Origin: Symsagittifera roscoffensis | Taxonomy: Eukaryota | Direction of reading: 5' to 3' | DNA length: 64,000 nt | Assembly (NCBI RefSeq): GCF_963678635.1 | Contig: NC_087064.1 | Coordinates: 32,681,028-32,745,027, forward strand | Shown here: positions 1 to 64,000 of the stretch, piece after piece | Position numbering within the stretch: the first letter of the stretch is position 1 | Layout of the letters: every line of letters begins with the position of its first letter | Program-made: the position numbers and the translations under genes | Notes under the pieces: model-generated | What the model was told of the DNA's origin: nothing | Databases searched by the model: none | Seen by the model: only the letters and a program-made list of their open reading frames with translations

Positions 1-429
1 TTGAGATCATCCTCTTGATTTTTGTTGGGAGGGAACCAGTGACTTTGTTGACACATCATTCCGATGATTATATCTGTGCTTTTTGCTATTCAACCATGAT
101 GATTTCGTTGTTTTCATCTAAAAACAAGTCAGTTTCATCGCCGAAGCGATCTTCCAGTGTTGGACGGATGAGCCTGGACTCGCTCGTAAGTGTGGTGATC
201 AGGTCTATGTGGACGGTAACTGCCAACAAGAAACTGCTTTGATGACATCTCATTGAGAGGCTTATTTCAAGCTTTTCTGTTTCGTCATGCAGACTATTGG
301 AGACTATTCCAGTTTGTGTTACTAATGGCTGGCGTCCAAATTAGTGCTCTGTGGTTAAGTACACTGCGCGCGATGGTCATGTAAGTAGCACTCAGTGTTT
401 ATTTTGAGCAACCCCAATTGGAACCAGAT

Positions 430-1150
430 AGCGTTTTAATGATGTTATTGCGTTTTTGAAGTGTCCCTCATGTGTTAGTGATGTGTTGTAAGAAATTGAG
501 CATGCTTTCAAATGTGACCCCTAATGTTTTTGGCTTGGACTTCAGGGGGTTAGTTTGACCACTTATTGATAGCTGTGGGTCAAAACTCACCTCTTCGCTC
601 CAAGTCGAAAAGATTGTTGACGATGATTCATCTGCGGAAGGTTAAGTTCTCTTGAGGCAAGCCATTCTTGTAGAGTGCTGATGTAGATTATCAATAGCAT
701 GGGCGAGAGTACTCCGCCTTGAGGCACACCTTGTTTGACTTTACGCTGTTTTTATTTGGAGTTCCGGAACTCCACAAAAGTCAACCGCCCTTGTAGATAA
801 GCTGATTTTCATCTCTTGGTAATGATCGAGATGCTGCCTCTAAAATGTCTTCTAGAAGCGTTGTATGGTCGGCCATGTCGAAATCCGCAATTAAATCTAA
901 CGCTACAAAGAGAGTGCTGTCACAAGATTTTTTGTTTGTTCAGCCCTGCTCGGATGTTATCGTAGATGCAATTCAGAACAGTTATGGTTGATTTGCCACT
1001 TTTGAAGCCAGGTTGATAGTTTTTTAAGAGAACTCGTTTAAAATCATAAGGCATTGTGCGTTCGGCCAGTTTGGCTCCCGGGGACGGAAAGGCGATTGAA
1101 CGATAGCTTTTAGGTTCCTGAGCCAGTTTGTTGGGTTTTAGAATTATTTT
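430..1150 (-). mobile_element. LINE (non-LTR retrotransposon) reverse-transcriptase fragment, frameshifted
   Basis: Minus-strand translation of ~680-760 gives ...FVEFRNS.KQRKVKQGVPQGGVLSPMLLIIYIS, which is RT motif B (GVPQG..LSP). Stops and frameshifts surround it. Confidence 0.5.
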
Positions 1151-3599
1151 TCCATTTTTCTATATTTATGGAATAGTACAGCTGCTAATTGAGAGGTTAC
1201 TAGCCTTGATTAAGTAGTTTAGTCCTAGTGGCCCGAGATGGTGGGGCTAATTTATCTGGTTCAAGAGCTTTGCTTTGATGTTTTGATTGCAAATTGAACC
1301 TCCATTGTTGATGAATTTGTTTAATTTAATGGCAGGTTTTTTAAATTTTTCTCACAATACTACGTTTAATTGCACCAAAAACATTATTACTTATTGCACC
1401 AGATATATCAGCTGCTTTTGGTACTTAAATTCTTGAACAAACTCTGACAAGTTTTTTAGAATCAAAGAGGCTGCTGTAGAATTATTTATGCCATAAATTA
1501 GCGAAAGAAATCAATATATCACTTTCTCAATAGTTGCAACTGAGTTGCACCTTAACTTTTTGTTAATAGTTGCTACACAAATAAATATTTGCTACTCCAA
1601 CAGTAACGTAAATAATAGTTGCTACTCAAAACAACTGTTTCCTGTGAACTGAACTTCCGCAAGGATCTCTGCTAGGGTCGCTGAATTTTTTCGCCATGAC
1701 TTCATTGCTTGAAGTTGTCTTGAAAACAAGTTCTGCGTACGTAAGTAACGCAAACAATTGTTTTTTTTTACGTTTCTGTGAATAAATCTGAAAGTACGGC
1801 AGTTGTTCAGTAAGGCCTAGATCAAGTTGTAAATTGGTTCAAAAATGCAGGGTTTGTTTTAAAAATGGAGAAGAATAGAACTTATTCCTTGCGTGTAAAT
1901 AGCCGATAAAATGCCAAAAAGGTTTACCTAACTTCACCCTACAAGACGTTTTAAGTTTTTTTTGGAGATTTTAGGAGTTTCTCTTGCTGATAATGTGCTA
2001 ATGGCCGATGAAATAAAACGTTTATGCGAGAGTTTTTACCACCTTTTGCTGAAATTGTATTCCGTTTCCATTTGATTTTTCCTCAGCTCTGATATTGAGA
2101 CATGCTAGCCAGATCTAGTTCTTTCAAGACCGGATTACTGTTATTGTTTGTACACTCTCGTCAAAAAACATGACTCAGAAATACAACGGTCAACGTTCAC
2201 AAAGCAGTGCATGACGATTCGTCTACCAGATGACAATTTCAAGCAGCATCAATTTCGTACGCGATTTACATTGGCTACCTGTTGAGCAAAAGATTTCTTT
2301 AAAAAAGTGTAAAAAGTGTATCTAACGCGTAGTTTTTTTTGCTCCTGTTAAAATATTATCTAATTTAGCTCATAGACTGAAAAGCAGCAAATCAAATTTC
2401 AATCAAATTGTTCTGACAAAAGCAACAACTGCGTATGAAAGTTAAAAAAGCAAACACAGATATATTTTTGAAGGCTGTATCTCTGGAATGAACTGCCAGT
2501 GAAATTAAAAACAGAAAATCTTACAAAAAATTCGAAGCTAGTCTCTAAACACGGCTGTTCAGAGTGTAGGTATACGCTGGCTCAGAGCTATTGTTTCTCA
2601 GTTATAGAAGGCATTTATAAACAAAAGTGTTATCTCATTTTTTTAAACAAAGCTTTGCAATGTCATGAGCAATGTAATCCTAGAAGGATGATAAATCTTA
2701 AAGTTTTGCCTGTTTGATATAAGCATGAAAAGACGAAATTGTGTCTTTGGAGAGTCTCTGGTTAACTGCGTTGTCCTTGTAAAAACGCTTTCTATCAGTT
2801 GCACAGGTGGAACAGATAAAACTCTAGGTTCAAATAAGGTGTTCAAAGAGTTTGTTAATTTTGGAGTTCAGAAACTTGTTATCATGGGTGGCACAATCTG
2901 AATGACAGAAGAGGAAATAGGTCAATATCAGAGGCATTCATTGCTGAATACATGGAATATGTCGTTTCAGAGACATGAAATTCAGAGATGGGTCCGTCGA
3001 TGTAGCTATAGTATCCTTAATTGGCGTAAGAGGTTGCTAACGAAAAATTCGTCGAAAAGCCGGTGATATCGACTACGTGCAGCAGCATATGGCATTCCAT
3101 ATGCAAAGACGAAAATTTTTGGTTCAGAAAGGATAAATATATTCCATGATAGGCTTCACCCCCACCGGTTTCTATACTTATTTTTTTTGGGTTTCTTACT
3201 TATTATATGGGTTTTTCTTTCTGTTGGTTCTTACATGGCTTCCTCAATGGAAGCAGACATGAGCTTCTTTTAGAGGATTGTAAATTAAAGCCTCAGTCTG
3301 GTGCGCCTTGCTTTAGTTATCGATGCTCTTTTATGAATGGTCGCATGAGATCTCCCAATTTTCATCTATTAAAGGAGTATGCGATCCACGATTCATAAGC
3401 AAATCATTGCGATCCAGGACTCATATTGATTTTGAATGGACAGAAAAATTTATTCCACAAACGAAAGCAGTTGCCAAATACGAATGAATTCCAGAATTGG
3501 TGCATGAACAACAAGATAATGTTGATGATGCTTAACTTCCTGTATTATTTCGAGGTTATGCACGAATAATTTTTCAGTCTCAAGTAAAGATCTATCCAC

Positions 3600-5050
3600 C
3601 ATAGAATTTACTGGTTGTCTAAAGAATAGACAATGTCGTTTCAAAATACTCACGAATCAAATTTGAGCATAATATTTCATAGGGGTCTACAAGCTTCCCC
3701 TATTGTCAAAACATATTCTTCTCATTTGTTTAAATATTTTTTAATGGAAAGAGAAAATTGTTTTCATTTTTATCCGTTGTCTATTTTGTTGTCTGTTTTT
3801 TAATCAGGGTTGTACTGGGATATTGCGTGAATATCAAGTGCTTTTCTCCAGTAAGTTCTGACAGTAGAAGTTAAGCCAGTTGTTACTGTTTGTGCTGTCG
3901 GTGAACTGTTAGAGATCCGTTATTTTTCAAATGAATTCAGCTGTTACATTGGCCCTGTTCGCTTCCTTTGAGGTACCGATCCCCTGGTTTTGATTTGAAT
4001 GTGGGTCAGTTATGTTTAGTTTGGAATAATACTGAAACTGAAAAGATTGTATTAACGTCGTAAGTAGACAGCCTGAGAAGTCATTTCGCAGTATTGATTT
4101 TCATCAATGCATAGCATAGAAAAGTTTGGAATAGTTTTGGAGTGGATTTTATATGTCTAATTCTGTCTCGTGGAATTTCAATTTTGCTCGTAACGAATTT
4201 CTTTTCTTTCTCGTTGCTCTATTTTCGTGCGGTGGAGTTGTAGAGTACAACCTTAATCTTCTTGACCAGATTTTCCTCCGGTATTTCTTGACAGTGTTCT
4301 AGATGGTTGTGTTGGGTTATAATTTGTTGGCAAAAGTACAAATACAATCGAGATCTATCTCTGTTATTGAGTAACAACCTTTTATTAGGCAAATTTTGTT
4401 ATGACACCCGTTGCTCTAGTAGTACGCGATTTGGGATCTTCTTTCAATCTTTGCCCTTGCAGTTTTTAATCTGTCATCGCCGAATTTACGTACAATGAGG
4501 GATGTTGTTGATAGCCGTCTTGGTTTACCAGCCCATTTTTTTGAAGAAAATGTTTATTACTTTTTTCTTATGGTCTTCCCACTTAGCATAGTTTACATTG
4601 TCAAATAGGTGGTGGCCGTATGAGGCGGATGGCACGATGATACAGTTAAACGATGTAGTCGCAGTGGTTAAGTTTATTCTTCTTACGTCGACTATTGTGT
4701 CTAGTGTTTTTGTAGCGATTATGGCTTCTGTCTCAAGTGACCTAGATGGCTCAGGTTTGGGATTGGACTTACGTATTACCCCAAGATGATTATTTGTGTT
4801 TACGAACTCAATTAATGTTGCCGTCGTACTCACAGTAGTCAGACTTTTTGATGCGTCCGCCTCTGTAGAACTTCATAGTTTTGGTTTTACCTGGGTGCAC
4901 AGGAGGAGAGTTTGCTATGCAGTAGTGTTTCACTTTTTGTAGGGTTACGCTTATGATCTTAATGTCTCTGGTACCTATGGCTAGGTTGTCGGCTTAAAAA
5001 ATGGTTTAGGCTCCGTAGTTTGTGAGCATGCAGTCTAGATCAGCTTTAAA
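3600..5050 (-). mobile_element. Degenerate LINE fragment, copy A of a local duplication (RT-like ORF 4525-4833)
   Basis: About 85% nucleotide identity to 5200-6900. ORF 4525..4833(-) is homologous to the C-terminal half of ORF 6191..6799(-). Confidence 0.5.
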
Positions 5051-5199
5051 TAGTGAGAATAGTAGGGGTAAAAGTTTATGCCCTTGCGCAAGTCCGATGT
5101 TTTTTGTTATTTGTTCTTGCGGGAAATCCTCTGTTTAATTCGATCGTGTTCGAAATTATCATTTTGTATAGTTTTTCAAAGAATTTAGTGGAAATTCCT

Positions 5200-6900
5200 A
5201 GGTTAGCTATTTTTTAGATCTATCTACCATAGACTTTGCTGGTTGTCCAAATAGAAGACAATTTAATTTCAAAGTACTCACGGATCAAGTTTGCGCATAA
5301 AATTACATAAGGTTCTACAAGCTTCCCCAATAATAAGAACATATACTTCTCATTTACTTAAAACTTTAATGAAAAGAGTAAATTGTTTTCATTTTTATCA
5401 GTTCGTGTTATACTGGGACATTGCGTAAATATCAAGTGCTTTTCTCCAGTTAGGTCTGACAGTAGAAGTTAAGCCAGTGTTACTGTTTGTGGTGTTGATG
5501 GATCGTTAGAGATCCCTTATTTTTTAAATGAATTCAGCTGTTACATTGACCCGTTATTTTTTAAACGAATTCAGCTGTTACATTGACCCTGTACGCTTCC
5601 ATTTGAGGCACCGATCCCTGGTTTTGATTTGAATGTGGGTCCAGTTGTGTTTATTCTGGAATATTTCTGAAACTGAAAAGATTGAGATAGTGTTAAGTAG
5701 ACAGCTTGAGAAATAGTTTCACAGTATTAATATCCATCAATGTATAGCATAGAAAAGTACAGAAAAGTTAGGAATAGTTTGGGAGTGGATTTTCTGTCTA
5801 ATTCTGTCTCATGGAATTTCATTTTTTGCTCGTAACATTTTTCTCATCTTTTTCGTTGCTATTTTGGGGAGGTGGAGTTCGTAGAGTACAACCTTAATCT
5901 TCTTCATCAGATTTTCCTCCGGTATTTTTGACAGTGTTTTAGATGGTTGTGTTGGGTTATAATTTGTTGACAAAATTACATAAAAAATCGAGACGCTATC
6001 TGTTATTGAGTAACAACCTTTTATAAAGCAAATTTTGTTATGACACCCGTTGCTCTAGTAGTACGCGATTTGGGATCTTCTTTTAATCCTTGCCCTTGCA
6101 ATTTTTAAACTGTCATCGCCGAATTTATGTACAATGAGGGATGTTGTTAATAGCCGTCTTGGTTTACCAGCCCATTTTTTGTAGAACATTTTATTTACCT
6201 TTTTTCTTATGGTGTTCCCACTTATCATAGTTAATTTCGTCAAATATGTGATGGCCGTATGAGGCGGATGGTACGATGATACTGTTAAACGATGTAGTCG
6301 CAGTGGTTAAGTTTATTTTTGTCAGGTCAACTATTGTGTCTAGTATGTTTGTAGCTTTTATGGCTTTTGTTCTCAAGTGAGTTAGATGGCTCAGAGGTTT
6401 GAGATCGGACTGTAGTATTACCCCAAGATGATTGATTGTGTTTACGAACTCAATTTTGTTGCCGTCGTACTCACAGTAATCAGAGTTTTTGATGCGTCGG
6501 CCTCTGTAGAACTTGATTTCTTTGGTTTGACCTGGGTGCACTGGAAGAGAGTTAGCTATGCAGTAGTATTTCAGTTTTTCTAGGGTCGTGTTTATGATGT
6601 TGTTTTCTCTGGTACTTATGGCGAGGTTGTCGGCTTGAAAAATGGGTTCGGCTACGCAGTTTGTGAGCATGCAGTCTAGGTCTGCATTAAGTAGTGAGAA
6701 TTGTTGGGGCAAAAGTTTCTGCCCTTGCGCAAGTCCGATGTTTTGTGTCATAGGTTCTTGCAGGAAACCCTCTCTGTTCAATTCGATCGTGTTCGACATA
6801 GTTCTTCATATAATAATGCTTGCCGCCGTGAAAGTAGATATATTTTTCCTGAAGCCATGTTGGGGTTTTTGATAGGATCTGCAACGATTCTGACCATACA
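5200..6900 (-). mobile_element. Degenerate LINE fragment, copy B, with RT ORF 6191-6799
   Basis: The 202-aa minus-strand ORF contains RT motif-C-like IFQADNLAIS (a YADD-type motif) followed by LPVHPGQTKEIKF. This is typical of non-LTR RT. Confidence 0.55.
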
Positions 6901-7822
6901 GTAAGGCGTTGGTGTAATATATGGGAGAAAGTTTTTGATTTTGTTGGGAGGATCGCTATTCCTCTGTAGTTGTTTAGATCGGATTTGGTGCCTTTTTGTT
7001 GTACAACGGAGTTATATTTGCTTTTTTCCAGGATTTCGTTGATTTATGAATCTTGCATGTTTCTTTATCGAACCATGGTTTCGATATGCGTTTCTTTGGA
7101 GAATTTGCTCTTTTTATCGGAAGTTTGATCTACTGTGTGGTTAAATTGTCTTTTTTATTGAATTGATAATACTTTGTGTTCCAGAATCCAGTGCGGCGTG
7201 GTCGCATTTTGTTTTAGCATGCGAGACTTTTTTTCTCGATGGGTTACAGGCGTGGTTAATTTGAATGTTTGTGCTCAGTAAAATAGTTTTTTTATGATTT
7301 CTAGGTCTAGAGGGGTAATACTGAAGCACAGATTAATTGTGCTGTTACCTCGCATGCAGCTGCAAATAATTTTTTGTGGGTTGTTCATGTAATATATATC
7401 CTTTCGCTTCATTATCTCCAATAGCGCATGTGTTCTGGTAAATTGAATGTCCAGGTGATAGTTGGTCTCCGGCAAAAAGTATTTCGTTGACTACTGATGA
7501 GTGCTTGAGGGCTGTTGAAATTTCTCATAATATATCCTCTATTTCACTCTTGGTGGCATTATTGTTAGTTTAGTTGGGTCAAGGGATATGCTTATGATAC
7601 TCTTTTTTGTAGTTTATTAAGGCACGGTCCGCTAGACTTTGGCTTAATGCAATAGCGATTATCCCGATAGGGCGTCTTTTACACCATTTCTTGGCGGGTC
7701 AGTTTCTGCATATAAAGTTTGAAATCTCTAATTCTTGGAAGCTCATCGTTTCTGTTAGCAGAAGAATGTCATTTTCTTTAGTTCGTCTGTGAGTTTAGTA
7801 GCTAGTTTTGTTCCTTCGATGT

Positions 7823-8359
7823 TCAAAAAGAGGAGCGATAGGTTCTTGCGTTAGTCTTGTAGTCATGCTTGGTTTTTATATTTGTTGGAATGATTTTCCT
7901 TTTGCGGATGAAGTGATTCATTTCCGGTTTCTTATTTAGTTTTTCTTTTAGCGCAGTTCTCAGCTGAAATTTTTCTTGCTGTTGCTGTTTGTTAAGGTCT
8001 GGGTTGATGAAAAGCTTCCGATTTGCTCGTGTTCGCATTTTTCTGGTGTTTTTCAGGATTTTCAATTTGTGTTTTGTGGCTTTAAACGTGATTCGGATCA
8101 GTTTTTTGTTCTCTCTGCCACCGAAGGCTTTCATTGATTCATTTGGCTCCTCTTTGAAGTTTGTGTCTAAAGTCATGCAGATCTGGACGACATCGGATTT
8201 AGCCTGGTCACTAATTGAGATGCCCGAGATCACGATGTTCTTTTCACGTTCCCTCTTGCAATTTTTCTTCAAGATTGATACCTTTGAAAATATTTGAATA
8301 TAGCAGTTTGTTCGATTCTTCATTGCTGGGAATTCTTCGATACGCTGATTTGTTTTCAT
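7823..8359 (-). mobile_element. LINE ORF1-like (Transposase_22-type) fragment
   Basis: The 178-aa ORF includes LIRITFKATKHKLKILKNTRKM...RKLFINPDLNKQQQQEKFQLRTALKEKL, which resembles the conserved C-terminal domain of L1/CR1-family ORF1 proteins. It has the same orientation as the RT fragments downstream. Confidence 0.35.
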
Positions 8360-9374
8360 ATTAACCTCTTCAATGCTGACCTTCTGTTTTTTTCCTCATT
8401 GGATGATTTGACTATCAGTTTGGTGACCTGTTCTTTGAGCTTTTTGAGCGTTTGTAAGATCCCAACTCAACTGAGTGTCGACTCTAAGCAAAAACAGCAC
8501 ATGGAGGTCTTTTTCTGGCTGCTGTAGGTTATCCGGTATCCACACTGATGGCCAGATTCCGCATTTGCTAAGCATTCTTGGTAGTGATGTTCTCATTTAT
8601 TCGGTTGGTTCGTAGTTTCCTTTTTCCGGGGAATTGGATTTGTGCTCGATGAGGTTGTTTGACTCATTGTTTATAAATAGTCTTGAAGTCTTAATTTTCC
8701 TCATTGTCTTGAAGTCTTAAGTTCATAAGGCTGAAAGTATCTAGTCTCTAAGGAAAGAGCTTGGATCATTTTGAAAGTTAAGAGGTAGTATAATTGAAAA
8801 ACGTTTTTGTTTTGACAAATTTAATTGAAAAAAGCACTGGTTTTTCCTTCAGTCATACAACTGAGTTTTGACCTTAAGTAAGAAAATTGTTTATAGTTTT
8901 TCAAGTGACTACAATTTTTTTATGGCAGAACTTAGATGATTCCCAGTTTCCAAATGTTTATACCAAAACTTTTATCCGTATTACTTTCACGCTGGTTGAA
9001 ATTTTATCTGAATTAAATTATTTTAGTGAGATTTTTATTCGAATTCACCGGAAGTTTAGTTGATAACAAAAACGTAAGGTGAACCGAAGGTTTTCATAAT
9101 AAAAATACTTAAAATTCAAATGGATTATTTTGCCCTCCTGTTGAATTTGTGACTACTTCCAATTTCAAAACTTATCTAACTCAGGTTGGCGAAAACCATC
9201 GTGAATCACTATGATAATGACCTGTAGTCTTGTTTATGATCCGTTCGTAGTGTTTGGATGTATGTTTTGTCTGAGTTCAATATGCGCTGCCAGTTTCATT
9301 TTAGCTGAATTAATCATTCAATTTGCGTCAATTTGTTTTGAATCATCGCTAAGTTCACGTCGCTATCTTTCAGA

Positions 9375-9500
9375 ATGATATTTGATGGTCTGCAGTTTGC
9401 ATTTGAGTTTTCGACCAAAGATACGTTCGGCTTTAAGAACGAAGTCAAAACCCTCGTCAAGGACAATGGAGGGATTGTGTCCTACATTGTCAGCAAGCAG
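9375..9500 (+). CDS. PARP4: PARP4 (vault PARP)-like exon 1, BRCT N-terminus; start codon at 9375
   Basis: MIFDGLQFAFEFSTKDTFGFKNEVKTLVKDNGGIVSYIVSKQ aligns with human PARP4 MVMGIFANCIFCLKVKYLP..KKLQTDIKENGGKFSFSL. Donor CAG|GTACTG at 9501. An acceptor-like CTTTCAG sits immediately 5' of the ATG. Confidence 0.8.
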
Positions 9501-9619
9501 GTACTGTGCTAAAAATAATTTAGACAATCTAGAATTTATTAAGACAATTAAGAATTTCATAATTTGCTCAATACGAAAGGAATTTTTACGCATCTTCTTG
9601 AATTTTTGAGATTATTTAG

Positions 9620-9815
9620 GTGTTCGCTTTGTTGATCTCTGACCCTTCTTTGTCGAAGAACTCCAAGTGCAAGAAAGCACTTCATTCAGGCTTCAGGGTA
9701 CTAGATATCTCCTTTGTGAAGAAATGCATTGAGAGTGGCTGTGTCCTGGATCCAGGTCCCTTCAGTCTTGCCCTGTTGCGTTCCAAAGAGAGTTTCCAGG
9801 CTGGAGTTATCGAAG
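9620..9815 (+). CDS. PARP4: PARP4-like exon 2, BRCT C-terminus
   Basis: Acceptor TTATTTAG|G. VFALLISDPSLSKNSKCKKALHSGFRVLDISFVKKCIESGCVLDPGPFSL matches the human BRCT continuation (THIILDNADVLSQ...HIANPDFIWKSIREKRLLDVKNYDP). Donor GAAG|GTTGGT, phase 1. Confidence 0.75.
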
Positions 9816-10774
9816 GTTGGTTAGATGACATCTTTTAGACCTTTGATGCGATAGTTTCATGTCGCATGTTTCATAGTTTCTTTTTTTTTTAAATGTGTAC
9901 TCGATAAAACTTAGCTGGAAAACATTATTTTTGTGTCTCTATCAAATTTTACCGAGCTTTTTATGGTAATGATAATCTTTACTTCCTCTTTGAAGGAGTT
10001 TTAGCTAAAAGGATTTACCCAAGGTTCCTGATTAGTAGTTCTAGGAAAAGTTTACCGGGTAGGATAGAATGTGCTTGGGTACTTTAGAATGGGTATTTGG
10101 CACTCATCACTTTAGAGTTATGTGGGTAATTTGGTATTATGTAGATTGGTATATTGTTGATTTCTATATAGGGTATAATGGTATAGGGTAGAAGGAGGGC
10201 TTAGAATAGATTGAAGCCGGGTAGACTGTCCTGCCGTCATAATTATGTAAGAATTATTAGAGATGGGCCCTGCACGCATTTTTGAAAATACCGGATACAG
10301 GACAATTACTTTTGCGAAGCGAGTGTATTAGTACGAACCTTCTTTTTTTCTAACCTAAGTCGCAAACATTGGTGCCAATTTTAAGGCACCTTTACTGCTT
10401 TTTGATAGCATGTGCTTTGACATTCAAATAATAATAAGTTAACACAGTTGATGCATTTTTAATTCATCAAATTAACCGAAAAAAAGTGATTTGTTTCAAA
10501 CAACATAACAGTAATGAAAACTCGATTTCAGAAATTTTTTAACTCAATATATCTCGCAATTTTTTTAAATACATAATTTGTACATAATGTGGCTTTGTGC
10601 TTTGCGATTTGTTACATGCAAAGTTAGTGTGGATGTCTTGAGCTTGTTATATTTCAAATTATTACTTGAAAATTGAGTCTGTTTGTATTTGGTGCCACTT
10701 TGCTGAATGGCATTGGCAATTTATTAGCATATGTAGCTGCTTTATTCGTGACTAGTATTTGTCGGTTGTTAAGC

Positions 10775-10975
10775 TTGCGTGGCTGAGTGGATAGTGCGTG
10801 AAACTCAAAATCTCTTGATTGCATTAGGGCGCAAATTCGAATCCTACACGTAGCCGAGCTTTTGCTAATTCGAGGCTTATTTCTTCTTTTTCTGATTTCA
10901 CACGATAGAGCTGCTTTTTGGTCGTTTTCTCGCAATCGTTTGTGAAGCGCAGCTTCGCTTCTGTGTAAAACTTAC
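10775..10975 (+). mobile_element. tRNA-derived SINE copy (tRNA-like head, body, conserved hairpin tail)
   Basis: Head GTGGCTGAGTGGATAGTGCG...GCAAATTCGAATCC has A-box and B-box-like motifs. The tail is ...TTGTGAAGCGCAGCTTCGCTTCTGTGTAAAAC. It shares body and tail with the copy at 59580-59765. Confidence 0.6.
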
Positions 10976-11552
10976 CAGATGCACCGGATAATAACCGGAT
11001 ACCGGATAGATGCCAAATCGATGAAATAATTGATCGAATTCGATGTACATGAATGCAACAAGTTGATATTGCGTATGATCATGATGTAATTTGTTTTGAT
11101 ACACATTTTCCCACATAGTCAAAGAGCTGATGCTTTTGCTGGTAATTTTACAACTGGTATTTTTACTTGATAGTCGTCTAAATTTTGATTGAGTCATCTT
11201 ATACTCTAATTTTGATTTCAGCGTTTTTTTTTTCGAATTTTTTTTCGAAAAAAAAAAACGCGGTCAGTATCTGGTAATTATCCGGTGCAATTTTACCATA
11301 TATCCGTGCCGGAATCAGACAGTTGCCGGATAAACGGATATCAATTCCAGATACCACTATTCTGGTACAGTTCGAGCAATTATACAGCAAGTTACTAAAA
11401 GCGTGCATATTGCACCTAAAATGGCGCAACCTTTGTCTAGTTTATATCGGCTCATTTTCGTGTTTCCATATATACTGCAGCTGATTTGTTTAAATTCAAG
11501 AAAAAATCGCTCGCTGTTCTTCAATTTACAAAATATCTGTTTTTTTTTTTAG

Positions 11553-11623
11553 TTTGTTCTCCGGACGTCGGACCTGTTGAGACGGAAAAAGAAGAAAGTG
11601 TGTGTTTGAAAAACTTGCGGTTG
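11553..11623 (+). CDS. PARP4: PARP4-like exon 3 (short linker exon, putative)
   Basis: Poly-T tract then AG acceptor at 11551-52. The phase-1 entry restores the frame (..VIE-V-CSPDVGPVETEKEESVCLKNLRL). Donor TTG|GTGTAC is phase 0 and matches exon 4. There is no homology support. Confidence 0.4.
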
Positions 11624-12030
11624 GTGTACATGCTAATATACCATGTAATTGAAAATGGTTCGAGTTTAATCGTTTGTGAGGTGTTAGTTATGATGTTGTT
11701 TAGGTCGTACAAACTGAAACTCGATGATTTAGACCCTCACACGTACGAGTACTTGAAAGGTGTAGTTCTAATGGTAAGCTACATGAGTTATAAATATACA
11801 AAACGAAGCAAAAAAGTCGCCCATAAACTTACTACGCATCAATTTATGTCTCTGCTTTGAGAAATTTGGCGCTTCAATTGCAGAAGCAAATTGCGATTAC
11901 CAATGAAAATAGCTGAGCTAGAAAACAACAATTTTTTAAAATGTGATTTTGGCTTCAAAAAACTGAGGTTGTTTGGAAGGTTTTGAATTATATTAAGAGA
12001 AAAAAAATCGAAGATTCATAACGCTTTTAG

Positions 12031-12357
12031 AATGACGACAAACAAATTGCTTCGGTAGAAATTGACAAAATCAATGCCGTTTTTCATCTCTCGGATGGTT
12101 CCACGATCGACACCCCATTTGCGGTTATGAAAATCGAATCCATGATAGTTGATTCGATCGAGTTCTCAAAATGCATAATGGATGCTGAAATTTTTCCGTT
12201 TGAAAGTGGTCGGAAAGCTGTGGGATGTTACGCCGAGCTAATTCGGGTCTTTGAAGAGGACAAAGACATGAAGTCTTATTTCGGATGCAAAGAGTTGAAC
12301 GATACAACGAGTGTATCGACTGTTGCGCAACTAGTGGGATCACAGAAGTTCAGACAG
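12031..12357 (+). CDS. PARP4: PARP4-like exon 4 (BRCT-to-helical linker), GC-AG donor candidate
   Basis: Acceptor TTTTAG|AAT. A 109-codon stop-free frame runs NDDKQIASVEIDKINAVFHLSDGS...VAQLVGSQKFRQ. It ends at CAG|GCAAGT, a canonical GC-donor context. Cumulative length puts the next exon at residue ~241, matching the human PARP4 helical domain start at 242. Confidence 0.5.
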
Positions 12358-12630
12358 GCAAGTTTTCATGTATCAGCTGAATTTTCAAATTGTATTCAGT
12401 GTGTTTGCTTCCCGAACATGTATGTATCTCAAAGAAACTCGCCCGTCTATTCAAAAAACCATTTCTAGTACTTTCCTTTTATGAGGCTTTTAGAGCTCCG
12501 TTTTGCCAAATGTTTAAAAGATGTTCATGCTCACTTTTTTTTGTTATTACAGTCGATGAACGTAGTTCAGACTCTTTTATAGGCCGTGATGATTTTTTTT
12601 GAAAACGCTCCAATATTTTAGAGAAGTTTA

Positions 12631-12837
12631 TGCATAGATATTGAGGCGAAATGTCTTTTGGCTATTATTTTGCTCAAATTTACGTTTTTGACGGAAATTT
12701 TTTATATGATTGAAAAGATACATTACATTTCAAATTCGGAAAATTATATCTTTTCGATCATATAAAAAAATTTCGTCAAAAACGCAAATTTGAGCAAAAT
12801 AATAGCCAAAAGACATTTCGTGTCAATATCTATGCAT
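12631..12837. repeat. Near-perfect ~90-bp-arm palindrome (foldback) in PARP4-like intron 4
   Basis: TGCATAGATATTGAGGCGAAATGTCTTTTGGCTATTATTTTGCTCAAATTTACGTTTTTGACGGAAATTTTTTATATGATTGAAAAGATA is mirrored by its reverse complement across a ~30-bp centre at ~12735. Confidence 0.8.
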
Positions 12838-12989
12838 AAAATTCTCTATCATGTATTTAGCCGCACTATGCAAGGGATCTCTACCCTTATATTCGCGATG
12901 TGTTTGAGGTTACTTCATTATAGTTTGATTCAAAATATCGCCATAAGTGATGTAGTATTCCTTTCTTCAGTCCGATTCTATCCCTGAAT

Positions 12990-15500
12990 TTCACACTCTT
13001 CCGAAGTTTGTTTACTTGTCCGCTTGTTCGGATAAAAAGTCTTGAAATTGGACAAACAAAGATATAGGTAGAATTTGAGTCTTTTAGAAGTAAGTTCTTG
13101 TAATTTACTTTGCTTGAGTAGTCATTTTGGATCCACTTAAATCACTTTTTCTGTGCATTTTCTAATACTTCTTGGTTTTCCAATACCAGCAGGGACTTCC
13201 TTATAGGACGTCAGGGACAACCATTGACTTGTACAGATTTAGTTTGGTTCTTGATTCTAGTCTTGATGAGCTTCTTTTCAACATAAAGAGTACTTTTAAA
13301 GCTTTAATCACTGCAGCCTTGTTATGTGTATCCCACTCCAGATCAGCTGATATTGTAACACTCAAGTCTTTTTGAGTGTTCGTTCTCTCTATTCTTTTGC
13401 CAGAGAAGTAACAGGCATTTTCGAGTCTGTCATGGAAATGTGTAAGCATTTCTTCATATTCAGAAGTACTTTATGTTCTTCGCTCCATTTTTTTCCTCTT
13501 GAGAGATCGATTTAAAATCTAAGGCTTTTTGTGTCACTTGAAATTAATTTTGCGTCATCTGCGGACATCTGGGAAAGAGTTTTTACTTACCTCTGTTAGG
13601 TCGTTTTTATATATAACAAATAGCAGACTTGCTAGAATTGACCCTTGGGGCACTCCGCTTGTTACCAGAATTGGTTTTGATAATTCACCACAAACTTTAA
13701 GGCTCTGTTATCTGTTGATTAGATATGATTTCGTTAGTTTAAAAGTCCGCCCTCTCACCTAATTTGAACAGTTTCGACATTAGTATGCCGTGATTAACAT
13801 CATCAAAGGTTTTTTCGTAGTCAGTGTATATGATGTTGACTTTGCTCCCATTGTTAAGCGTTTTGAGAAACGTGGAAAATTGGTTTTTGGTGTCTGAACA
13901 GATAAATGAACAGACATCGTTCGAGATTATTGCCTATAATTTTCTACTTCTGATTTTGAGTCCCTCTTGTGGAGTGGACTCACAATTAATTTTTTCCAGT
14001 ATTTTGGGAAAATTTCGGTTTGTTTGACTTTATAAATTATTTGACTAAACGATTTACTTATACTTTTGCACAGCTTTTGTATAGCACTCATGGGAGATGG
14101 TCTGATCCACTAGCCCTTCTTGTTATTAAGTCGGATAAGATGTCCATGAATCTCTCGGGCGATATATCGAAATCATTAAATGGTTGCATAATCGGTGGTG
14201 AGTTATCAGGTTCAAATGCCGTTGATTTGTGGAAGATTTTGAGAATACTTTACAATGAGTTGGAGGATCGTTTGCGCAATCAGTTTTATAATGAACTGGC
14301 ACTGAAATGAGTGTTGTTTTTAAATTTCCAATTTTTGATAGTATTTAAATAAGTTGATCTGGTGTCCGCCAGCTTTGATTCATTTTCATATTTATCCTCA
14401 TTGATCTCTTCTTATGCGTCCTGTGATTTCTTGACTTTGCGCAGGTCTTGTGAGTGTTTGAGTTTGGCTGTGTTTAGTTTCTTTAGCATATGTGATGTTT
14501 CGGGTTTTATCCGTGGGGATAATATTGAGCGATGTTTTGTTCTACGCGGTGTGTGTTTCAGTACAATGTTTTTCAACCACACATACCATTGTTCGATCAG
14601 AACGTTTATATTACTCTAGTATATTCCATTGAATGGATAAGATTCAATGTCTCGCGAGATACTGCCGAAATCAGCTTAAGATTAGCTTATAGTTGCCGAC
14701 GAAACTCCAGCTCTTTAATAGTTTGTAACAAAATTCGTCTGTTTGATTTTGAGTATTATTGAGTTGTGGTTTGACCTTCACTGCTTTTTTGCAGAAAATG
14801 ATTTCGGTGTTCGTGTTTGTAAATATCAAGTCTAGTATCCCAGTTGATAATGCCGGGAAACCTACCAATTGCTGCATATCGTTTTCAAAGAGAAGGTAAA
14901 TCAGTTTTCCAGTTTCAGTATCGTTTAATTTATAGTCTGACCAGTCAACGTCGCTTATGTTGAAGTCACCATATATCGAAGTTGTATTATAATTTTTTGA
15001 TAGAATTATTATCTCAAAGATGTTGAATACAGTAGTATTGTGATGGGACCAGTGGGTTGATGAATCAGATTATAAGTACGTTATTGTCCTTATGTTTTAG
15101 TGAGCATGCGAATGTTGCTCCTGGTATTGAGTTTTGTAGTGCTAATTCTTCGGATATGAAAGTCTTTTCCATTGCATTGAGACACCCACCGTGTTTTGAA
15201 ACGAAATTGTTTTCTTTGCGATCAGGTCTGTATAGGGTATATTTTAGAAGAAAGAGCTCACTGTGATAAATAGTTGGTTATAACCAGGTTTCTGTTATCA
15301 TGAAAAAGTCAACCAGGCCAGTATTTATAAAGTTTGTTAGTTTTGTTATTTTTTCTCGATTTATGAGGCTACGAATGTTGAGTCCAAAGCCTTTCAAGTA
15401 GTTGTCGGTGTTCCTAATTGAAAGGTCAACCATTTAAGATGGTCTTTTTTTCGTAGATATAGCTTCCTGTCGCGAAGGTTTTGTTTTTAGTGACTCTCAG
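12990..15500 (-). mobile_element. LINE fragment; RT thumb region in ORF 13201-13449(-)
   Basis: The minus-strand ORF gives ...IERTNTQKDLSVTISADLEWDTHNKAAVIKALKVLFMLKR, which is the KDLGV.ISSDLKWD.HI-type RT C-terminal signature of CR1/L2-like elements. The rest is decayed. Confidence 0.45.
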
Positions 15501-15849
15501 CATCAATTAGCCGATGTCGTCCCAAGTCATTGTTTTCCATTTTAGCTTCTTCTTTTGTTAATTCTTTGCTGAAGAACGCAGGAGGATTGTAATGCTGCTG
15601 ATGCCAAGATTGCTCTCTACTTCCATTTTTTTGGTACCTTCAGTATGATTATTCTGTTTTTGTCGTCTCGTTTTTTCCCAATTCTTATTAGGTCGCTGAT
15701 ATCCGTTTCTAGACAATATTGCTTCAAGACTTACAAGATGATTCATTTGAGGACTTCATACGGTTTCTTGTACCAATAATTTTAGAACTCTTCATCAACT
15801 TCGCTTGGTACTCCGAGTCAAAGGCTCAAAGATTTCACCAGACTGAAGA

Positions 15850-15965
15850 ATGGGTATTGTCTGGGACCCTGAATCTTTGAAAAACTCAAAGACTACCCCA
15901 GTTTGGCATTTTTTTAATATAACTTGGGACCCTGAATCGAAGACTCAAAAGAGTACACCAAGTTT
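15850..15965. repeat. Short tandem duplication (~48 bp x 2)
   Basis: TGGGACCCTGAATC...AAAGACTACCCCAGTTTGGCA occurs twice head to tail. Confidence 0.6.
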
Positions 15966-18555
15966 AAATAAAAGCATTAACTCTATTGATCGATGCTTTC
16001 TTGAAGTCTTCTTTGCTTGGCCTTCCTTCTGCTCTTCGAAGGTTTCCGTTTGTTTGGGTAGAAGTGTAGGGTTATTGCAAGTTGTCGTAGCTCTTGGTTT
16101 GCAGATTGATGCAGTTGTCTGTAAGATCGTATGACACTTCCATCCAACTTTTCCGTGCTGGTGAGAGTGTGTTCACTGAGGTTGATAACTGGAACGTCAA
16201 GCGTTCTCCAATCTTAGAAGATGTAAGTCGATTTCTCTCTTGCATTAAACAGTCGCGTAGAGATTTGGTAACTTTTGAAGGTTGGTGATTGGTTCGTGAA
16301 ACTTCAGGGGCTTAAACTCGTTTGAAGGATGTGCGGTAGTGGAATTATATTTGAGGTCGTGCCACAAAATAATCTTTTTATCTTTCTCAGGAGCTGAAAA
16401 TAAATTTTTTTCCCGGTACAGCCACGTGGTAATTCAAATTTAGCGTGGATTCACTTTATATTTCGTCAATTTTGTCTTTTAGCGATTTTTCTTGCGTGTA
16501 GCATAATTGTAATGTGAACTTGCTTCAACAATATGTCCCATTCAAAATCAAAGAACGAGAAAAAAAGGAAGGGAAGTCGGAGGAAAAAAAGGAAAAAACT
16601 AATCTGAGTTGTCGACTTTATGATGTATTTGACAGTCTCCACAAAGTGAGATGCCCAGAACAGCAAACAGCGATAATCAATGTAACAGAATAAACTCAAA
16701 TTATAGGTGTCACAAGTGGCTACCCCTTAGCATTTGTTTTTATCTGAAAACAAACTATTTAATAGTTTTTTTTTAATAAACAAACCATGTAACAAAAAGT
16801 GATGGGGGTTTGAAAATCCTCAATTTGGCTAACTTGAGATAATTAACGCGCATTATTTTGGTTCTAATAACTCACTTAAGCGGCAAATTAAATTGTTCCA
16901 AATATAATTAATGCAAGTAATTTGGTCTTTTATCAGGGTACGAGACGCTAAATACTTTCCTTTGAAATCAAAAAGCGTATAGTCAGATAACAGTGGACAG
17001 AAACCAAAAAGATTGTTCTTCTTTCAGGGCAAAGCTCTGAAAGTTCCGACCGCCCCTTAATCCATATCGAGTAGTGTTTGGGAAAAGAAAATATTTTGAA
17101 ATATTGAGTTTTGGGCAATATCAGTGATCAAGTATTAAAGTTTGAGTCGTACGAAATTTATGCAATCGATTATGTAGCCTCATTTGAATTGGCAGCGATT
17201 GTGTGCGGGATAATTCGCCACGCTTAAATAATTCGCGTTACGCTTTCAGAATTATGGATAAAATGTCCAAAGCGGGCATAAATTAGTCCAGAGCATGCCC
17301 AAAGAGCCAATTTTCAAACTCGCAAAACTTTATAAAAAATGATCGGAAGTAAGATATATATTTTTTTAAATTTTGATTTCAATAAGGCAATATCTTTAAT
17401 GGAGATGAATTTTTTTTTGTAAAAATTTATAATTTCAATTGCTGAATTAGTAATTGAATTGGCTAACAAATACCACACCAAGCTTAGTTAATCCATTTTA
17501 GCCGAAAGTCGGAACTAAAAGCGTATTTCAGTGAGCAATTTAAAAGTGGGCTTCGCCCTGATTTACGAGCAGTCTTGTTTCTTTCACAACTTGCCTTAAA
17601 TTGAATGACCACTTTGAACTCAGTGTTATGCCAGAAGTATTGTGTTTTCGAAGAAGCTTCATAGATTGGGATTGATTATTGCTGTCGTCAGACTTTTTTC
17701 TGCAATGTATTTTTTCTTCTTGATTTGTGCTCCTTTTGTCGCTTTTTTCTTTGTATTTGCTAGATGCAGCTGTATCTCTGGATGCAGTTCCACATATATT
17801 GTGCGCTAATAAATTTTCTGAATATTGGTTCACACAGCTCAAGTTAGCTCCTGAAATGTTTCCTGGATTTTTTTTGGCATTTTCTCGTTTCTTTTGCAAA
17901 ACTAAGATTGTTTTTAACATTCTGTGTTACCTTAAACTATTGATTTTCTGTTGAATTATGAAGGTGTGGTCGATTTCAAATTGGTGCTTTTTGGCTGCCA
18001 AATTTACAATTTTTTGTTTCGACTATTGAAAATGGGGAGTAACTTTGTATTCCGCTGTTTTTATTTTTTTTGTTTTCTACGCAAAATCAAGTACCATAAG
18101 TAATCATCGGACTGGGTGTTGAGTGATATATCATATTAAAGCACTTACAGTCGTGATTCGAACCACTTTGAAAGCTTTCGAATTTTCTCCCCGTTTCGAG
18201 AAAAACCGGTTAAGAAATTTTCAAAAAATTAAAAAACTGCAACTTGAATTTTTTTCAATATTCAAGTAACTTCTCTAAAAATATTGTTTTTCGATTTGCT
18301 AATTTTATTATGACTGTTGAATATACCTAATCTCCTTCTATCACACCACGTCGAAAAGAAACGACTGTAATTTGAATATAACTTTGTTGTATATTGTACG
18401 ACAATGGTCGGAACACTGTGCCACTTGCACAGTAACCGACTATCCTTGTTAAATATCAAATTGTATCTTTATCTTTACAATTATTTTATACTGAAACCTG
18501 TCAATTACTTTTAACAAAGTCCATTCTGTTTTAATTGAGACAGTTTGTTTTCCAG

Positions 18556-18930
18556 GTTATTCTGATGGATGACAAAAACTCGATGCTGGATACCAGCATC
18601 ACGGAGCTCATGCAAACTCTGTATGGAGAGTCTCAGGCGACATTTGACGGGTTGCGCAACGGCTCGAAATCCGTGTTTGAGTTCAAACGGGAGACCGTAA
18701 ACGAAGCCATGGGATACTTGAAACAACTTAAAATAATATTACAAGGTGCGAAATTGAAAAAACAGGAAGCAATAGCAGGGGAGTTGAATCGCGGGGACAG
18801 TGATGTGGAGTCAGGTTCAGATTCGTTCAAGGTTGCATCTTTGACCAAGAAGTTCTTCCAGTGCATTCCTCACAAGAGAACATTTGTGCTTGACTTGAAA
18901 ACTGTAGTTCACAAATTGGACATGTGTCAG
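18556..18930 (+). CDS. PARP4: PARP4-like exon 5, PARP alpha-helical regulatory domain
   Basis: Acceptor TTTTCCAG|GTT. ...SDSFKVASLTKKFFQCIPHKRTFVLDLKTVVHKLDMCQ matches the PARP1 helical-domain motif RFYTLIPHDF...VEMLDNLLDIEV. Donor CAG|GTCTGC is phase 0. Confidence 0.85.
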
Positions 18931-19407
18931 GTCTGCAATTTTGTTCTCTGTTTTCGTTTTGTTTTTCCGGCAACATAACGAAGCCCAATTATTCAACAGT
19001 CTCGTGAAACATATCATGATGCAGAAAGAGGTAGCAGATATAAACCCTGTCAACCGTAATTTGGCGTCCAAAAGTTGGGTATTATCAGAAATTATCAGAG
19101 ATTTTACTCAAGTAGTACAGCGTTTAAGCAATACTTAAAAGCTAATCATGGAACGTGTAACCCAGGCATTTTGGGGGTTTTCGAGTTTCTTTTTTTTTTC
19201 ATTGAATTCGAGTCTTTTTTGAATGAAAGACTATCTAATGGAAGGTTCTGCCAATTGCAAGGCTACCATAGCGTTTAAAAATTCGATTATTACAGTCTCC
19301 TGGAAAGCATGGATAACGGTTTTTCCGAAACTCTTATTACGTTAATCGTAAAACGTTTTTATTTATGTTTAGTAATTACGTTTATCAAATATGAATTCTT
19401 TTTGCAG

Positions 19408-19688
19408 GTTATTTTGGACATGAACTCAATTGGAGAGAGCACAAATTGGGCCCCCGTTCCCCCAGTTATGTCGATGTACAAGGCTCTGGGAGTGCGAATC
19501 ACGCCACTTCCTGCTGTCGAACTAGAGGCTCTTTCACAATCGCTACAGTTTTCGAACAGGGCAGAAGTAACTCAGGTGTTTGGACTTCTGAAACCTGCTC
19601 AGATGTGTTCGTTCAAGTCGACTGGAAAGGAAGTGCAAACATTGTATCACGGAACAAGTCCTGCCAACTTGATCGGAGTTTTGTCGAG
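19408..19688 (+). CDS. PARP4: PARP4-like exon 6, N-terminal part of PARP catalytic domain (H-G-S)
   Basis: Acceptor TTTTGCAG|GTT. ...TGKEVQTLYHGTSPANLIGVLSR matches PARP1 LWHGSRTTNFAGILSQG and human PARP4 LLHGSPVQNIVGILCRG. Donor AG|GTAAAT is phase 2. Confidence 0.85.
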
Positions 19689-19744
19689 GTAAATGCACTT
19701 AAGAAAATCAGACTCCCTCCTCCACAGTTGTGCCTACGTATTTA

Positions 19745-22700
19745 ATAGATTTACTAGTAAAACTTTTGTTTTATTTGTCCGTTTGCAATAAAACTTGGAT
19801 TGTGGTTTAAGTAATTGAATCAAAACGTGTTTGGTTTCTCCTGCTTACGTATTATGTTATAGTATGAACTCTCTTTTTTTTCAACCTAAGTCGTAAATAT
19901 TGTTGCGACGCAAATATTTTTGCGACAAAAAGTGTTCATTTTGAAAGTGTTCATTTTGATCAATAACCGGCTATTAAGTACAGCCAATACTAAGGATTTT
20001 AACACAGACTATTCTATTACAAATAGCACTTAAGCTTCAAGCTATCGTGGATCTGTAGCGTAGAGGTAGGAAAGCAGGCCCGCAACAATATAAGAGGGTT
20101 CGAACCTGGGCAGGGTCTGATATTTTTAATGAAATTTTTCGCGCACTAGCTAAAATGCGTCCGCTGTATAAATTGAGGCATGTTAGCTGGTAAATTTCTC
20201 TTTTTTTTCAAATTGACTGGTACTTCTAATGCGTCATAATTGGCTAGCGTCACTTAGCAATTATGTAGTTTCATAATTGGCTTGCGAAATTTTGTAGACT
20301 CAAAGTTTTACTCATTAAGATTTTCCCAGTACCGTTATCGGTCATTTTTTTTCTTGGTGTGTGCGAAGTGCAACTTCGCCTCTGTGTAAAAAGTGTGAAA
20401 CAATTAATGACACAATGTGATCGATGCTTGCGAAAAATAGGGAAGAAAAGAGAACCAAAATTTCGATGAAGTTTTTTTTTTGTTTTATTTGTTCGTTTGC
20501 AATAAAACTTGGATTGTGGTTTAAGTAATTGAATCAAACGTGTTTTATTTCTCCTATTTACGTATTTTGTTAAATAGTGCTGAGTTAAATTAACCGGACA
20601 AAACGCGTTAAACTTGAAATTTAAAACCCGTTTTTCTCAAATTGGGTTGAGTTTAGGTGAAAACTTATGAAGACAAAACTTGCTTAAAATTTTAGCAGAA
20701 TTAATATGGTGTAATTTGTTTTGCGAATTTCAGGCCCAAAATTTTACCCCAAAAATGGGTTATGTTGGCTTTTCTTAGTTAATCAAAATTTACGCCAGAA
20801 ATACCCAGTCGATCACAGAAATAATTATATCAAAGTGAGCCCATTACGTAGCCCAACAAACTTTATGAAGGGTGTTTTCTCCAAAATATTGTATAAGTTA
20901 ATTTATTTTTGTTTGATAGACAATTTTTAAACAATTTGCAATTTTTTTTGGAGAATATACCCTTCATAAAGTTTATTGGACTACGTAATGGGCTCACTTT
21001 GATATAATTATTTCTGTGATCGACTGGGTATTTTTGGCGTAAGTTTTGATTAACTAAGAAAAGCCAACATAACCCATTTTTGGGGTAAAATTTTGGGCCT
21101 GAAATTCGCAAAACAAATTACACCATATTAATTCTGCTAAAATTTTAAGCAAGTTTTGTCTTCATAAGTTTTCACCTAAACTCAACCCAATTTGAGAAAA
21201 ACGGGTTTTAAATTTCAAGTTTAACGCGTTTTGTCCGGTTAATTTAAATCAGCACTGTAGTATGAATTGTATTTTGGTGTAATATGAACTCTCTTTTTCC
21301 AACCTAAGTCGCAAATATTAGTGCTCTTTTTGAAAGTGCTCTTTTATTGCAGTATATGCATAAGATTAATAACCAGCGATCAAGTACAGCCAATGCTAAG
21401 GATTTTAACACAGACGATTATATTACAAATAGCCCTTAAGCTTCAAGGTATCATGGATCTGTAGCGTAGAGGTAGGAAAAGAGACACGCAACAAAAGAGA
21501 GGGTTCGAACCGGGGCATGGTCGGATGTTTTTAATGAAATTTTTCGCGTACTAGCTAAAATGCGTCCGCTCTATAAATTGAGGCATGTTAGCTGGTAAAT
21601 TTCTCTTTTTTTTTTCAAATTGACTGGTACTTCTAGTGTGTCATAACTGGCTTGCGTCACTTTGCTATGATGTAAGTCTCATAATTGGCATGCGAAATTT
21701 TGTAGACTCAAAGTTTTACTCATTAAGATTTTCCCAGTATCGTTCTCGGTCATTTTTTTAGTAATTGAATCAAACGTGTTTAAGTAATTGAATCAAACGT
21801 ATTTTATTTCTCCTGTTTACGTGTTTTGTTATAGTATGAAACGTATTTTGGTATAGTATGAACTCTCTTTTTTTCAAACTAAGTGGCAAATATTGTTGCG
21901 ACGCAAATATTGTTGCGACAAAAAGTTTTCGTTTTGAAAGTTTTCTTTTTGATCATTAACCAGCAATTAAGTACAGCCAATTCTAAGGATTTTAACACGG
22001 ACTATTATTTTACAAGTGGCACTTAATCTTCAAGGTATCTTGGATCTGTAGCGTAGAGGTAGGGAAGCAGACCCGCAACAAAGTAAGAGGGTTCGAACCT
22101 GGGCAGGGTCGGAGGTTTTTAATGAACTTTTTCGTGTACTAGCTTAAAGGCGTCCGCTCTATAAATTGAGGCATGTTAGCTGGTAAATTTCTTTTTTTTT
22201 CAAATTGACTGGTACTTCTAGTGTTTCATAACTTGCTTGCGTCACTTTGCTATGATGTAGTCTCATAATTGGCATGCGAAATTTTGTAGACTCAAAGTTT
22301 TACTCATTAAGATTTTCCCAGTAGCGTTATCGGTCATTTTTATCTTGGTGTGTGCGAAGTGCAACTTCGCCTGTGTAAAAGTTGTGAAACAATTAATGAC
22401 ACAATGTAATCGATGCTTGCGAAAAATAGGGAAGAGAAGAGAACCCAAATTTCGATGAAGTTTTGTTTTGTTTTATTTGTCCTTTGCTATAAAGCTTGGA
22501 TTGTGGTTTAAGTAATTGAATCAAAACTTATTTTATTTCTCCTGTTTACGTGTTTTTTTATAGTATGAAACGTATTTTGGTATAGTATGAACTCTCTTTT
22601 TTTCGAACTAAGTCGCAAATATTGTTGCGACGCAATTATTGTATCGAAAAAAAGTTTTCATTTTGAAAGTTTTCTTTTTGATCATTAACCAGCAATTAAG

Positions 22701-25700
22701 TACAGCCAATGCTAAGGATTTTAACACGGACTATTATATTACAAGTGGCACTTAAGCTTCGAGGTATCATGGATCTGTAGCGGAGAGGTAGGGAAGCAGA
22801 CCCGCAACAAAGTAAGAGGGTTCGAACCTGGGCAGGGTCGGAGGTTTTTAATGAACTTTTTCGTGTACTAGCTTAAAGGCGTCCGCTCTATAAATTGAGG
22901 CATGTTAGCTGGTAAATTTCTTTTTTTTTCAAATTGACTGGTACTTCTAGTGTGTCAATACTGGCTTGCGTCACTTTGCAATGATGTAGTCTCATAATTG
23001 GAATGCGAAATTTTGTAGACCCAAAATTTTACTCATTAAGATTTTCCCAGTATCGTTTTCGGTCATTTTTTTTAGTAATTGAATCAAACGTGTTTAAGTA
23101 ATTGAATCAAACGTGTTTTATTTCTCCTATTTACGTATTTTGTTATAGTATGAATTGTATTTTGGTATAGTATGAACTCTCTTTTTTCAACCTAAGTCGC
23201 AAATATTAGTGCTCTTTTTGAAAGTGCTCTTTTATTGCAGTATATGCATAAGATTAATAACCAGCGATCAAGTACAGCCAATGCTAAGGATTTTAACACA
23301 GACGATTATATTACAAATAGCCCTTAAGCTTCAAGGTATCATGAATCTGTAGCGTAGAGGTAGGAAAAGAGACACGCAACAAAAGAGAGGGTTTGAACCG
23401 GGGCATGGTCGGATGTTTTTAATGAAATTTTTCGCGTACTAGCTAAAATGCGTCCGCTCTATAAATTGAGGCATGTTAGCTGGTAAATTTCTTTTTTTTT
23501 CAAATTGACTGGTACTTCTAGTGTGTCATAACTGGCTTGCGTCACTTTGCTATGATGTAAGTCTAATAATTGGCATGCGAAATTTTGTAGACTCAAAGTT
23601 TTACTCATTAAGATTTTCCCAGTATCGTTCTCGGTCATTTTTTTTAGTAATTGAATCAAACGTGTTTAAGTAATTGAATCAAACGTATTTTATTTCTCCT
23701 GTTTACGTGTTTTGTTATAGTATGGAACGTATTTTGGTATAGTATGAACTCTCTTTTTTTCAAACTAAGTGGCAAATATTGTTGCGACGCAAATATTGTT
23801 GCGACAAAAAGTTTTCATTTTGAAAGTTTTCTTTTTGATCATTAACCAGCAATTAAGTACAGCCAATTCTAAGGATTTTAACACGGACTATTATTTTACA
23901 AGTGGCACTTAAGCTTCAAGGTATCTTGGATCTGTAGCGTAGAGGTAGAGAAGCAGACCCGCAACAAAGTAAGAGGGTTCGAACCTGGGCAGGGTCGGAG
24001 GTTTTTAATGAACTTTTTCGTGTACTAGCTTAAAGGCGTCCGCTCTATAAATTGAGGCATGTTAGCTGGTAAATTTCTTTTTTTTTCAAATTGACTGGTA
24101 CTTCTAGTGTTTCATAACTTGCTTGCGTCACTTTGCTATGATGTAGTCTCATAATTGGCATGCGAAATTTTGTAGACTCAAAGTTTTACTCATTAAGATT
24201 TTCCCAGTAGCGTTATCGGTCATTTTTATCTTGGTGTGTGCGAAGTGCAACTTCGCCTGTGTTAAAGTTGTGAAACAATTAATGACACAATGTAATCGAT
24301 GCTTGCGAAAAATAGGGAAGAGAAGAGAACCAAAATTTCGAAGAAACTTTGTTTTGTTTTATTTGTCCTTTGCTATAAAGCTTGGATTGTGGTTCAAGTA
24401 ATTGAATCAAAACTTATTTTATTTCTCCTGTTTACGTGTTTTTTTATAGTATGAAACGTGTTTTGGTATAGTATGAACTCTCTTTTTTTCGAACTAAGTC
24501 GCAAATATTGTTGCGACGCAAATATTGTATCGAAAAAAAGTTTTCATTTTGAAAGTTTTCTTTTTGATCATTAACCAGCAATTAAGTACAGCCAATACTA
24601 AGGATTTTAACACGGACTATTATATTACAATAGGCACTTAAGCTTCGAGGTATCATGGATCTGTAGCGGAGTGGTAGGGAAGCAGACCCGCAACAAAGTA
24701 AAAGGGTTCGAACCTGGGCAGGGTCGGAGGTTTTTAATGAACTTTTTCGTGTACTAGCTTAAAGGCGTCCGCTCTATAAATTGAGGCATGTTAGCTGGTA
24801 AATTTCTTTTTTTTTTCAAATTGACTGGTACTTCTAGTGTGTCAATACTGGCTTGCGTCACTTTGCAATGATGTAGTCTCATAATTGGAATGCGAAATTT
24901 TGTGGACCCAAAATTTTACTCATTAAGATTTTACCAGTATCGTTCTCGGTCATTTTTTTTAGTAATTGAATCAAACGTGTTTAAGTAATTGAATCAAACG
25001 TGTTTTATTTCTCCTATTTACGTATTTTGCTATAGTATGAATTGTATTTTGGTATAGTATGAACTCTCTTTTTTCAACCTAAGTCGCAAATATTAGTGCT
25101 CTTTTTGAAAGTGCTCTTTTATTGCAGTATATGCATAAGATTAATAACCAGCGATCAAGTACAGCCAATGCTAAGGATTTTAACACAGACGATTATATTA
25201 CAAATAGCCCTTAAGCTTCAAGGTATCATGGATCTGTAGCGTAGAGGTAGGAAAAGAGACACGCAACAATAGAGGGTTCGAACCGGGGCATGGTCGGATG
25301 TTTTTAATGAAATTTTTCGCGTACTAGCTAAAATGCGTCCGCTCTATAAATTGAGGCATGTTAGCTGGTAAATTTCTCTTTTTTTTTTCAAATTGACTGG
25401 TACTTCTAGTGTGTCATAACTGGCTTGCGTCACTTTGCTATGATGTAGTCTCATAATTGGCATGCGAAATTTTGTAGACTCAAAGTTTTACTCATTAAGA
25501 TTTTCCCAGTATCGTTCTCGGTCATTTTTTTAGTAATTGAATCAAACGTGTTTAAGTAATTGAATCAAACGTATTTTATTTCTCCTGTTTACGTGTTTTG
25601 TTATAGTATGAAACGTATTTTGGTATAGTATGAACTCTCTTTTTTTCAAACTAAGTGGCAAATATTGTTGCGACGCAAATATTGTTGCGACAAAAAGTTT

Positions 25701-27690
25701 TCATTTTGAAAGTTTTCTTTTTGATCAATAACCAGCTATTAAGTACAGCCAATGCCAAGGATTCTAACACGGACTATTATATTACAATTAGCACTTAAGC
25801 TTCAAGGTATCATGGATCTGTAGCGTAGAGGTAGGGAAGCAGGCCCGCAACAAAATAAGAGGGTTCGAATCTGGGCAGGGTCTGATGTTTTTATTGAAAT
25901 TTTTCGCGTACTAGCTAAAATGCGTCCGCTGTATAAATTGAGGCATGTTAGCTGGTAAATTTCTTTTTTTTTCAATTTGACTGGTACTTCTAGTGTTTCA
26001 TAACTTGCTCGCGTCACTTTGCTATGATGTAGTCTCATAATTGGCATGCGAAATTTTGTAGACTCAAAGTTTTACTCATTAAGATTTTCCCAGTAGCGTT
26101 ATCGGTCATTTTTTTCTTGGTGTGTGCGAAATGCAACGTCGCCTCTGTGTAAAAGTTGTGAAACAATTAATGACACAATGTAATCGATGCTTGCGAAAAA
26201 TAAAGAAGAGAAGAGAACCAAAATTTCGATGAAGTTTTTTTGTTTTATTTGTCCGTTTGCAATAAAGCTTGGCTTGTGGTTTAAGTAATTGAATCAAAAC
26301 GTGTTTTATTTCTCCTGTTTACGTATTTTGTTATAGTATGAAACGTATTTTGGTATACTATGAACTCTTTTTTTTGCAACCTTAGTCGCAAATACTGTTG
26401 CGACGCAACTATTTCTGAGACAAAAATTGCTCATTTTGGAAGTGTTCATTTTGATCAAAAACCAGCTATTAAGTACAGCCAATGCTAAAGTTTTTAACAC
26501 AGACGATTATATTGAAAATAGCCCTTAAGCTTCAAGCTATCGTGGATCTGTAGCGTAGAGGTAGGGAAGCAGGCCCGCAACAAAATAAGAGGGTTCGAAC
26601 CTGGGCAGGGTCTGATGTTTTTATTGAAATTTTTCGCGTACTAGCTAAAATGCGTCCGCTGTATAAATTGAGGCATGTTAGCTGGTAAATTTCTCTTTTT
26701 TTTCAAATTGACTGGTACTTCTAATGCGTCATAATTGGCTTGCGTCACTTAGCAATTATGTAGTTTCATAATTGGCGTATGAAATTTTGTAGACTCAAAG
26801 TTTTACTCATTAAGATTTTCCCAGTAGCGTTATCGGTCATTTTTTTCTTGGTGTGTGCGAAGTGCAACTTCGCCTCTGTGTAAAAGTTGTGAAACAATTA
26901 ATGACACAATGTAATCGATGCTTGCGAAAAATAGGGAAGGGAAGAGAACCAAATTTTCGATGAAGTTTTTTTTTGTTTTATTTGTCCGTTTGCTATAAAG
27001 CTTGGATTGTGGTTTAAGTAATTGAATCAAAACGTGTTTTATTTCTCCTGTTTACGTGTTTTGTTATAGTATGAAACGTATTTTGGTATAGTATGAAGTC
27101 TCTTTTTTTCAACCTAAGTTGCAAATATTGTTGCGACGCAAATATTGTTGCGACAAAAAGTTTTCATTTGGAAACTTTTCATTTTGATCATCAACCAGCA
27201 ATTAAGTACAGCCAATGCTAAGGATTTTAACACCGTCTATTATTTACAAATAGCACTTAAGCTTCAAAGTATCATGGATCTGTTGCGTAGAGGTAGGGAA
27301 GGAGACCCGCAACAAAATAAGAGGGTTTGAACCTGGGCAGGGTCGGATGTTTTAAATGAACTTTTTCGTGTACTAGCTTAATTGCGTTCGCTCTATAAAT
27401 TGAGGCATGTTAGCTAGTAAATTTGTTTTTTTTTCTAAACAAAAAGCAAATTAAATTCATTATTGCTAAAGCGTCATAATTGGCTTGCGAATTTTTTAGT
27501 CTCGAAGTTTTACTCATTAAGATTTTCCCAGTAGCGTTATCGGTCATTTTTTTCTTGGTGTATGCGAAGTGCAACTTCGCCTCTGTGTAAAAATTGTGAA
27601 ACATTTAATGACACAATGTAATCGATGCTTGCGAAAAGTAGGGAAGGGAAGAGAACGAAAATTTCGAAAGTTTTTTTATAGGAAGAAAAT
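19745..27690. repeat. SINE-derived tandem satellite with higher-order repeat structure, filling intron 6 of the PARP4-like gene
   Basis: The anchor CGTCCGCTCTATAAATTGAGGCATGTTAGCTGGTAAATTTC recurs at ~20160, 21570, 22160, 22880, 23450, 24040, 24770, 25340, 25925, 26650 and 27390. Monomers are ~570/590/725 bp. Variant-specific strings (e.g. GAAAAGAGACACGCAACAAAAGAGAGGGTTCGAACCGGGGCATGGTCGGATG at 21300, 23190 and 25080) define a ~1.89-kb higher-order unit repeated 3 times. Monomers carry A-box/B-box-like motifs (GTAGCGTAGAGG ... GGGTTCGAACC) and the SINE hairpin tail GCGAAGTGCAACTTCGCCTCTGTGTAAAA. Confidence 0.85.
20575..21257. mobile_element. Foldback MITE (~340-bp inverted arms) inserted into one satellite monomer
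   Basis: ORFs 20721..20930(+) and 20863..21111(-) encode the same peptide, so the two arms are near-identical inverted repeats. The element is centred at ~20915. Terminal sequence is AGTGCTGAGTTAAATTAACCGGACAAAACGCG. Other monomers lack this block. A related copy lies at 58485-58830. Confidence 0.8.
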
Positions 27691-27841
27691 TTTTTAATAG
27701 GAAGTTTTGTTCTCCTGAGTTACAATGCAATGGAATGAGATCTTAGGCGTTCATCAAAGTGTAAACTCAAATTTTAACTTTCTTTGGTAAATTTTTGGCT
27801 CTTTCAACAGTCCAAGTTACTATCTATGAAATATGTTTTAG

Positions 27842-28293
27842 GGGACTCATACTTCCTAATGTTGCGACCAATGAGTTTGGGATACCTTTGACAGACTTCG
27901 GCAAGCTGGGTCGAGGCATCTACTTCTCAGAACAGATGAATACGAGTTTAAAGTACTGCTCCCCAGCTCAACATGGGCTCAGATACCTTCTCATGTGTGA
28001 AGTGGTTGTCGGAAAGCAGTTCGAGACCTCGGATCTGATGCCCGAAAGAACCACAGCTCCAGAAGGGTTCGATTCTGTTGTTGCGAACCCTGATTCGCAT
28101 AACTTCAATGGAGATTCTGAGGTAGTGGTGTATAATACGAACCAAGTCAGATTGAAGTATCTGATTGAGTTGAAGGTCGAAGGCGATAATCAGAAGAATG
28201 GTTGGGAGTTCAATTCTCAGCTCTTGTTACCTGGTTTTGGTGGTGATGAGGTCGATCTAGCCAGCAGGGGAAAAGAGAACGACTTGAGCTTCG
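27842..28293 (+). CDS. PARP4: PARP4-like exon 7, C-terminal part of PARP catalytic domain (Tyr and catalytic Glu)
   Basis: Acceptor TGTTTTAG. The phase-2 entry gives LSR|GLILPNVATNEFGIPLTDFGKLGRGIYFSEQMNTSLKYC...YLLMCEVVVGK...APEGFDSVVA...DSEVVVYNTNQVRLKYLIELK. This is near-collinear with human PARP4 GSGIYFSDSLSTSIKYS...LLLICDVALGK...PPGYDSVHG...DEFVVYKTNQVKMKYIIKF. Donor TCG|GTGAGA is phase 1. Confidence 0.9.
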
Positions 28294-28429
28294 GTGAGAT
28301 TTTATGGGAGATATTTTTGTTGAATTTTGAAGTTCTGGCCTTAATTGCCAAAAATGGTTGCCTGTGTTTGCCTTTTTTTCAATCCAGAACTAACACTGAT
28401 GACCATCAGTAGAGAATTTAGAAAAAGGG

Positions 28430-28750
28430 GTTGGAAGACTACCCTTAAGGATTCGACCCTCGTGCCGACTCAAAAGGTCTACCTTGTTCTATTTTCGGCG
28501 CCAATAATTACTAATTTTGAGCGGGAAGCGCGCGCCGAAAAATGCAATTTTTTGGTCTAAATTTTGCAAAAAAAGCCCAACAGCGCCTTTTATGGCCTGT
28601 TTTTTTTCAAAATTTTGCCTGCATCGCAGAAAATCCGGTCAAATCAGCCCGGGAAATCAATTATTGAACCTAAAAACAACCAAAAAAAGTTCAGCAAAGT
28701 TTTTAAAAATCCGCCCCCCCCCCCCCTCGAGAAAATCCTAGATCCTCCCT
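28430..28750. repeat. Dispersed repeat (second copy at ~63560-63740) with adjacent poly-C tract
   Basis: ...TTTTGAGCGGGAAGCGCGCGCCGAAAAATGC...TTTTGCCTGCATCGCAGAAAAT... is matched at 63620-63720. C14 tract at 28711-28726. Confidence 0.6.
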
Positions 28751-28827
28751 GATGACCTACTTTAAAATAAAGTATTAAATGGAAGTTCAAAAGCTAAATT
28801 TCAAGATATGGCATCTTCGTTATATCA

Positions 28828-29099
28828 GATCTTGAAAAGCTGAAGCATCTGCTACCGCCGGAACCAGAAGCTGGACTGCTGCCGAAGAATGGCTCCAGAA
28901 ATTCCGTTCCACTCCAGGCCGTACATGTACGAGCGAAGCTAGTTGACCTTGCGGCTAAGGTTGTGGTTCTACAAGTGTATGAGAACAGGAACATAACTGA
29001 GTCGATTGAGGCCAAATACGTGTTCCCTCTTGACGAGTTCTGCAGTGTCGTTGGCTTCGAGGCATTTATTAATGGCAAACATGTTGTCGGAGAGGTCAA
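28828..29099 (+). CDS. PARP4: PARP4-like exon 8, VIT domain N-terminus (coordinates +/-1)
   Basis: Acceptor TATATCAG with phase-1 entry. ...SVPLQAVHVRAKLVDLAAKVVVLQVYENRNITESIEAKYVFPLDEFCSVVGFEAFINGKHVVGEVK matches human PARP4 VPLEDVHIKGRIIDTVAQVIVFQTYTN...IEAKYIFPLDDKAAVCGFEAFINGKHIVGEIK. Donor AAG|GTAAAA is phase 0. Confidence 0.85.
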
Positions 29100-29479
29100 G
29101 GTAAAACAAAATTTTCTTGCGGAATCCTCATCTATCTTTATTCAAAAAGATAAATGCAACTTATATCAAAAAAATTAATGCAACAAAATTATATTTTCTA
29201 CTTGAGAAATATCAATCCAACTTATGCAGGCTGCTTGTTATCAATTAGTTCATAGAAAAGCATCAGTAACGGCGTGGCGACCATTCGTCGCAAGCCATAT
29301 TTGCAGCATTTGTAAAAAGCAACTATTTGCAGCACGCGACGACTCATAGCATGCGACAATTAGTAGCGGTAGAAGCTTTGATCAGATCAAAGAAATTAGA
29401 TGAAACATTTAAATTAAAGAACAAAGAAACTAAAAATCAAAATTGAACGATAGGCCCTTAAGTTGCTTGAGAATATTTT

Positions 29480-32400
29480 TGTTGCTATGATGTTTAAGGA
29501 GTTTAACTAATCTAATCTGGCTTGGCTTCTTTCGTATTTTGCCCCCTTGGCGACACTTTCTCCGGCAGTTATTCTGACCAGTTCGTTCTCCGATAGACTT
29601 TGTTTTTTCTCAGGAATTGGATAATTTGTGAATGGTAGGGTGGGAGCTCTCGATCCCCATCTGGAAGGCCCTATGTCATCCCTCGACCGAATTGTTGGTT
29701 TGTTGTCTTTTATTTTTGGCGTTTTAGAATTTTTTGAACTGATTCCCCAGTGAGATAGGGAATTGCCCAACCCCCCTGCGTCATCGGAGGATGGTTTCAA
29801 CCCAAGTGGATTCAAAATAATTGACGTAATCCTGTAAGGTGGACTCATCACTTTTGTCGGAAATTTCAGAACATAAAGCAGCCATCCTGATTTCAAATTC
29901 GAGCTCAGGTATTGGTGACTGAGCACCAAATGACTTTAGAAGCTTGAGCTTTTTTATCTTTTCGATAAACCGGTGCTAATCCGATCTCTTCAATTTTGCG
30001 CCAAATGACCGAAGCAAACTAAAAAAAGCAGCTGTTTGTAGTAACTCCATTGAATACCTTCAGAAAGGCGGTAATGGAAGCCTTCTCAAAATCTACCGCA
30101 ATCTATCAGGGCTCAAGTCCTGGATTGGTTCATTTCAGTTGTTTGAAGGCCCGGATGTATTGCTCTTCACTTTTGTTATGAAAATGAAAGAAGACTAATG
30201 GAAAAGTTTGATAGTTAACCACTGCATGAATTGTAACAATTTGATAAATAACGCGGGCCAGCTGTAAATGTCCCATTTGCGTACCAGGCTGTTGTTTTCT
30301 AAATTTTTAAGTTCTATTCGGTGGCAAATGTTACCATTCGGTCTTTGTCATCCGACACCGAATCGAAAAGGAGAAAATTATCCCTCTCAGGGTTTTGCAT
30401 AACTTAAAGGCACAGCAATGTCTTTTATTGAGTATGGGGGCAGAATCAGTTGCTGGGGCAGAATTAGTTGCTCGTTGCCGTTGAACAGTACGGTCGAGTG
30501 ACCTGTACTTAGGTAAGTTAACCACTGTTTCGAGGCTAATATCCCCAACGTTTTCCACATAAATGATTATGGGAGGCTTTAATGTTATGTTTCTTTCTGT
30601 TTTATAGAACGTTGAACCCAGTAAATTTACAGCTTTATAACCAGACAAGAGAAAATTTCAATCCCTCTAAAAATCCTCCCGGTTTTTTAAAGTTAGCCTG
30701 TTCGAGAAGTTTTGTTTTTGTTACGCTGGGTTTGGCCAGTCCCCCCCCCCCACAAAAACGCACGCCTTGCATTCATGCTAATTCAACTTTTTGAAACAAA
30801 ATAAAATAAGAAAAGTCGTAATTTTGAAAGCTTAAGGTCGTGCACGTGTGAAAATTTTTCTCGATTTTTTTTTTGAAATTTTCTACTTCCTCGCAAGGAA
30901 TATTTTTAGGGCCATGTTCTCCGGATATGCTGACTATTTCGTCTGCGATGGTGGCAACAAGCTTTATACAGTCTATTCACGCATCGCCAGCTGGATTTAT
31001 CAGTTTTTTCTTTTCGCAGTTTAGGTTGAAGGTTTCTCCATCGTGAACAAATTGCTGTTTTTCTCGCTCGCTCATATCAAAATTTAAAGGCATGTTTTTA
31101 TCAGTAAGTGTAATGCTACTAACGTTCAATTACTCTTATCTTTACTGATAATTCATTTAAGGTATTTAATTCAACACTGGTGCTAAATTGTAATTTTTGA
31201 TCGCTCGCTAGTTTTTAATCCCCCACAACCAGCGCAAAATTGCTTTCTTGTTTCGCATCGTTTAGTAACCAGCCCAATTAACAATTAATAGTGCTGCCAA
31301 TTTTTGCTTGCTACGAATTGACGCTTGGCGCTAATTGTCGCCTTCTAAAAATGCTGCGAATAGTCGCTGCTGAACAATGGTCGCTTGCGTTGAATTCTCG
31401 CCTCGCGGTCAGTATTATTTGATATCAGTTTGGTATAGGTGACATTTGTTGATATTTTGTTCTTCCATTTTTGGCGTTTTCGAACTGTTTTCAGAATGAG
31501 ATAGGGAATTGCCCAACCCCCTGCATCCTCGGAGGAAGGTTGCAACCCAAGTTGTTTCGAAATATTTGACGTAATCCAGTAAGGGAGACTCATCACTGTT
31601 TTCGGAAATTTCAGAGTATAAAGCAGCCATGCCGATTTCAAAATCGAGCCTAGGTATTGATGCCAGAGCAAAAAATGATTTTAGAAGCTTGCGCGTTTGT
31701 TTATATCGCTAAACCGGTGCTAGTTCAATCTCCTGAATGTTTCGGCAATTGGCCTGAGCAAAATGAAAGAAGCAGCCTTTTCTAGTTACTCCACTGAATA
31801 CCCTCAGAAAGGAACTAATTGAAGCCTTCTCAAAATCTAGCACAATGTATGAGGGCTCAAGTCCTGAATTGTTTTCTTCCAGTTTTTTGCTTACCCGGAT
31901 GTTTTGCTGTTCGCTTTTGTTTTTAAGAAAAAAGAAAACTAATGGAAAAGTTTGATCAATAACCACTGCATGAATTGTAGAAGTTTGATAAAATAACGCA
32001 GGACATGCTTTGAATACTATTGTTTCGATGCTAATATCTCCAGTGTCTTCCACGTAAATGATCCTGGGAGGCTCGAATGTTATGTTTTATTTCCGCCTGA
32101 TGGCACGTTTAACACTGTAAATTTACAAATTTCTTACAGCACAAGAAAAAATTTCTGATACCTCTAGAACTACCCCCGGTCTTTAAAAAATTAACCTGTT
32201 CTAGGGGGTTAGTTTAGTTTGGAAAGTTTAAGTTGGCCTAAGTTTAAGTTTAGGTTGCATAGAATATTTTCGTGGCCGTATTCTACGGATATGCTGACTA
32301 TTTCATCTGCGATTGTGACATTAGAAGCTTTACACGATCTCATCTCGCATCGCCAGCTGGATTGACCACTTATTTTGTTTTGACGGTTCATTTTGAAGAT

Positions 32401-34330
32401 TTCTCCATCGTGCCCAATGTGTTCTTTTCCGCTCTCGCTCATGACAAAATTTGAAGACATTTTGGTATGAGTAATTGTAATGATATTGAAGAAGAAATTG
32501 AAATGATCGAATTGAAACAAAGAAGTTTTGGATGCTACTAACGGTCAATTACTCTTATCTTTACTGTTATTTTTTTTTCAATTTGGTATCTCTTTCAACA
32601 CTGAAGCTAAACTGAAAGTTTTGATTGCTCGCTGGATTTAAATCCCCCACAACCGCAAAATGTGTTTGCTTAATTCGCATCTTCTAGTTATGCGCCTAAT
32701 TAGCTATTAATCTAAATTATCTAAATTAGGAATTGTCATCTCACAATCAGTAACATGTGATGTCAGTTTGGTATAGCTCACAAATTATGAGGAAGCTAAA
32801 AAACTGAAGTTTGCACGTTTAACCCGGTTTTTTTTAAAAGTTAGCCTGTTGAAGGGGTTGTCTTTTTGATCCGCTGGGTGTGGCCAGTTTTCCCTGAGAG
32901 AAACTCACGAATTGCAGTCATTGTGGTTTAACGCATTAAAACAAAATGAGATGAGAAAAAACCTAATTTTGAAAGTTTAAGTTGGCCCAAGTTTAAGTCG
33001 CATGGAATATTTTCGTTGCCATATTCTACGGATATGCTGACTATTTCATCTGCGATTGTGGCAACAGAAGTTTTACATGGTCTCTTCTCGCATCGTCAGC
33101 TGGATTAACCACTTATTTTGTTTTGACGGTTCATTTTAAAGGTTTCTCCATCGTGCCCAATGTGTTCTTTTCCGCTCTCGCTCATGACAAAATATAAAGA
33201 CATATTGGTATGAGTAATTGTAATGACTTTGAAGATGAAATTGAAATGATTAAATTGAAACAAAGATATTTTGGACGCTACTAACGGTCAATTACTCCTA
33301 TCTCTACTGTTATTTTTTTTTCAATTTGGTATCTCTTTCAACACTGGTGCTAAATTGTAAGTTTTGATTGCTCGCTGGATTTCAATCCCCCACAACCGCA
33401 ATTTTTTTTGCTTAATTCGCATCCTTTAGTAATCCGCTCAATTAGCTCTTAATCGTATTGCTAGTGGTCCTTTGCTACAAATTGACACTTAGTGCGGATT
33501 GCCGCCTTTTAAAAATGCTGCGAATAGTCGCTTTTGACCAAACGTCGCTTGCGACGAATTGTCGCCTCACGATTAGTAACATGTGATATCAGTTGGGTAT
33601 AGCTCACAATTTATCAGGAAGCTAAAAAACTGAAATTTGCACGTTTAACCCTGTAACTTTACAGCTTTATAACAGGACAAGAAAAAATTTTTGATCCCCC
33701 AAAAAATAACCCCGGTTTTCAAAAGTTAGCCTGTTGAAGGAGTTGTCTTTTTGATCTTCTGGGTGTGGCCAGTTTTCGCCCACAAAAACTCACGCGTTGC
33801 AGTCATACTGGTTTAACGGATTAAAACAAAATGAAATGAGAAAAAACCTAATTTTGAAAGTTTAAGTTGGCCCAAGTTTAAGTCGCATGGAATATTTTCG
33901 TTGCCATATTCTACGGATATGCTGACTATTTCATCTGCGATTGTGGCAACAGAAGCTTTACACGGTCTCTTCTCGCATCGCCAGCTGGATTTACCACTTT
34001 TTTTGTTTTGACGGTTCATTTTGAAGGTTTCTCCATCGTGCCCAATGTGTTCTTTTCCGCTCTCGCTCATGAAAAAATTTAAAGACATATTGGTATCAGT
34101 AATTGTAATGATTTTTTGGGTTCTAATCCCCCATAAACGCAAATTTTTTTGCCTTATTCGCATCGTTTAGTAATCCGCCCAATTAGCTATTAATCGTGCT
34201 GCTAGTTGTCCCTTGCTTCAAATTGACACTTAGTGCGGATTGCCGCCTTTTAAAAATGCTGCGAATAGTCGCTTTTGACCAATCGACGCTTGTGACGAAT
34301 TGTCGCCTCACGATGAGTAACATATGATAT
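29480..34330 (-). mobile_element. Tandem cluster of about 4 degenerate FLYWCH-zinc-finger/MULE (Mutator-like) transposon copies in the VIT intron
   Basis: The MULE DDE-region signature YIVLDFEKASISSFLRVFSGVTRKGCFFHFAQANCRNIQ is in ORF 31709..32053(-), with a degraded homolog at 30331..30648(-). FLYWCH-type fingers (F.MSESGKEHIGHDGE.FKMNRQNK.SG.SSWRCE.R.CKAS) lie at ~30890-31080, 32209..32520, ~33000-33190 and 33813..34163. The C-terminal ORFs 29507..29929 and 31345..31671 are homologous. Units are ~1.0-1.6 kb. Confidence 0.6.
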
Positions 34331-34549
34331 CAGTTTGGTATTGGTCACAAAGTTTGAGGAAGTTAGAAAAAACTTGCGACAAATTCAATTGTAAGCCTAA
34401 GTTACTCGAGTAAAATAACTAACGTAAGTATGAAAAAAAATGCAGCAAAATGTCGAGATTTTAATCAAACGTTCCAGCAATATCAAACTGAGAAACAAAG
34501 GGAGCAAATAGAATAAAAACTTAATTTTTAAAACGACTATGTAATTTAG

Positions 34550-34960
34550 GTGAAAGAAACAGCCCGAAAGGAGTACAAAGAAGCAATTTCTCAAGGTCAC
34601 GGCGCCTATCTGATGGAAGAGGACAAAGAAATTCCAAATGTGTTCTCAGTTGCGGTCGGTAATCTGCCTCCTAAAGCGACAGTCGTGATTAAAATCACGT
34701 ATGTCACCGAACTTCAAGTGGAAGCATCTGATCTGAAGTTCTCGATTCCTGGAGCAGTTGCACCTTGGAGTGTTGAAAATGTCAAAACTGATACTCTGCA
34801 GTCAACTGTAAAGAGTGTGTTATTAAATAATGGCGGATTTGGCGATAGAAGTGATATGGAGAAAGTTTTGAAGCATAAGTTTACTCTGCAAGTGAATATG
34901 GAAATGCCTTTCAAAATAATGCACCTGAAATCAGAGACTCATCCGCACTTGAAAACAAAG
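34550..34960 (+). CDS. PARP4: PARP4-like exon 9, VIT domain C-terminus
   Basis: Acceptor ATTTAG|GTG. VKETARKEYKEAISQGHGAYLMEEDKEIPNVFSVAVGNLPPKATVVIKITYVTEL matches human EKEEAQQEYLEAVTQGHGAYLMSQDAPDVFTVSVGNLPPKAKVLIKITYITEL. Donor AAG|GTGAGC is phase 0. Confidence 0.9.
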
Positions 34961-35157
34961 GTGAGCTATTTCCCAAAATTCAGTAATTATGTGCAAGTTT
35001 CATTTTTCATAGCTTTTCAACAAATTAGGTTTACACTATTATGAATGGGGTGTTTCTTTGTTCTTAACGTGAATATTATAACTGGGTTATTTGTGACCTC
35101 ATTAGTATGATTTAAAGAATTATGATTTTTTTTCGAATGATTGTTTTTTTTGTCTAG

Positions 35158-36405
35158 AGAACAGAGACAATGGCTGTGTGTGAACTACCAAACGGGACTT
35201 CGGATGGATCCGACGCCTCATCTCTCGGGTCACAAGGGTTTGAACTCCTGATTGGACTCAACGAGATCCACAAACCCAGAATGTGGGTGGAAAAGTTGCC
35301 CTTGCAGCCAAACGAACAAGCTACGATGCTAACATTCTATCCCGAATTTCAAACAAAGTCTGGTAGATATTCCGCGAGCAATCAGCAAGTTTTGATTCTT
35401 CTTGATTTATCAAACTCAATGAAGCATGATGATGCGTATTACTCGGCCATACAAGTTGCATGTCTGACATTGTGGAAAATTCCTGAACATTTTCTGTTTA
35501 ATGTAATCGTTTTTGGTACTGATTTTGAAGAACTCTTCTACAAAAGTGTACCCAATAGCGCGAAAAACAGAACAAAGGCAATTGAGTATTTGACTGAAAA
35601 GTCTAACACGTTCGAGCCTATGGGTGGTACGGATGCTAATAGACCTATAAGCATCGCCTGGGAACTTTTTAACAGCAATATGAAAGACTTTGCTAGAAAG
35701 CAGAAATTGAAATCGTTCAAAACAACTTTCTTGTTGATAAGCGATGGTCATATTTCACAGCCTACACAAAGTTCAATTTCATCGCTTTTTGATCAAAATA
35801 AGAGTCTCAATTTTCGACTATTTGCAAACGGTGTCTCGTCTTCGTGTGATAAGCATACGTTAAGAGTTCTGTGTGATAAAGGCGCTGGATATTTCGAGTT
35901 TTTCGACACCGCAACGAAATCATCCTGGATGAAAAAGGTCAAAGGTCAAGTGGAAAAATTTTCCCAGCACGTGCTGACTAATGTGTCAATCAAGTGGGTG
36001 CTACATGAAGACAAAGATGATGCCCATTTATTCGATCTTTCGAACCCTGACCGTGTCATTCAAGCGCCAGCTAACTTAACGGCACTTTTTGACGGCCAAC
36101 GAGTTGTGGTGTATGGCATCGTGTCATTTTGTCAGCAAGCGATTTTGGAGGCGGAATTAAATGGACACAAAGTTTCGACAGTTGTTTCAACATCTGATCA
36201 CATGGCTACTGAGGGTCATCTAGTACACCAGTTGGCTGCCCGAGCAGTGATACGAGACTGGGAGACGAGTGCCGTGTTACACTCGGATAAAGCGACTCAC
36301 GAGTTTGCGAAAGCCGAGTTGAAAAATACGATCATTCGGTTGAGTTTGAAACATCAAGTTGTTACGCCTTTCACGAGCTTCATTGCTGTCGAGAAAAGAG
36401 ATAAG
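35158..36405 (+). CDS. PARP4: PARP4-like exon 10, vWA domain and post-vWA segment (in-frame stop at 36415-36417 if read through)
   Basis: Acceptor TGTCTAG|AGA is phase 0. The 416-codon frame includes ...LPLQPNE (human LPRMWVEKHPEKE), VILLDLSNSM (vWA MIDAS DxSxS), LLISDGH, and ...QLAARAVIRDWE...VVTPFTSFIAVEKRDK (human KLAARALIRDYE...ITQFTSFVAVEKRDE). Donor AAG|GTTCTG at 36406. Confidence 0.9.
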
Positions 36406-36453
36406 GTTCTGATTTAATGATTCGAAAAGTTCTGAATTATACTGTATGTTTGA

Positions 36454-36459
36454 ATAAAC
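36454..36459 (+). promoter_or_regulatory. AATAAA hexamer ~37 nt after the in-frame stop that follows read-through of the exon-10 donor (candidate intronic polyadenylation site)
   Basis: Read-through past the exon-10 donor reaches TAA at 36415-17, then AATAAA at 36454-59. In AT-rich DNA this could be chance. Confidence 0.2.
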
Positions 36460-36478
36460 ACTAGTTTTGTTGTTTTAG

Positions 36479-36871
36479 AATGAAAAATTGAATATCGACA
36501 ATAGCTTTATTTACAAAATTATATCTGACGAAGATGTTGATGCATTGAAATATATCGGATGGGAGAACGAATTAATCATAAAGGTTTGTTTTTTTTCACT
36601 TAGCTTCAAGAGACACCTCACAGCTCGCTGTTTTTTTTTAAATTCAACTAGTTTTTCTAATAAAGCATTTATGGATGGATGCCATTTATGGAATAATAAG
36701 AGTTGGGTTCATGAGATGTTTCAGACGCCGAGTGAAAATTTCTCCGAATTAGTGGAACAGGGAATGAAGCAGAAGAGCTATTCGGTTCTCGAGGCCAATT
36801 GTTCCTTCAGCACCGCATACCAACTTCTACAGGACAATATCGAGTCTATCGACGTGGAAAAACTTCTTGAG
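36479..36871 (+). CDS. PARP4: PARP4-like C-terminal coding segment(s); one exon, or two with a short intron ~36584-36665
   Basis: Acceptor TGTTTTAG|AAT is phase 0. NEKLNIDNSFIYKIISDEDVDALKYIGWENELIIK resembles human PARP4 ...VSELIAKEDVDFLPYMSWQGE immediately after the vWA domain. The stop-free frame continues to ..DNIESIDVEKLLE, ending at the donor GAG|GTTTCA (phase 0). The internal T-rich stretch looks intronic, but I could not phase it consistently. Confidence 0.45.
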
Positions 36872-37839
36872 GTTTCATATTTATCGCGGTTTTGATTAAA
36901 CAAAACATGCTCAGAAAATTCTAGCAGAAGTCGAGAGCTATTTTATTTAGAAAATTTAATAAATCTAATGGGAGAAAATGGATAGTTACTTTTGAACTGT
37001 CGTTTGCTGTTTCGATTTATTACACAAGCAAAGCTTATGTGATAGTATGATTTCTCTTCTTTTCCGACCTAAGTCGCAAATATTGTGCTCTATAAATTGA
37101 GGAATGTTAGTTGGTAAATTTCTTTTTTTTTCAAATTGACTGGTACTGATAATGCGTCATAATAGGCTTGAGTCACTTAGCAACTATGTAGACTCATATT
37201 TGGCGTGCGAAATCATCATTCAGTTTTAATCATTCAGTTTTCCTTAGTAGCGTTATCGTTCATATTTTGCTTGTGTATGCGAAAAGCAACTTCGCCTCTG
37301 TGTTTAGTTTTTTTTTGTTTTTTATGCGAAATCAGGCAGCTTAAACATTCGTTGGAATAGATCAAGTGATATATCATATTGAAGCCGTTTCCGTTATGAT
37401 TCGAACATTTAAAATTTCCCAATGTCGAGAAAAATTGGTTCGAATTTTTTGATTTTTATTATAAGTACTAGGAGTATACAAGCGAGCGAGGTCTTATGAT
37501 AGGTTTTTAATTTTATATTTTTTGTTATTTGAGTAAGAACATGAAAGTTAAGTTCAACTGCAGTAAAATTGTTAATTTTTTCATTGAGATTTCTATAATT
37601 TGAGTGACATTCTATTGCTGAACTATGAACTGGCACACCATGATTTCACATCTTGTAATTTTATCTTTTGATATTTTTATACGTAGTAAAGATACTAACT
37701 TTTTGAGCAACGACCAAGACCAGTTGCCAGCTTAATAAATAATAAATTTAACTTGTGAATTGGCGTTTCGAACAGAAAAAGTTCGAAACTATTAGCTTTG
37801 TTACAATTTGTTTCCTTTGTTTGAGGAAAACTGATGTCA

Positions 37840-38290
37840 AATCTATCTATCTATAATTTAATTGGCGTTCTATGCGACTTATGTTTAAGAGTCTCTATAT
37901 AGACATGTGTAAAATCAGTAAACATAGACATTTTAGGTAATAGACTTGTACGTAAAACCATTTAGCATACATGAATGTAATAATACTCAAGGTCAAAAAT
38001 CTCAAGTTCAAAATTTAATTTAAAATCTATCTTTCTATCTATCGATCTATCTATACGACCATCGATACATTATTTAATTGGCGTTTCACTTGACACATTT
38101 TAAAGAAGTCCTTGTGTTGACATGTCGAACGCACTCATTTGGTGGTAGGTACATAGATTTACCTTCTACCATACATGCACGTAATATTACCCAAGGTCAA
38201 TTTTTTTATTTAAAATCATCTTTCTATCTATCTATTTATACATCCATCCAAACATTATCTAGTTGGCGTTTCACTTGAGAAATTTTAAAG
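37840..38290. repeat. Tandem repeat (~190 bp x ~2.5) with (TCTA)n microsatellite cores
   Basis: Three TCTATCTATC runs at ~37845, 38025 and 38225 are each followed by ...TTAATTGGCGTT(T/C)..CTTGA....TTTTAAAGAA. Confidence 0.7.
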
Positions 38291-38589
38291 AATTCCCTCT
38301 GTTGACATATTTAAGCTTTTTCAACTCATTATTTTCGCATGTTTAACGAAAGAATTTTTGCACGTTTGGGCTATATCGTATATTCTCATACTTAAGAATT
38401 TTCACTTGGAACAAGTGTCAGAAATTGCTATATTGGTCTGTTAAATGGCCAAAACAATGCAAGGGTTTTAAATGTAAACTCAAGTCTACCTTTTCAAATC
38501 TTTTGGAGCTGGATTGCTTTAACTCTACATTTTTCCTACATGCGCAACATAAAACTGTCAATTTTTTTTATCACATTTTAAAAAATTAA

Positions 38590-40230
38590 ATCGGATTTTT
38601 AAAACCCTTTAGTGGCTTGATATCAGGTTACACTCAGGGGTTGCCCATCTGGCGTTCAAGTATGACTGCTCAAATCCTTTTGGTGTTCGAAATATGGTGT
38701 GTTCTATGATTTTTTCTTTTTTTTCTCGAAGAACTTAGATTTAAAAAAATAACTGAGCTCGAAATTCTCAGCGATATAGTGGGTTGCTGTCAGGGTACAT
38801 TCAGAGATTGGTCATCGTTCTAGTGTGACTGCTCAAATCCTTTGGTGTTCGAGATATGGTGTGTTCTATGATTTTTTCATTTTTTTCTCGAAAAACTTAG
38901 ATATAAAAAACTAACTGAGCTCGAAATTCTCAACCCTATAGAGGGTTGCTGTCAGGGTACAGTCAGAGATTGGTCATCTGGCGTTCTAGTGTGACTGCTC
39001 AAATCCTTTGGTGTTCGAGATATGGTGTGTTCTATGATTTTTTCAATTTTTCTCAAAATCTTGGAAATAGGAAACTAACCGAACTCGAAATTTTCAAGCC
39101 TATAGTGAGAGGCTATCAGCGTACGCTCAAGGGATACAAACCTGCCATCCAGTTATAACTGCTCAATTATTATTGGTTTTCGAGAAATGGCGTTTGTTAT
39201 GATATTTTCTTTTTTTTTTCAAAAAAACTTAGACATAAGAACACAAAATCATTTGGACTTCATTCTCAACCCCATAGTGGCGTGTTTTCAGAGTACACTC
39301 AGAGCTCTGAATTTGGCTTCCAAGTGTGACTGTTCAAATCCTTTTGGTTTCGAGATATGGCGTTTTTTATGATTTGGAAATTTTGGATATAGAAAAAACT
39401 AACGGAATTTGAAAATCTCATCCCTAAAGTAGGATATTGTCAAAGTTCACTCAGCAGTTGCAAATGTGGCCTCCAATCATGACTGCCAAATCTTTTGGTT
39501 TTTGAGATATGGCGTTTTTTTTTTCAAAAACTTAGATGTAAAAAAATTAACCGAACTAGAAATTCTCAGAGCTATAGTGGGTTGCTGTCAGAGTTGACTC
39601 AGGGTTATTAAATCTGGCGTCCAAGTTTGACTGCTCAAATTTTTTTGGTTATTGAGATTTGGCGTTTATTATGATAATAAAATTGTTTTAAAAAATTTTA
39701 GTTTTAAAGAAATACTAACCGAACTTGAAGTTCTCAACCCTAAAGTGGGTGCTGACAGGGTGAACTCAAGGGTTGCGAATATGGCGTCCACGTATGACTG
39801 CCTAAATCTTCTTGGGTTTCGAGACTTGGCGTTTTTTATTGTTTTATTTCGAAAAAAAAACAATATTTAAAATTTTTCTATTATGTTTTCAAATTTTGTT
39901 CTAAAAAAAAACCTAAAATTTAAAAAACTAATCTTGACTTTGTCAACCCGAATAGTGTGGTTCTGTCACGGTACATTCAAGGGTACTGTCAGGATACAAG
40001 TCTGGCCTCTAATTTTTACTGCATTAATATTTTTTGTTTCCAAAAAATGGGGTATCCAAGATATTTTGTTTCCAAGAAGACTTAGCTTTAAAAACAACTT
40101 GTATAAATTGAATTTCTCAACCCTATGGTGGGGTGCTGTCAGTTTACAATATAGACTAGCAGTTGCCCTCTTATTTTTCCTGCTCAAATCCGTTTGGTTT
40201 TTGATACATGACGTTTCGACTAGAGATAGA
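38590..40230. repeat. Satellite, ~155-bp unit, ~10-11 diverged copies
   Basis: The unit ...AACTGAGCTCGAAATTCTCAACCCTATAGTGGGTTGCTGTCAGGGTACA.TCAGAGATTGGTCATCTGGCGTTCTAGTGTGACTGCTCAAATCCTTTGGTGTTCGAGATATGGTGTGTTCTATGATTTTTTC... repeats with growing divergence toward 40200. Confidence 0.8.
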
Positions 40231-40304
40231 TGAGGCCAGTTTATCTTCACGGTTGTATTAATTATCGCTGTTTTTCAGAGAGCTTTTTCTATGTTCAACG
40301 ATTA

Positions 40305-40665
40305 TTTTGGAGCACCGTAGGAACGAGTCATGCGCTAGTATACCTAAATTAGTCCCTACCGAGTAGAACTAAGCTCAAGGCTTTTGATCAAATCCTCTCA
40401 TCGAACCGCGAATAAAAAAAGAAACAATATCAAGAAATTTTTTTTTGCGGTTCAATAAGAGGATTTGAACGAAAGCCTTGAGCTTAGGTTTACTGGATAG
40501 TGACTCAGAAATAATTATTTTTATATTGCTTTCAATAATCATAAAAGCTTAACAAAAGCATTTTTCAGATTGTCGTTTGTTTTGCGGTTCGATAAGAGGA
40601 TTTGAATCAAAGCGTTGAACTTAGGTCTAATCGATAGCGACTAGTTTAGGTATATTGGGCATCAG
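40305..40665. mobile_element. MITE-like element with terminal and internal inverted repeats
   Basis: Left arm AGTCCCTACCGAGTAGAACTAAGCTCAAGGCTTTTGATCAAATCCTCTCATCGAACCGC. Its reverse complement appears internally (GCGGTTCAATAAGAGGATTTGAACGAAAGCCTTGAGCTTAGG...) and again at the right end (GCGGTTCGATAAGAGGATTTGAATCAAAGCGTTGAACTTAGGTCTAATCGATAGCGACTAGTTTAGGTATA). Confidence 0.6.
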
Positions 40666-41217
40666 TTGCCTTCAAACAAGAGAAACAAGTTAAAGAAGTC
40701 GAATACAAAACTACCGATTTTACTGGAACTAAATTGAATTTTTACGGTCTTAATCAAATATTAAAAATTATAAACCTATTATAAGACCTCGCTCGCTTTT
40801 TTTCTCTACTAAAATCAAAAATTCAAAACCGATTTTTCTCGACATAGGAAATTTTTTTTACAGTAACTGCCTATCCTTTTTCATTAAAAATGTTGTAGAA
40901 TATTCTAAACTTACTATTACTATGCCTACGTTCTAGGCTTTTGCTCGTCACAACGAACAAATTGTGGTTAGTTTGTTCGTTTTGATCAACTAAATGTCGT
41001 TTTTGTGGTCGGAACAAATATTGTTCATTTTTCTGCTCGGAACTTTCTGTGCTATGCAGGTTATAACTGTAATTCGAATCAAAATTCTAATACCTGAATT
41101 GTAATACCTGACTAAGTTGCCGGTTTCGAGAGAATTATGGTCATTTTCGTTTCTTGATTCTATTTTTAATGTAAACGAATTCCTGAAATCAAGAATTTAT
41201 ATCTGTCTAATTTTTAG

Positions 41218-41393
41218 TTTGCTCTGGGCTATGCTGACATCCTGAAAGACTCGCCTGGCTCGGAGAAAATCATGCGCTCCACCATATTGAAAGTATTTGG
41301 GTCAGTAGTCAAGGAAATTGAGTCTGGAGAAGAGGAGACATTTTCTGATGCCAGAACTGAGAAAGTCAGGGAATTGTTTGCACAACTAGACCA
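41218..41393 (+). CDS. Internal coding exon A of a ubiquitin-like-domain gene (helical N-terminal region)
   Basis: Acceptor TTTTTAG|TTT. FALGYADILKDSPGSEKIMRSTILKVFGSVVKEIESGEEETFSDARTEKVRELFAQLD. Strong donor CCA|GTAAGT is phase 2 and joins exon B in frame. Confidence 0.5.
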
Positions 41394-41624
41394 GTAAGTA
41401 TCCAGAAATAACGGAGTATGTGTTAGTAGCATCTCTTATTGAAGTTTTATTGAGACCAGGCGTCCTCTGGCATATCTTAAATAACAATTCAGAAGTCAAT
41501 AATTTATCATGAAATTTGATTCGAATTAATAATTTGGAACCACGATTCTCCTTCAGTATCTTCCTAAGTTATGCTTGCAAAAGATTCTAGACAGTTGTTT
41601 GTATTAATTTCATTTTCGTTTCAG

Positions 41625-41799
41625 GAGTATGATTGATTCCTTGGACCAGACAATGCTCACATCCCTGAACAAAGCAACCAATAACTCTCTTCTGCGGCTC
41701 CTTAGCGTGCATGTTATAGAATTAACTGGAAAAACCTCGATCTACTCCATCTCAGCCTTTGATACATTTGGCGATCTCAAGGTGCAAATCGAGGAAAAA
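41625..41799 (+). CDS. Exon B of the ubiquitin-like-domain gene (start of Ubl fold: ..HVIELTGKTSIYSISAFDTFGDLKVQIEEK)
   Basis: Acceptor TTTCGTTTCAG|G. Restored codon Q, then SMIDSLDQTMLTSLNKATNNSLLRLLSVHVIELTGKTSIYSISAFDTFGDLKVQIEEK. Donor AAA|GTTAGT is phase 0. It aligns to ubiquitin residues 1-33 ([33 protein letters not shown]). Confidence 0.7.
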
Positions 41800-42528
41800 G
41801 TTAGTGTGTCTTAATGCTTAACGAAGCAAAAAGGTATAAAATTAAGGCATTTTATTAGCGCTTGCGTGTCAGAATCAGTGAAGTCAATTTGGTGGTAATC
41901 CTTATGCGAATTGTATGGTTGATGACATCCGTTTCTTTCGGGAATCAACTTTCTTCTCGTTTCGTGTTTGCCGTAGAATGCTTTGTCCTTTGATCTTTTT
42001 TCCTTTCTAATTGCTACTTTCACTGTGGCCTTTTAAAAGGTATGTTCTCTTGGTACAGCTCCTGATATAATGACCACTTTACGTGTCATTTCATTGCTGG
42101 TCACCCCGAAGTCCGAGAGATCGAAATAAACCTGATGATGTTGCTGATGATGAGGTTCCTCTAAATATCAATACTGCATTCTAATTCCTGGCTTTCCATC
42201 GCCAATTTTAAGCCTGTCATTATGCACACGGTTTTGCCGTACCACTCATCTAGCGCGCTGAGGTATGCAAGTACGAGTCGAATGGCCTCTTTTTTTTACT
42301 GGTATGACGATCACAGTCGTCCATCCGGGGTTTGATTATGCTTAAAAACGAGTCCGGTTTTGTGGCATGCGGGTTGTCCCAAGGAGTACATCTGTCATCT
42401 TCTTTCTGTTTTGTGATATGGAAAATCTATCGACTGTATCTATTTTTTGTTTGCGGTAGCTGATTTTGCGTGGGTTAAAAATATTGCAGTGGTCGGAAGA
42501 ATAATAACTTGATCGCTCTTTGTTTTAG

Positions 42529-42681
42529 ACAGGTATTCCCGCGGATCAGCAGCGGTTGATTATCAGAGACCACCAGTTGTTGGACCACATGTTGCCATCA
42601 GACGTGGGAATGAATAATGGAGACAAGATACATATGGTGCTGCGGCTCAGAGGAGGTAACATATATAAAAAAAATTTATAA
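42529..42681 (+). CDS. Exon C of the ubiquitin-like-domain gene: C-terminal half of the Ubl ending ...HMVLRLRGG, then a 7-aa tail and stop
   Basis: Acceptor TTTTAG|ACA is phase 0. TGIPADQQRLIIRDHQLLDHMLPSDVGMNNGDKIHMVLRLRGG-NIYKKNL* aligns to ubiquitin [43 protein letters not shown]. Equivalents of L8, I44, H68 and V70 are conserved and the diglycine is intact. An alternative GAG|GTAACA donor sits right after GG. Confidence 0.75.
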   Translation, partial: TGIPADQQRLIIRDHQLLDHMLPSDVGMNNGDKIHMVLRLRGGNIYKKNL

Positions 42682-42689
42682 AAAAGATC

Positions 42690-43190
42690 AGTAGTTCGTG
42701 AAGTTGACGTGAAGTTTCAAAAATATACTGGAACCAGTTCTAAACTAGAATTTATAATTGGTTATAAATATAATTCTCTATTCCTTTAAAGTAATAATAC
42801 TAGCCAATCATATTCCATCCCTAACAATGACACTTATTTGTAAGTGCTGAAACTACTTGTAGTTTCAGCACCAGAACAATTTAAATAAAACTTAGACTAC
42901 AGTTGTTCTCTTCTGGATACAACTCAAAGAACTAATACGCAAAACCGGTATACACTAGATTTGTTGAGACTAGGAGATATAAGAGTAAGATTAAGATTGG
43001 TATTAGACTAAGAAGTAGCACGAATCTATCCGGCCGAAAATAAGATAGCATGACGAACAGACGGTGTACTCTATCTGAAATTACTCTATGAGCATAACCA
43101 ATAGGTCATAACTTATCTGGTGCGACCACACGTGTCGAACAAGACCTTAACTAACCTATAATTAGAATATTGAAATAAAAATTAGACAAT
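42690..43190 (+). repeat. Putative 5' LTR of the retrotransposon (contains a 13-bp-stem hairpin GTGCTGAAACTAC..GTAGTTTCAGCAC at ~42843-42875)
   Basis: Non-coding block immediately 5' of the A-rich internal region. Boundaries are approximate because no 3' LTR is present for comparison. Confidence 0.35.
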
Positions 43191-46100
43191 TGCAAAAATG
43201 TTAGATGGATTAGAGAGTTTAATAGAAATGTCTCTACGACACAATAGATCTATGCCAATTTTCCAAACAATACGAGAAATACCAGGTATTGCGAGAAGGC
43301 CAAAAACAAGGCGCGATCTACGATTGAGAAGAAACCTACCAATCGACTTCATGCTAGTAAGACGAAAACCGGAAGAACAAATTTTCGTATTTAGAATCCT
43401 TTCCGCAGTAAATTTAAATTTATTTTTACTGACATAAAAACAATCTGAAGAAAAATTCTTCAGTACAAATATTGCTCAACCTACTATTTATAAAATAACG
43501 ATTGATAAAAACAACACAAGTCGTTCCTACAAAATCTGCAGTAAATCAAAACTTTTGAATAGAAATATTTATTGAACAAAACAACAAAAATTTGTTAGTA
43601 TAAAATTTGTTGTTAGTTTCATTAATATGCACACATCTTTTCTTCATCCCAGCTTCATCACCTAAAACATAATAGCAAATTTCAAAAAACTAATATCATC
43701 TAAACTTTAACTTTAAACCTTTTTAAACTTAAACCTTTAAATTAAACTTTAATAAGGCTTATTCTTGCTTTCTTTTAAATTATCTTATTTTAAACAACAG
43801 ATCATCAAGGCGTTCCTTGGATCTTCAAAGTCACATAAATTAAATTTCTTTTAATTCTGATCATCAAGGCCTCCCTTGGATCAAATCATACCAATTTTGT
43901 TCACCTAAACAAATTAGTTCAAGTGTCTAACGACCTCAAACGTCGATTCACTTTCCAACCCTTATAAACGACTCAGGACTAATCGAAATTTTTGAAAAAA
44001 CTAACCATTTTAATTAAGATAAACAGTGAAGAACTTCGGTTACTCATCCCTCACTTGAGCCCATCCTCTTAGATGACCCAGACTAAAACACTTAAAACTT
44101 AGTAAGTCATAAGATAGTATCTAACGGTCTACTTGCGTTCTAATCATACCTGAACCTTGTGGATTGATTTACTATTCTCCAACCTTTGATCACAAATCAC
44201 AACCCCTAAGTAAGATCATAAAAAGTCCCTCTTGGACGAGAACCTAATCACGAGAAAGTAAAAAATCATTCTCACGAATTGATATACTTTTCTCTCTCCA
44301 ACCCGTTAACTCCGACAATCTATGCCCCAAGTTAAGATAACCACACAAAAACTGTATGAACTAACCGTTTAAGGAAATATAAACTCTAACCCCCTAGTGC
44401 TTGCTTCCCTCATCCTAAAACTTATGTCAAGAGATAATCTAGGCAGTAAACAAACAATCATATTACATAATTGTTTAATCAGAAACGAACGGTACGATCT
44501 TGTAATCACACCCCACAAACAAACAATAGGATATATCAGATCAAAAAGACAAACACGTGAAAAGACAATAATAGCAAAACAAAAGCAAAGTATCAAAAAA
44601 CGATTTCAAAGAGGAAACGCAGCCTCAGAATCAGAAACAAACACGATACAGGAACTTCAAGATTTAAAAAGTTCAATAAACAAGAAAAAAGCACTAGAAA
44701 AGTCAAAAATGTTTTTTTGACTCCGAAGCAACATCACCATCATCAATTAAAGGAAAACGTAGAATTCAAAAATCATACATTAATAAACGAGTACGTCTTT
44801 ATAATTGGAAAGAACCAATCCGACATATTGAAAGTTACACATTAACAGTTTTGAGATGATCGAATAAAACGAAATTTTTGACAATAATTCAATTTTCCCA
44901 TTTTCTATAAACCAGAAAGTGATCCCGCTCGAGGACAAGTACAATTTTGTCACAACTTAATTGTAAATTTATTCGAAAAAGTTTAGAGCCCGTGTAAAAA
45001 TGAATTTCCCGAAATAAGAATAACAAGTCAAATCCTTGACCACTACCTCAAAGATTAATGTAACATAACAACACAGTACGGTGTATTCACAATAGAAACC
45101 TTTTCACCAAAACCAAACCACCCTATACATCAAATACAAATAGATGACATAGATGCAGAATTCTCAAAAGATTTTACAGAATACATAAAAAATATACAAC
45201 ACCATAATTCACAAAGAGCAAATGATGTTTTTTCACTTATTTACAGCTATGTATTTATACTAGAATCGAAAGAGATACAAGATGCATCACCACGTCAAAC
45301 ATCCAGACCCTCAACTGTAAGACACGAAATAAATATTTTTTCAAAATTTTTAGATACAATACGTGAAAATTTCAACGTTAATGAAATTTCACAAAACGTC
45401 AAACACGATCTACAAAAAATTTTAGCATGGTTCATTATTGACTATTTCGTTCACAACATTGATTTTATAACACAGTCAAGGAAAAGTTTTAAACCACAAA
45501 ATTTAGACGCAACTGTATTAGCAGATAAAACAGATTATGTTTGGGACACTGATAAGTCTCATCCATTATTGATCAGTATAACAACTGATATTTCAAGCGC
45601 AGCAACTGCAACTATATCCGTAAATAGAGAATATGTTAAAATAACTCCACTTACTATTGACGCAACCCCTTTAAACTAAAATACAAAATTCACTGATAGA
45701 ACAAAAAATAATAGCTTAAAGTCCACATTCATTAATACACAAGCCAATTTAATTGGAACAAGAATTCTTACACAACAAGATATTTAAACTCCATCACATT
45801 TCATAAATGAAGAAATTGTTGAGACCAGGCCAATAACAAGACAACAAAGCATATCTCCTATTCACCCAACAATTACAACACCACCAAATAAAAACGCAAC
45901 ATTTCCACAAACAACCATACAATCAACAATAAAACCTTCTGTTGCCCCGAAATATTCACAAATGGATTATCAGACAATTAGACCAATAACACGAAATCAC
46001 GATAATCAAACAAAAAAAAATGACAGAAACAATTTTTCAGACCATAATAATAATTTCTTAGCCAATAATAATATAGCAAAACCCCCCCTATAAAAGCTAT

Positions 46101-46312
46101 CAAAGTCAATCACAGGCACAAAACTACAACCAACAATCACAACAACAAGTTTTCCACTCAGTTTTTTCAACGATCAACAACGAGATACAGCGGATTATAG
46201 TGAAAATATTTCAATTTTTCAACAAAATAAAAAATTGACAAATAGACATTTTACAAGAAATCAACCACATTATTCAGAAGATGAAGATTATTTTAATCAA
46301 AACCACCAATGA

Positions 46313-47182
46313 TTGTATATAAATCATCAAAACAACAACTGGAATATTGATCAACCAGATCCTATCTATCAACCAGATCTATTTGAACCATACGCACGAA
46401 ACGAACAAACACAACAATCAAAACAAACTTTTCCTCCAAGACAAAATTCAGCATCATATAACAATAACAATTTCCCATCACAAAAACCGACAAATACACA
46501 AAATTATCAACCAGCACGAATGCAAAATGAAATTCCGTTGCCATATTTTTTACAGCAACATGAAATCACAAAAACAACTAAAAATTTTTTCTCAAATGCC
46601 AAATGGCGCAGAATCATTCAAATGACTTTGAATTCATACCTTATGGGTGGATCATCCATATCTTCGAATAAACCATTAATGGTATTCACAGGAACAGATC
46701 CTGAATACTCAATAGAAGATTATTTAATTGCAATCACAGCAAATTTAAATCTCAATGTAGGACCTGAACCAATAAATAGGCCACTTCATCGAAATTGGAT
46801 ACATAGACGCACAGCTCTAATCCAAACCACACTTGATGGCGCATCAGAAAAATGGTTTCAATTTTTACCAATTGAAAATAAATCAGACTGGAAAAGATTC
46901 ACACAAGAATTTTCAAAAATGTTTGACTCTGAAAGCAATAAACAACATCAAAGAGTTTTTCGTAATGAAATCCGTAGACTCCCTAACGAAACAATCAAAC
47001 AACTTGCAGTAAGAATCAAAACATTAGTAAGAAAAGCATACTCACTTGATACACATGATTACAAAAATATGAAAATGACAGAAGTCTTAATGATAACTTT
47101 AACACCACAACTACGAAAAATAGCGATAAAAAAGAGAGCATCGCATCCATCTTCAATTCGAGAACCTGATATAGATTTTTGA
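46313..47182 (+). CDS. Retrotransposon Gag (capsid-like) ORF
   Basis: The 289-aa ORF includes ...DGASEKWFQFLPIENKSDWKRFTQEFSKMFDSESNKQHQRVFRNEIRRLPNETIKQLAVRIKTLVRKAY, typical of retrotransposon Gag. A zinc knuckle follows. Confidence 0.7.
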   Translation: MYINHQNNNWNIDQPDPIYQPDLFEPYARNEQTQQSKQTFPPRQNSASYNNNNFPSQKPTNTQNYQPARMQNEIPLPYFLQQHEITKTTKNFFSNAKWRRIIQMTLNSYLMGGSSISSNKPLMVFTGTDPEYSIEDYLIAITANLNLNVGPEPINRPLHRNWIHRRTALIQTTLDGASEKWFQFLPIENKSDWKRFTQEFSKMFDSESNKQHQRVFRNEIRRLPNETIKQLAVRIKTLVRKAYSLDTHDYKNMKMTEVLMITLTPQLRKIAIKKRASHPSSIREPDIDF

Positions 47183-50100
47183 AAACTAGTAGACAAACTA
47201 GAACAAGCTGAAATCACAAGGAAACTGGAAGAAACAGAAAACATAACATCCAAATAGGTACTTCACAAATGAATAATATACAAGATTCCGACACGGAACT
47301 AGCTGAAAAAATTACTCAGATATTGAATATCTATGAGAAAAATCCAAATTTTAACGGTAAACCAGCATTCAAATAATAGTGCAAGTATTGCCGTAAATAC
47401 GGACATAGAATTGCTGAATGTAGACAAAAACAGCAAGTTAATCAGAATAAACCACAAAAATATAGAGAACCAAATAAATCTTGCTATCAATACATGAAAA
47501 AAGATTAAAACCTACCAAACAAAATATTCAGTATTAATAGTTCAGAAAAACCACTCCCAGACAATAATAATAATAGACAACAATCATCTTACCGTAACAA
47601 CTATTGCGGAAGATCTCCAGATCGAAGAAATTCTCAAAGTTTCCCACAAACTAGATACAGCAGATCAAATAGTCAAAATAACCAATATCGAAATAATTAC
47701 TCAAGATAAACTCAAACAGAAGTAATTATTTAAACTACAACAGAAATAATTCCAATTCAAACTCTCGTAACAGATAATATTCCAACGATCAATCTAGAAA
47801 TTCTTCATATAATCGAAACAGGAATTACTCAAATAACAGAAACAAACAATAATCAGACAATAGACCACGAAATTACTCAAACAACAGATCAAACTATAAC
47901 AACAATTACAACAGTTCGCTAGATAATTCTAGAATCTGAAACTATAATTATCCAAATAGACGAAGAAACTATTCTCAGTCACCGCAAAGAAATCATACAA
48001 ACTATCAATATTCACAACAAAATTGTAGAAGCAGTACACCTAAACACCAAAGACAAATAAATCAGATACAATCAACTGAACAAACTCAATCAGACCCGGT
48101 ATTGATAACACAAAGTTCAGAATTACAATTAAATCACATAAATTGCGAATCCACAGATGACGAAAGCGAAACAGAAAACACATTTTCAATGAACATGCTT
48201 CACATTGAAGAATACGTAACACCAATCGAATCGAATTAATATCACAATCACGAAAATTTTAATAATCTTGATGAACAAAACACCACACAAAATATGATAG
48301 ATTATACTAAACAAGAACTCGAAGGAAGTTCAAGTACGAATAACATATACCAAATTATAACAAATAAAGTAGAACCAGCTAAAAAAAAATTTGGACACTT
48401 TCATTACAAAAATTTTATTAGAAAGTCCAAAAAACAAAAATTTTCAGTCACCAGACCTTGAAATTGATTTTTTAAAAGACTCAGGAGCAGAATCAAACAT
48501 TATAAATATTCCCACTTGGAATGATTATAAACATCCCCACGCTCTCCCATAATTAATAACTCGACGTTATTGCTGAGACATGTGTCAAATTTGAGTTCGA
48601 CCGAAATAGTGCAATTGGTCAATTCAGGATGAATGAAATCGCGTGAAGCCTCCTATACGTGAGATCAAAAGCCATAATAAAATGATTATCATAATTAGCG
48701 AGACTGATTCCATGACTAGTTTTCAAAACGAAATCAAGAGGCTCAAGCGTATTGTAATAAATTCTTTTATTGTCTGATTTTGAGTTGGGAGTTCCGACAA
48801 GGTGTAGGCCGTTTCTGTATACAATGATCTCATTCAACCCAAACTTCTGGTAATGAACAGTGTTTGTCCTATTAGTACCCAAATATGCTTCTTTTATGCT
48901 CATTGCTACTATCATTATTCGAACAGGTTCTTTTGCGAAAACATCCTCCTCTTGTCGCAAGCTTTGTACTCCTGCAGTTGCGAGAAAAGTTTTTGGTTTT
49001 TTGGTACTACTTCGATGTAATTGTAAATTGCCGGGTTCTTCAACAGAGTTTTTTCTATTGACGAGAGAACATAATCAGTCACATTCATTTTTCAGACAGA
49101 GATTAGCTTCGATTATTTGAACCTTGGAGTGTTTAGCTGCATCTTCAGACATGACAACAAAATCGTTAGGAGAACGTCTAAGAGACAATCTAATTGTCAC
49201 ACCGCTAAGTAGGTGCTTCTCACACTACAAGAAGTCGCAAGCAATTTTACCAAATAGCTTCAGCTCGTTCGAGGCCGCAACGAGACCTTTACGCTCCGTA
49301 ACATCCTCAGCTCTCCTCCCATTACCGTCAATAGCTGATAGGTTTTCTTCTTAATAATAACCTTGACAAGCCAACCATGTTTCTTGGCATCATTACAGTA
49401 TGAAAACTCGGTCTCAATAAAGCTTTTATGGGCGAAATTAGCGTTAGTAATTGATATTTTCTCACCTTTCAGAGACAGTGTTTACTCAGAAAATAATGAA
49501 GATAAATGATTGTTAACAAAATACGGCATATCTCTGTTTGGCGCCTCTGTAGCATGTGTTCGAAGCACGTTTCCATTGCTTCGAACAATTCGTGCAACTT
49601 TTTCCAAACGAGTACGTTGAAGATCGATGAAAATATTTCTGTCGCCGAGTACTTCAAACTCGAGCATAGGAACATCAGGAGAGTAGGAAGGTCCAATTTT
49701 TTGGGTGAATGCATTTTCAAAAGTGACAACTAAAGGCGGTTTTTCAAATAAGTTCAACGAGCTGTGAGTTGCTTCACTCGGGATTAAATAAGAAATCATT
49801 TTTAACCCTTGTAAAGAAATCGGAGCGACTTCTCTGGGCAGTTCGTTTTCTGGGAATGACGCGTCTCGTTTTTCATTTCACCACCGTTGTTTTTTTTTCG
49901 AATGACTTTTTCGACATCTACATCCTCCTCCTGCTTGCTTTTTTATTGTTTTTCTAAAGGTGCTCTTGAGTGCCTGCTTCGAGCTTTTTCTTTTTATGAA
50001 AACTATCAGTTCTGGAGCTGCCTGAAGAAGTAGTTCTTTCCGATCTTTTTTGCTGCTGGTATCACAAACTTTCGAGCCAATGGAAGTGCCACTCTTCCTA

Positions 50101-51346
50101 TTCCCAGGGCTAATGCGCCGAAGCCACTGCCTCGTTGTCTATAATGCCCCGAGAAATGTTGTAGGTTTGCTTGGTTGTGGTAATATGAATCCATATTGAT
50201 CAATTGCTTAACTTTTGAATTTCAAAGTCAGAACAACTTTTCCACCTCCAGCGAAAGGAACAAGTCCTCCAGTTTCTGTGCGCAAGTTCACAGAAATATT
50301 GTTTTTGATCAAAAATTTTTCAAAATCCAATTTACTAAACATTTACGATGATTCGGTCGGTTCAATTGTACATGCGTAACCGTTCTTCACTCGACGATTT
50401 GTACCAATGACTCGTAAAAGGGGTGCTTTTGTGTCTCCTACTATTTGATAATGAATTATGTCCGGGTAAATAAACATAAGCTGAGTACCAGCACATACAT
50501 CAACGGGATTGTCAGCAACAAGATCTTGGGTAGTGAATGTGTTATGTTTAGAGCTTCTTGTTTGTAACCTATAGGATAACCAGTTCCATCTATGACGCCC
50601 TTGAATTCAAGTAGACTAAGAATTTGCAGGCTTGAAAAAGTTATACCATCCCAATAATGCAGCCATAATGAAAGATGTTTGGTTATTGGATCTATTGCAT
50701 AATCCAGTTTCTCTAATTCTGTCTTTCGACGAATCTCATCTAGTATTTGTTCAATGCTCGTATACTCTCATTTTGTTAGTTTCGCTTTTTCTCCAAGGTA
50801 AGGCCTGGAGATTTTGTCTTTCTCAACTTTCATGCTTGCAATAACCAGATCTTTTTTGTAGTACCCAATGTTGTTGTCAGTTACGTTGTTTATCTGAGTG
50901 CTGAAGGTAATTTCTGTAACTGCTACTTTACCTTCACCTTGCAAATTTATTTCTTCACTCAGGAGATTTTTGAAGTTGGCCAGAGATCTTTAAAAACCTT
51001 CTTTGATGCAGATGAAACTAGGGTAATTGTGAAGGAAGGGGAACGTTATGGGTGTAAAGGCTGGAAATGCCCTCAGTCATGATTGCTTACGATTTCTCCT
51101 TCTCCAGAACGCGGATTAGTTCAGACTAGTGAAATTTCCACTCAATCGGTTCTCTGTTAGAATCAATCAAATTGTATGTTGGGGGATTTCGTGTTGGTAT
51201 GTCAAATACTTCAACTTTTTCATCGGTGAACGATTGTTTGTAACCCTTGCGAAAAGGTATGTCTACTTTGGCGAGTCTAACATAATAACCAACATAAAGC
51301 TTTGGACGTCGAACTTATTTCAACGACTGTTCTGCTCTTAAAGAAA

Positions 51347-51913
51347 TCAAGCGAGGACTATCTTTTTTAGTTTATTTGTTTGGTGCAAGATTTGTGACAC
51401 GATTTGTTCTCGAATTAATTGCCTTGACAAAATCTTGCAATTTGTCAATGTATGAGAATCCTCCAAGTACTTATAAATAAGATTTTTCAAGGAACGGATA
51501 TTTCTCTTAGCGAATGCAGACTTTTTATCGCTCTCTGTGCTATATGTTTTTATGCCCTTCTTTTTAGATAATGCTTCGAAGGATCCTTTAAACTCTGTGC
51601 CGTTGTCCACCCATACTTTTTTTAGTTTGTTTTGTCGTTATCATTAGTTTGAACGCTTCTGCTGTTGTAGTAGCATATTTTGATTTCAAGGGTTGCACTC
51701 ATAGGCCAGATCTATTGACCAGATTTCGTCGATATCGTAAACTATGACCTTGAGTCGCGGCATTTTTCGGATGAATGTTCGATATTTCGTGTAAGCAGCT
51801 TCAGTATGAAGGAAATGTTCAACTTTCTTTCGCGACAAATTGGTTGCTTTTATCAAGTTGCTCACACTACCAAATAACGCGCGACCTTTTTCACTGTATT
51901 TAGTTTTCAACAA
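51347..51913 (-). CDS. Retroviral-type (rve, DDE) integrase, split over two frames
   Basis: 51686..51913(-) gives ...RLKVIVYDIDEIWSIDLAYECNP (first catalytic D region). 51347..51610(-) begins MDNGTEFKGSFEALSKKKGIKTYSTESDKKSAFAKRNIRSLKNLIYKYLED (core D-N-G-x-E-F). Confidence 0.75.
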
Positions 51914-53046
51914 TTTTTCTTCATTTTTTTCGTCTTTTCTGACGTTGGAGAATCTGAATCGTTGTAGGGCGTTCCGTACGAGTCAGAGCCTTCTGACTCG
52001 TTTTCACGCTTTTGATTTCGGGTTTTTCTTTTGTCGCTAAGGCTTTTTCGTTTTTGTTTTTTACTTCTCTTAAGGTTTGCACTACTTCTTTCCTGCTAAG
52101 CGGGATGTTGGGCGTGTTCTTGAGGGTCCGGGTTCTCGTTTTTCTTGAGCGTTGAAAAACGCTGTCTGAACCGCGTGTTTGGCATTTCGATTAAATACCA
52201 GCTTTTCATTCAAGTTGAGTGCAGTTAAAATGATAATGAACGCTGGATTGTGTAATTTTTTGTTGGTTGTTGTATGTCGTATAAAAATACTGTAGCTTCA
52301 AGTCCTGTTGGTTTTTTATCCGCATATATCACTTCATTGTTACGGTTTATGGTTACTCTTTCCGAATTTTTTATGATTTCAAGTATAGTTTTTGCTCTAA
52401 TAAATTTTTTGTCCTCTAAAACCTGTAACTGTCCCAAAATATTTTCGGTCTGCCTATCTTTTTTATTTTCTAATATTTCATCTTTATCACGTTCAACCGT
52501 TACTTCTCCATCGTCCGTTAACAGTTCAAGCTGTTCTTGTTGGAGCTCAGCAGCATTTTCTGCTAATGTTTCTTGGTTGCAGTAGTCTTTGTAGTTTGAG
52601 GAGGTATTTGGAGTCTAAGCGGGTTAAGGTAGGATATTTGAGCGTTTTAATGTTTATTACTATTATCGTGAAGAACACGTGCAGCATGTGGCTGCTCTTT
52701 AACATATAAGTGTTTCGGAATTAGAATGAATTCTTCAGCAGTCATAATTAAATTGAGAGGTACTTGTAACAAAAATAATGTTTTTGTAGCGCTAAATGGA
52801 AACCTTTTTCACTCAAAATAATCGCACGTTTTTTGACAACACTGGTTTTGGGAGTGATTAAATATTTGTACGCTATCTCGAATCGTTCAATATTTGCGTT
52901 TTAACGGGTACGTTTCCATTGACTACATTGAGCAAACATTAACAGTTAAGTGTTATGACCTCGCGATTGAAGTTTTTCCAATTAATTGTCTTAGTTGTTC
53001 AGGTGTCAGTTGTACCATATGCCGCAGAATAGATACGTTTTTCTTT

Positions 53047-53661
53047 TTAATTTGTGATTGGAGTAGTTTCTGCTTTAGATAAGGGTAAATAAAAAATTGT
53101 TGGCCCAGGCCGTGTGATATTTGAACAATATCTCAAACAATCTGATGTGCGGGGGTCCAAGTCGATTAGAAGATGTCCAAAAGAGTCTATGGTAGCTAAT
53201 TCGTAACAGCTTCTCAAAAGTTTTGATACATTCAATTGTCTTCCTAAAAGATCTAGTTGCTGAACGACACGAGGCGATTCGAACAGAATGATGTGTGAAG
53301 TGTTCAAATCAATCGTACGCGACCATCGACTTTGTTGAAACAAGTTATGCTTAACATATATTACATTTAACCCTCTATGTCTACCCGCTGTCGCTAATCT
53401 AACAAATTCCTTGACATTATAGATGTCTTCACATGAATCATCGAAAACTAGAAGAACAGTTTCTAAGTTTCTTAAAGATCCGAATCCGTTGAATTTCATG
53501 AACTTCTCTTTTACTTCGCGAGAAGACACTTTTTCTGAGATTGCAGGTTGCATCTCTTTGTAAAGATATAGAACGGTTCCAAGTTTAGAGTAAAAAGTAT
53601 TTCCCATCAAAAGTTTGAAATCAGTTTGTTCATATCCTCGGATTTGGTAATACGTAACCAA
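53047..53661 (-). CDS. P-loop ATPase-like ORF (Walker-B-like VLLVFDD; possible FtsK/A32-type packaging ATPase)
   Basis: The 204-aa ORF has ...ETVLLVFDDSCEDIYNVKEFVRLATAGRHRGLNVIYVKHNLFQQ (hhhhDD then a polar/Arg-rich sensor region). Only the degenerate GNTFYSKLGT lies upstream as Walker A. The assignment is tentative. Confidence 0.3.
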   Translation of the reverse strand: MVTYYQIRGYEQTDFKLLMGNTFYSKLGTVLYLYKEMQPAISEKVSSREVKEKFMKFNGFGSLRNLETVLLVFDDSCEDIYNVKEFVRLATAGRHRGLNVIYVKHNLFQQSRWSRTIDLNTSHIILFESPRVVQQLDLLGRQLNVSKLLRSCYELATIDSFGHLLIDLDPRTSDCLRYCSNITRPGPTIFYLPLSKAETTPITN

Positions 53662-56229
53662 CCAAGCCGGATAAAATCGAAAACCAAACTGAAGTTTCTT
53701 CGCAATTTCGTGACAGAAAGTTTGAGAATGCAGAAAGTTAGTAAAATTAGAATTACTACCATTTGCGCAACAAAAACTACTTCAGACCTTGGCAAAGTTA
53801 CATTGTTACAAAATTTTTATGATTTTTTTTTCACCGTTTGTCTCGTTATAAAGAAACTATGTTACTAATGTCGCGTCAGGTTCATCTACTGCTGCTGCTG
53901 TTTCTGTTACTTGAGATCTGGTTTATTCTACAGACTGTGTTAGACTTTTTCTCACTGTAAATGAAGCTTGCAAAAAAAAACAATAAACTGAATTAGTATT
54001 ATGAACAGTACAAATTTTCATAACGTGTGAAGTCTCTATCATTTTTGTCATGCATTTCTAGAACATAGTTTGCTGGGACATTTGCAGTTTTTTCATAGTA
54101 CATTGTTTTCTTCATAGTATCCTCTTTCACTATCCTCGTAATCTCATCTGGCAATTCACTGCTGTTTAGATCCATCTGAACTCCTGGCTGACGCTTAGGT
54201 ACTAAGACTAGCTCGGGAAGATATACTCCTCGCTTGCTGGCTAACATTTCTGATAAATTTGAATCTCTGGAAGTATACAAATTGATCAATAACAGGAAAA
54301 AATCTCTTTAATGTAGACAACTCTTCTTCGGAAATTATTATTTGCTTTTTCCTCTGAACAGTTTAGCCGCTGCAATCAATACGCTCTATTCTTGTTAACG
54401 AAATTTCATTATCATCCTCTGGAGTCATCCACGCACAAAGCATTGAATTTGGTGGTAGGTATTTCTGAACTTTCGCTGATCTCTCGCTGTTGTTCATTTC
54501 TCAACCAATCATGAAAAACCTTGCTTTTCTTCAGGGCACAATGATTCCTGGAGTTTTAATGAGGTATATGTCTATTGAAAGTTGGATAATTATTGGAAAA
54601 TAAGTTTTCAACCCTAGGACAGCCCAAATCATCTAGGTTTTCAACCTTTCGGTCCAAGTACTTGGCCAAAAATTCTGTCTTTTCTTTTCCTTTAGCGTAA
54701 AAAACGGCACCTGGATTTCTCAACACAAAGCTCTGAAGTAGTTGATTCAAGTTTATGTAAAGGTTATCACCGTTTTCCAAATGGAGATCGTGTAAACATT
54801 TTGTTAACCAGTTGTAAGCTTTTGTGTTCGAGCTTCGGTAATATATTGAAGTTCACTGGAGGTAAAAAAATGAGTCGGTCGCTGTAGTCTGAAGTTGTTA
54901 TTGCTAATTCTTTAACCTCAAAGGCGTTTTTCTTGTAACGAAAGCCTTCCGCGTCAAGCACAACTGATCTCTCGCTTAGCATTTTAGTAAATGATAAACT
55001 TCTGGTTTTTTCAACTTAACGAAAAGGCAGAACGCTATTCCACTCCAATGTCCTAATAAGCTGTTGTTACAGTTCCAGGGCAACATGTAACCGTACGTGG
55101 GAGCCTGTTGGTAAAACTTGTGTATAAATCCGACTGCATCACGCAAAACAGCTTGCAATCGTTAAATTTTGGAGTTTTTCAAGTATTTGTCCAAGGAAGA
55201 GTTATCAATACCAATCAAGCCACCATAAGGTCTCAACTTAATTAAAGTGTCTGGGTTAAGATTATCAGAACAAACAAAAATTTGAGAACATGCAGCTAGA
55301 AATTAGTTTTGTCGGTTAGAATTATCAGGATAAGTTTGTTTCAAAGACGTATAAATTTCGTGACTTGTTTTCAAATCAATAGGAGTTACTCTGCTGTTTT
55401 GCAATTTCATTGTTTATTTTTTCCAACACCTCTCCAATTTGCTGAACTTCAAGCCAATGGAAATAAACGTCACCTTGCAGATACCATTTATACTCATTAA
55501 GATATGGTGGTATATAATTAAATAAATCACCGGAAGTTTTTTGTATTTTGATTGCTTGTTGAAACATAAACCGATTTTTTTCTCCAAGTCTTTATCAACC
55601 CATATTTAGTTAAAATCAAACGAATAGTCGAATACTTTTTCATAATCAACTATATTCAAATCGCTCACAGTAGCATGCTTTTGCTTTGTAGAAATGCACC
55701 AAGAGATTTGTTGAAGCTCACTCAAAAAAAATTGTTCTTTGAAAATTAACTCGTATTCTTTCTTGAAATTTCCCTTGCCCTTTCGAAAAACACGACGTAT
55801 CGTTCATTACCGAATTTGAAAAATGCTTTTTTTCTGTGGTTGAAAATACTCTTAATTGTAATTGTTCATTATCAATATCTTCAGTACACCAAGTTCCCTC
55901 TAGCTTCATTTTTCTTATTTCAAAATTTGACAAATTTATCATTTGGTATATTTTGCCCAGAAACGACCGCTGCCTTTGGAGAGTAATTTCAATTTACTGC
56001 CTTTTCACCATAAAATATAGGTCAAGTTGAGGATTTAGCCTACTGCTGCCAACAGTTAGGCTACGCTGCCAAAATCGCCGGCGAATTTTTATTATATACC
56101 ATAAAAGTCAATTCTCCGTTCACTAACAAATTTAACTAGGTCGAAAGTTCACTAACCCGAAACAAATATAACAATTAATATGATTCATATAATTAACCAA
56201 GACCAATAATTAGGACCCCAAAAATTGGA

Positions 56230-56445
56230 ATTAGAAAGAATTTTGTATCGTGTCCCTTGTTGCTAAGCTAAGCTTAGCAAGATCCTAAGTAGGGGGTCTT
56301 CTGCTTTTTGGATGGAAATTTTCTTTCGTTAACAAAATCCTAGGATGATGGTCCTCCAAAAAATTAAGGACCCCTTTGCTAGGATTTTGCTTTGCGTGAG
56401 GACCCCCCCCCCCCTTAGGATCCGGGACACAATACAATACTACTT
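56230..56445. repeat. Inverted-repeat/palindrome-rich block (possible element terminus)
   Basis: TTTGTATCGTGTCCC (56245) pairs with GGGACACAATACAA (56425). Palindrome TTGCTAAGCTAAGCTTAGCAA at ~56262. C10 tract at ~56402. Confidence 0.4.
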
Positions 56446-56704
56446 AAATTGTTGAAGCTAGATTTTGACGCCTTCATAGAGGGTAGCTGAGAATATTTGG
56501 TCTCGTCGATGTTGAAATTTTATTCAAATTCAAAGTACATTTTATCCGTAATCATCCTTGAACACAGGAATTGAAAAGAGTAAAAAAGCTAAATTCGCAC
56601 TTAATGTTGTCCACTTATGTAGATTTCTGATTTTCGAGCAAAATAAAGAATTTATTTATTGATCCAGTTTTCTCGAATTGGGTATTTTATCAAAAAATAT
56701 TACC

Positions 56705-56950
56705 ATTTGTTGTTCTAGAAATTCAAAGAGCCTTAAGGCCATCTGCTTTTTTCCGAAATTCGAAATTTGAGATTTTTTCAAAAAGTAAGTCAATATTCTT
56801 TCTGTTCATTCTCTTTTCCAACTGTCTGTTGGCTATCTTTCTTCGAATTTTAAAAGTTGAATTTTTTCCGAAAAAAAACAAGTCCGTTTTTTTTTTCTGT
56901 TTTTTAAGTTCAGTGTCTCTTTTCCAACTGTCTGTTGGCTATCTTTCGTA
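56705..56950. repeat. Dispersed ~150-bp repeat family (further copies at 62215-62360, 62575-62745, 63195-63345)
   Basis: Shared ...AATTCAAAGAGCCTTAAGGCCATCT..TTTTT...GAAA..TGAGATTTTTT...CTCTTTTCCAACTGT.TGTTGGCTAT.TT. Confidence 0.6.
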
Positions 56951-57141
56951 ATTTTTCTTCTTTCTGAAATTTACCAAAGAGTTAGTGCAGCGAAAATGCT
57001 CAGCTAAATAATATCTTGCTCAGCCTTTAGAATCTTAAGTTAACGTAGAATCATCAGCATCTCCTGAATTCAAAAGTTAGCTTCGATTCTGATCAACAGA
57101 GCCGCCCTTTTAATTAGATGACAATCATTGTCTGATTTTAG

Positions 57142-57282
57142 GTGGAGACCCGACTGCTTATAACGAGGAAGTGGCTCCTGCAGTAGTGATGGACTGCGGC
57201 TCACTCTATGTCAAGGCAGGTCTCAGCATAGACGAAAGCCCTCTCCAGTTCAAGTCCTTAGTGGGAAGACCCCGTCACCAAG
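57142..57282 (+). CDS. Actin-like (actin/ARP family) coding exon 1 of a fragment
   Basis: Acceptor TGATTTTAG|GT. ..GDPTAYNEEVAPAVVMDCGSLYVKAGLSIDESPLQFKSLVGRPRHQ matches actin [41 protein letters not shown]. Donor CAAG|GTTAGT is phase 1. Confidence 0.5.
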
Positions 57283-58289
57283 GTTAGTGAAATTCATCAA
57301 TTTGATCGATGATTGTTAAATTAAAATAGCATTCAAGTTGGTAGCAAGTAAAAGTTGGGTATTTTGCTTAGGCGTTACCTGTTCCCTTTATATTACCTGG
57401 CCTCGCTTTGAAGCTAACCCTCTGTTCAGACAAATCAAATAAATCACCGCCATAAATAATTTGAATTGTTTATGGTAAGAAAGCGCTTTTTAAGCAAAAA
57501 TAATAACGCCCAAAATAATTCGCACAACCAAAAAATGACCCAAATCTTCCAACAATCGATTTTTTGCAAAAATTTCATTATTTGTATACAAAAAAAAACC
57601 AAAGAGAACGGTGAAAAAAATTGTAGAAAATATGGGTTCTTATGGTCTCTTCTGTTGATCGATTTATTTATCAGCCATATGAGTGTTTTGTTATTGTCTG
57701 CCTGTCGAGTTTGTGCTTCTTACAACCTCCGCTGTCGAATCTGTGCGACTTTCATGAATTTGGTCGACCTTGGTATATGTTTAAACAAGCCGAGCATAAT
57801 ATCATTAGGAACTCCAATTTTTTGCAACCCAAGTCGAATGAAAATGCTCATTTATTTTGTGCTTCATGAGCATTATATCTTTTTGTTGGCGTGTGTTTGA
57901 TGCTTATTGAGAGGCCATGGCATTGATGCTAGTACGTGAAATTCTCAATATCGAGGTCAGGAGTTCATAACATATCAGTGTGCTTAAAATTATTACCTTT
58001 TCTTTTGTTCTTTCATTTTTTAACTTCTTTTAGGACTGTTTTTTTTGCCGTTTTCTCGCTTGTTTGGCAGGAGCAGCTTCGCCTCTGTGTTATAACATAA
58101 AATGTATAAAAAACAAGGTCGACAAGATTTTTGAAATGTGTGCAGGGTCGACAGCGGACCTTGTTCGAATCACCAGATATTGTTTGACTAATACGGCTGA
58201 TACATAAGTCACTACCTCAAGCTGGGTGGCGTAGAAAATAAATTCTATTCTAATCTCAGTCTATCGCCGTTAAATCATAGCTCTTTTAG

Positions 58290-58429
58290 GTGTAATGGTG
58301 GGAATGGGTCAGAAAGACTGCTATGTCGGCAGCCGAGCCGAGAGAGTCAAATTTTCTGCACCAGAAGATGACACAGAAAAAGCTGTTCTGCCAAAGCAAA
58401 AAAAAAAGCTGTTAGTGGTAATAATTTAA
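58290..58429 (+). CDS. Actin-like coding exon 2 (GVMVGMGQKDCYVGS then divergent)
   Basis: Acceptor CTCTTTTAG|G. Phase-1 entry restores G, then VMVGMGQKDCYVGS (actin GVMVGMGQKDSYVGD). It continues RAERVKFSAPEDDTEKAVLPKQKKKLLVVII*, which is only weakly actin-like. Likely a pseudogene or a divergent ARP. Confidence 0.4.
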
Positions 58430-58484
58430 TTTTGAACGTCGTGTCAATGATCTCGGTTGAATTTAACTTGCGCCGTAACTATAC

Positions 58485-58830
58485 AGTGCTGGTTTAAATT
58501 ACCCGGACAAAACGCAGTGAGCTTGAAATTTAAAACACGTTTTCTCAAATTGGGCTGATTTTAGGTGAAAAATGATGAAAACCAATGTTGCTTAAAATTT
58601 CACCAGAGTTAATATGGTTCAATTTGTTTTTGGGAAATTCGGACCCAAAATTTTACCCAAAAATGAATATTTTGTGGGTTTTTTAGTCAATAAAAAACTA
58701 CGCCATAACTACTTAGTCGATGATTGACATAATTGTGTCTAGGTGAGTCTCTTACATAGCCCAAGAATCTCTAAAAAAATCTCCAAAAAATGCGCAAAAC
58801 ATTTTAATGCGGTTAATTTAAATCAGCACT
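58485..58830. mobile_element. MITE, same family as the 20575-21257 foldback (single arm plus short TIR)
   Basis: Left end CAGTGCTGGTTTAAATTACCCGGACAAAACGC. The internal sequence is collinear with the left arm of the 20575 element. Right TIR GCGGTTAATTTAAATCAGCACT. Confidence 0.7.
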
Positions 58831-59579
58831 TTATTCATGGTGCAAGCAGATTGCATGGCTTACTATTCAATTTTAGTGATTGTTAATCAGGAGGTATGTG
58901 GTACATAGCCCGTGGTTTGACTTTTTCTTTCAAGGCCTATTTGATCTTTTCAAGGCCAAATTCTAGGCCCATTTTTGTATTTGTTTTAGAGTTTTTTTTT
59001 GCATTTAAAGAGCTCTTTTTTGTCGCTTGTGCTTGCGATGTGGGTTTTGCAAAAAGCTTGAAAGTTTACGGCAAAACTACATGTCAATTACTGACAAAAT
59101 TATGTCAAAGTTTTTATTAAAAAATAATTTTGCGCAATACCTTGGAGAGTAATTGGATTGTCAGTTTTGGCTTGGTACTTGACTACAATAATTGACTCGG
59201 TAGTTTTGTAATAATTTTTGTTTGAGAAAAAAGCCAACAGTGAGCCGTTTTTGGGTAGAATTTTTGTTAACTAAAGTGCAGCGTTTTAAAGTGCCCCAGT
59301 TTTGTTTACTAAATTGCACCGTATTAAGTCTGCTAATTTTCCAAGCAAAATTTTTCCCATCATTTTTCCGTTAAAGTTAACCCAAATTGAGAAAAAGAGC
59401 GTTTTTACGCTGGCGAGCAGCTTGTGTTTTAGTATGAAATTTCCTTTTTTTCTAATTCAACTCGCTAATAAAAATGTTCACTTGTGTGCCTTTTGCTATA
59501 ATCACGATTTGTTGCATTGGAAACTTCATAGCATCTCTTCTCGACTTTGTTTGTGGCTAGTATTTGTGATGGACTGAGC

Positions 59580-59765
59580 GTCCTTGACTGAGTGGCTAGT
59601 GCGTGAGTTTCATAATTTGTAGCTCGTAGGTTCCAATCCGAGACGTTGCCGAATTTTACTAATTTGAGGCTTAATTTTACTTTCTCTTCTAGAGCGGCTT
59701 TTTGTCGTGTTCTCGCTAGTGTTTGCGAAGCGCAGTTTCGCCTGTTTAAATTTCAATTTCTGAGC
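59580..59765 (+). mobile_element. tRNA-derived SINE copy (same family as 10775-10975)
   Basis: Head ..GAGTGGCTAGTGCGTGAG...GTAGGTTCCAATCC. Body ...CTAATTTGAGGCTTAATTTTAC... Tail TTGCGAAGCGCAGTTTCGCCTGTTTAAA. Confidence 0.6.
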
Positions 59766-60469
59766 GTTTTTTCCGGATAATTTAAATGCGGACTCTACTT
59801 GATCAGCAATATAGACTACAACTGGTCAATAGTATATCTATTCAGATTTAGTGTGATTCTTTCAATGTTTTGTATTTTTTTTTCATTCAATGTTTTCGTT
59901 TTTTTTTTTCGGATTTAGTCGGGTTCTTTTTTGTAGTAAACACTATTTGTCGGTTTAGTTTTCCTGCTCAACTCCTTAAATTAGCTTTTTGATTCATCTT
60001 GATGAAAAAAATTAAAATTTTTGTAACAAAACGTTTAGTTTTCTGGAGAGCCATTCTGTATTTCAATTCAAATAATTTTTCGAAGCTGTTTGTAGCAGTT
60101 AAAATTTCCGAATGTGATTTAAACTTCACATAAAATTTTGCTGAAAATTTCTAATCTGTTTGTGAGATAGTTTGAATAGTGAAGTGTTGCAGATGCTTTT
60201 GCTTGAAGTTACGCGAAAAAAACGCTAATTTTTTTGTTAAAATTGAAAAGTTCCACAGCTCAAAGAATTCTTGGTGTATATTAGAACCAAGCATTTCCTG
60301 GTCTTCTGTTGCTTAAAATTTCGTGGTCGTTTTTACATGGTGTCAACATACGCATACCTGACATTGTCTCAAAATGTGAAAAGTTTCTAAAAATCTTCAA
60401 CGTCAACAAAATTAGTGTAGTATTCATTTATTTAGTAAACTTTCAGCTGACGATTTTGTTTCACACTAA

Positions 60470-60615
60470 ATGTTAAAGTTTTTATTGTTCCTCGTTCAAA
60501 AAAGCTATTTATCGAGTTTCTGTTATAAATGAATCAAAAATGATTTTTATTGTTCCTCGTTCAAAAAAGCTCTTTATCGAGTTTCTATTATCAATGAATC
60601 AAAAATGATATTCTG
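60470..60615. repeat. Tandem duplication (~73 bp x 2)
   Basis: TTTATTGTTCCTCGTTCAAAAAAGCT(A/C)TTTATCGAGTTTCT(G/A)TTATAAATGAATCAAAAATGAT is repeated head to tail. Confidence 0.7.
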
Positions 60616-63600
60616 ATAGTTAACGTTTCCGAAGAAATGCGGCAAATTGTCTTCTTTTCAAATAATTAGCCTGATTTGAAAAAGTTTTCGAAAATGATTT
60701 TTTCTTTAGATTTTTCATTACATTTGCTTTTAATGAATTTTACGTTTTCCAGGTTTCTTCGCATTTGGCCTCGAGGTAACGCCGTTGGTTTTGCACCCTA
60801 CGGTCCGGGGTTTGAACTCCGGCCGGACTTTTTTTTTTTTTTAGTATTTATGTCCTTGATTTTCAAGACTTTCGTTCATTTGCTCAAATTTGTCGGCTTA
60901 GTTGGCACATTACAGATTTTTCTTGTGCTGTAAGCAAGTATCCTTGTGGTTGCAAATGTTGTAAATTTTTGTGTCTGGTGGGACTTTGAACTTCTTACAG
61001 ATTTTCTAAATCATTCTTTTTTCGGATCAACTTGTGTCTGCTCAAAGAATATCGGCTTTGTTTCCGCATCGTAAGTTTGGGTCCGTTGCTTTTTTAAAGT
61101 TTTGGTCCTGCTTGACATGTTTTCCTAGTTTGATAAAAACAGGTATTATGAAACTTATGGGATTGGGTTTTTCTATTACCCTTGCAATCAGGTACAAGAC
61201 TTTTTTCTCGTAAAAAACTTCGATGAAAGAATGGTCAAAATTAAAAATGGTACATTTAGGTTCAGTTTATTTTGAATTCATTTTTTTGCGGATCCGGTAC
61301 ACTTGGCCTGGAGGTAACGAGTACGCCTGAGACGGCAATGCTCCTGGGTGCGAAACTGGCATGGCCTGTTTTTTCTTTTCAAACGGGAAGTATTCCATTT
61401 CAAAACAGATTGTCGGCTTATTATGCTTATTAATTGTCTGCTTTTATTTTGTCAGCTTATTTGCAACATTGTATATGTTTTTTTGCTGCACTCAATTTAC
61501 CTTTTGGTTGCTGTCAGTGTTTTGATTTACTTCTGCTGTTTGTAATCTTTAACTTTGTATATTTTTCTTTCATGTTTTTTTTTCGCTTAAAAACTTTTTT
61601 CTGCCAAATGATTTCGGCTTAAATTTTATCGGCTTAGTGACATAATTTTTAGTACTTTTAAGGTAAACATAATGTTCATGTTCACTGGATCGCACAAATT
61701 GCTGAAATCTTTATAGAAAAAATAGCTCACGTTTTTCATGGCAACATTTTTTCGGCTTTTTTTCTAATTTTTTTTGGCTTGATAGGTTTCGGCTTATATT
61801 ATATCGGCTTAGTGGCCTCATATTGTTTCATTTGACGAGCCAACAAAGTTTTTTTGTGTGTGTATTTTGAGGGTGAAAAGGCATTGTTAATTTTATATTA
61901 GTCTTAATTCTTGTTTGGTTTTTTTTGAGGAAAAGTCTTAAAAGTCTCTAATAACTACAGATGTGCATTCATACATATTGATGCATTTATGAATGCACTT
62001 AGGTTTATATGTACTTTTTGAGTTCAATTGAAATTCATCTGCAGAGAGTGACGTAAATAGCACTCTCCAAATACAAATGTGGAAATGGCGCGACAAAAGG
62101 GAACGATTTTTAGTTTCGAAAGTGGATATTATTTTTTAGGTTTCCAGTGTAAAAAAATTTTTACCTATTGATCCACTTTTCTCATGTGGGGTTCATGTTA
62201 TAAAAAAAGCGCCAATTATAAATTGCTCTAGGAATTCAAAGAGCCTTAAAGGCATCTATTTTTTCTTTGAAATCTGAAAGTTGAGATTTTTTTAACAAAG
62301 TCAGTGTTTTTCTAAGTTTAGTTGCTTTCATTACTCTTTTCCAATATTCGATTGGCTATGTTTTCAAAACTAGCTTGATTAATTTTGATTGATATAGTTT
62401 TTTTCGACATATTCAAATTTTTTAAAAATTGTTTTCTGACTAAACGACTTTTTGGTTTTGTATCGCGCAAGTGGTGCGAATCGCAGCTTCGCCTTTGTGT
62501 TCTTTTTTGCGATCTTATTCTGGCTATGTTTGGATTTTGCAGCGAAATAGAAAAAAGTAACCTTTGAATCCAGTTTTCTTAAACGTTTTTAGTTTTCGTG
62601 AAATTCAAAGGCCATATATTTTTTTCTGTAAAAACTAATTGGTAACATTTTTTTAGAAAAACAATTTTTTTTATTTTTTCAGTTTTCTTGCTTTCATTGA
62701 CACCGCTTCTTTCAGCTCATTTAGCTATCTGTTGCTTTTGTTTGATGCATTCAACCTTTGTGTAATCAAAGTATTTGAATGGTTTAAAAATTTGCTCTTC
62801 GGTTTGAGTTTTGAAAAATTTGCAGAATCGGAACATTTTCACGGTAGACAATTAGTTCTACAGTGCTCCACTTTGCGCTATTAAGAGTTATGAACATAGT
62901 GAGTTTTCTTATATAAATCTTGCTGATTTTTTTGTTTTTTTTAGGATAAAGTCTTGAAATTTGTTCACGCTCAGTTTTGATTTTTCGCGGTTTGACTTGT
63001 GATTTCTTTTAATGTTCAGTGCATTTCCATTGTTGAAAGGAAGGCAAACTCCCCTATCGAAGAACAAAAGCGAAAAGGTCACGAAAGACGTGATCGACTT
63101 CTGATTTCGAAAAATGGAAAGTAATTATTTGGTTTCTCAGCGCAATAAAAGTTTTGCGTATTGATACAGTTTTGCTCAAATTGGGTTAGTTTCAACAAAA
63201 AAGTGTCCATCTTAAATTGTTTTAAGGCCATCTTTTTTTTCTTTGAAATGCAAAAGTTGAAGGCTCTTGAAAAAACAAGTCAGTTTTTTTTTGAGTTTCC
63301 TTGCTTTCAATACTCTTTTCCAACTGTTAGTTGGCTATGTTATTTTTAATTTTACGCGCTATTGTGTTCTGTTAATGCATAGGAAGCAAAATTACCCGCT
63401 CTCAAAATGTTATCAGATCGAGTTGAAGGGAGCAGGGTCTTCAACTGGTCTCTATTATAGTGACCAGTCACTTTTCATCTCTAAAAGCTCTACTTTTTTA
63501 CTGGTCAATATTTTTATTTATAGTCTAGAATACATCAAAACTCCTGAGGTCCCCCTTTGAACTATTTTGAGATATCCTTTTTTTGGCTGACGGACCCAAA

Positions 63601-64000
63601 AATTTTTCTAAAGGCGCGTTCGGCGCCAATTTATACTAGTTTTGAGGGGGAAGCGCGCGCCGAAAAAACGCTTTTTTTGGCCTGCTTTTTCAAAATTTTG
63701 CCTGCGGCGCAGAAAATTTAGCGAAACCAGGGTCTTTTTAGTTCTATTTGTTTTTTGTTCATTTTGTGATAATTTTGGTAGACTTTGATAAAGTCACCAC
63801 TTTTTCGGCGACCAGTTGGTAACCGTGGAAGGGAGGGTAAATCCACTAAACTATATTTTCTTGCCGGGGTCATATGGTTTAAAATAAGAAAAGTTTAAAG
63901 AAAAATGGTTTAAAATAAGAGAAGAAATTTAAGCGTGCGCTTGGTAATGGGCAACAGTGTACATACTTAAATTCTTGTTATCCTAACTAATATTATGTGC

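Follow-up and report, generated by a model that had tools for sequence, protein, structure and literature searches.

The window (the whole 64,000-nucleotide stretch of Symsagittifera roscoffensis DNA analyzed here) appears from its sequence, with a probability of about 0.85, to carry an intact, intron-rich metazoan gene of the PARP4 family (clade 5 PARPs), made of 16 exons and probably two more. The exon chain lies on the + strand, opens at an ATG at 9375 and encodes domains in the PARP4 order. In its 16-exon form, it runs from 9375 to 42681 and encodes 1,528 amino acids; an 18-exon form reaching 58429 would probably encode 1,613. Splice sites are canonical and phase is consistent at every intron (15, or 17 in the longer form), and no in-frame stop interrupts the 4.6–4.8 kb of coding sequence. 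Every junction was placed by homology, phase, and consensus, and joins a GT donor to an AG acceptor, apart from a single GC donor (CAG/GCAAGT at 12358). The initial annotation had described a complete PARP4-like gene at 9375–36871; its core, domain order, and catalytic residues stand, whereas its completeness, exon chain, and full domain set do not.

The PARP4 core

The identification of the gene as a PARP4-family (clade 5) ortholog with a BRCT-HD-ART-VIT-vWA core is right, being borne out by homolog matches, Pfam, and alignment to human PARP4 structures. By using tblastn with 12 PARP4 proteins together with a PARP4 profile HMM, we obtained nine collinear segments on one strand (9375–9503, 9632–9811, 18658–18936, 19405–19689, 27831–28202, 28867–29112, 34553–34945, 35161–36405, and 36497–36571) and no other match in the window. 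The draft protein matches 602 PARP4 or PARP4-like proteins with 36–41% identity and 90–99% query cover (best homolog, E = 7e-192), its N-terminal alignment is collinear with nine homologs, and the spliced protein reaches 1103 bits against the family HMM, a similarity far above chance. Human PARP4 (the vault PARP, or vPARP; PDB 9bw6/9bw7/11jf, 8sx1, and 8swy) shows the same order of BRCT, helical, ART (H-Y-E), VIT, and vWA domains, and its chain 11jf_P aligns at residues 273–1214 with query residues 314–1308 (E = 4e-172), although identity is only ~38%. The exon boundaries had also been said to fall on the human PARP4 domain coordinates; the domains are indeed collinear, but offset by approximately +30 to +40 residues (query 314–602 corresponds to human 273–573).

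The BRCT domain (aa 2–89; Pfam BRCT_2 33.4 bits, cut-off 27.3; BRCT 29.9 bits, cut-off 21.3) is split between exon 1 (9375–9500; aa 1–42; donor CAG/GTACTG; tblastn and HMM), which carries the start codon at the position where homologs also begin (M-x-I/L-F), and exon 2 (9620–9815; aa 43–108; tblastn, HMM, and Pfam), which ends in phase 1. Exon 3 (11553–11625; aa 108–132; donor GGT/GTACAT) encodes a linker and was placed by phase logic and homolog alignment. It is followed by the 70-nt exon 4 (11704–11773; aa 132–155; donor ATG/GTAAGC), placed by homolog alignment and HMM, which encodes ..LDPHTYEYLKGVVLM / SYKLKLDDLDPHTYEYLKGVVLM, the conserved YEVAKxxVF motif, aligned in nine of the nine homologs compared. 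The ten GT-AG introns and one GC-AG intron of the initial annotation were reproduced as a 12-exon chain by taking exon 3 as 11553–11623, where that annotation probably ended it, and by skipping exon 4; in this chain, the helical exon opens at aa 241, as had been claimed. The inclusion of exon 4 raises the family HMM score by 16 bits; the earlier chain is short of this one internal exon.

Exon 5 (12031–12357; aa 156–264; homolog alignment) spans the BRCT-to-helical region and contains a VGSQKFRQ motif matching the IGSxKF of homologs. It ends at the GC donor; use of a GT donor after 12369 instead would append ASFH, but the family HMM favors the GC variant by 4.7 bits. Exon 6 (18556–18930; aa 265–389; tblastn, HMM, and 8sx1 alignment) encodes the PARP helical (regulatory) domain, into which 22 aa are inserted relative to human PARP4. 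Pfam PARP_reg reaches 19.5 bits on the spliced protein, under the cut-off of 26.8, as does deer PARP4 (23.9 bits). The helical domain lies directly upstream of ART, aa 314–601 aligning to 8sx1 residues 33–332 (E = 1e-40).

Exon 7 (19408–19688; aa 390–483; tblastn, HMM, and human PARP4 alignment) encodes the end of the helical domain and the start of ART, including the catalytic His, and exon 8 (27842–28293; aa 483–634; Pfam and human PARP4 alignment) the ART core, including the catalytic Tyr and Glu. The catalytic motifs align with those of human PARP4 residue for residue and the H-Y-E triad is intact: LYHGT, GRGIYFSE, and DSEVVVY correspond to LLHGS, GSGIYFSD, and DDEFVVY in 8sx1. All three catalytic residues reported initially are present, although the first motif reads HGT, not HGS. 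Pfam PARP recognizes ART with 71.3 bits in the spliced protein and with 5e-14 in the raw ORF. Because homologs score higher (103–128 bits) and the protein sits on a long branch, its ART activity may possibly be altered or reduced.

Exon 9 (28829–29100; aa 634–724; tblastn and HMM) encodes a linker and the first half of VIT, exon 10 (34550–34960; aa 725–861; tblastn, HMM, and Pfam) its second half, and exon 11 (35158–36405; aa 862–1277; tblastn E ~1e-80, HMM 414 bits) vWA and the conserved region after it. Pfam finds VIT (115.8 bits, aa 662–775) followed by VWA_3 (48.4 bits, aa 937–1109), all Pfam domains of the spliced protein are in the expected order, and the vWA MIDAS is intact as read in translation (DLSNS / GGTD / SDG). 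Exon 12 (36479–36583; aa 1278–1312; tblastn and HMM) carries the conserved EDVDxLxYxGWE motif, and exon 13 (36725–36871; aa 1313–1361) a helical linker that is weakly homologous, in collinear order, to the C-terminal parts of PARP4-like proteins from Amphiura, Ptychodera, and Saccoglossus. Retroelements, one Polinton-like element, and tandem arrays fill the long introns.

The MINT domain and the vault question

The initial annotation took the gene for a complete vault PARP ending at 36871, with all human PARP4 domains, whose presence would imply vault particles. The collinearity of the core domains and catalytic triad with human PARP4 speaks for this reading, which we nevertheless consider unlikely. 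Exon 13 ends at position 36871, directly before a donor (GAG/GTTTCA) and with the frame still open, and PARP4-type exons lie downstream at 41218–42681 and probably at 57142–58429. Moreover, of the human PARP4 domains, BRCT, helical, ART, VIT, and vWA are present, but MINT was not detected. In humans, this C-terminal (MVP-interaction) domain, a vertebrate PARP4 feature, docks PARP4 inside the vault. Searching all frames of the window, the gene model, and the 2.3 kb that follow the window with a MINT HMM derived from 73 homolog C-termini, we found no MINT domain, the best match in the window (E = 0.2) falling on a VIT exon; a MINT domain could lie farther downstream than the 66.3 kb read. The Pro-rich region of human PARP4 is likewise absent from the window protein, which has a helical linker, a ubiquitin-like domain, and an actin-like fragment where human PARP4 has Pro-rich/MINT.

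The same HMM detects no MINT domain in 30 of 33 annotated invertebrate PARP4-like proteins tested: the only clear score is that of the jellyfish Rhopilema (4e-35), with weak scores in Asterias and Hydractinia. PARP4 homologs are reported throughout animals, insects and nematodes excepted. Since PARP4 is near-universal in animals, its presence is the default expectation and carries little information on vaults, which also argues against reading vault particles from the gene. An Rfam search of the window gave no match, Vault RNA included. The literature contains arguments on both sides: a VPARP homolog may be present in vaults prepared from sea urchin (PMC550661), and both PARP4 and vaults are missing from insects, nematodes, fungi, and plants (PMC4245714), but the MVP residues that contact PARP4 are reported to be conserved in vertebrates only (PMC12280208). 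A vault system does not follow from a PARP4 gene alone and, because no vault-docking domain was found, the gene described here is no proof of vaults in this organism.

Ubiquitin-like and actin-like exons

Past the donor of exon 13, phase-consistent exons at 41218–42681 add a further helical linker and a ubiquitin-like domain (Ubl) ending in LRLRGG. Exon 14 (41218–41393; aa 1362–1420; donor CCA/GTAAGT, phase 2) encodes the linker and is collinear in blastp with PARP4-like proteins of Aplysia, Nucella, Littorina, and Ptychodera. Exon 15 (41625–41799; aa 1420–1478; tblastn and Pfam) encodes the rest of the linker and the N-terminal half of the Ubl, and exon 16 (42529–42681) its C-terminal half (..GIPADQQRLI..MVLRLRGG), matched in tblastn by six mollusc PARP4-like proteins (E 1e-6 to 5e-5). 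Exon 16 can either terminate with NIYKKNL and a TAA stop at 42679–42681 or be spliced at a phase 1 donor (G/GTAACA) after 42655. The domain belongs to the ubiquitin family (PF00240; 52.8 bits, cut-off 25.4, aa 1450–1519); 33 of its 74 residues are identical to ubiquitin, including LRLRGG, and it keeps the patch residues L8, I44, H68, and V70 while lacking K48 and K63.

The resulting order of EDVDxLxYxGWE motif, helical linker, and ubiquitin-derived domain gives a predicted C-terminus that fits the invertebrate pattern, not the vertebrate one. Mollusc PARP4-like proteins (Littorina P0009, Mercenaria P0010, Bulinus P0011, Nucella P0014, and Aplysia P0029, all automatic NCBI annotations) have the same core followed by an RLRGG-ending ubiquitin domain 80–200 aa past EDVD..GWE, and blastp aligns them collinearly with the window protein. 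In the C-terminal region, collinearity covers the EDVD motif, linker, and Ubl in Aplysia, and the Ubl in Nucella, Littorina, and Mercenaria. The mollusc domain is much nearer to ubiquitin (57 of 76 residues in Mercenaria versus 33 of 74), some mollusc PARP4-like proteins have acidic tails with ribosomal P-stalk-like DMGFGLFD motifs that the window protein lacks, and none of the ubiquitin-bearing set contains an actin-like fragment.

Such a fragment is encoded by the exon pair 57142–57282 / 58290–58429 (~55 residues, with the D-loop sequence HQGVMVGMGQKD). Probable exon 17 (57142–57282) encodes an acidic linker and an actin N-terminal-like fragment (..APAVVMDCGSLYVKAGLSIDESPLQFKSLVGRPRHQ), and matches in tblastn the actin-like segment of PARP4-like proteins of seven species (E down to 9e-9); probable exon 18 (58290–58429; tblastn) encodes VMVGMGQKDCYVGSRAE.. 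and a 30-aa tail ending at a TAA stop (58427–58429). Only actin residues ~7–59 were found in the window by tblastn with ACTB, not the complete fold (~375 aa, four subdomains, nucleotide cleft), and Pfam Actin (PF00022) reaches 22.3 bits, below the 27-bit cut-off, over profile positions 4–52 of 410: the segment is an actin-derived fragment, not an actin. Where actin reads VVDNGSGMCKAG, the fragment has VMDxGSLxxKAG, a signature shared with the bivalve PARP4 type. PARP4-like proteins of bivalves, hemichordates, echinoderms, and one jellyfish (Magallana P0027, Saccostrea P0015, Pinctada P0013, Mytilus P0033, Ptychodera P0005, Amphiura P0003, and Rhopilema P0023) have the same ~55-residue segment near the C-terminus, ..VMDxGSLxxKAG..VGRPRHQGVMVGMGQKD.YVG.., after an acidic linker, and the window fragment is collinear with those of Ptychodera, Magallana, Saccostrea, Pinctada, Mytilus, and Rhopilema (E 1e-16 to 6e-12). 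None of this set has a ubiquitin-like domain, and the Rhopilema protein retains, in addition, a MINT-like domain at its C-terminus. Appended actin, ubiquitin-related, or 14-3-3 domains have been described for clade 5 PARPs (PMC4245714). Ubiquitin-actin fusions of Rhizaria (e.g., Amorphochlora P0254) show the same layout, with an LRLRGG-ending ubiquitin, a short acidic linker, and an actin N-terminus, but each of these is a gene in its own right that encodes all 375 aa of actin, whereas in the window actin residues ~7–59 end a PARP; the likeness is one of layout only, with no sign of common origin.

The actin-like exons are most likely part of the same transcript, although the 42655 to 57142 junction spans 14.5 kb and is based only on homology and on the match between the phase 1 acceptor of probable exon 17 and the donor at 42655, a match that has by itself a chance of ~1 in 3. 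Because no database PARP4 joins a Ubl to an actin-like fragment, the two could be alternative 3' ends. The same absence would fit a PARP4 gene that stops by read-through at 36893–36895, the ubiquitin-like (41.2–42.7 kb) and actin-like (57.1–58.4 kb) exons being separate gene(s) or relics. An in-frame stop does lie 22 nt past the exon 13 donor and an AATAAA at 36958, and several annotated homologs end soon after EDVD..GWE (e.g., Mytilus P0016 and Crassostrea P0026). We regard this as quite improbable: AATAAA is common by chance at 36% GC, no start of their own precedes exons 14–16, exon 14 opening at an acceptor with a stop just before it, and phases match throughout. In addition, the segment of exons 12–14 aligns in collinear order with the C-terminal part of PARP4-like proteins from Amphiura (E = 9e-6) and Ptychodera, that of exons 14–16 aligns with gastropod ones, and in other phyla each appendage is found within PARP4-like proteins.

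A decaying pseudogene, or else a chimeric or mis-assembled region, to which the long, unresolved branch, the identity of only ~40% to any homolog, and the heavy invasion of introns by mobile elements might point, is barely credible given 16–18 exons without stop or frameshift, intact splice sites, conserved triad, MIDAS, and ubiquitin patch residues, and, against mis-assembly of that part, an independent ENA contig that matches window 44671–63607 at 99.99% identity. The window DNA is also present in ENA assembly ERZ25878734.

The intact PARP4-family gene favored here is a fresh member of a known family and is ordinary in animals. Human PARP4 is classed as a mono-ADP-ribosyltransferase and, given the intact triad, the window protein would transfer ADP-ribose from NAD+ onto protein targets. 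Its BRCT, VIT-vWA, ubiquitin-like, and actin-like modules may serve in targeting or interaction, and any link to vaults would need a docking mechanism unlike the human one.

Gene model and conserved core

The window is AT-rich eukaryotic DNA (64 kb, ~36% GC), in which plus-strand open segments between 9.3 and 36.9 kb give Pfam matches in the order BRCT (weak), PARP regulatory, PARP catalytic, VIT (in two pieces), and vWA. Joined roughly end to end, these segments gave a 1,017-aa query for the first homology search, in which 602 proteins were matched at E ≤ 1e-10. The 120 strongest of them were all PARP4 or "PARP4-like," from hemichordates, echinoderms, amphioxus, molluscs, an annelid, cnidarians, and vertebrates, the lowest E-value being 7e-192 and the identities only 36–41%. 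Such figures place the reality of a PARP4-like gene far beyond chance and, with the match to the full-length human PARP4 chain (E = 4e-172; query 314-1308 against human 273-1214, solved structures), bear out the family assignment of the initial annotation. The protein database contains no close relative of the source species. The PARP4 body of this gene is absent from the protein collection, and an exact look-up of the exon-11 open reading frame (ORF) in the contig collection returned no record.

By using tblastn with 12 homologues and a profile HMM from 30 homologues as anchors, and then reading each boundary in the sequence, we derived a gene model of 16 exons (E1–E16) on the plus strand: E1 (9375-9500), which carries the start codon, E2 (9620-9815), E3 (11553-11625), E4 (11704-11773), E5 (12031-12357), E6 (18556-18930), E7 (19408-19688), E8 (27842-28293), E9 (28829-29100), E10 (34550-34960), E11 (35158-36405), E12 (36479-36583), E13 (36725-36871), which terminates at a donor, E14 (41218-41393), E15 (41625-41799), and E16 (42529-42681), which closes with a TAA stop. 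Phases are consistent throughout, and the 4,587-nt coding sequence is free of internal stops; its product is 1,528 aa long. The donor of E5, CAG/GCAAGT, defines the sole GC-AG intron; it outscores an alternative GT donor (after 12369) by 4.7 bits and is therefore preferred, though not proven.

With E3 ending at 11623 and E4 left out, the exon chain proposed initially is reproduced exactly (12 exons, 10 GT-AG introns and one GC-AG intron), with the helical exon starting at aa 241, as had been estimated, and the chain ending at 36871. In this chain one exon was overlooked, and the 3' end is short. The overlooked E4 encodes ..LDPHTYEYLKGVVLM, which aligns with the YEVAKxxVF motif conserved in all homologues of a 10-sequence alignment, and the family-HMM score is 1102.8 bits with this exon against 1086.7 bits without it; we therefore regard it as a real exon, possibly subject to alternative splicing. 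Position 36871, at which the gene had been called complete, is the last base before the donor GAG/GTTTCA, and the frame is still open there; the gene is not complete at this point. The corrected model restores the overlooked exon and places the end of the gene downstream of the former one by no less than 5.8 kb and probably by 21.6 kb.

In the spliced protein, Pfam recognizes BRCT_2 (33 bits), PARP (71), VIT (116), VWA_3 (48), and ubiquitin (53) domains; PARP_reg, at 19.5 bits, is under the cut-off, as it is in a mammalian PARP4. The crystal structure of the human helical and catalytic domains (8sx1) is matched at E = 1e-40, with the pairs LYHGT/LLHGS, GRGIYFSE/GSGIYFSD, and DSEVVVY/DDEFVVY (window protein/human), which indicates that the H-Y-E triad is intact, as the initial annotation had stated. 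The vWA MIDAS residues (DLSNS, GGTD, and SDG) are also seen in the translation. The gene is thus intact and codes for a PARP4-core protein in which the catalytic triad and the MIDAS site are kept. Its product would use NAD+ for ADP-ribosylation, probably as a mono-ADP-ribosyltransferase, the class in which human PARP4 is placed, and the BRCT, VIT-vWA, ubiquitin-like, and actin-like parts would act as targeting modules. In a neighbor-joining tree of 31 PARP4 proteins and the window protein, the latter forms a long branch of unstable placement (52% next to long-branched echinoderms, 19% next to a bivalve).

Ubiquitin-like and actin-like sequences at the 3' end

Exons E14–E16 are joined in phase and encode a helical linker followed by a ubiquitin-family domain (Ubl, E15–E16). 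Of 74 residues, 33 are identical to ubiquitin, including the LRLRGG terminus; L8, I44, H68, and V70 are kept, and K48 and K63 are lacking. The C-terminal region of the window protein is collinear with gastropod and Mercenaria PARP4-like proteins, which have a ubiquitin domain in the same relative position, and also with the helical C-terminal regions of Amphiura, Ptychodera, and Saccoglossus. We put the probability that the Ubl exons belong to the PARP4 gene at about 0.85. Pfam detected no 14-3-3 domain in the helical linker. Mollusc PARP4-like tails located after the ubiquitin domain display ribosomal P-stalk-like acidic motifs, namely ..DEDMGMGLFD.., ..PDIGFGLFDDD.., and ..EEMGFSLFEYD.. in the homologues P0029 (Aplysia), P0014 (Nucella), and P0010 (Mercenaria); a search of the window for such a motif (MGFGLF) found none encoded.

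Exon E16 may end in two ways, either at the TAA seven codons past the GG or by splicing at G/GTAACA after 42655, in phase 1, which is the phase of an acceptor at 57142. From this acceptor, two probable plus-strand exons (57142-57282 and 58290-58429) encode GDPTAYNEEVAPAVVMDCGSLYVKAGLSIDESPLQFKSLVGRPRHQ/G/VMVGMGQKDCYVGSRAE.., then a stop. Their product is an actin N-terminal fragment, scored by Pfam Actin at 22 bits, under the cut-off. Because actin residues ~7-59 alone are encoded in the whole window, a genuine actin gene at 57–58 kb is rejected. Counterparts of the fragment are found near the C-terminus of PARP4-like proteins from Magallana, Saccostrea, Pinctada, Mytilus, Ptychodera, Amphiura, and Rhopilema (tblastn E to 9e-9, blastp E to 1e-16), and the signature VMDxGSLxxKAG is common to the bivalve proteins and to the window's fragment. 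The Ubl, as found in molluscs, and this bivalve type of actin fragment may point to a spiralian source. On balance, we favor the view that the actin-like exons belong to the gene, whether as part of the same transcript or by forming an alternative 3' end. The C-terminus of the protein bears a ubiquitin-derived domain and, probably, an actin-derived fragment as well.

A homology search with the C-terminal 336 aa, in which polyubiquitins, ubiquitin-actin fusions, and actins crowded the matches, yielded no database PARP4 with both the Ubl and the actin-like fragment. In the window (42529-42655 plus 57142-58429), the succession of a Ubl ending in LRLRGG, an acidic linker of ~12 aa, and an actin N-terminus resembles the layout of ubiquitin-actin fusions of Rhizaria (such as Amorphochlora P0254), but the window has only a 55-residue actin fragment downstream.

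Repeats and mobile elements in and around the gene

Apart from the PARP4-like gene, the window showed no host gene, and Rfam and tRNA scans of its whole length recognized no RNA gene, vault RNA included. Remains of non-LTR retrotransposons (pieces of reverse transcriptase and ORF1-like sequence) lie on the minus strand at 500-8400, upstream of the gene, and at 13200-15500 in intron 5. Intron 7 contains a higher-order tandem array (19700-27400) of eight copies (73–99% identity) of ~730-bp units, whose spacings alternate between 729 and 1157 bp with a period of ~1887 bp. The ORFs 20721-20930 (plus) and 20863-21111 (minus) encode an identical peptide, which indicates an inverted repeat there too. 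Tandem repeats are also present in intron 13 (38652-39672; period 148–162 bp, 2.4–2.8 copies, 76–89% matches).

Between 44000 and 48200, an AT-rich block (31–33% GC), in which both GC skew and AT skew are reversed, carries plus-strand ORFs, one of which (46313-47179) is a retrotransposon gag ORF (Pfam Retrotrans_gag, E = 2.5e-5). The block probably represents an LTR retroelement within the putative 14.5-kb intron. On the minus strand, 48600-55000 is occupied by a multi-copy element that looks like a Polinton/Maverick: homologues of its ORF 53050-53781 carry PF04665, an A32-like packaging ATPase, and 51350-51637 resembles an integrase fragment by eye, with no Pfam match. Copies at 98.8% identity occur on ERZ25878734:ctg15746l and, as paralogues, on ERZ25071366:ctg22271l (the latter contig being 840 kb long), and ORF 53050-53781 is matched at 100% identity on ENA contig ERZ25878734:ctg12278l. 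This 21.6-kb contig is 99.99% identical to window positions 44671-63607 and runs on to ~66.3 kb (66318). The assembly is of metagenome type, and its contig names have a ctgNNNNl pattern that resembles metaMDBG naming, which would suggest that DNA of the host was assembled from long metagenomic reads.

The MINT domain, vaults, and the modular C-terminus

In human PARP4, the module that docks the protein in vaults is the C-terminal MVP-interaction (MINT) domain (PMC12280208). Searched with an HMM of 73 homologue C-termini, no MINT was found in any frame of the window, in the gene model, or in the 2.3 kb past the window end, which were taken from the ENA contig and hold no PARP4-related coding sequence. 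The initial statement that all human PARP4 domains are collinear is thus valid for the BRCT/helical/ART/VIT/vWA core but is not borne out for MINT. Among 33 invertebrate PARP4-like proteins, MINT is clear only in Rhopilema (4e-35) and marginal in Asterias (~0.004–0.01) and Hydractinia (0.05); every mollusc, annelid, hemichordate, and amphioxus entry was negative.

The gene had also been taken to imply a vault system, which goes too far: a PARP4 gene is the default in animals, so that its presence alone does not imply vaults, and the vault-docking MINT is undetectable here. Some eukaryotes have vaults without PARP4 (PMC4245714), conservation of the PARP4-contacting MVP residues has been reported in vertebrates only (PMC12280208), and a VPARP homologue only "may" be present in sea urchin vault preparations (PMC550661). 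Having a PARP4 gene and having vaults are accordingly kept separate here.

A more speculative reading, which we consider unlikely, is that this PARP4 has swapped MINT for the Ubl plus a mimic of the actin N-terminus/D-loop and is independent of vaults, being steered via ubiquitin- and actin-binding machinery. The module layout would then mimic ubiquitin-actin fusion precursors, and a deubiquitinase-type cut past LRLRGG could free the actin-like peptide, while the remaining 170-kDa ADP-ribosyltransferase could end in an exposed di-glycine open to conjugation (or ADP-ribosylation).

As a find, the gene itself has little weight. PARP4 homologues are expected in nearly all animals except insects and nematodes, automatic annotation already lists PARP4-like genes in molluscs, annelids, echinoderms, hemichordates, amphioxus, and cnidarians, and the present gene is a further member of this known and widespread family. 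Additional actin, ubiquitin-related, or 14-3-3 domains have been recorded in clade 5 PARPs (PMC4245714). What may be mildly unusual is the combination of two C-terminal appendages, each known separately in other invertebrate PARP4-like proteins. For PARP specialists, a modest point is that the C-terminus of PARP4 in invertebrates is built of modules (14-3-3-like, ubiquitin-like, actin-fragment, P-stalk-like, or MINT), two of which this locus may unite.

Follow-up and report, generated by a model that had tools for sequence, protein, structure and literature searches.

The 17-base hairpin GCGAAGY-GCA-RCTTCGC occurs in 11 copies in the window, the whole 64-kb stretch of DNA analysed here, and our data support the view that non-autonomous mobile elements carry it as a conserved cis-element at their 3′ end. 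An earlier sequence-only reading had proposed such a conserved 3′-end element, and this was upheld. The hairpin is probably the 3′-terminal palindrome of short, non-coding HINE-like elements, i.e. non-autonomous derivatives of Helentrons, in which, by analogy with Helraiser, it most likely serves as a terminator on single-stranded DNA. The assignment to HINEs is structural only, since we found neither a Rep/helicase nor a reverse-transcriptase element as autonomous partner.

Hairpin copies and element anatomy

The sequence-only reading had listed a canonical tail, GCGAAGC-GCA-GCTTCGC, at 10945, 59725, 58070 and 62485, together with T:A forms in satellite monomers. The motif was indeed present at or within about 10 nt of each claimed position, always on the + strand, but the exact C:G tail was absent: the consensus form has 0 occurrences in the window and each dispersed copy deviates from it, including all four that had been listed (Table 1). 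Searching the window with GCGAAGCGCAGCTTCGC and allowing up to two mismatches resulted in 8 matches, all on the + strand, where shuffles predict 0.00. GCGAAGTGCAACTTCGC, the T:A form, matched at exactly the five intact array positions of Table 1. Stem decay is common, and most copies in the window are mismatched. A literature search for the motif sequence returned nothing relevant.

Table 1. Positions of hairpins, element parts and neighbouring features in the window.
Feature	Position	Strand	Details
A-long, complete 660-bp element	10306-10968	+	four copies (L064-L066, L069) align
A-long 5′ subterminal inverted repeat	10308-10318	+	ACTTTTGCGAA, after TT
A-long box A/B-like block	~10772-10855	+	inside 10306-10968
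A-long 3′ subterminal inverted repeat	10929-10939	+	CTCGCAATCGT
Hairpin (A-long)	10942-10958	+	GTGAAGC-GCA-GCTTCGC; T2 opposite G16; predicted DNA fold shifts to a 6-bp stem
A-long terminus	10959-10966	+	TTCTGTGT
Tandem array, 11 units of B element + ~174 bp flank	19764-27680	+	self-BLAST, 5′ module matches, short-unit junction, flanking exons
First B element of array	19852-20392	+	hairpin 20363-20379, then CTCTGTGTAAAA
Array hairpin, T:A	20363-20379	+	GCGAAGT-GCA-ACTTCGC; exact match
Array hairpin, T:A	22354-22370	+	exact-match search
Array hairpin, T:A	24240-24256	+	exact-match search
Decayed sixth array hairpin	26126-26142	+	GCGAAAT-GCA-ACGTCGC; pairs 5:13 and 6:12 broken; missed in the earlier reading
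Array hairpin, T:A	26857-26873	+	exact-match search
Array hairpin, T:A	27564-27580	+	exact-match search
Foldback element, 680 bp	20576-21256		93% self-complementary; interrupts array
Solo B element, internally deleted	37020-37306	+	box A/B-like block lost, both ends kept
Solo B 5′ repeat	37021-37032	+	TACACAAGCAAA; 12/12 complementary to 3′ repeat
Solo B 3′ repeat	37266-37277	+	TTTGCTTGTGTA
Solo hairpin, decayed	37280-37296	+	GCGAAAA-GCA-ACTTCGC; missed in the earlier reading
Solo B terminus	3′ of hairpin 37280-37296	+	CTCTGTGTTT
3′ end fragment	58039-58091	+	conserved TTTTTGCCGTTTTCTCGC, hairpin remnant 58066-58082, CTCTGTGTT
Hairpin remnant	58066-58082	+	GGCAGGA-GCA-GCTTCGC; loop and 3′ arm kept, 5′ arm broken
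A-short, complete 345-bp element	59405-59750	+	collinear with L063 15727-16078
A-short 5′ repeat	59407-59417	+	ACGCTGGCGAG
A-short 3′ repeat	59712-59722	+	CTCGCTAGTGT
Hairpin (A-short)	59725-59741	+	GCGAAGC/GTTTCGC; G6 opposite T12
C-type 3′ end	62440-62500	+	GTATCGCGCAAGTGGT + GCGAATC-GCA-GCTTCGC + CTTTGTGTT
Hairpin (C-type)	62476	+	GCGAATC-GCA-GCTTCGC; T6-C12 mismatch
LINE reverse-transcriptase C-terminal fragment, tandem duplicate	3588-6799	-	83% identity between copies; without motif
PARP4 (vault PARP)-like gene exons	18535-36417	+	PARP_reg 18535-18975, PARP catalytic 27795-28409
PARP4-like gene, further domains	28798-29175, 34550-35041, 35170-36414	+	VIT (first two), vWA (third)
MULE ORF	31712-32086	-	in PARP4-like gene intron
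FLYWCH ORFs	32212-32544, 33816-34166	-	in PARP4-like gene intron

The 5′ arm GCGAAGC (10942-10948, and every copy) conforms to the GCGNAGC mini-hairpin DNA motif, which is extraordinarily stable as single-stranded DNA and has been reported at initiation sites of single-strand phage replication (PMC13037366). GCGAAGC is present in the 5′ terminal module too (TTACACTTGCGAAGC), and the motif is lost in the T:A variant GCGAAGT. The loop is variable across families, as the C-type ends at L064 8980, L065 5566 and L066 3327 keep the stem and carry TCT or TCC in place of GCA. An alternative hairpin could form at the 3′ end, TCGCAA-GTGT-TTGCGA (10929-10950, and the A-long copies of L064 and L066); it takes up the four initial bases of the main stem, and the two hairpins are mutually exclusive. 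This second hairpin is not conserved in the JAAUXW elements described below.

Further copies were retrieved through a spurious antisense ORF across 10657-10971, which matched 17 paralogous ‘proteins’ in the same assemblies; six of these paralogue records provided about 120 kb of extra sequence (loci L064-L069). The complete elements of the window (A-long, solo B and A-short) begin with TT followed by ACAC(T/A)(T/A)GC(G/A)A, an inverted copy of this 5′ 11-mer ends 2–3 nt before the hairpin, and each element ends in CTCTGTGT, 8–9 nt past the hairpin. In outline, a few T precede an 11-nt subterminal repeat and an interior that varies; the inverted copy of the repeat, 2–3 nt, the hairpin with its 7-bp stem and 3-nt loop, and CTCTGTGT with 1–4 additional T or A make up the rest. 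The 5′ module of the window, TTAC..GC.A..AGC..TGT.TTAGTA.GAA...CTAAGTCGCAAA, was found at 10306, 37020 and 59405 and in every array unit, and it aligns with the JAAUXW 5′ end. The 660-bp A-long form is present at five unlinked loci, where the copies in L064-L066 and L069 match the window from 10305/12 to 10966/70 with 84–89% identity between unrelated flanks; these five copies set the 5′ boundary at TT|AC. Younger A-long copies start with TT-ACACTTGCGAAGC, and their 3′ region reads CTCGCAAGTGT-TT-GCGAAGC-GCA-GCTTCGC-CTCTGTG. For the 3′ end fragment at 58039-58091 no 5′ end was found, and the C-type end at 62440-62500 has only its last ~37 nt in common with other C copies.

The 11-nt end repeats differ in sequence from family to family (ACACTTGCGAA in A-long, ACACTAGCGAG in A-short, ACACAAGCAAA in B and ACAGTTGCGAC in JAAUXW elements) and are matched inside each element, with 8–11 of 11 positions complementary. 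Pairing every element with its own end gave the maximal complementarity sum, a value reached by 3 of 120 permutations. The same complementarity was seen in the newly fetched copies (L064-L066, L069 and L065_B) and amounts to 9–10 of 11 in JAAUXW. In a first inverted-repeat test, which compared the 45 nt upstream of each window hairpin with 1.5 kb, only the pair 37021/37266 was significant; the repeats became clear after the 5′ ends had been placed by cross-copy comparison, and in younger copies. No target-site duplication was detected across the element flanks, including those of the 660-bp form, with 5.8 of 8 positions matching in own flank pairs versus 5.5 in mismatched pairs. TT ends the 5′ flank in 20 of 20 cases and T starts the 3′ flank in 16 of 20; TT is the putative insertion point.

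The intronic ‘satellite’ of the window is one hairpin element with its flank, amplified in tandem within the PARP4-like gene. The tandem T:A copies reported earlier are present, but what had been taken for monomers are two kinds of unit, ~575 and ~730 bp long, within a higher-order repeat with a period of 1888 bp (1.89 kb). Units of ~730 bp, which carry the hairpin, alternate with units of ~575 bp that are truncated just before the hairpin, so that it and the rest of the 3′ end are missing. The first B element of the array is homologous to the solo copy at 37035-37303 and to a full B copy at L065 3346-3887 (83%). We looked up four window ORFs for longer contigs or other arrays, with nothing on record. 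The foldback family that interrupts the array is dispersed in this genome, with further members at 58481-58791, L066 3337-4045, L067 1634-2244 and L063 17767-18239.

The window DNA is eukaryotic and AT-rich (36% G+C). The named proteins closest to the PARP4-like protein are of brachiopod, bivalve and annelid origin (38–43% identity), and an identical copy is found on the long-read metagenome contigs ERZ25071366:ctg21409l and ERZ25878734:ctg22781l. Downstream of the vWA exon, at 38652-39672, there are two adjacent tandem repeats, one with a 162-bp period (2.8 copies) and one with a 148-bp period (2.4 copies). Degenerate ORFs of mobile elements cluster at 45059-53781, among them a retrotransposon gag-like ORF at 46313-47179; the minus-strand ORFs at 48622-53781 gave no Pfam match. 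L063, a contig from the same assembly, is 94–97% identical to 14 kb of the window (1891-16151) in reverse orientation; it represents a diverged haplotype or else a segmental duplication of recent origin. Its extra family-A element (15712-16075) lies just past the homologous block, and the window has no matching sequence there.

Neighbouring independent hairpin copies share their orientation in about 14 of 14 cases (6 of 6 on the + strand of the window and at least 8 beside the index copies in L063-L066 and L069), and at four of five loci this orientation is sense to the nearest host exon. Co-orientation would follow trivially if the loci were blocks related by paralogy; we rejected this for all comparisons but two, L063 with the window and L067 with L068. 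Selection against an A-rich antisense strand in introns offers a mundane explanation of the co-orientation. That Helentron-like elements insert strand-specifically seems quite unlikely to us; if integration were the cause, a parallel would exist with the single-strand HUH transposons of bacteria, whose insertion is directed by the replication fork, and strand-specific insertion, if true, would be consistent with the GCGNAGC mini-hairpin DNA motif of the 5′ arm.

Conservation in a second organism and the loop-closing pair

A pattern search of the JGI metagenomes with GCGAAGNGCANCTTCGCCTNTGTG resulted in 60 contigs, all from JAAUXW01, with 61 copies. These contigs represent a different organism, since they have nothing in common with the window except the element ends. 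Their flanks diverge directly after CTCTGTGT(T), which puts the end of the hairpin 8–9 nt before the element's 3′ end. The sequences upstream belong to at least five unrelated families. About 19 copies have 450 nt or more of sequence upstream; of these, 11 carry a palindromic 5′ module, T(2-6)-ACAGTTGCGACAGCAACTGT, and 2 more carry it in part. The module (T(2-6)-ACAGTTGCGACAGCAACTGTATTTGGGTCGG) is on the same strand as the hairpin and 249–538 bp upstream of it, with unrelated interiors in between, and its AGTTGCGAC is the reverse complement of GTCGCAACT just 5′ of the hairpin. Both end modules are retained between the two organisms. The family F1 (11 of the 61 copies) has another 5′ end.

This conservation bears on the possibility that the hairpin is a functionless palindrome, which recurs through the common descent of repeat copies. 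Uncompensated mismatches in most old copies indicate that there is no constraint after insertion, as such an explanation would predict. We nevertheless regard it as highly improbable: the 17 nt and the 3′ and 5′ modules around it persist in both organisms, whose elements have nothing else in common, and across at least eight families, and a scan for the motif pattern in 596 Gb of prokaryotic genomes plus viral contigs gave 0 matches, so none by chance.

Some contigs have unusual end arrangements. At the contig end of L013 (1-38) there is a perfect palindrome with a 16-bp stem, AACACAGAGGCGAAGC-GCA-GCTTCGCCTCTGTGTT, which resembles two 3′ ends placed head to head round one hairpin and could be real or an assembly artefact. 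L024 and L033, both from JAAUXW01, contain two tandem 3′ end modules 77 nt apart, the first an F1 end, the second the final ~53 nt of F2 with the hairpin; read-through of a terminator would give a structure of this kind.

The paired change from C:G to T:A at the loop-closing pair, on which the sequence-only reading had built its argument, is real. All six array copies have it, and so does a family-B copy on another contig (L065, with an intact GCGAAGT-GCA-ACTTCGC). The six array hairpins are not independent, because they are units of one tandem array descended from one B element. The solo B copy (37020-37306) has A at position 11 and a decayed 5′ arm. T:A is therefore a family-B trait that was fixed before at least three separate insertions, and it counts as one evolutionary event.

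The further claim, that this covariation is evidence of selection, was not supported statistically. We ran the covariation test on 39 aligned tail copies from the two organisms, and it was not significant. Only one of the seven stem pairs is changed on both sides, in a single lineage (the array rows), the other six pairs are without any double change, and the count of pairs changed on both sides was equalled in 409 of 500 shuffles. The covariation score was higher than in shuffles (4 of 500), a value that shared ancestry alone gives. Position 7 is the cytosine of a CpG, and T opposite G is found there in 6 of the 61 JAAUXW01 copies and in one family-A copy of this genome; the states of pair 7:11 in the 61 copies are CG 52, TG 6, CT 2, CA 1 and TA 0. 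A second compensated pair, 2:16, is C.A in L067 and T:A in L068, in a stem that is already broken and at two CpG sites. That a family continued to transpose with a double change that leaves pairing intact is compatible with a requirement for the stem. The compensated closing pair of family B fits a terminator on single-stranded DNA and equally a stem made of RNA.

Retroposon or DNA element

In the sequence-only reading the hairpin was the tail of a SINE, with an RNA structure recognised by the reverse transcriptase of a partner LINE. Eel UnaL2 and UnaSINE1 are a stringent LINE/SINE pair of this kind with a common 3′ stem-loop. Several of our observations would suit such retroposons, be they SINE-like or deletion derivatives of a LINE, in which the stem-loop is read as RNA by a stringent-type enzyme: the last ~40 nt alone are common to many unrelated upstream sequences, the box A/B-like blocks of the window families are in sense orientation, and the terminus TGTGTAAA resembles the short terminal repeats of L2-type elements. 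A stem of RNA would also tolerate the U.G at 10942 and the G.U at 59725, with predicted energies of -8.5 and -7.6 kcal/mol and a full 7-bp stem, and CR1/L2-type insertions are often without target-site duplications.

Still, we judge this explanation unlikely. The 5′ terminus is conserved and complementary to the 3′ subterminal region, which is unexpected for Pol III SINEs, and the 5′ ends of full-length copies are identical at five loci. The box-like block lies 170–470 nt inside the element rather than at its 5′ end, and two JAAUXW families have it antisense to the hairpin. Neither an A-rich nor a microsatellite or other simple-repeat tail is present. ARAGORN detected no tRNA, and Rfam none at gathering score, in the window and the loci; the only Rfam tRNA signal was a 22-bit antisense match in L061. 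We found no LINE with this end. The LINE fragments of the window are without the motif, their 3′ region has no similarity to the tail, and the reverse-transcriptase fragment as a query gave 2 matches only. The missing tRNA, the internal position of the block, the conserved and mutually inverted ends, the lack of target-site duplication and the missing tail thus leave the name SINE unsupported, and the architecture points to recognition at the DNA level rather than by a LINE reverse transcriptase. Apart from the LINE fragment there is an AP-endonuclease-like fragment at 14674-15069 on the minus strand, with an Exo_endo_phos_2 match below the Pfam cut-off.

According to the published definition, HINEs possess subterminal inverted repeats (subTIRs), 12–15 bp long in mite HINEs and located 2–4 nt from the 5′ end and 38–60 nt from the 3′ end, a palindrome of 5–10 bp that lies 8–35 nt from the 3′ end, borders with T runs, a TT target and frequent tandem repeats (PMC4067079, Thomas et al., 2014), and they lack a target-site duplication (PMC4067079; PMC7492417). 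In oyster Cg_HINE the subTIRs measure 11–12 bp, the 5′ repeat has an inverted partner, and whole-element tandem copies are often 3′-truncated (PMC7492417). The end structure that we measured agrees with this definition. The 5′ repeat begins 2 nt from the end, and the 3′ repeat is ~38–40 nt from the 3′ end, counting the repeat itself, 2–3 nt, the 17-nt hairpin and 8–9 nt. The palindrome follows the 3′ repeat, 8–9 nt from the point where the flanks diverge, and the complementarity within each element corresponds to that of subterminal repeats. The end sequences themselves appear to be new. A central microsatellite or internal tandem repeat, which is frequent in HINEs and not obligatory, was found in none of the A, B and JAAUXW elements. 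Pfam scans of long ORFs and a helicase-motif scan detected no Rep/helicase or endonuclease ORF in the ~350 kb examined.

Other observations count against the HINE assignment. The F1 family has its different 5′ end, and 58039-58091, 62440-62500 and the C copies have just the last ~40 nt in common, which is also the pattern of 5′-truncated retrocopies. The ends are not the canonical TC...CTRR of Helitrons. Moreover, Pol III box-like blocks occur in four different interiors, and the HINE model calls them cargo without explaining them. The orientation of the tRNA-like block is inconsistent, antisense to the hairpin in JAAUXW01 families F3 and F4 and sense in the window families; this suits the cargo of a DNA element, which can sit either way round.

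The termini, neither TC...CTRR nor common to oyster HINEs, and the fact that no partner is known would also suit a DNA element with asymmetric ends from some other class, possibly one not yet described, for example a MITE that moves by cut-and-paste and has subterminal repeats, or a relative of the single-strand HUH transposons in eukaryotes. The hairpin would then be a protein-binding or cleavage-guiding structure instead of a terminator. Further in its favour, the 3′ 15 nt (GCTTCGC-CTCTGTGT) resemble the inverted 5′ end (ACAC-TT-GCGAAGC), so that a true terminal inverted repeat is present too. We find this fairly unlikely, as cut-and-paste superfamilies produce target-site duplications of fixed length, none of which was seen here, and the hairpin at one end, the T-run borders and the tandem 3′-truncated copies are better suited to derivatives of Helentrons.

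Possible mechanism and comparison with known systems

As HINE-like elements, these sequences would be mobilised by a rolling-circle mechanism, which we propose by analogy with Helraiser. A Rep/helicase supplied in trans would nick at the 5′ end and displace one strand, on which the hairpin would form and signal the enzyme to stop and cut; for this the stem would have to pair and the loop-closing pair would matter. Inserted copies would then decay neutrally. Neutral decay would account for the many mismatched stems in the window, and the need for a paired stem and closing pair for the fact that family B changed both sides, from C:G to T:A, and still transposed. The predicted DNA folding energy is -7.5 kcal/mol for the consensus (z = -3.3), and the T:A form folds at -6.7. 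The 3′ hairpin of Helraiser terminates transposition; a swap of the stem sequence keeps ~90% of activity, and a change of loop and closing pair is as bad as deletion of the hairpin (PMC4778049). The compensated closing pair of family B agrees with these data, in that pairing and the closing pair matter and the sequence of the stem does not.

The elements hold a lesson for annotation. Pol III box-like blocks combined with a 3′ stem-loop mimic a SINE, while both ends, taken together, here indicate a probable rolling-circle DNA element. They also provide a worked example of such an element seeding a tandem array of 7.9 kb in an intron.

Stringent LINE/SINE pairs (UnaL2/UnaSINE1 and the CR1/L2-dependent SINEs) have a conserved stem-loop near the 3′ end and varied bodies, and the stem is needed while its sequence is partly free. 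A short conserved stem-loop near the 3′ end of non-autonomous repeats is what our elements have in common with them. They differ in their Pol III head, their 3′ end of short tandem repeats and recognition at the RNA level, and in having no conserved 5′ end complementary to the 3′ region.

Canonical Helitrons (Helitron1, Helibat/Helraiser) carry a palindrome of 16–20 nt about 10 nt from the 3′ end, which was found by experiment to be a transposition terminator. The lack of target-site duplication, tandem and 3′-truncated copies and the capture of foreign sequence are features in common. In contrast, our elements end in TTAC...GTGT and not TC...CTRR, possess subterminal inverted repeats, and have T-rich borders in place of an A|T target. 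An identity with Helitron1 was rejected on the basis of the termini, TTAC... and ...CTCTGTGT instead of 5′-TC and CTRR-3′.

The HINEs, i.e. DINE-1 of Drosophila, HINE-Mo of a mite and Cg_HINE/pearl of the oyster, differ from our elements in several respects. The ends described here have no sequence similarity to the end modules of oyster Cg_HINE, as compared with the supplementary sequences; tandem repetition concerns the whole element with its flank, in place of a central microsatellite or an array inside the element; Pol III box-like blocks are found in the interiors; and we identified no autonomous Helentron. The likeness lies in the ends. Both groups have subterminal repeats of ~11 nt, the 5′ one 2 nt in, and a 5′ repeat that is palindromic or has an inverted partner (ACAGTTGC-GACA-GCAACTGT; ACACT...AGTGT). 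They also have in common a short palindrome after the 3′ repeat, a few nt from the 3′ end, borders of T runs with no target-site duplication, and heterogeneous interiors between conserved end modules in association with tandem arrays. The current understanding of HINE-type elements is unchanged by these results.

Follow-up and report, generated by a model that had tools for sequence, protein, structure and literature searches.

Composite satellite monomers, and monomers derived from transposable elements (TEs), are well documented in the literature. SINE-derived satellites include the sSats of squamate reptiles and PcH-sat of Patella, which derives from Nin-SINE. Satellite-like repeats of the Helentron/HINE type include Cg_HINE in Crassostrea gigas, DINE-1/DINE-TR1 in Drosophila and the Pearl elements; in these systems, an element is associated with tandem repeats that undergo expansion in euchromatic regions, genes among them. 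Whole Helitrons can also lie in tandem, with the inner copies truncated at their 3' ends. Satellite 1 of Xenopus laevis consists of tandem ~740-bp units with a Pol III promoter inside them; it is transcribed in oocytes, and its transcription by Pol III was shown experimentally. Here, we analyzed an intronic tandem repeat in a 64,000-nt stretch of Symsagittifera roscoffensis DNA (contig NC_087064.1; hereafter, the window), which had been predicted to be a SINE-derived higher-order satellite inside an essential catalytic-domain intron of a PARP gene.

Results

The host gene is PARP4 (vault PARP) of an invertebrate. An 8153-bp intron splits its PARP catalytic domain between ...LYHGTSPANLIGVLSR upstream and GLILPNVAT...GIYFSEQ downstream, with exactly the boundaries originally claimed (donor AG/GTAAAT at 19689; acceptor TTTTAG/G, last base 27841), and interrupts the Arg codon of ...LSR/GLILP. 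The upstream open reading frame (127 aa) is identical on four ENA contigs. The PARP4 gene of Lottia has a ~380-bp intron in the same phase at exactly this position (junction AG/gtattt ... ttatag/A GGA TTG), and the Trichoplax gene model begins at the corresponding exon (GLLLPK). These comparisons indicate that the position and phase of the intron are ancestral in PARP4, and a catalytic domain split at this point is not unusual. The non-repeat part of the intron (75 + 164 nt) plus a ~170-nt spacer amounts to ~0.4 kb, close to the size in Lottia. All alleles have intact exons and splice sites (the acceptor of allele L005 lies just outside the sequence compared), which suggests that the host gene reads across the array. 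Mice lacking PARP4 are viable, and the label 'essential' is unfounded.

A tandem array makes up about 97% of the intron (Table 1). Its monomers, delimited by anchor motifs, fall into length classes of 572, 584 and 729 bp, which combine into a 1886-bp higher-order repeat (HOR) present in ~2.9 copies that are 94–98.5% identical. Successive monomer lengths are 723 (foldback removed), 584, 729, 572, 585, 730, 572, 584, 731 and 707 bp. When self-offsets of 14-mers were counted, 1886 bp was the most frequent spacing (1314 pairs), lesser peaks lay at 729, 1157, 572/584 and 3772 bp, and BLAST with one 1886-bp unit returned 21300–23185 (reference), 23188–25072 (98.5%) and 25075–26846 (94.0%). TRF reported only short 15–23-bp internal duplications that recur at the HOR period; the array is invisible to this program because its period limit was 500. 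Monomers of the same type are 96–99% identical between HOR copies, and monomers of different types are 84–93% identical. Both edges of the array fall in a T-run at one and the same point of the monomer profile (column ~135 at the start, column 134 at the end), and the array thus contains an integer number of units. These results collectively bear out the original prediction of an intron filled almost entirely by ~11 monomers of three lengths, arranged in a 1.89-kb unit repeated about three times, with blocks recurring at 21300, 23190 and 25080. Absent from that description was the non-satellite foldback at 20573–21258, which three of the four alleles described below carry. An arm related to this foldback element also lies at 58483–58764.

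Table 1. Positions of the features of the PARP4 intron, its tandem array and the dispersed copies, numbered from the first nucleotide of the window.
Feature	Position	Strand	Details
Upstream open reading segment	19309–19688	+	Ends at donor; encodes ...KEVQTLYHGTSPANLIGVLS(R), with His of the PARP H-Y-E triad; Pfam PARP 7e-22
Intron	19689–27841	+	GT..AG, phase 2
Tandem array	19764–27677	+	11 monomers + 134-nt terminal partial
Monomer m0	19764–20338	+	Diverged edge type; 82–89% identity to other monomers; conserved in all alleles
Monomer m1	20339–21746	+	Long form, C-type body; split by foldback insertion
Foldback (MITE-like) insertion	20573–21258		686 bp; 311-nt arms 98% complementary, 59-nt loop
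HOR copy 1	21747–23631	+	A 21747–22330 (584 bp), B 22331–23059 (729 bp), C 23060–23631 (572 bp)
HOR copy 2	23632–25518	+	A 23632–24216, B 24217–24946, C 24947–25518; 98.5% identical to copy 1
Third, degenerate unit	25519–27540	+	A-like 25519–26102, long edge-type m9 26103–26833, m10 26834–27540
Terminal partial monomer	27541–27677	+	Hairpin module present; T-run at end
A/B-box-like pair, example	22049–22100	+	A-box-like TAGCGTAGAGG, B-box-like GGTTCGAACCT; T5 run 17 nt after B box
Further A/B-box-like pairs (starts)	20056, 21462, 22778, 23350, 23935, 24664, 25237, 25821, 26551	+	
3' hairpin, example	22354–22371	+	GCGAAGT-GCA-ACTTCGC; 7-bp stem, –6.7 kcal/mol, z = –4.1
3' hairpin, other sites	20363, 24240, 26126, 26857, 27564		
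Downstream exon	27842–28293	+	(R)GLILPNVATNEFGIPLTDFGKLGRGIYFSEQ...SEVVVYNTNQVRLKYLIEL...; Tyr and Glu of the triad; 3' end inferred from G/GTGAGA
Dispersed copy c10	10305–10969	+	5' block, ~330 bp unrelated AT-rich, head with boxes, 3' hairpin
Dispersed copy c37	37018–37303	+	Closest relative of monomer; 5' block, body, hairpin
Dispersed copy c57	57781–58090	+	Between 60-nt imperfect inverted repeats (57713–57772, 58114–58173)
Dispersed copy c59	59404–59750	+	5' block, A- and B-like boxes, 3' hairpin; then fragment of foldback terminus
Dispersed copy c62	62434–62500	+	Recognisable: 3' module with hairpin only

If the array were SINE-derived, its monomers would be tRNA-derived units whose internal Pol III promoter still worked and which had kept a 3' hairpin for LINE recognition, so that Pol III transcripts could arise inside the intron. 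The predicted A/B-box-like motifs are indeed present: the pair TAGCGTAGAGG-N30-GGTTCGAACCT occurs in 9–10 monomers in canonical order and spacing (38–41 nt start to start), and none of 400 Markov-simulated 56-kb sequences produced one. The pair is therefore non-random, and part of the monomer may have some tRNA- or SINE-related ancestry. However, the pair lies in the interior of the element (~200 nt in) and not 5'-terminally, the B-box-like motif is palindromic, a T5 run that could act as a terminator follows it (Table 1), and runs of T ≥ 4 number 19 per monomer on the A/B-box strand. The HOR unit, c59 and c10 had no tRNA match in Rfam at E ≤ 10, ARAGORN found no tRNA in its search, and no tested segment showed cloverleaf-like folding (z-scores –0.7 to +0.7). 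Across 66 monomers, variability of the boxes was at the 21st–27th percentile; they are no better conserved than other parts of the monomer and give no sign of constraint. Any Pol III transcript from the intron, as had been suggested, would be only ~75 nt long. The 3' hairpin (GCGAAGTGCAACTTCGC) was also found as predicted and is likewise non-random, yet it occurs at six sites in long monomers only, and its attribution to a SINE was not supported. It is common to the array and five dispersed copies in the window.

These copies, known from the window (~100 kb of genome were examined in all), have a 5' block and/or the hairpin module in common. The family layout is a 5' block (TAGTATGAA..CTTTTTTTC..CTAAGTCGCAAATATTG), a body and the 3' hairpin followed by CTCTGTGT. 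Copy c37 lacks the ~250-bp piece of the monomer that bears the A/B boxes, as well as the ~170-bp spacer; the monomer may have gained the 250 bp by insertion, or c37 may have lost them by deletion. A perfect 12-nt pair of subterminal inverted repeats (subTIRs) was found in c37 (37021–37032 and 37266–37277; 0 of 3000 shuffles), with weaker significance in c57 (p = 0.007) and c59 (p = 0.06), and the changes between subTIRs are compensatory (GCAAA/TTTGC versus GCGAG/CTCGC). None of these inverted repeats was found in the monomers by the same comparison. In the head of c10, the A box (TGGCTGAGTGG) is perfect and is accompanied by a B-like box; a pair of this kind arose in 1.5% of simulations. In addition, a 10-nt direct repeat, ATACCGGATA, flanks c10 at 10288 and 10999, which would be more in keeping with an element that makes TSDs than with a Helentron. 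With co-varying subTIRs adjoining a 3' stem-loop, a 5'-terminal T-run and no A-tail, the family resembles non-autonomous Helentrons (Helentron/HINE-like) more closely than SINEs in its design.

Boxes in both c10 and c59, the direct repeat at c10, the precedent of described SINE-derived satellites and a conserved 3' stem-loop, as is usual in SINEs that stringent LINEs mobilise, all speak for a SINE origin. However, the boxes lie 150–460 nt downstream of the conserved 5' end of the family, and homology between c10 and c59 reaches > 60 nt upstream of the A box; a transcript initiated at the boxes would therefore miss part of the mobile unit. Furthermore, the part of the monomer that corresponds to the family head has decayed and has no B box, and the boxes of the monomer occupy the different piece missing from c37. 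There is no A-rich or simple-repeat tail, and co-varying 5'/3' inverted repeats are a non-SINE feature. Taken together, these results do not establish the SINE derivation claimed originally; the array is probably not SINE-derived, and a retained Pol III promoter and LINE-recognition hairpin are unlikely.

Four intron alleles, of 8153, 9082, ~10064 and 26229 bp, were found in two independent ENA assemblies (ERZ25878734 and ERZ25071366), on four contigs of 109–840 kb with unique flanks 96.7–99.7% identical. Array edges, monomer types and splice sites are common to all four, and the monomer types are common to two flank haplogroups ~3% apart. The window allele is base-for-base identical to allele L002, and the two are therefore not independent. 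L005 equals the window allele plus exactly one A-B-C unit, and the 26-kb allele has extra A-B-C units and B-C dimers (its central 6.3 kb excluded).

Such differences, whole A-B-C or B-C blocks of existing types, are expected from unequal exchange and argue against an array laid down by rolling-circle transposition, in which a Helentron-type replicase would have read through its termination signal and produced head-to-tail copies, the inner ones truncated at their 3' ends. Such a process would fit the HINE-like features of the dispersed family (subTIRs, 3' palindrome, 5'-end T-run), the loss of exactly the 3' hairpin module from HOR monomers A and C (two of three) and the unit boundaries at T-runs, the target type of Helentrons. 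However, the 3' end of one monomer does not abut the 5' end of the next; a spacer of ~170 bp (or ~60 bp), without counterpart in the dispersed copies, lies between them, the 5' subTIR is absent from the monomers, and no Rep/helicase gene is visible within the window. We consider this route quite improbable. Finally, although near-identical 1.9-kb tandem units are error-prone in assembly and reads may be common to the window allele and the one ENA contig identical to it, a collapsed, expanded or chimeric repeat is improbable in the extreme, given four different alleles on four long contigs of two assemblies that have edges, types, splice sites and flanks in common and differ by whole-monomer blocks. 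We conclude that the array does not stem from misassembly and that it is polymorphic in length.

Discussion

The intronic satellite is real but of an ordinary kind. We propose, with a probability of roughly 75%, that it is a TE-seeded intronic macrosatellite, driven by unequal crossing-over, of allele-variable length and with no demonstrated function. An ancient intron would thereby have been inflated from ~0.4 kb to 8–26 kb, depending on the allele, via tandem copies of a ~730-bp unit with a small mobile element at its core. Starting from a PARP4 orthologue with a phase-2 intron of ~0.4 kb, a ~550-bp copy of the dispersed family, which would also have borne the ~250-bp piece with the tRNA-promoter-like A/B-box pair, may have inserted. 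A 729-bp segment, consisting of the element and ~170 bp of surrounding intron, would then have been duplicated between two T-runs, which would account for the identical T-run position at both ends of the array. Deletions of ~145–160 bp would have taken out the hairpin module and given the 572-bp and 584-bp variants. The resulting A-B-C trimer (1886 bp) would have been amplified and reshuffled by unequal crossing-over into the alleles of 8.15, 9.08, ~10.06 and 26.2 kb, presumably as a neutral process, and the foldback element would have entered one monomer along the way. Because the 5' inverted repeat of the dispersed copies has been lost from them, the monomers are probably dead as mobile elements, and the array would therefore grow by recombination rather than by transposition.

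Compared with known systems, the dispersed copies are like HINEs in their non-autonomous architecture of subTIRs, a short 3' palindrome and T-rich flanks. In HINEs, the tandem repeats are 140–180-bp central repeats within the element; here, the 729-bp unit comprises the entire element and adjacent intron sequence, and its monomers no longer have the 5' subTIR. An autonomous Helentron did not turn up in the ~100 kb of genome examined. In addition, the 3' subTIR lies ~28 nt from the presumed end, versus 38–60 nt in mite HINEs. As in sSats and PcH-sat, a short interspersed element supplied the tandem-repeat sequence, the number of copies is modest and there is variation among orthologous loci. 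However, the parent SINE of those satellites was identified by strong homology, whereas none was identified for this array. A/B-box-like motifs occur in the monomer, whereas PcH-sat itself has no A and B boxes, and unlike in SINE-derived satellites the boxes are internal, without tRNA structure and followed by terminators.

With Xenopus satellite 1, the array has in common a ~0.7-kb tandem repeat and an A/B-box type promoter, a putative one in the array; it differs in the T5 run right after the B box. Unlike HOR satellites, which form megabase heterochromatic arrays, it is known from one intronic locus of 8–26 kb, and unlike in HOR satellites and VNTRs its monomer is long (572–729 bp) and TE-derived. 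In its organization, the array is like HOR satellites and human-type intronic macrosatellites or VNTRs: the unit is multimeric and more homogeneous between units than within them, the edges are diverged and the centre homogenised, and copy number varies between alleles, as would follow from unequal exchange.

A three-monomer higher-order repeat fills the intron

The repeat array and the foldback element that it contains extend from 19764 to 27677 and cover 97% of the intron, in agreement with the original prediction that this intron is almost entirely satellite. When the sequence was compared with itself using 14-mers, the dominant offset was 1886 bp, with secondary offsets of 729, 1157 (= 572 + 585), 572/584 and 3772 bp. 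Using one 1886-bp unit as a BLAST query, we obtained matches at 21300-23185, 23188-25072 (98.5%) and 25075-26846 (94.0%). Monomers were delimited by anchor motifs and aligned with MAFFT; 11 monomers and a 134-nt terminal partial were found, head-to-tail, all on the + strand and contiguous save for the foldback, with lengths in the order long(+foldback)-584-729-572-585-730-572-584-731-707. Monomers of the same type from different units were 96-99% identical, whereas identity between types was 84-93%. The array is thus a genuine higher-order repeat (HOR) of three monomers, A (584 bp), B (729 bp) and C (572 bp), with diverged monomers at its edges, and the 1.89-kb HOR and three length classes proposed earlier were confirmed by 14-mer offsets, BLAST and monomer alignment. 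A tandem-repeat check by self dot-plot and TRF, also proposed earlier, held in part: the 14-mer self-comparison recovered the 1886-bp periodicity, but TRF (period limit 500) missed the array and reported only 15-23-bp internal duplications recurring at the HOR period. K-mer offsets, BLAST and nhmmer replaced it for array detection. Each monomer carries several of these two-copy micro-duplications (19929-27154), namely TTTAAGTAATTGAATCAAACGTG, ACGTATTTTGGTATAGTATGAA, GCAAATATTGTTGCGAC and AAAGTTTTCATTTTG, each present twice. The dispersed relative c37 has one as well (ATCATTCAGTTTT, twice), and the tendency to local duplication is common to the whole family, monomers and c37 alike.

No copies of the monomer family were found in 26 kb of unrelated contigs (two contigs reached via a gag ORF), and the FLYWCH and RT-like ORFs, used as queries to reach further genome sequence, led back to the PARP4 locus alone. 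Among the sequences examined, the PARP4 intron is the sole known array locus. One JGI metagenome match to a conserved 21-mer was dismissed as chance, since the likeness was confined to the 21-mer itself.

The host gene and its split catalytic domain

The upstream exon (...KEVQTLYHGTSPANLIGVLS(R)) stops at 19688 with the donor AG/GTAAAT, and the acceptor TTTTAG/G at 27841 is followed by the exon (R)GLILPNVATNEFGIPLTDFGKLGRGIYFSEQ..., giving a phase 2 intron of 8153 bp (19689-27841) whose bounds match exactly those first proposed. On the + strand, Pfam domains for PARP catalytic, VIT and VWA_3 (vWA) were detected, and the PARP regulatory domain was matched weakly. The 792-aa concatenation of exons gave 227 homology matches, and the top-scoring named ones were PARP4 or PARP4-like at 42-45% identity, from Saccoglossus, Littorina, Lottia, Branchiostoma, Mytilus and Porites (hemichordate, molluscs, amphioxus and cnidarians). 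The H-Y-E triad is complete, with H in LYHGT, Y in GIYFSEQ and E in SEVVVY. On its domain architecture, triad and best homologues, the host gene is the orthologue of PARP4, the vault PARP.

The orthologous junction of Lottia gigantea (...GLLSR: ctttctAG/gtattt ... ttatag/A GGA TTG) has the identical codon and phase, in an intron of ~380 bp, and the Trichoplax gene model begins exactly at the GLLLPK exon. The interruption of the catalytic domain pointed out originally is therefore real but not peculiar, and is an ancestral structure of the gene. PARP4-null mice are viable, so the description of this as an 'essential' catalytic-domain intron is unjustified.

Further downstream, L001, a contig locus of the longest allele, lacks 28528-28649 (123 bp), a stretch of the intron that follows the catalytic exon. 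This is an indel polymorphism; the window and the contig locus L002 begin to diverge at 28727. ORFs for a MULE transposase and a FLYWCH zinc finger lie in a repeated block of ~1.3-1.5 kb at 31700-34200, within a PARP4 intron downstream of the one with the array. L001 apparently holds more copies of this block (14200-19250) than the window, and it therefore appears to be a second copy-number-variable tandem region in PARP4.

Array alleles, foldback sequences, dispersed relatives and MULE/FLYWCH ORFs (positions in the window unless a contig is named)
Feature	Location	Strand	Description
Allele, L002	ERZ25878734 ctg22781l		intron 8153 bp; base for base the same as the window, the two being one allele
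Allele, L003	ERZ25071366 ctg22271l		intron 9082 bp; foldback at same site
Allele, L005	ERZ25071366 ctg21409l		intron ~10064 bp predicted (acceptor 50 nt past read sequence); array plus one A-B-C unit
Allele, L004 + L001	ERZ25878734 ctg21079l		intron 26229 bp from record coordinates; array 26004 bp
Foldback (MITE-like)	20573-21258		686 bp; arms 311 nt, 98% complementary; inserted in monomer m1
Foldback relative	58483-58764		single arm (80% identity)
Foldback relative	59745-59787		terminal fragment
c10	10305-10969	+	dispersed relative of monomer
c37	37018-37303	+	dispersed relative of monomer
c57	57781-58090	+	dispersed relative of monomer
c59	59404-59750	+	dispersed relative of monomer
c62	62434-62500	+	dispersed relative of monomer; 3' module only
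MULE/FLYWCH block ORFs	31709-32053, 32209-32520, 33813-34163	-	

Four alleles differ by whole blocks of the array

Using exon peptides as queries, we recovered four contigs from two ENA assemblies (ERZ25878734 and ERZ25071366). In ctg21079l, 19.7 kb was read and was array throughout, the remaining central 6.3 kb lying outside the reading. The 5' and 3' edges of the array and the splice sites are common to all alleles. Typing of 66 monomers placed A, B, C and the other and edge monomers m0, m9 and m10 in every allele, with number and order alone varying; B-C dimers occur additionally in the 26-kb allele. Such differences by whole blocks suggest unequal crossing-over, of which they are a signature. 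The unique flanks form two haplogroups ~3% apart, one of the window/L002 and L005 (99.7%) and the other of L003 and L004 (98.9%). The original prediction had left room for an assembly artefact and proposed a comparison of array lengths: with four alleles in two assemblies sharing edges, monomer types and splice sites, the array is real, and intron length across these alleles spans 8153 to 26229 bp. Every allele retains undamaged exons and splice sites, and the ORF of the upstream exon is the same in 4/4 contigs; this three-fold range of intron length is therefore tolerated.

The foldback in monomer m1 had been overlooked, and the sequence there is not satellite. Compared with the window, its sequence is unchanged in L002 and L005 and 99.6% identical in L003, so that both flank haplogroups carry it, whereas those parts of the 26-kb allele that were sequenced have no copy; for these reasons the insertion probably predates the split of the haplogroups and was later lost by array turnover. 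A related arm and a terminal fragment near 58.5-59.8 kb indicate that the foldback belongs to a dispersed family. The interrupted monomer rejoins without a target-site duplication, a single site being too little for classification.

Dispersed relatives resemble Helentron-type elements

The hairpin GCGAAGT-GCA-ACTTCGC (7-bp stem, z = -4.1) was used as a lead to five dispersed relatives in the window. They share a 5' block (TAGTATGAA..CTTTTTTTC..CTAAGTCGCAAATATTG) and a 3' module ending in the hairpin followed by CTCTGTGT; profile searches with the shared 5' and 3' modules yielded no additional copies. Apart from two parts that it lacks, c37 is collinear with the monomer. One of these is ~250 bp long (profile columns 300-552) and holds the predicted A/B boxes; the other is a spacer of ~170 bp (columns 49-220). 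Twelve nucleotides at the 5' terminus of c37 (TACACAAGCAAA) pair without mismatch to the 12 nt abutting the 3' hairpin, a score reached in 0/3000 shuffles (p < 3e-4). Subterminal inverted repeats (subTIRs) arranged alike, at homologous positions, occur in c57 (11/12, one gap; p = 0.007) and, at p = 0.06, in c59 (9/11), and the c10 pairing was not significant. The arms co-vary in a compensatory manner, GCAAA/TTTGC in c37 versus GCGAG/CTCGC in c59 and c57. The satellite monomers have no subTIR, their 5' arm being missing, and are on that account immobile derivatives.

Non-autonomous Helentrons (HINEs) are recognised by their subTIRs, by a small palindrome that follows closely on the 3' repeat, and by flanks rich in T and the lack of an A-tail (PMC4067079, PMC7492417). 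In the dispersed copies, a 5-7-bp stem directly abuts the 3' arm and similarity between copies stops 8-9 nt beyond it, as for the HINE palindrome; a T3-4 run lies immediately 5' of c37, c59, c57 and c10, and the 3' flank begins with T in 3/5 copies. A HINE would be expected to make no target-site duplication; c10, alone among the copies, is bracketed by a candidate direct repeat of 10 nt, some 20-30 nt beyond its ends. No autonomous Helentron (Rep, helicase or endonuclease) was found within the window. In structure, the dispersed relatives are closer to Helentron-type elements than to SINEs, with HINE membership unproven.

A canonical Helitron was rejected, as neither 5' TC nor 3' CTRR termini are present. 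c57 is flanked by imperfect 60-nt inverted repeats (57713-57772 / 58114-58173, 73% complementary) with a 24-nt pair outside them, and either is nested in another inverted-repeat element or itself ends in long terminal inverted repeats. All five dispersed copies and the array lie on the + strand, in the sense of PARP4, an orientation bias that is suggestive but not significant (two-sided p about 0.06).

Pol III box motifs probably do not mark a working SINE head

The original prediction derived the monomers from a SINE, on Pol III box-like motifs and a SINE 3' hairpin. An A-box-like motif TAGCGTAGAGG and a B-box-like motif GGTTCGAACCT, 41 nt apart start to start, are indeed present in 9-10 monomers; 400 Markov-simulated sequences of 56 kb never produced such a pair. 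The motifs are therefore real and non-random; against a working SINE head stand a palindromic B motif, the lack of tRNA likeness, a T5 run 17 nt past the B box and the lack of conservation, box variability across the 66 monomers being at the 21st-27th percentile and so not unusually low. ARAGORN found no tRNA in the monomer or dispersed copies, and Rfam, both at the gathering threshold and in three targeted scans of the same sequences at E<=10, found no tRNA, SINE or credible RNA family, with weak chance snoRNA-like matches only. In the box segment there was no tRNA-like fold or cloverleaf (z = -0.7, fold z-scores not significant). The transcribed strand of the consensus monomer contains 19 T>=4 runs.

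The boxes are also internal, lying ~200 nt (monomer) and 150-460 nt (c59, c10) downstream of the conserved 5' end of the family. c10 and c59 have A/B-like boxes of their own, with a perfect A box in c10; in the equivalent region of the monomer (GCTTGCGTCACTTAGCAATTATGTAGTTTCATAATT) the sequence is decayed and a B box is absent. Upstream of their A box, c10 and c59 stay homologous for >60 nt, and the 5' block lies further upstream still; on this arrangement, a Pol III transcript begun at the boxes could not include the whole mobile unit. No A-rich tail was found on the dispersed copies, which end at the 3' module, and the 3' hairpin is missing from the LINE-like ORFs at 4.5-8.4 kb. The hairpin itself is real, but within the array it is restricted to long monomers, and its dispersed relatives are more Helentron-like than SINE-like. 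In short, neither the monomer nor the family has a 5'-end promoter or a tRNA-like head of the kind expected of tRNA-derived SINEs, nor is the body of the monomer free of terminators, and with internal boxes, no tRNA likeness and no A-tail the monomers are probably not derived from a SINE. A/B-box motifs are by themselves insufficient to call a SINE; here they hint at a captured tRNA-related piece.

A proposed history of the array

Profile column ~135 marks the beginning of the array and column 134 its end, both in T-runs. As these columns adjoin, the array consists of a whole number of units, whose junctions have the sequence expected if the 3' edge met the 5' edge at a T-run. Together, the spacer (~170 nt) and the parts of the intron outside the repeat (75 + 164 nt) make ~0.4 kb, which is as long as the intron in Lottia. 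On the simplest reading, in which all six steps are inferred, an element of ~550 bp inserted in a ~0.4-kb intron; a 729-bp segment, comprising the element and adjoining intron, would then have been duplicated via misalignment between T-runs. Deletions of 145-160 bp may have taken out the hairpin module to give the 572-bp and 584-bp forms, after which unequal exchange would have amplified the A-B-C trimer, the foldback would have inserted in one monomer, and allele lengths would have diverged from 8 to 26 kb.

Alternatively, the rolling-circle replicase of a Helentron could have laid down the tandem copies and left the inner ones short of their 3' end, a pattern described for tandem Helitrons (PMC7492417). 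The A and C monomers do lack exactly the 3' module, but the copies are separated by spacer, the monomers are missing the 5' arm, and alleles differ block-wise, all of which disfavours this explanation relative to duplication and unequal exchange.

Other transposon-like features in the window

Across the region 44000-48000 GC skew is strongly negative and AT skew positive, and its ORF at 46313-47182 encodes a Gln/Asn-rich product of 289 aa with a retrotransposon gag domain. Since an identical ORF occurs on L008 and L009, two other contigs of the same assembly, the region is probably a young LTR retrotransposon. Minus-strand ORFs of 100-200 aa without Pfam match, at 4525-8359 and 48600-54300 (e.g. 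6191-6799, 7823-8359 and 53047-53661), look like decayed transposon genes; the product of 53047-53661 we take to be reminiscent of the Polinton/Maverick packaging ATPase.

Function and comparison with known satellites

At the level of sequence, nothing points to a function of the array. Any Pol III product would be ~75 nt long. We think it very improbable that the ~10 to ~40 phased type-2 promoter-like modules per allele (A box, B box and T5 ~75 nt downstream) bind TFIIIC or yield tRNA-sized RNAs and so make the array an ETC-like/insulator or transcription-interfering element; if they did, the three-fold variation in array length would be an allelic series tuning expression of PARP4 (vault). 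The locus could serve as a natural series for the effect of intron length and repeat load on PARP4 splicing and expression, with four alleles over 8-26 kb from just two sampled assemblies.

Little here is new in kind: TE-seeded arrays, euchromatic HORs and length-polymorphic intronic macrosatellites are documented. Satellites derived from SINEs (PMC10702118, PMC11121367), satellite-like repeats borne by Helentrons (PMC7492417), and composite TE-derived monomers and euchromatic arrays (PMC12692304) are already known. The PARP4 intron offers a clean and fully resolved example of satellite birth, with an ancestral intron of ~0.4 kb (Lottia), founder edges in T-runs, deletion variants, a three-monomer HOR and a nested foldback. 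It differs from Helentron-borne and other TE-derived satellites in that the repeat unit is the whole element plus flank rather than an internal repeat, and in that the series from birth to polymorphism is legible at one locus.

Follow-up and report, generated by a model that had tools for sequence, protein, structure and literature searches.

A ubiquitin-like domain with an intact LRLRGG tail, probably encoded within a PARP4-like gene of Symsagittifera roscoffensis

PARP4 is the least understood component of the vault, and the part of it that links the ITIH-like body to the vault-docking domain evolves fast in mammals and is disordered there. We wondered why a ubiquitin-like domain (Ubl) ending in LRLRGG should be encoded directly downstream of a PARP4-like gene in S. 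roscoffensis, and whether it belongs to that gene at all. The earlier note on this DNA had left two possibilities, a novel fusion of a PARP-VIT-vWA protein with a Ubl, or an adjacent Ubl gene whose 5' exons are hidden in satellite DNA. We analyzed the whole stretch of 64,000 nucleotides (the window; NC_087064.1, positions 32,681,028 to 32,745,027), in which all features described below lie on the plus strand and are numbered from the first letter. With a probability of roughly 0.6, the three exons in question (A, B and C) are internal exons of one long PARP4-like gene (clade 5, vault-type) that would span at least 9.3 to 58.4 kb. The evidence thus favors the fusion, and hidden exons in satellite DNA are not needed.

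The ubiquitin-like domain itself is real. Exon A (41218-41393, 176 nt, phase 0 to 2), exon B (41625-41799, 175 nt) and exon C (42529-42655; 42529-42681 as an open frame including its TAA) carry AG acceptors and GT donors and join to a 167-aa peptide, exactly as had been described. Exon B encodes a 27-aa linker followed by Ubl residues matching ubiquitin 2-33, while exon C encodes residues 34-75 and the first base of the G76 codon. The Pfam ubiquitin profile (PF00240) matched residues 89-158 of the peptide with E=9e-16 and 57.9 bits (cut-off 25.4), covering profile positions 3-72 of 72 and confirming the family assignment. Alignment to ubiquitin residues 4-76 is ungapped with 33/73 identities (45%) and bears out the previously noticed L8, I44, H68, V70 and LRLRGG, the latter being the same in three assemblies. 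K11, K27, K33, R42 and the complete L71-G76 stretch are retained, and K6, K29, K48 and K63 are gone. Ubiquitin itself is the closest relative, with a local score of 113 versus 48 for ISG15. We infer the beta-grasp fold from the sequence; a single-sequence AlphaFold2 model of the peptide reached a mean pLDDT of 47, with values below 50 in the Ubl region. A word-indexed protein search with the 167-aa peptide returned ubiquitin-level matches only and nothing for the helical part, and an exhaustive representative search with a 251-aa spliced query was dominated by polyubiquitins, none of the 150 hits listed matching the N-terminal part. Exons A and B found no match in a JGI metagenome scan, Rfam gave none over 36-49 kb, and a second ubiquitin-like exon was not found downstream within the window.

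What lies upstream has the layout of a clade 5 PARP, in which VIT and vWA come after the PARP catalytic domain and animals also have a BRCT domain. Exons at 9342-9835 (stop-free stretches 9342-9509 and 9620-9835) encode a BRCT domain (Pfam E=4.8e-9 for the joined peptide). They are followed at 18535-19689 by a PARP regulatory-like exon (PARP_reg E=9.5e-4, below cut-off) and the first catalytic exon, both located by tblastn with L005, a relative whose single 2002-aa ORF contains BRCT, PARP, VIT, VWA and Actin (profile positions 6-64 of 410). Of the H-Y-E triad, the H is found here in LYHGTSP, and the Y and E lie in GIYFSE and SEVVVY of the next catalytic exon, inside the stop-free stretch 27765-28409 (Pfam PARP E=5.9e-14; aligned to L005). 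The VIT domain is split between 28798-29175 (58% identical to L005 by tblastn; the same ORF in the assembly L001 is called as VIT) and 34550-35041 (Pfam VIT E=1.7e-13). The vWA and post-vWA exon (35158-36405; VWA_3 E=2.7e-12; donor AAG/gttctg) is 43% identical to a Lingula PARP4-like protein and, together with the following exon, matches human PARP4 residues 1069-1214 with E=2e-32. That following 'NEK' exon (36479-36583, containing EDVDALKYIGWENE) is the last segment with detectable human PARP4 homology, as phmmer comparison of the window to human PARP4 revealed no similarity past residue 1214. One more exon (36725-36871, 147 nt, phase 0 to 0, donor GAG/gtttca) has homologs in two related loci (L003 and L004) and a 144-nt equivalent in a third (L014). 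Each of the donors at 36405, 36583 and 36871 is in phase 0, and exon A starts at an acceptor in phase 0, which agrees with what the earlier note had observed. In L003 and L004, conservation stops at the donor corresponding to 36871 and resumes in a next exon, therefore the gene does not end at 36895. A chimeric query intended to extend the L003 and L004 contigs retrieved only an unrelated, probably repeat-derived protein. The 4.3-kb intron between 36872 and 41217 holds a 148-162-bp tandem repeat (38652-39672); no coding sequence with homology, 14-3-3-like or otherwise, was found within it.

Among relatives in other genomes, whose inspection had been suggested as a check, two place Ubls after PARP4-like exons as well. 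The module order recurs, on one strand, in L014 (a JGI metagenome locus): seven exons, all with AG/GT sites and in one frame, encode the NEK exon, one half of a 14-3-3 domain and two Ubls (Pfam ubiquitin x2, E=3.7e-38). L013 is similar, and in both loci the two Ubls follow the 14-3-3 half and are in frame with the PARP4-like exons; the second one ends in LRLRGG in L014, the sole locus that retains its end. The vWA, NEK and 14-3-3 segments are directly adjacent in L009, L010 and L016, without introns in L009 and L010. An actin N-terminal module lies 3' of the NEK exon in L014, L020, L022, L025 and L026 and is also present in L034. L014 and L005 are collinear as far as the MINT-like end, a MINT/MVPID-like helical segment found in L005 and, weakly, in L014. 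The 64-kb window ends ahead of any MINT-like exon.

The helices ahead of the Ubl most likely belong to a degenerate 14-3-3-like module, of which they form the second half and the preceding PARP4-like exon encodes the first. They had been taken for about 120 aa with an ISG15/FUBI-like precursor layout; the stretch within exons A and B comprises about 86 aa, and 36725-36871 appears to encode the first part of the module. This exon and exon A together resemble the C-terminal half of the 14-3-3 domain, the same half to which L014 is cut (profile positions 131-223 of 223 only, E=4.5e-28), with a single predicted helix interrupted by the 4.3-kb intron of the window. With a custom profile built from three sequences (L013, L014 and 14-3-3 zeta), the spliced window peptide ranked best of 2116 (E=0.0039); the match is collinear across the 36871/41218 junction, and neither exon is significant by itself. 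Aligning the helical region to the 14-3-3 half by hhalign gave E=2e-4 over 90 columns at a probability of only 46%, and Pfam 14-3-3 did not match the region at E<=10. The exon lengths correspond, 147 + 176 nt in the window versus 144 + 176 nt (85 + 91) in L014 with the same phases, and so does the intron position in the predicted helix (EKLLE/FALGY in the window, PLRLE/VALSY in L014, PIRLG/LALNF in 14-3-3 zeta). Comparing exon A to the positionally equivalent exon of L003 and L004 by HMM and global alignment yielded no significant similarity, with p of about 0.005 in anchored post-hoc tests only. A diverged MINT domain was also considered for the helical region and rejected (z<=0.7). Canonical 14-3-3 proteins have nine helices and bind phosphate through K49, R56, R127 and Y128 (14-3-3 zeta numbering), residues located on the N-terminal helices; neither the window nor L014 encodes the complete fold with N-terminal helices that canonical phosphopeptide binding requires.

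We then asked whether the Ubl is the C-terminus, as its short tail had suggested. Probably it is not, since actin-like exons lie 14.5 kb further on and the gene appears to continue into them without a break in frame. Exon C ends at a candidate phase-1 donor (GGAG/gtaaca at 42655/42656), and the putative intron from 42656 to 57141 contains retrotransposon remains, including a gag ORF at 46313-47179 (Pfam Retrotrans_gag E=2.5e-5). The first actin-N-terminal-like exon (57142-57282; tblastn to L005 residues 1316-1350) has a phase-1 acceptor (ttttag/GT GGA GAC) and a phase-1 donor (AAG/gttagt), and the second (58290-58411, 3' end provisional, with VMVGMGQKDCYVG) was also found by tblastn to L005. 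The two exons match the L005 actin module with E=0.006-0.02, and Pfam Actin scores their joined 87 aa at E=4.9e-5 and 22.5 bits (cut-off 27). Splicing exon C to 57142 would create the in-frame junction LRLRGG-GDPTAYNEE…VVMDCGSLYVKAG. From the vWA exon through the Ubl to the actin-like exons, eight exons with canonical AG/GT sites would form 747 codons with no stop. Exons A, B and C add up to 478 nt (1 mod 3), the length that brings the donor at 36871 (phase 0) into register with the acceptor at 57141 (phase 1), and skipping them leaves the flanking PARP4-like and actin-like exons out of frame. L014 uses the same phase, since the donor after its second Ubl (GAAG/GTAAAA) and the acceptor of its actin exon (tttgtag/AT) are both phase 1. 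A 'GFGLF' motif exon was not found downstream within the window. The encoded protein would thus consist of BRCT, PARP regulatory-like, PARP catalytic, VIT and vWA domains, the degenerate C-terminal half of a 14-3-3 domain, the 27-aa linker, one Ubl ending in LRLRGG, an N-terminal actin fragment and more sequence beyond the window.

The strongest competitor to the long gene, which we nonetheless consider unlikely, is a transcript polyadenylated after exon C, so that the Ubl would form the end of a PARP4-like isoform and a deubiquitinase could trim the short extension and bare the diglycine; such an isoform may coexist with the long one. In the window, reading through the donor completes G76 and adds NIYKKNL before a stop (42656-42681), seven codons past the diglycine. 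An AATAAA lies about 200 bp downstream of this stop, L014 too has a stop soon after its diglycine (LRLRGGPPEGKNFF, then stop), and the candidate donor of exon C (GAG/GTAACA) lacks the consensus G at +5. However, the stop is missing in L001 and L002, two other assemblies of the same locus that are 98.7-99.6% identical to it, where small changes just ahead of the stop abolish it and translation would read through for about 43 aa, provided that these assemblies share the window's next stop. The seven-residue tail is therefore peculiar to the window haplotype and not conserved even within the species. At the local base composition, chance alone would produce an AATAAA about once in 850 bases, and the actin N-terminal module that belongs to the genes of several relatives lies downstream here on the same strand and in matching phase. 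The apparent tail is probably the beginning of an intron, and the phase-1 donor inside the last glycine codon would skip its stop.

We regard it as quite improbable that exons A to C are instead an independent small Ubl gene nested in a PARP4-like intron on the same strand, with transcription starting upstream of position 41272. Exon A does contain an in-frame ATG at 41272 in reasonable context (A at -3), from which a 149-aa product could be made, consisting of a helical leader of about 70 aa and the Ubl and processed at the diglycine like the precursors of ISG15 or NEDD8. The sole coding difference among the haplotypes (A to V at 41234) falls upstream of this ATG, and searches of protein databases turned up nothing homologous to the leader. 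On the other hand, exon A begins at a strong acceptor (tctaatttttag), immediately 3' of an in-frame TAG, with the phase and length of the L014 14-3-3 exons. Its 14-3-3-like similarity becomes significant only once it is joined to the upstream PARP4-like exon, the Ubls of L013 and L014 are in frame with PARP4-like exons, and the frame between the flanking exons breaks without A to C. Least probable of all is that the exons are relics, for instance of a module being lost, and enter no mRNA any more: the Ubl is absent from relatives with NEK and actin modules (L005, L020, L022, L025 and L026), the 14-3-3-like part is strongly degenerate and the low polymorphism of exons A to C (1/480 sites versus 3.9 expected, P=0.10) is not significant as a sign of constraint, but all three frames are open between six canonical splice sites, the hydrophobic patch and full LRLRGG are intact, the flanking exons need A to C to stay in frame, and the flanking non-coding DNA carries 0.8% substitutions compared to the single one in 480 exonic sites.

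How might a PARP4-like protein benefit from a ubiquitin copy? Given the long gene, the Ubl would be a built-in ubiquitin moiety in the linker between the enzymatic/ITIH-like body and the C-terminal part. Natural in-line ubiquitin fusions include polyubiquitin, Ub-eL40, Ub-eS31 and the cellular ubiquitin in polyproteins of cytopathic pestiviruses. Like these, the window Ubl has an intact L8/I44/H68/V70 patch, R42, R72, R74 and G75-G76, and more polypeptide would follow it (LRLRGG-G…), a layout that deubiquitinases cleave. In contrast to them, it would lie in the middle of a protein of probably well over 1,500 aa rather than at the N-terminus of a precursor, and it lacks K6, K29, K48 and K63. 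By analogy with natural and viral fusions, we tentatively propose that ubiquitin-processing enzymes might read the tail and cut after the diglycine, which would set a PARP…Ubl-GG fragment apart from an actin-like/C-terminal fragment. The flexible tail residues R72, R74, G75 and G76 are exact in the window as well as in a very distant relative, whereas about half of the other residues have changed, and recognition by processing enzymes is therefore favored. Ubiquitin fusions with proline in the next position are cut poorly by most deubiquitinases, and cleavage becomes less likely because the residue after the diglycine in L014 is proline. The main alternative, which we hold possible with slightly less confidence, is that the Ubl stays uncut and serves ubiquitin-binding proteins as a docking domain.

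It is highly improbable that a PARP-VIT-vWA-14-3-3-like-Ubl protein of about 1,500 aa, released with a free diglycine when cellular deubiquitinases cut after LRLRGG, is activated and joined to lysines of targets, the vault or the cytoskeleton. Such a reaction would deliver an active ADP-ribosyltransferase as a giant ubiquitin-like 'modifier', separate from the actin-like/MINT-like C-terminal fragment. ISG15 carries LRLRGG and a short extension at its end and is a tandem di-Ubl, as is FAT10, while OASL is an enzyme-like protein whose C-terminal Ubls lack the diglycine. Tandem di-Ubls occur in L013 and L014, whereas the window encodes just one Ubl, which is probably no gene of its own. Conjugatable modifiers are free or N-terminal in their precursors and carry a diglycine after a ubiquitin-like tail; the window Ubl has the LRLRGG, and the PARP4-like body and the 14-3-3-like segment precede it in frame. 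To release a free 76-aa Ubl, a second, upstream cut would be needed, of which the sequence bears no sign.

The claim of a novel fusion stands in part. Clade 5 PARP4-like proteins with VIT-vWA and an appended 14-3-3 domain, some with a C-terminal actin, have been described from amoebae, Branchiostoma, Strongylocentrotus and Capsaspora (Perina et al., 2014, DNA Repair 23:4; PMC4245714). The window gene shares with them the BRCT/PARP/VIT/vWA core and probably also a 14-3-3-derived segment directly after the post-vWA part and an actin-derived segment downstream, a layout also present in L005, L009, L010, L013, L014 and L016. It differs in that its 14-3-3 part is too degenerate for Pfam and in that a Ubl with intact LRLRGG stands between the 14-3-3-like and actin-like parts, which makes it a variant of the published type. 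In the same paper, 'ubiquitin-related domains' are mentioned only for two Acanthamoeba clade 5 PARPs. The domain core is common to the window gene and human PARP4 (PDB 9bw6; Nat Commun 2025, PMC12280208) up to human residue 1214. The window's helical region shows no significant MINT similarity, and neither of two papers on the domains of the human protein reports a 14-3-3, ubiquitin-like or actin-like module.

This locus and its relatives indicate that the PARP4-like linker of invertebrates accommodates captured modules, namely half of a 14-3-3 domain, one ubiquitin or two, and the N-terminus of actin. Inside an ADP-ribosyltransferase, a copy of ubiquitin with the exact processing and activation tail would tie ADP-ribosylation to ubiquitin handling in a concrete and testable way, be it that the enzyme is cut at the diglycine, docks via the Ile44 patch or modifies its own ubiquitin. 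For annotation, the three 'orphan' Ubl exons and the 'actin-like gene' downstream probably belong to a single gene, at least 49 kb long, that satellite- and transposon-filled introns interrupt. An ATG stands at the start of the actin-like core both in the window and in L014, and a separate translation start at this position is conceivable.

We found that the ubiquitin-like domain (Ubl) described in the earlier note is real. Sequence and splice sites place its three plus-strand exons where the note had put them: exon A at 41218-41393 (tctaatttttag/TTTGCT … AGACCA/gtaagt, slashes marking exon borders), exon B at 41625-41799 (tttcag/GAGTAT … GAAAAA/gttagt) and exon C from 42529 (acceptor ttttag/ACAGGT), in AT-rich DNA of eukaryotic character (GC 0.31-0.41). 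When joined, they encode 167 aa ending in …HMVLRLRGGNIYKKNL and a stop, and residues 89-158 match the Pfam ubiquitin family (E=9e-16, 57.9 bits; cut-off 25.4 bits). The closest solved structures are those of ubiquitin itself, to whose residues 4-76 the domain aligns without gaps (33/73 identical). L8, K11, K27, K33, R42, I44, H68, V70 and L71-G76 are retained, among them the four residues and the LRLRGG terminus highlighted in the note; K6, K29, K48 and K63 are replaced. No second ubiquitin-like exon was found in the window. The helical stretch upstream of the domain, previously put at ~120 aa, comprises only ~86 aa within exons A and B. The 7-residue tail after the diglycine is present in the window but is not stable: in two other assemblies of the locus (L001 and L002, 98.7% and 99.6% identical to the window) small changes directly before the tail stop abolish it, giving a read-through that passes it and reaches ~43 aa provided that the next stop is that of the window. 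The window genome, which is invertebrate-like, is also present in two ENA assemblies listed among metagenome assemblies. Compared with non-coding substitutions (~0.8% among the three assemblies), coding polymorphisms are few, with one A/V change at 41234 in exon A and five substitutions at 35944-36132 in the vWA exon.

Upstream on the same strand lies the PARP4-like gene. It comprises a BRCT domain (9.3-9.8 kb, E=4.8e-9), exons for a PARP regulatory-like region and the PARP catalytic domain (18.5-19.7 and 27.8-28.4 kb; PARP E=5.9e-14), a VIT domain (28.8-29.2 and 34.55-35.0 kb, E=1.7e-13) and a vWA exon of 1.25 kb (35158-36405, E=2.7e-12), whose best named relatives are PARP4-like proteins of Lingula and Tegillarca (~42% identity). 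Similarity to human PARP4 (E=2e-32) runs to residue 1214, the end of a small exon at 36479-36583 that we call the NEK exon. The note's assignment of phase 0 to the donors at 36405, 36583 and 36871 holds. Read-through of the exon at 36725-36871 would in principle end at a stop at 36893-36895. In L003 and L004, two related loci (vWA 46-47% identical to that of the window), the counterpart of this exon is conserved as far as the same GT, conservation does not extend to the read-through codons, and a further conserved exon follows after 0.6-0.9 kb; the PARP4-like gene thus appears to go on beyond 36871. Public gene calls on L003 (ENA ERZ26859043, ctg87898) read TGA as Trp (TGA in the DNA corresponds to W in protein P0007), an artefact that arose because a eukaryotic host contig in a metagenome assembly was annotated with a prokaryotic or alternative-code gene caller.

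Protein searches returned no homolog of the helical part of the 167-aa peptide, and exon A has no detectable similarity to the equivalent exon of L003 and L004. JGI metagenome contigs were scanned with aligned vWA exons, which yielded 58 loci. In two of these, the metagenome contigs L013 and L014, the strand of the vWA exon also carries ubiquitin-like domains 1-4 kb further downstream. The L014 model has 7 exons in one continuous frame, uses AG/GT sites only and reads NEK exon, three 14-3-3-like exons, a short acidic exon, Ubl1 and Ubl2, the last ending in …VLRLRGGPPE. Its 321-aa product matches Pfam 14-3-3 (E=4.5e-28, profile positions 131-223 of 223 only) and contains two ubiquitin domains (E=3.7e-38). 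L013 has the same layout up to its contig end, and in three further relatives vWA, NEK and the 14-3-3 half are directly adjacent (L009, L010 and L016; intronless in the first two).

The exon anatomy of the window corresponds to that of L014. The first 14-3-3 exon measures 147 nt in the window (36725-36871) and 144 nt in L014, both phase 0 to 0; exon A has 176 nt, phase 0 to 2, as do the next two L014 exons together (85+91 = 176 nt, phase 0 to 2), and the L003/L004 equivalent has 170 nt in the same phases. A custom profile combining L013 and L014 with the C-terminal half of 14-3-3 zeta was searched against all 2113 six-frame window stretches and three spliced peptides. First place went to the window peptide spliced from 36725-36871, exon A and the start of exon B (E=0.0039), collinear over 89 profile positions and spanning the exon junction, followed by the L003 and L004 spliced peptides at ranks 2 and 3, whereas the window exons taken singly were not significant (E=2.3 and 27). 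Profile-profile comparison of the segment gave E=2e-4 over 90 columns with a probability of 46%. At the junction, EKLLE/FALGYADIL of the window aligns with PLRLE/VALSYSAYL of L014 and PIRLG/LALNFSVFYYEIL of 14-3-3 zeta, so the 4.3-kb intron would split one predicted helix. Since Pfam gives no 14-3-3 match in the window, the module there is degenerate. Moderate statistical and good anatomical evidence thus point to exon A as the next exon of the PARP4-like gene. The satellite DNA that the note had reported upstream of exon A lies in the 4.3-kb intron, as a tandem repeat at 38652-39672 (148-162-bp units, 2.4-2.8 copies per array, 76-89% matches).

Relatives also carry an actin-like module. L005 is a single 2002-aa ORF in which BRCT, PARP_reg, PARP, VIT and VWA are followed by the N-terminal part of an actin (Pfam Actin E=5.6e-12, positions 6-64 of the 410-position profile), then by a GFGLF/proline-rich region and finally by a MINT-like terminus. 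In L014, L020, L022, L025 and L026 the actin module follows downstream of the NEK exon, on its strand, and L034 has the module too. Many loci have such a truncated actin N-terminus (~50-70 aa, through the HQGVMVGMGQKD D-loop) downstream of their PARP4-like vWA region (L005 4050-4289; L014 13307-13585; L034 6433-6642; L022, L025 and L026 ~13.6-14.5 kb). In the window, plus-strand exons at 57142-57282 and 58290-~58411 (VVMDCGSLYVKAG…LVGRPRHQG/VMVGMGQKDCYVG) match L005 residues 1316-1366 by tblastn, with a Pfam Actin score below the cut-off (E=4.9e-5); read alone, they would pass for a stray 'actin-like gene'. Exon C contains a plausible splice donor, GGAG/GTAACA at 42655/42656, in phase 1, the phase of the actin-exon acceptor ttttag/GT GGA GAC at 57141/57142. 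Joining them would create a Gly codon (G+GT) and the product …LRLRGG-GDPTAYNEE…. In L014 the donor after Ubl2 (GAAG/GTAAAA) and the actin-exon acceptor (tttgtag/AT) are likewise both in phase 1, the joined product reads …LRLRGGPPE-D-LELDMSVVIDTG, and collinearity with L005 extends via a weak GYGL motif to a weak MINT-like match. Several PARP4-like relatives share, in their C-terminal regions, an acidic '[DE]xGFGLF[GD]' motif with long proline-rich (PPPPP) stretches after it (L010 1893-3437; L005 ORF residues ~1440-1800; the C-terminus of Tegillarca P0010); it was not found in the portion of the gene that lies in the window.

The locus is most economically read as one gene of at least 49 kb that continues beyond the window, its proposed order being BRCT, PARP, VIT, vWA, a degenerate half of 14-3-3, the Ubl with its LRLRGG, and actin-N, with further parts to follow. 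We put the probability that exons A-C belong to the PARP4-like transcript at roughly 0.8-0.85, and the Ubl is probably internal rather than terminal. A short isoform terminating after exon C is unlikely, and could coexist with the long form. An independent nested gene starting at ATG 41272 is highly improbable. The eight exons from 35158 to 58411 form 747 codons without a stop, and A+B+C (478 nt, 1 mod 3) fit between the phase-0 donor 36871 and the phase-1 acceptor 57141, so that skipping all three would break the frame; that exons A-C are unused relics is the least credible alternative.

Perina et al. (PMC4245714) described PARP4-like proteins with 14-3-3 domains from amoebae, lancelet, sea urchin and Capsaspora; a subset also bears an actin domain at the C-terminus, and 'ubiquitin-related domains' are reported for two clade-5 PARPs of Acanthamoeba. 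Thus neither the gene family nor its modular C-terminal region is new. In human PARP4 the corresponding region is a disordered, fast-evolving linker and an MVP-binding MINT/MVPID domain (PMC10450202, PMC12280208). The novelty would lie in the ubiquitin copy with intact LRLRGG inserted between 14-3-3 and actin modules; in the literature consulted we found no account of this arrangement in an animal PARP4-like gene.

How might such a module act? Canonical 14-3-3 proteins bear phosphate-binding residues in their N-terminal helices; the truncated window segment lacks these and would thus not be a canonical phosphopeptide reader. The Ubl retains the Ile44 patch and a complete tail. R72, R74, G75 and G76, which are not structural in ubiquitin, are identical between the window Ubl and L014 Ubl2, domains that are 46% identical overall, and L014 Ubl1 has lost the LRLRGG motif. 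This suggests selection on the tail, and hence recognition by deubiquitinases or an E1-like enzyme. Deubiquitinases cleave in-line ubiquitin in polyubiquitin, ubiquitin-ribosomal fusions and pestiviral polyproteins with ubiquitin insertions, and the ubiquitin-Gly bond predicted in the window is of the kind they cut. On these grounds we tentatively favour cleavage after GG, which would part a catalytic/ITIH-like body ending in Ubl-GG from the actin-like/C-terminal portion. That the Ubl is instead an uncleaved docking domain is possible, ranking second: L014 has Pro after GG, a poor deubiquitinase substrate, which speaks against cleavage. Both lineages have lost K29, K48 and K63, a pattern compatible with cleavage as well as with docking and statistically not distinctive.

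Retrotransposon remains lie in the 14.5 kb that separate exon C from the actin-like exon, with long plus-strand Asn/Gln/Thr-rich ORFs at 44.4-48.3 kb and a gag domain at 46313-47179 (E=2.5e-5); no LTR pair was found around this region at the settings used, and L001 shares its start up to ~46.4 kb, where L001 ends. The ~19.7-27.7 kb plus-strand intron between the PARP catalytic exons is filled by several tandem copies (84-94% identical) of a ~1.9-kb unit, seen as repeated BLAST matches of L002 1-2507 at 19764, 21396, 23284 and 25171 and as recurring ORF peptides in the six-frame listing. The intron inside the VIT domain (29.2-34.5 kb; L001 3929-9009) carries minus-strand MULE- and FLYWCH-like ORFs and ~0.9-kb repeats, of which L001 has more copies than the window and L002, and is thus structurally polymorphic.

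Follow-up and report, generated by a model that had tools for sequence, protein, structure and literature searches.

A minus-strand integrase and ATPase gene block of Symsagittifera roscoffensis is most probably a dead, right-truncated Polinton/Maverick copy

In a 64,000-nucleotide stretch of the Symsagittifera roscoffensis genome (contig NC_087064.1, positions 32,681,028 to 32,745,027; the whole stretch is referred to as the window), integrase and ATPase remnants lie on the minus strand directly beside the truncated end of a plus-strand LTR retrotransposon. This raises the question whether the block belongs to a Polinton/Maverick, i.e. a virus-like, self-synthesising DNA transposon, to the neighbouring retrotransposon or to a chimeric or novel element. 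Our analysis indicates, with a probability of roughly 95%, that 48538-56444 on the minus strand is a dead copy of a Polinton/Maverick of 18.3 kb which has lost its right part. The block is a genomic fossil of a familiar, unremarkable kind and neither a chimera nor a new element class.

The same genome assembly contains intact elements of 18.3 kb, and with their left 8 kb the minus strand of 48538-56444 is colinear at 89–94% DNA identity. In detail, the window read from 56444 to 48538 aligns at 89–91% to positions 7164 to 15295 of locus L006 and to positions 3153 to 11258 of locus L012. The window locus corresponds to contig ctg12278l of assembly ERZ25878734, which also contains the intact copies L012 and L013. 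All gene remnants of the block (12/12) occur in the same order as in the Polinton copies, as seen by tblastn and by alignment to L012. At base 56444 the shared sequence of three copies begins exactly, the flanks being unrelated, and 56227-56444 aligns, inverted, with 13722-13954 of L013, the right end of this full copy. The minus-strand block described in the initial annotation is real, extending up to 56444 and not to 56010. Of the two terminal repeats that it had proposed to look for, one is present at 56227-56444 and none at 48546, the window copy having kept only the left 43% of the element; the right 10 kb are missing and right-arm sequence was found nowhere in the window. The features are as follows, from the left end of the element to the junction and beyond:

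56227..56444, minus strand: left terminal inverted repeat; element terminus at 56444, where the minus strand reads 5'-AGTAGTATTGTAT...
55439..55909, minus strand: remnant of a 157-aa ORF, 3 frameshifts and 1 stop (tblastn and alignment to L012)
54976..55410, minus strand: remnant of a 142-aa ORF, 2 stops (tblastn and alignment to L012)
54412..54982, minus strand: remnant of a 189-aa ORF with a VVLDxEGF... motif, 1 frameshift and 1 stop (alignment to L012)
53993..54247, minus strand: remnant of an 84-aa ORF, 1 stop (alignment to L012)
53630..53910, minus strand: remnant of a 94-aa ORF, 2 frameshifts and 2 stops (alignment to L012)
52999..53633, minus strand: remnant of an A32/FtsK-HerA-type packaging ATPase, Walker B (VLLVFDD) kept, Walker A lost (homologues)
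52748..53018, minus strand: remnant of a 90-aa ORF (alignment to L012)
51921..52748, minus strand: remnant of a 286-aa protein with acidic and basic stretches, 4 frameshifts and 2 stops (alignment to L012)
51073..51913, minus strand: remnant of an rve (retrovirus-type DDE) integrase (alignment and intact relatives)
50200..51080, minus strand: remnant of a 297-aa protein, candidate minor capsid (penton) protein (alignment to L012)
49789..50194, minus strand: remnant of a 135-aa basic protein (alignment to L012)
48538..49799, minus strand: double-jelly-roll (DJR) major capsid protein gene, 3' truncated, 5 frameshifts and 4 stops
48537..48538, no strand: junction at which the Polinton and the retrotransposon fragment are each cut off; the homology shared with L006, L012 and L013 extends no further than 48538
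46313..48537, plus strand: LTR-retrotransposon fragment outside the Polinton (Gag, CCHC, DSGA)

All 12 retained genes are broken, by 30 frameshifting indels and 20 in-frame stops, which bears out the several frameshifted ORFs noted at the outset. The integrase remnant carries 4 frameshifting indels (including a 76-bp deletion) and 3 stops, and the capsid gene breaks off 18 codons before its end. In the ATPase a 67-bp deletion removes Walker A, so that the earlier label of a P-loop ATPase was right about the homology and the retained Walker B but not about the P-loop, which the window copy has lost. Since only the left repeat and these broken left-arm genes are retained, and protease, polymerase and right repeat are gone, the window copy would be capable neither of replication or movement nor of mobilisation in trans, and it is, judging from its sequence, a dead fossil.

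In this degraded copy neither the ORFs of the window nor the three-frame translations gave a significant Pfam match to rve, to an ATPase, to RT or to a polymerase, and all functional labels are therefore transferred from relatives which are ~91% identical in DNA. Several smaller ORFs carry no such label. The intact forms of the 157-aa and the 142-aa ORF had no Pfam match. The 189-aa ORF had been taken by eye for a DEDD exonuclease; this assignment was dropped, as it has just 69 close homologues and no distant ones, an unusable AlphaFold model (pLDDT 40) and no Pfam match. The 94-aa ORF possibly encodes a membrane protein, as suggested by a hydrophobic stretch seen by eye, and the sole Pfam match of the 286-aa protein was a sub-threshold one to Coilin_N. 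The 297-aa protein, which is encoded between the integrase and the capsid gene, is a putative penton (minor capsid) protein by this position; it matched nothing in Pfam or by sequence in the PDB, and its profile gave only noise against the PDB.

The left-arm copy ends at a retrotransposon to which it is unrelated. The Gag ORF of this fragment (46313-47182, plus strand) matches Retrotrans_gag with 24.9 bits (cut-off 24.1, E=2.5e-5) and is followed by a CCHC knuckle at 47380-47421 (plus strand) with a weak zf-CCHC match of 14 bits. The next ORF on the plus strand reads ...LKDSGAESNIINIPTWNDYKHP, with DSGA at 48478-48489, and runs into the 48537/48538 junction. The truncated Gag-PR element proposed initially is thus upheld for Gag by Pfam and weakly for the CCHC knuckle, while its protease is a candidate recognised by the DSGA motif and by position, the 58-aa piece having no Pfam match; the element does stop shortly past DSGA, although 16 codons, and not about 20, remain up to 48538. 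Since both Polinton and retrotransposon are truncated, the junction reflects a deletion or rearrangement and not a nested insertion. Such an event would have removed parts of both elements and thereby joined the Polinton copy to the Gag-PR remnant. A search of the window and the loci compared gave neither a further copy of the Gag-PR element nor a second copy of the junction. That two repeats are cut at one point in a repeat-rich region could also be taken as a sign of an assembly mis-join. We consider this improbable, as nothing positively indicates a mis-join and an ENA contig which matches perfectly over 52047-54607 should, by its coordinates, span the junction, although it may not be an independent assembly.

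What the complete element looks like can be seen from its relatives. The full copy, formed by L012 and L014 on one contig (ctg23254l), measures 18,268 bp and is bounded by terminal inverted repeats (TIRs) of ~239 bp with 88% identity. Full copies carry a terminal 27-mer at both ends in inverted orientation and the termini 5'-AGTAGT...ACTACT-3', and the right terminus of L013 matches that of the ctg23254l copy. The latter, the sole copy seen end to end, is flanked on both sides by the 6-bp target-site duplication (TSD) ATCAGT. Long TIRs with AG...CT-type ends and a 6-bp TSD are thus present in full copies, of which the window has the left repeat only. The same end motif, (AGT)2//(ACT)2 with a 6-bp TSD, has been described for Mavericks (PMC8097293), and the known size range of Polintons/Mavericks is 15–20 kb (PMC4028283, PMC8097293). 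An internal inverted repeat of 114–119 nt was rejected as the element TIR, as it is located within the right arm. First searches of L006 and L002 gave no terminal repeats; both loci end before the right end. No helicase was seen across the 18.3 kb of the full element.

The hallmark proteins can likewise be recognised in the relatives. The ATPase-like ORF of the window (53661-53047) with its VLLVFDD motif, correctly pointed out in the initial annotation together with the integrase remnant (51913-51073), has 608 database homologues with E-values down to 1e-119. Intact homologues carry both Walker A (GPSGSGKT) and Walker B, and the one from L006 matches Pox_A32 with 26.9 bits (cut-off 22.8, E=4e-6), pointing to a predicted FtsK/A32-type genome-packaging ATPase in the intact relatives. 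For the integrase, rve scores of 24.7–27.7 bits in the window's own subfamily lie below the cut-off of 32.6, and the 50%-diverged copy L008 exceeds it with 37.5 bits. In addition, the integrase of the relatives matches an IS481-type transposase (DDE) at E=9.5e-12; a retrovirus-type (rve) integrase is predicted. A right-arm protein, the gene for which is absent from the window copy, matches Peptidase_C5 with 23.6 bits (cut-off 21.3), and its profile matches adenain (1avp) at E=5e-4 and ASFV S273R at E=0.002. As His, Asp, Gln and Cys are conserved, it appears to be an adenovirus-type (adenain-like) cysteine protease. The major capsid protein of the intact relatives has the DJR fold. Taken together with the polymerase motifs described below, the A32-like ATPase, the rve integrase, the adenain-like protease, the DJR fold, the TIRs and the TSD of these relatives support the Polinton/Maverick-type reading that had been proposed from the window alone.

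From this gene content and from known Polintons, a mode of propagation of the family can be proposed. The rve integrase would act on the TIRs and generate the 6-bp target duplication upon insertion. The family probably builds a capsid from the DJR major protein and the putative penton, with the adenain-like protease serving in maturation, and the A32-type ATPase would package the DNA into it. The 90%-identity protein clusters have 184–461 members, which puts the total at hundreds of copies, and the mutual identity of genomic copies is 98%. The Polinton family of this genome is young and very abundant.

The case has been made that Polintons are bona fide viruses and should be called 'polintoviruses' (PMC4028283), and one may ask whether the window copy should rather be called an endogenised exogenous virus of the adintovirus or MELD type than a transposon copy. 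The full virion module of the family, a capsid fold like that of adintovirus and adomavirus, and the near-identical intact scaffolds of 11–17 kb which three separate assemblies of metagenomes contain, at least one being a Tara sample, would fit this idea. However, hundreds of 98%-identical copies in one assembly, with TIRs and a 6-bp TSD, are what integrase-mediated proliferation in the germ line leaves behind, and the scaffolds from metagenomes may be nothing more than animal DNA. The viral designation, although largely a matter of naming, is thus very improbable for the copy in the window. That the family as such is a currently infectious polintovirus which circulates among marine invertebrates is a separate proposal, and an unlikely one; it draws on these scaffolds and on the 98% identity among genomic copies.

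A transposon copy which lacks its polymerase could in principle represent a new or chimeric class with integrase and ATPase, be it a polymerase-less Polinton derivative or a fusion with a retrotransposon. Indeed, the window holds no polymerase, and a unit of ~8.6 kb without polymerase was at first regarded as the whole element. This appearance arose because the first loci ended too early, and it was overturned by longer loci of the window's own subfamily, in which the polymerase gene lies 6 kb to the right of the capsid gene. Integrase and ATPase occur in the window without polymerase or RT because polymerase, protease and right repeat sit in the lost right arm. As the window copy moreover stops inside the capsid gene, has no right repeat and is full of lesions, and as its junction with the retrotransposon is a single one in the window and the loci compared, a new class is extremely improbable, and the chimeric or novel element once considered is better explained by truncation of a Polinton.

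The polymerase in question is a right-arm protein of ~860 aa, ~50% identical across three subfamilies, with the motifs Exo I (YFDLES), Exo II (NYDLH), Exo III (YLxxD), Pol A (IDANNLYGG), Pol B (KLMSNSTYGK), Pol C (YSDTDS) and KPKLY. It gave no match to Pfam DNA_pol_B_2, NCBIfam or, as a single sequence and as a profile, the PDB. An hhalign comparison with the phi29 polymerase aligned motifs A and B, but weakly, at E=0.16. As no library HMM matches, its identity as a putative pPolB is based on these sequence motifs. An insert of the form CxxC...DHCH...AHxxCNxN lies between Exo I and Exo II and matches Endonuclease_7 (HNH) with 17–18 bits, below the Pfam cut-off.

That the block is an inverted LTR-retrotransposon fragment whose integrase belongs to the adjoining Gag-PR element, as the proximity of an rve-type integrase might suggest, can be dismissed as next to impossible, since the integrase lies between the ATPase and capsid genes within 7.9 kb of colinear Polinton homology, a Polinton terminal repeat closes off the block, no RT or RNase H was found in it, and none of the Polinton copies is homologous to the Gag-PR fragment. 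The absence of RT, as originally claimed, was seen both in an empty Pfam search for RT and RNase H of the three minus frames of 48401-57400 and in the 12 Polinton gene remnants, which fill nearly all of the block and leave unassigned stretches too short for an RT. RT/RNase H homology in the block and a lack of ATPase homology, the two observations named in advance as speaking against a Polinton, were both looked for and neither was found.

Polinton/Maverick DNA transposons were reportedly described by Kapitonov and Jurka in 2006 and by Pritham in 2007. The family shares with them the length of 18.3 kb, the rve integrase, the FtsK/A32-like ATPase, the adenain-like protease, the DJR capsid and, by its motifs, the putative pPolB, as well as long TIRs, the 6-bp TSD and (AGT)2//(ACT)2 ends; as in other Polintons, most copies are mutationally degraded. 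Unlike a typical Polinton, the window copy is a non-functional left 43%, and the family differs in a polymerase too divergent for DNA_pol_B_2 and carrying the HNH-like insert and in several small left-arm ORFs without recognisable Pfam relatives. Adintoviruses, MELD viruses and adomaviruses are animal dsDNA viruses with Polinton-type modules. With these viruses the family has in common its DJR capsid fold, its packaging ATPase, its protease and integrase and its putative pPolB, whereas the element described here is integrated, TIR-bounded and multi-copy and is known from sequence alone. In PMC10748475 an HNH insert in the polymerase is described as a synapomorphy uniting the pPolB2 Polintons of oomycetes and nematodes. 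The HNH-like segment found here, with its matches below the Pfam cut-off, resembles such an insert; the host, however, is not a nematode and no fusogen gene was recognised in the family. Most Polinton-like viruses lack pPolB and rve, and in Tlr1 an SF1 helicase replaces pPolB (PMC5499653, PMC4028283); a helicase-primase or SF1 helicase instead of the pPolB and rve pair sets these elements apart. With its rve and pPolB motifs the family differs from Polinton-like viruses, virophages (mavirus) and Tlr1.

Neither 48538-56444 nor 46313-48537 is a gene; in annotating the genome, the former should be masked as a degraded piece of a Polinton/Maverick and the latter as what remains of a retrotransposon. 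The abundant Polinton lineage extends known biology and comes as no surprise; the family could serve studies of how active Polintons are, how their capsids form and how diverse their polymerases are outside nematodes and vertebrates.

Maverick insertions occur in Cotesia bracovirus. Among the viral database entries (BFVD), the capsid protein, which was compared alone, is closest by sequence to R9XLG5 of Cotesia sesamiae bracovirus (23% identity, E=3.6e-23), whose host lineage differs, followed by adomavirus and adintovirus capsid proteins. A literature search on F54H12.2 returned nothing, and the only named relatives of the capsid protein are from the acoel Convolutriloba macropyga.

The minus-strand block that the initial annotation had described as carrying an integrase and an ATPase but no reverse transcriptase yields little when searched directly. 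An ORF with the motif VLLVFDD is indeed present (53661-53047, minus strand), with short interrupted ORFs all around it, and Pfam searches with the single minus-strand ORFs gave nothing significant. Translated in full in all three minus-strand frames, 48401-57400 contained no Pfam match to reverse transcriptase or RNase H, in agreement with the earlier description, nor to rve, ATPase or polymerase. As this copy is too damaged, its identification had to rest on its relatives.

The ATPase-like ORF has 608 homologues (E down to 1e-119), all of them from ENA/Logan assemblies and none of them named, several with a precomputed Pox_A32 match. Intact homologues are about 233–240 aa long and contain the Walker A motif GPSGSGKT, which is missing from the ORF in the window. 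The contigs encoding these homologues were fetched and their DNA was compared with the window. One locus, L006, is colinear from 7164 to 15295 with window positions 56444 down to 48538 at 89–91% DNA identity, so that the block does not end at 56010, as had been proposed, but runs on to 56444. At its other end the homology halts at 48538, directly at a plus-strand retrotransposon fragment.

Features of the retrotransposon fragment and of the element end in the window
46313-47182, plus strand: Gag ORF (Pfam Retrotrans_gag, 24.9 bits, cut-off 24.1, E=2.5e-5)
47380-47421, plus strand: CCHC knuckle (Pfam zf-CCHC, just 14 bits)
48478-48489, plus strand: DSGA of a protease-type ORF reading ...DFLKDSGAESNIINIPTWNDYKHP
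56227-56444, minus strand: left terminal repeat of the window copy

A second subfamily, represented by locus L002, shows about 72% DNA identity to the window copy. In one copy of this subfamily (L003) the segment 13387-14040 is inverted, L002 14708-15361 being 100% identical to L003 14040-13387 reversed, which reflects either rearrangement of that copy or an error of assembly.

The intact copies provide the gene set. The ATPase of L006 matches Pox_A32 with 26.9 bits (cut-off 22.8). The integrase of the window's subfamily reaches 24.7–27.7 bits with rve, under the cut-off of 32.6, and that of the diverged copy L008 reaches 37.5 bits; the integrase also matches IS481-type DDE transposases (E=9.5e-12). 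A 438-aa protein has no Pfam match; of its 364 homologues, only those from the acoel Convolutriloba macropyga are named ("uncharacterized protein F54H12.2-like"). Its top match in BFVD comes from a Cotesia sesamiae bracovirus (23% identity), followed by capsid proteins of adomaviruses, adintoviruses, MELD-viruses, virophages and giant viruses. Maverick insertions are known in bracovirus genomes. The 145-aa protein encoded after this capsid gene matches Peptidase_C5 with 23.6 bits (cut-off 21.3), and a three-sequence profile of it, run against the PDB, picked up adenain (1avp, E=5e-4) and the S273R protease of ASFV (E=0.002), the His, Asp, Gln and Cys positions being conserved. A 189-aa left-arm protein (window 54412-54982, minus strand; intact in L006, 8660-9229) conserves VVLDxEGF, HGxHW and NHCALKK and by eye resembles a DEDD-type exonuclease; it has no Pfam match and just 69 close homologues, and its AlphaFold model is unusable (pLDDT 40).

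The first loci ended about 5 kb past the capsid gene and contained neither a polymerase-sized ORF nor terminal repeats, which was initially read as a polymerase-less element. This reading was overturned by longer loci. The contexts of distant capsid homologues show the same gene order followed by a right arm with two minus-strand ORFs, an ORF of about 200 aa, a C2H2 zinc-finger protein and an 861-aa protein. The capsid-centred locus L012, which belongs to the window's own subfamily, has the same arrangement, its large protein sharing 51% identity with the 861-aa one. The large protein was not recognised by any of the HMM libraries or PDB sequence searches that were run. These proteins do contain, in order, YFDLES (Exo I), AHNxxNYDLH (Exo II) and DYHDLYLxxD (Exo III), then IDANNLYGG (Pol A), KLMSNSTYGK (Pol B), YSDTDS (Pol C) and KPKLY, Exo and Pol motifs that are listed for protein-primed polymerases of family B (PMC10748475). 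A comparison with the phi29 polymerase by hhalign reached no better than E=0.16, although motifs A and B were aligned. The motifs thus support a putative polymerase.

Between Exo I and Exo II the putative polymerase (L012 17399-19984, L009 13289-15871, L008 16270-18864) contains CWIC...DHCHxxGxFLGxAHxxCNVN, a segment that matches Endonuclease_7 (HNH) weakly, with 17–18 bits under a cut-off of 23.6. An HNH domain in pPolB2 has been described as a synapomorphy of oomycete and nematode Polintons (PMC10748475). The HNH-like insert seen here would add another animal lineage and may merit a phylogeny, a modest point at the level of the family. In addition, an inverted repeat of 114–119 nt (94–96% complementary) is found in L012 (11856-11974 / 15439-15557), L006 (15899-16012 / 19466-19579), L001 and L013, and is absent from L009. 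It brackets a 3.5-kb right-arm segment with both minus-strand ORFs plus an ORF of 214 aa, which may have arisen by nested insertion or be able to invert.

At the left end of the element, the window, L012 and L006 share sequence from an identical base onwards, AGTAGTATTGTAT..., with unrelated flanks, and 56444 is the terminal base in the window. The terminal 27-mer recurs inverted at the right ends of L013 and L014, and the terminal repeats share 88% identity over about 239 bp. L012 and L014 are halves of a single copy of 18,268 bp on contig ctg23254l, with ATCAGT on both flanks as a 6-bp target-site duplication. Ends of the form 5'-(AGT)2...(ACT)2-3' with a 6-bp duplication are one of two Maverick end motifs (PMC8097293), and size and gene set match the published description of Polintons (PMC4028283). 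Of the terminal inverted repeats looked for in the window, the left one is present and the right one is absent.

The family is a bona fide Polinton/Maverick, the main interpretation of the initial annotation: seven defining features were tested and found in the intact relatives, and in addition the putative polymerase is supported by its motifs. Polintons are a well-known kind of element, the host here being apparently acoel-like. A chimeric or novel element, which had been offered as an alternative, is not supported. The family belongs neither to the PLVs nor to the Tlr1-type elements, since it combines rve with pPolB motifs and shows no helicase in its 18.3 kb, and the minus-strand block is not part of a retrotransposon.

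Judged by the gene set and published Polinton work, the intact element would be replicated by its protein-primed polymerase and inserted by its rve integrase via the terminal repeats, producing the observed 6-bp duplication. It probably forms capsids too: the double-jelly-roll major protein would build them, the adenain-like protease would mature them and the A32-type ATPase would fill them. None of replication, integration and capsid formation is possible for the window copy, and the loss of one terminal repeat also rules out its mobilisation in trans. Gene-by-gene alignment to L012 showed 89–94% DNA identity in all 12 retained genes, every one of which is disabled (in sum 30 frameshifting indels and 20 in-frame stops). 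The ATPase has lost its Walker A motif through a 67-bp deletion, the integrase has a 76-bp deletion between the first and second catalytic Asp, and the capsid gene breaks off at codon 420 of its 438.

The junction 48537/48538 leaves the Polinton without its final 10.3 kb and the retrotransposon without anything past the start of its protease. The protease identity is suggested by the DSGA motif and gene order, the 58-aa piece bearing it having no Pfam match. The fragment shows long low-complexity N/Q/T-rich reading frames and a strong strand asymmetry (44000-48000, plus strand; AT skew +0.24 to +0.32, GC skew -0.27), and neither a second copy nor an LTR could be defined in the window and the loci. 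As no right-arm sequence follows beyond the fragment, or occurs anywhere in the window, this is not a simple nested insertion. The simplest reading would be a deletion or illegitimate recombination that took parts of both elements; an assembly mis-join is an unlikely alternative.

Among themselves the intact copies share 98% identity, so the decayed insertion in the window is the older one, left by a family that has remained active. Clusters at 90% identity comprise 184–461 members (protease, integrase, 297-aa protein, zinc-finger protein and polymerase) and a single protease sequence is present on 94 contigs, so that there are hundreds of copies. Over 2.5 kb the window locus and contig ctg12278l of assembly ERZ25878734 have identical sequences; L012 and L013, both intact, come from that assembly too. 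Three metagenome assemblies from different samples likewise contain intact elements with this gene order (L009, a Tara scaffold of 17.2 kb, L010 and L011), the polymerases of L009 and L010 being 99.9% identical. No terminal repeats were found on L009, whose left end seems incomplete. The metagenome scaffolds may represent genomes of free viruses or come from the DNA of a marine animal with a wide distribution; intact and near-identical, they are again a modest point concerning the family.

The base composition of the window is that of an AT-rich eukaryotic genome, and animal-type host genes are also present. Exon-like ORFs at 27795-28412 and 34550-36417 (plus strand) resemble, by eye, a PARP catalytic domain with VIT and von Willebrand A domains after it, and would form a candidate PARP4 (vault PARP)-like gene. 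ORFs at 6191-6799 and 7823-8359 (minus strand), which likewise by eye resemble the C terminus of a LINE (non-LTR) reverse transcriptase and a basic ORF1-like protein, are unrelated to the Polinton. Finally, a short dispersed repeat, probably SINE- or MITE-like, lies just outside the left end of the Polinton (56640-56960), recurs at 62095-62364 and 63056-63350, and matches L002 4001-4300 in another assembly.
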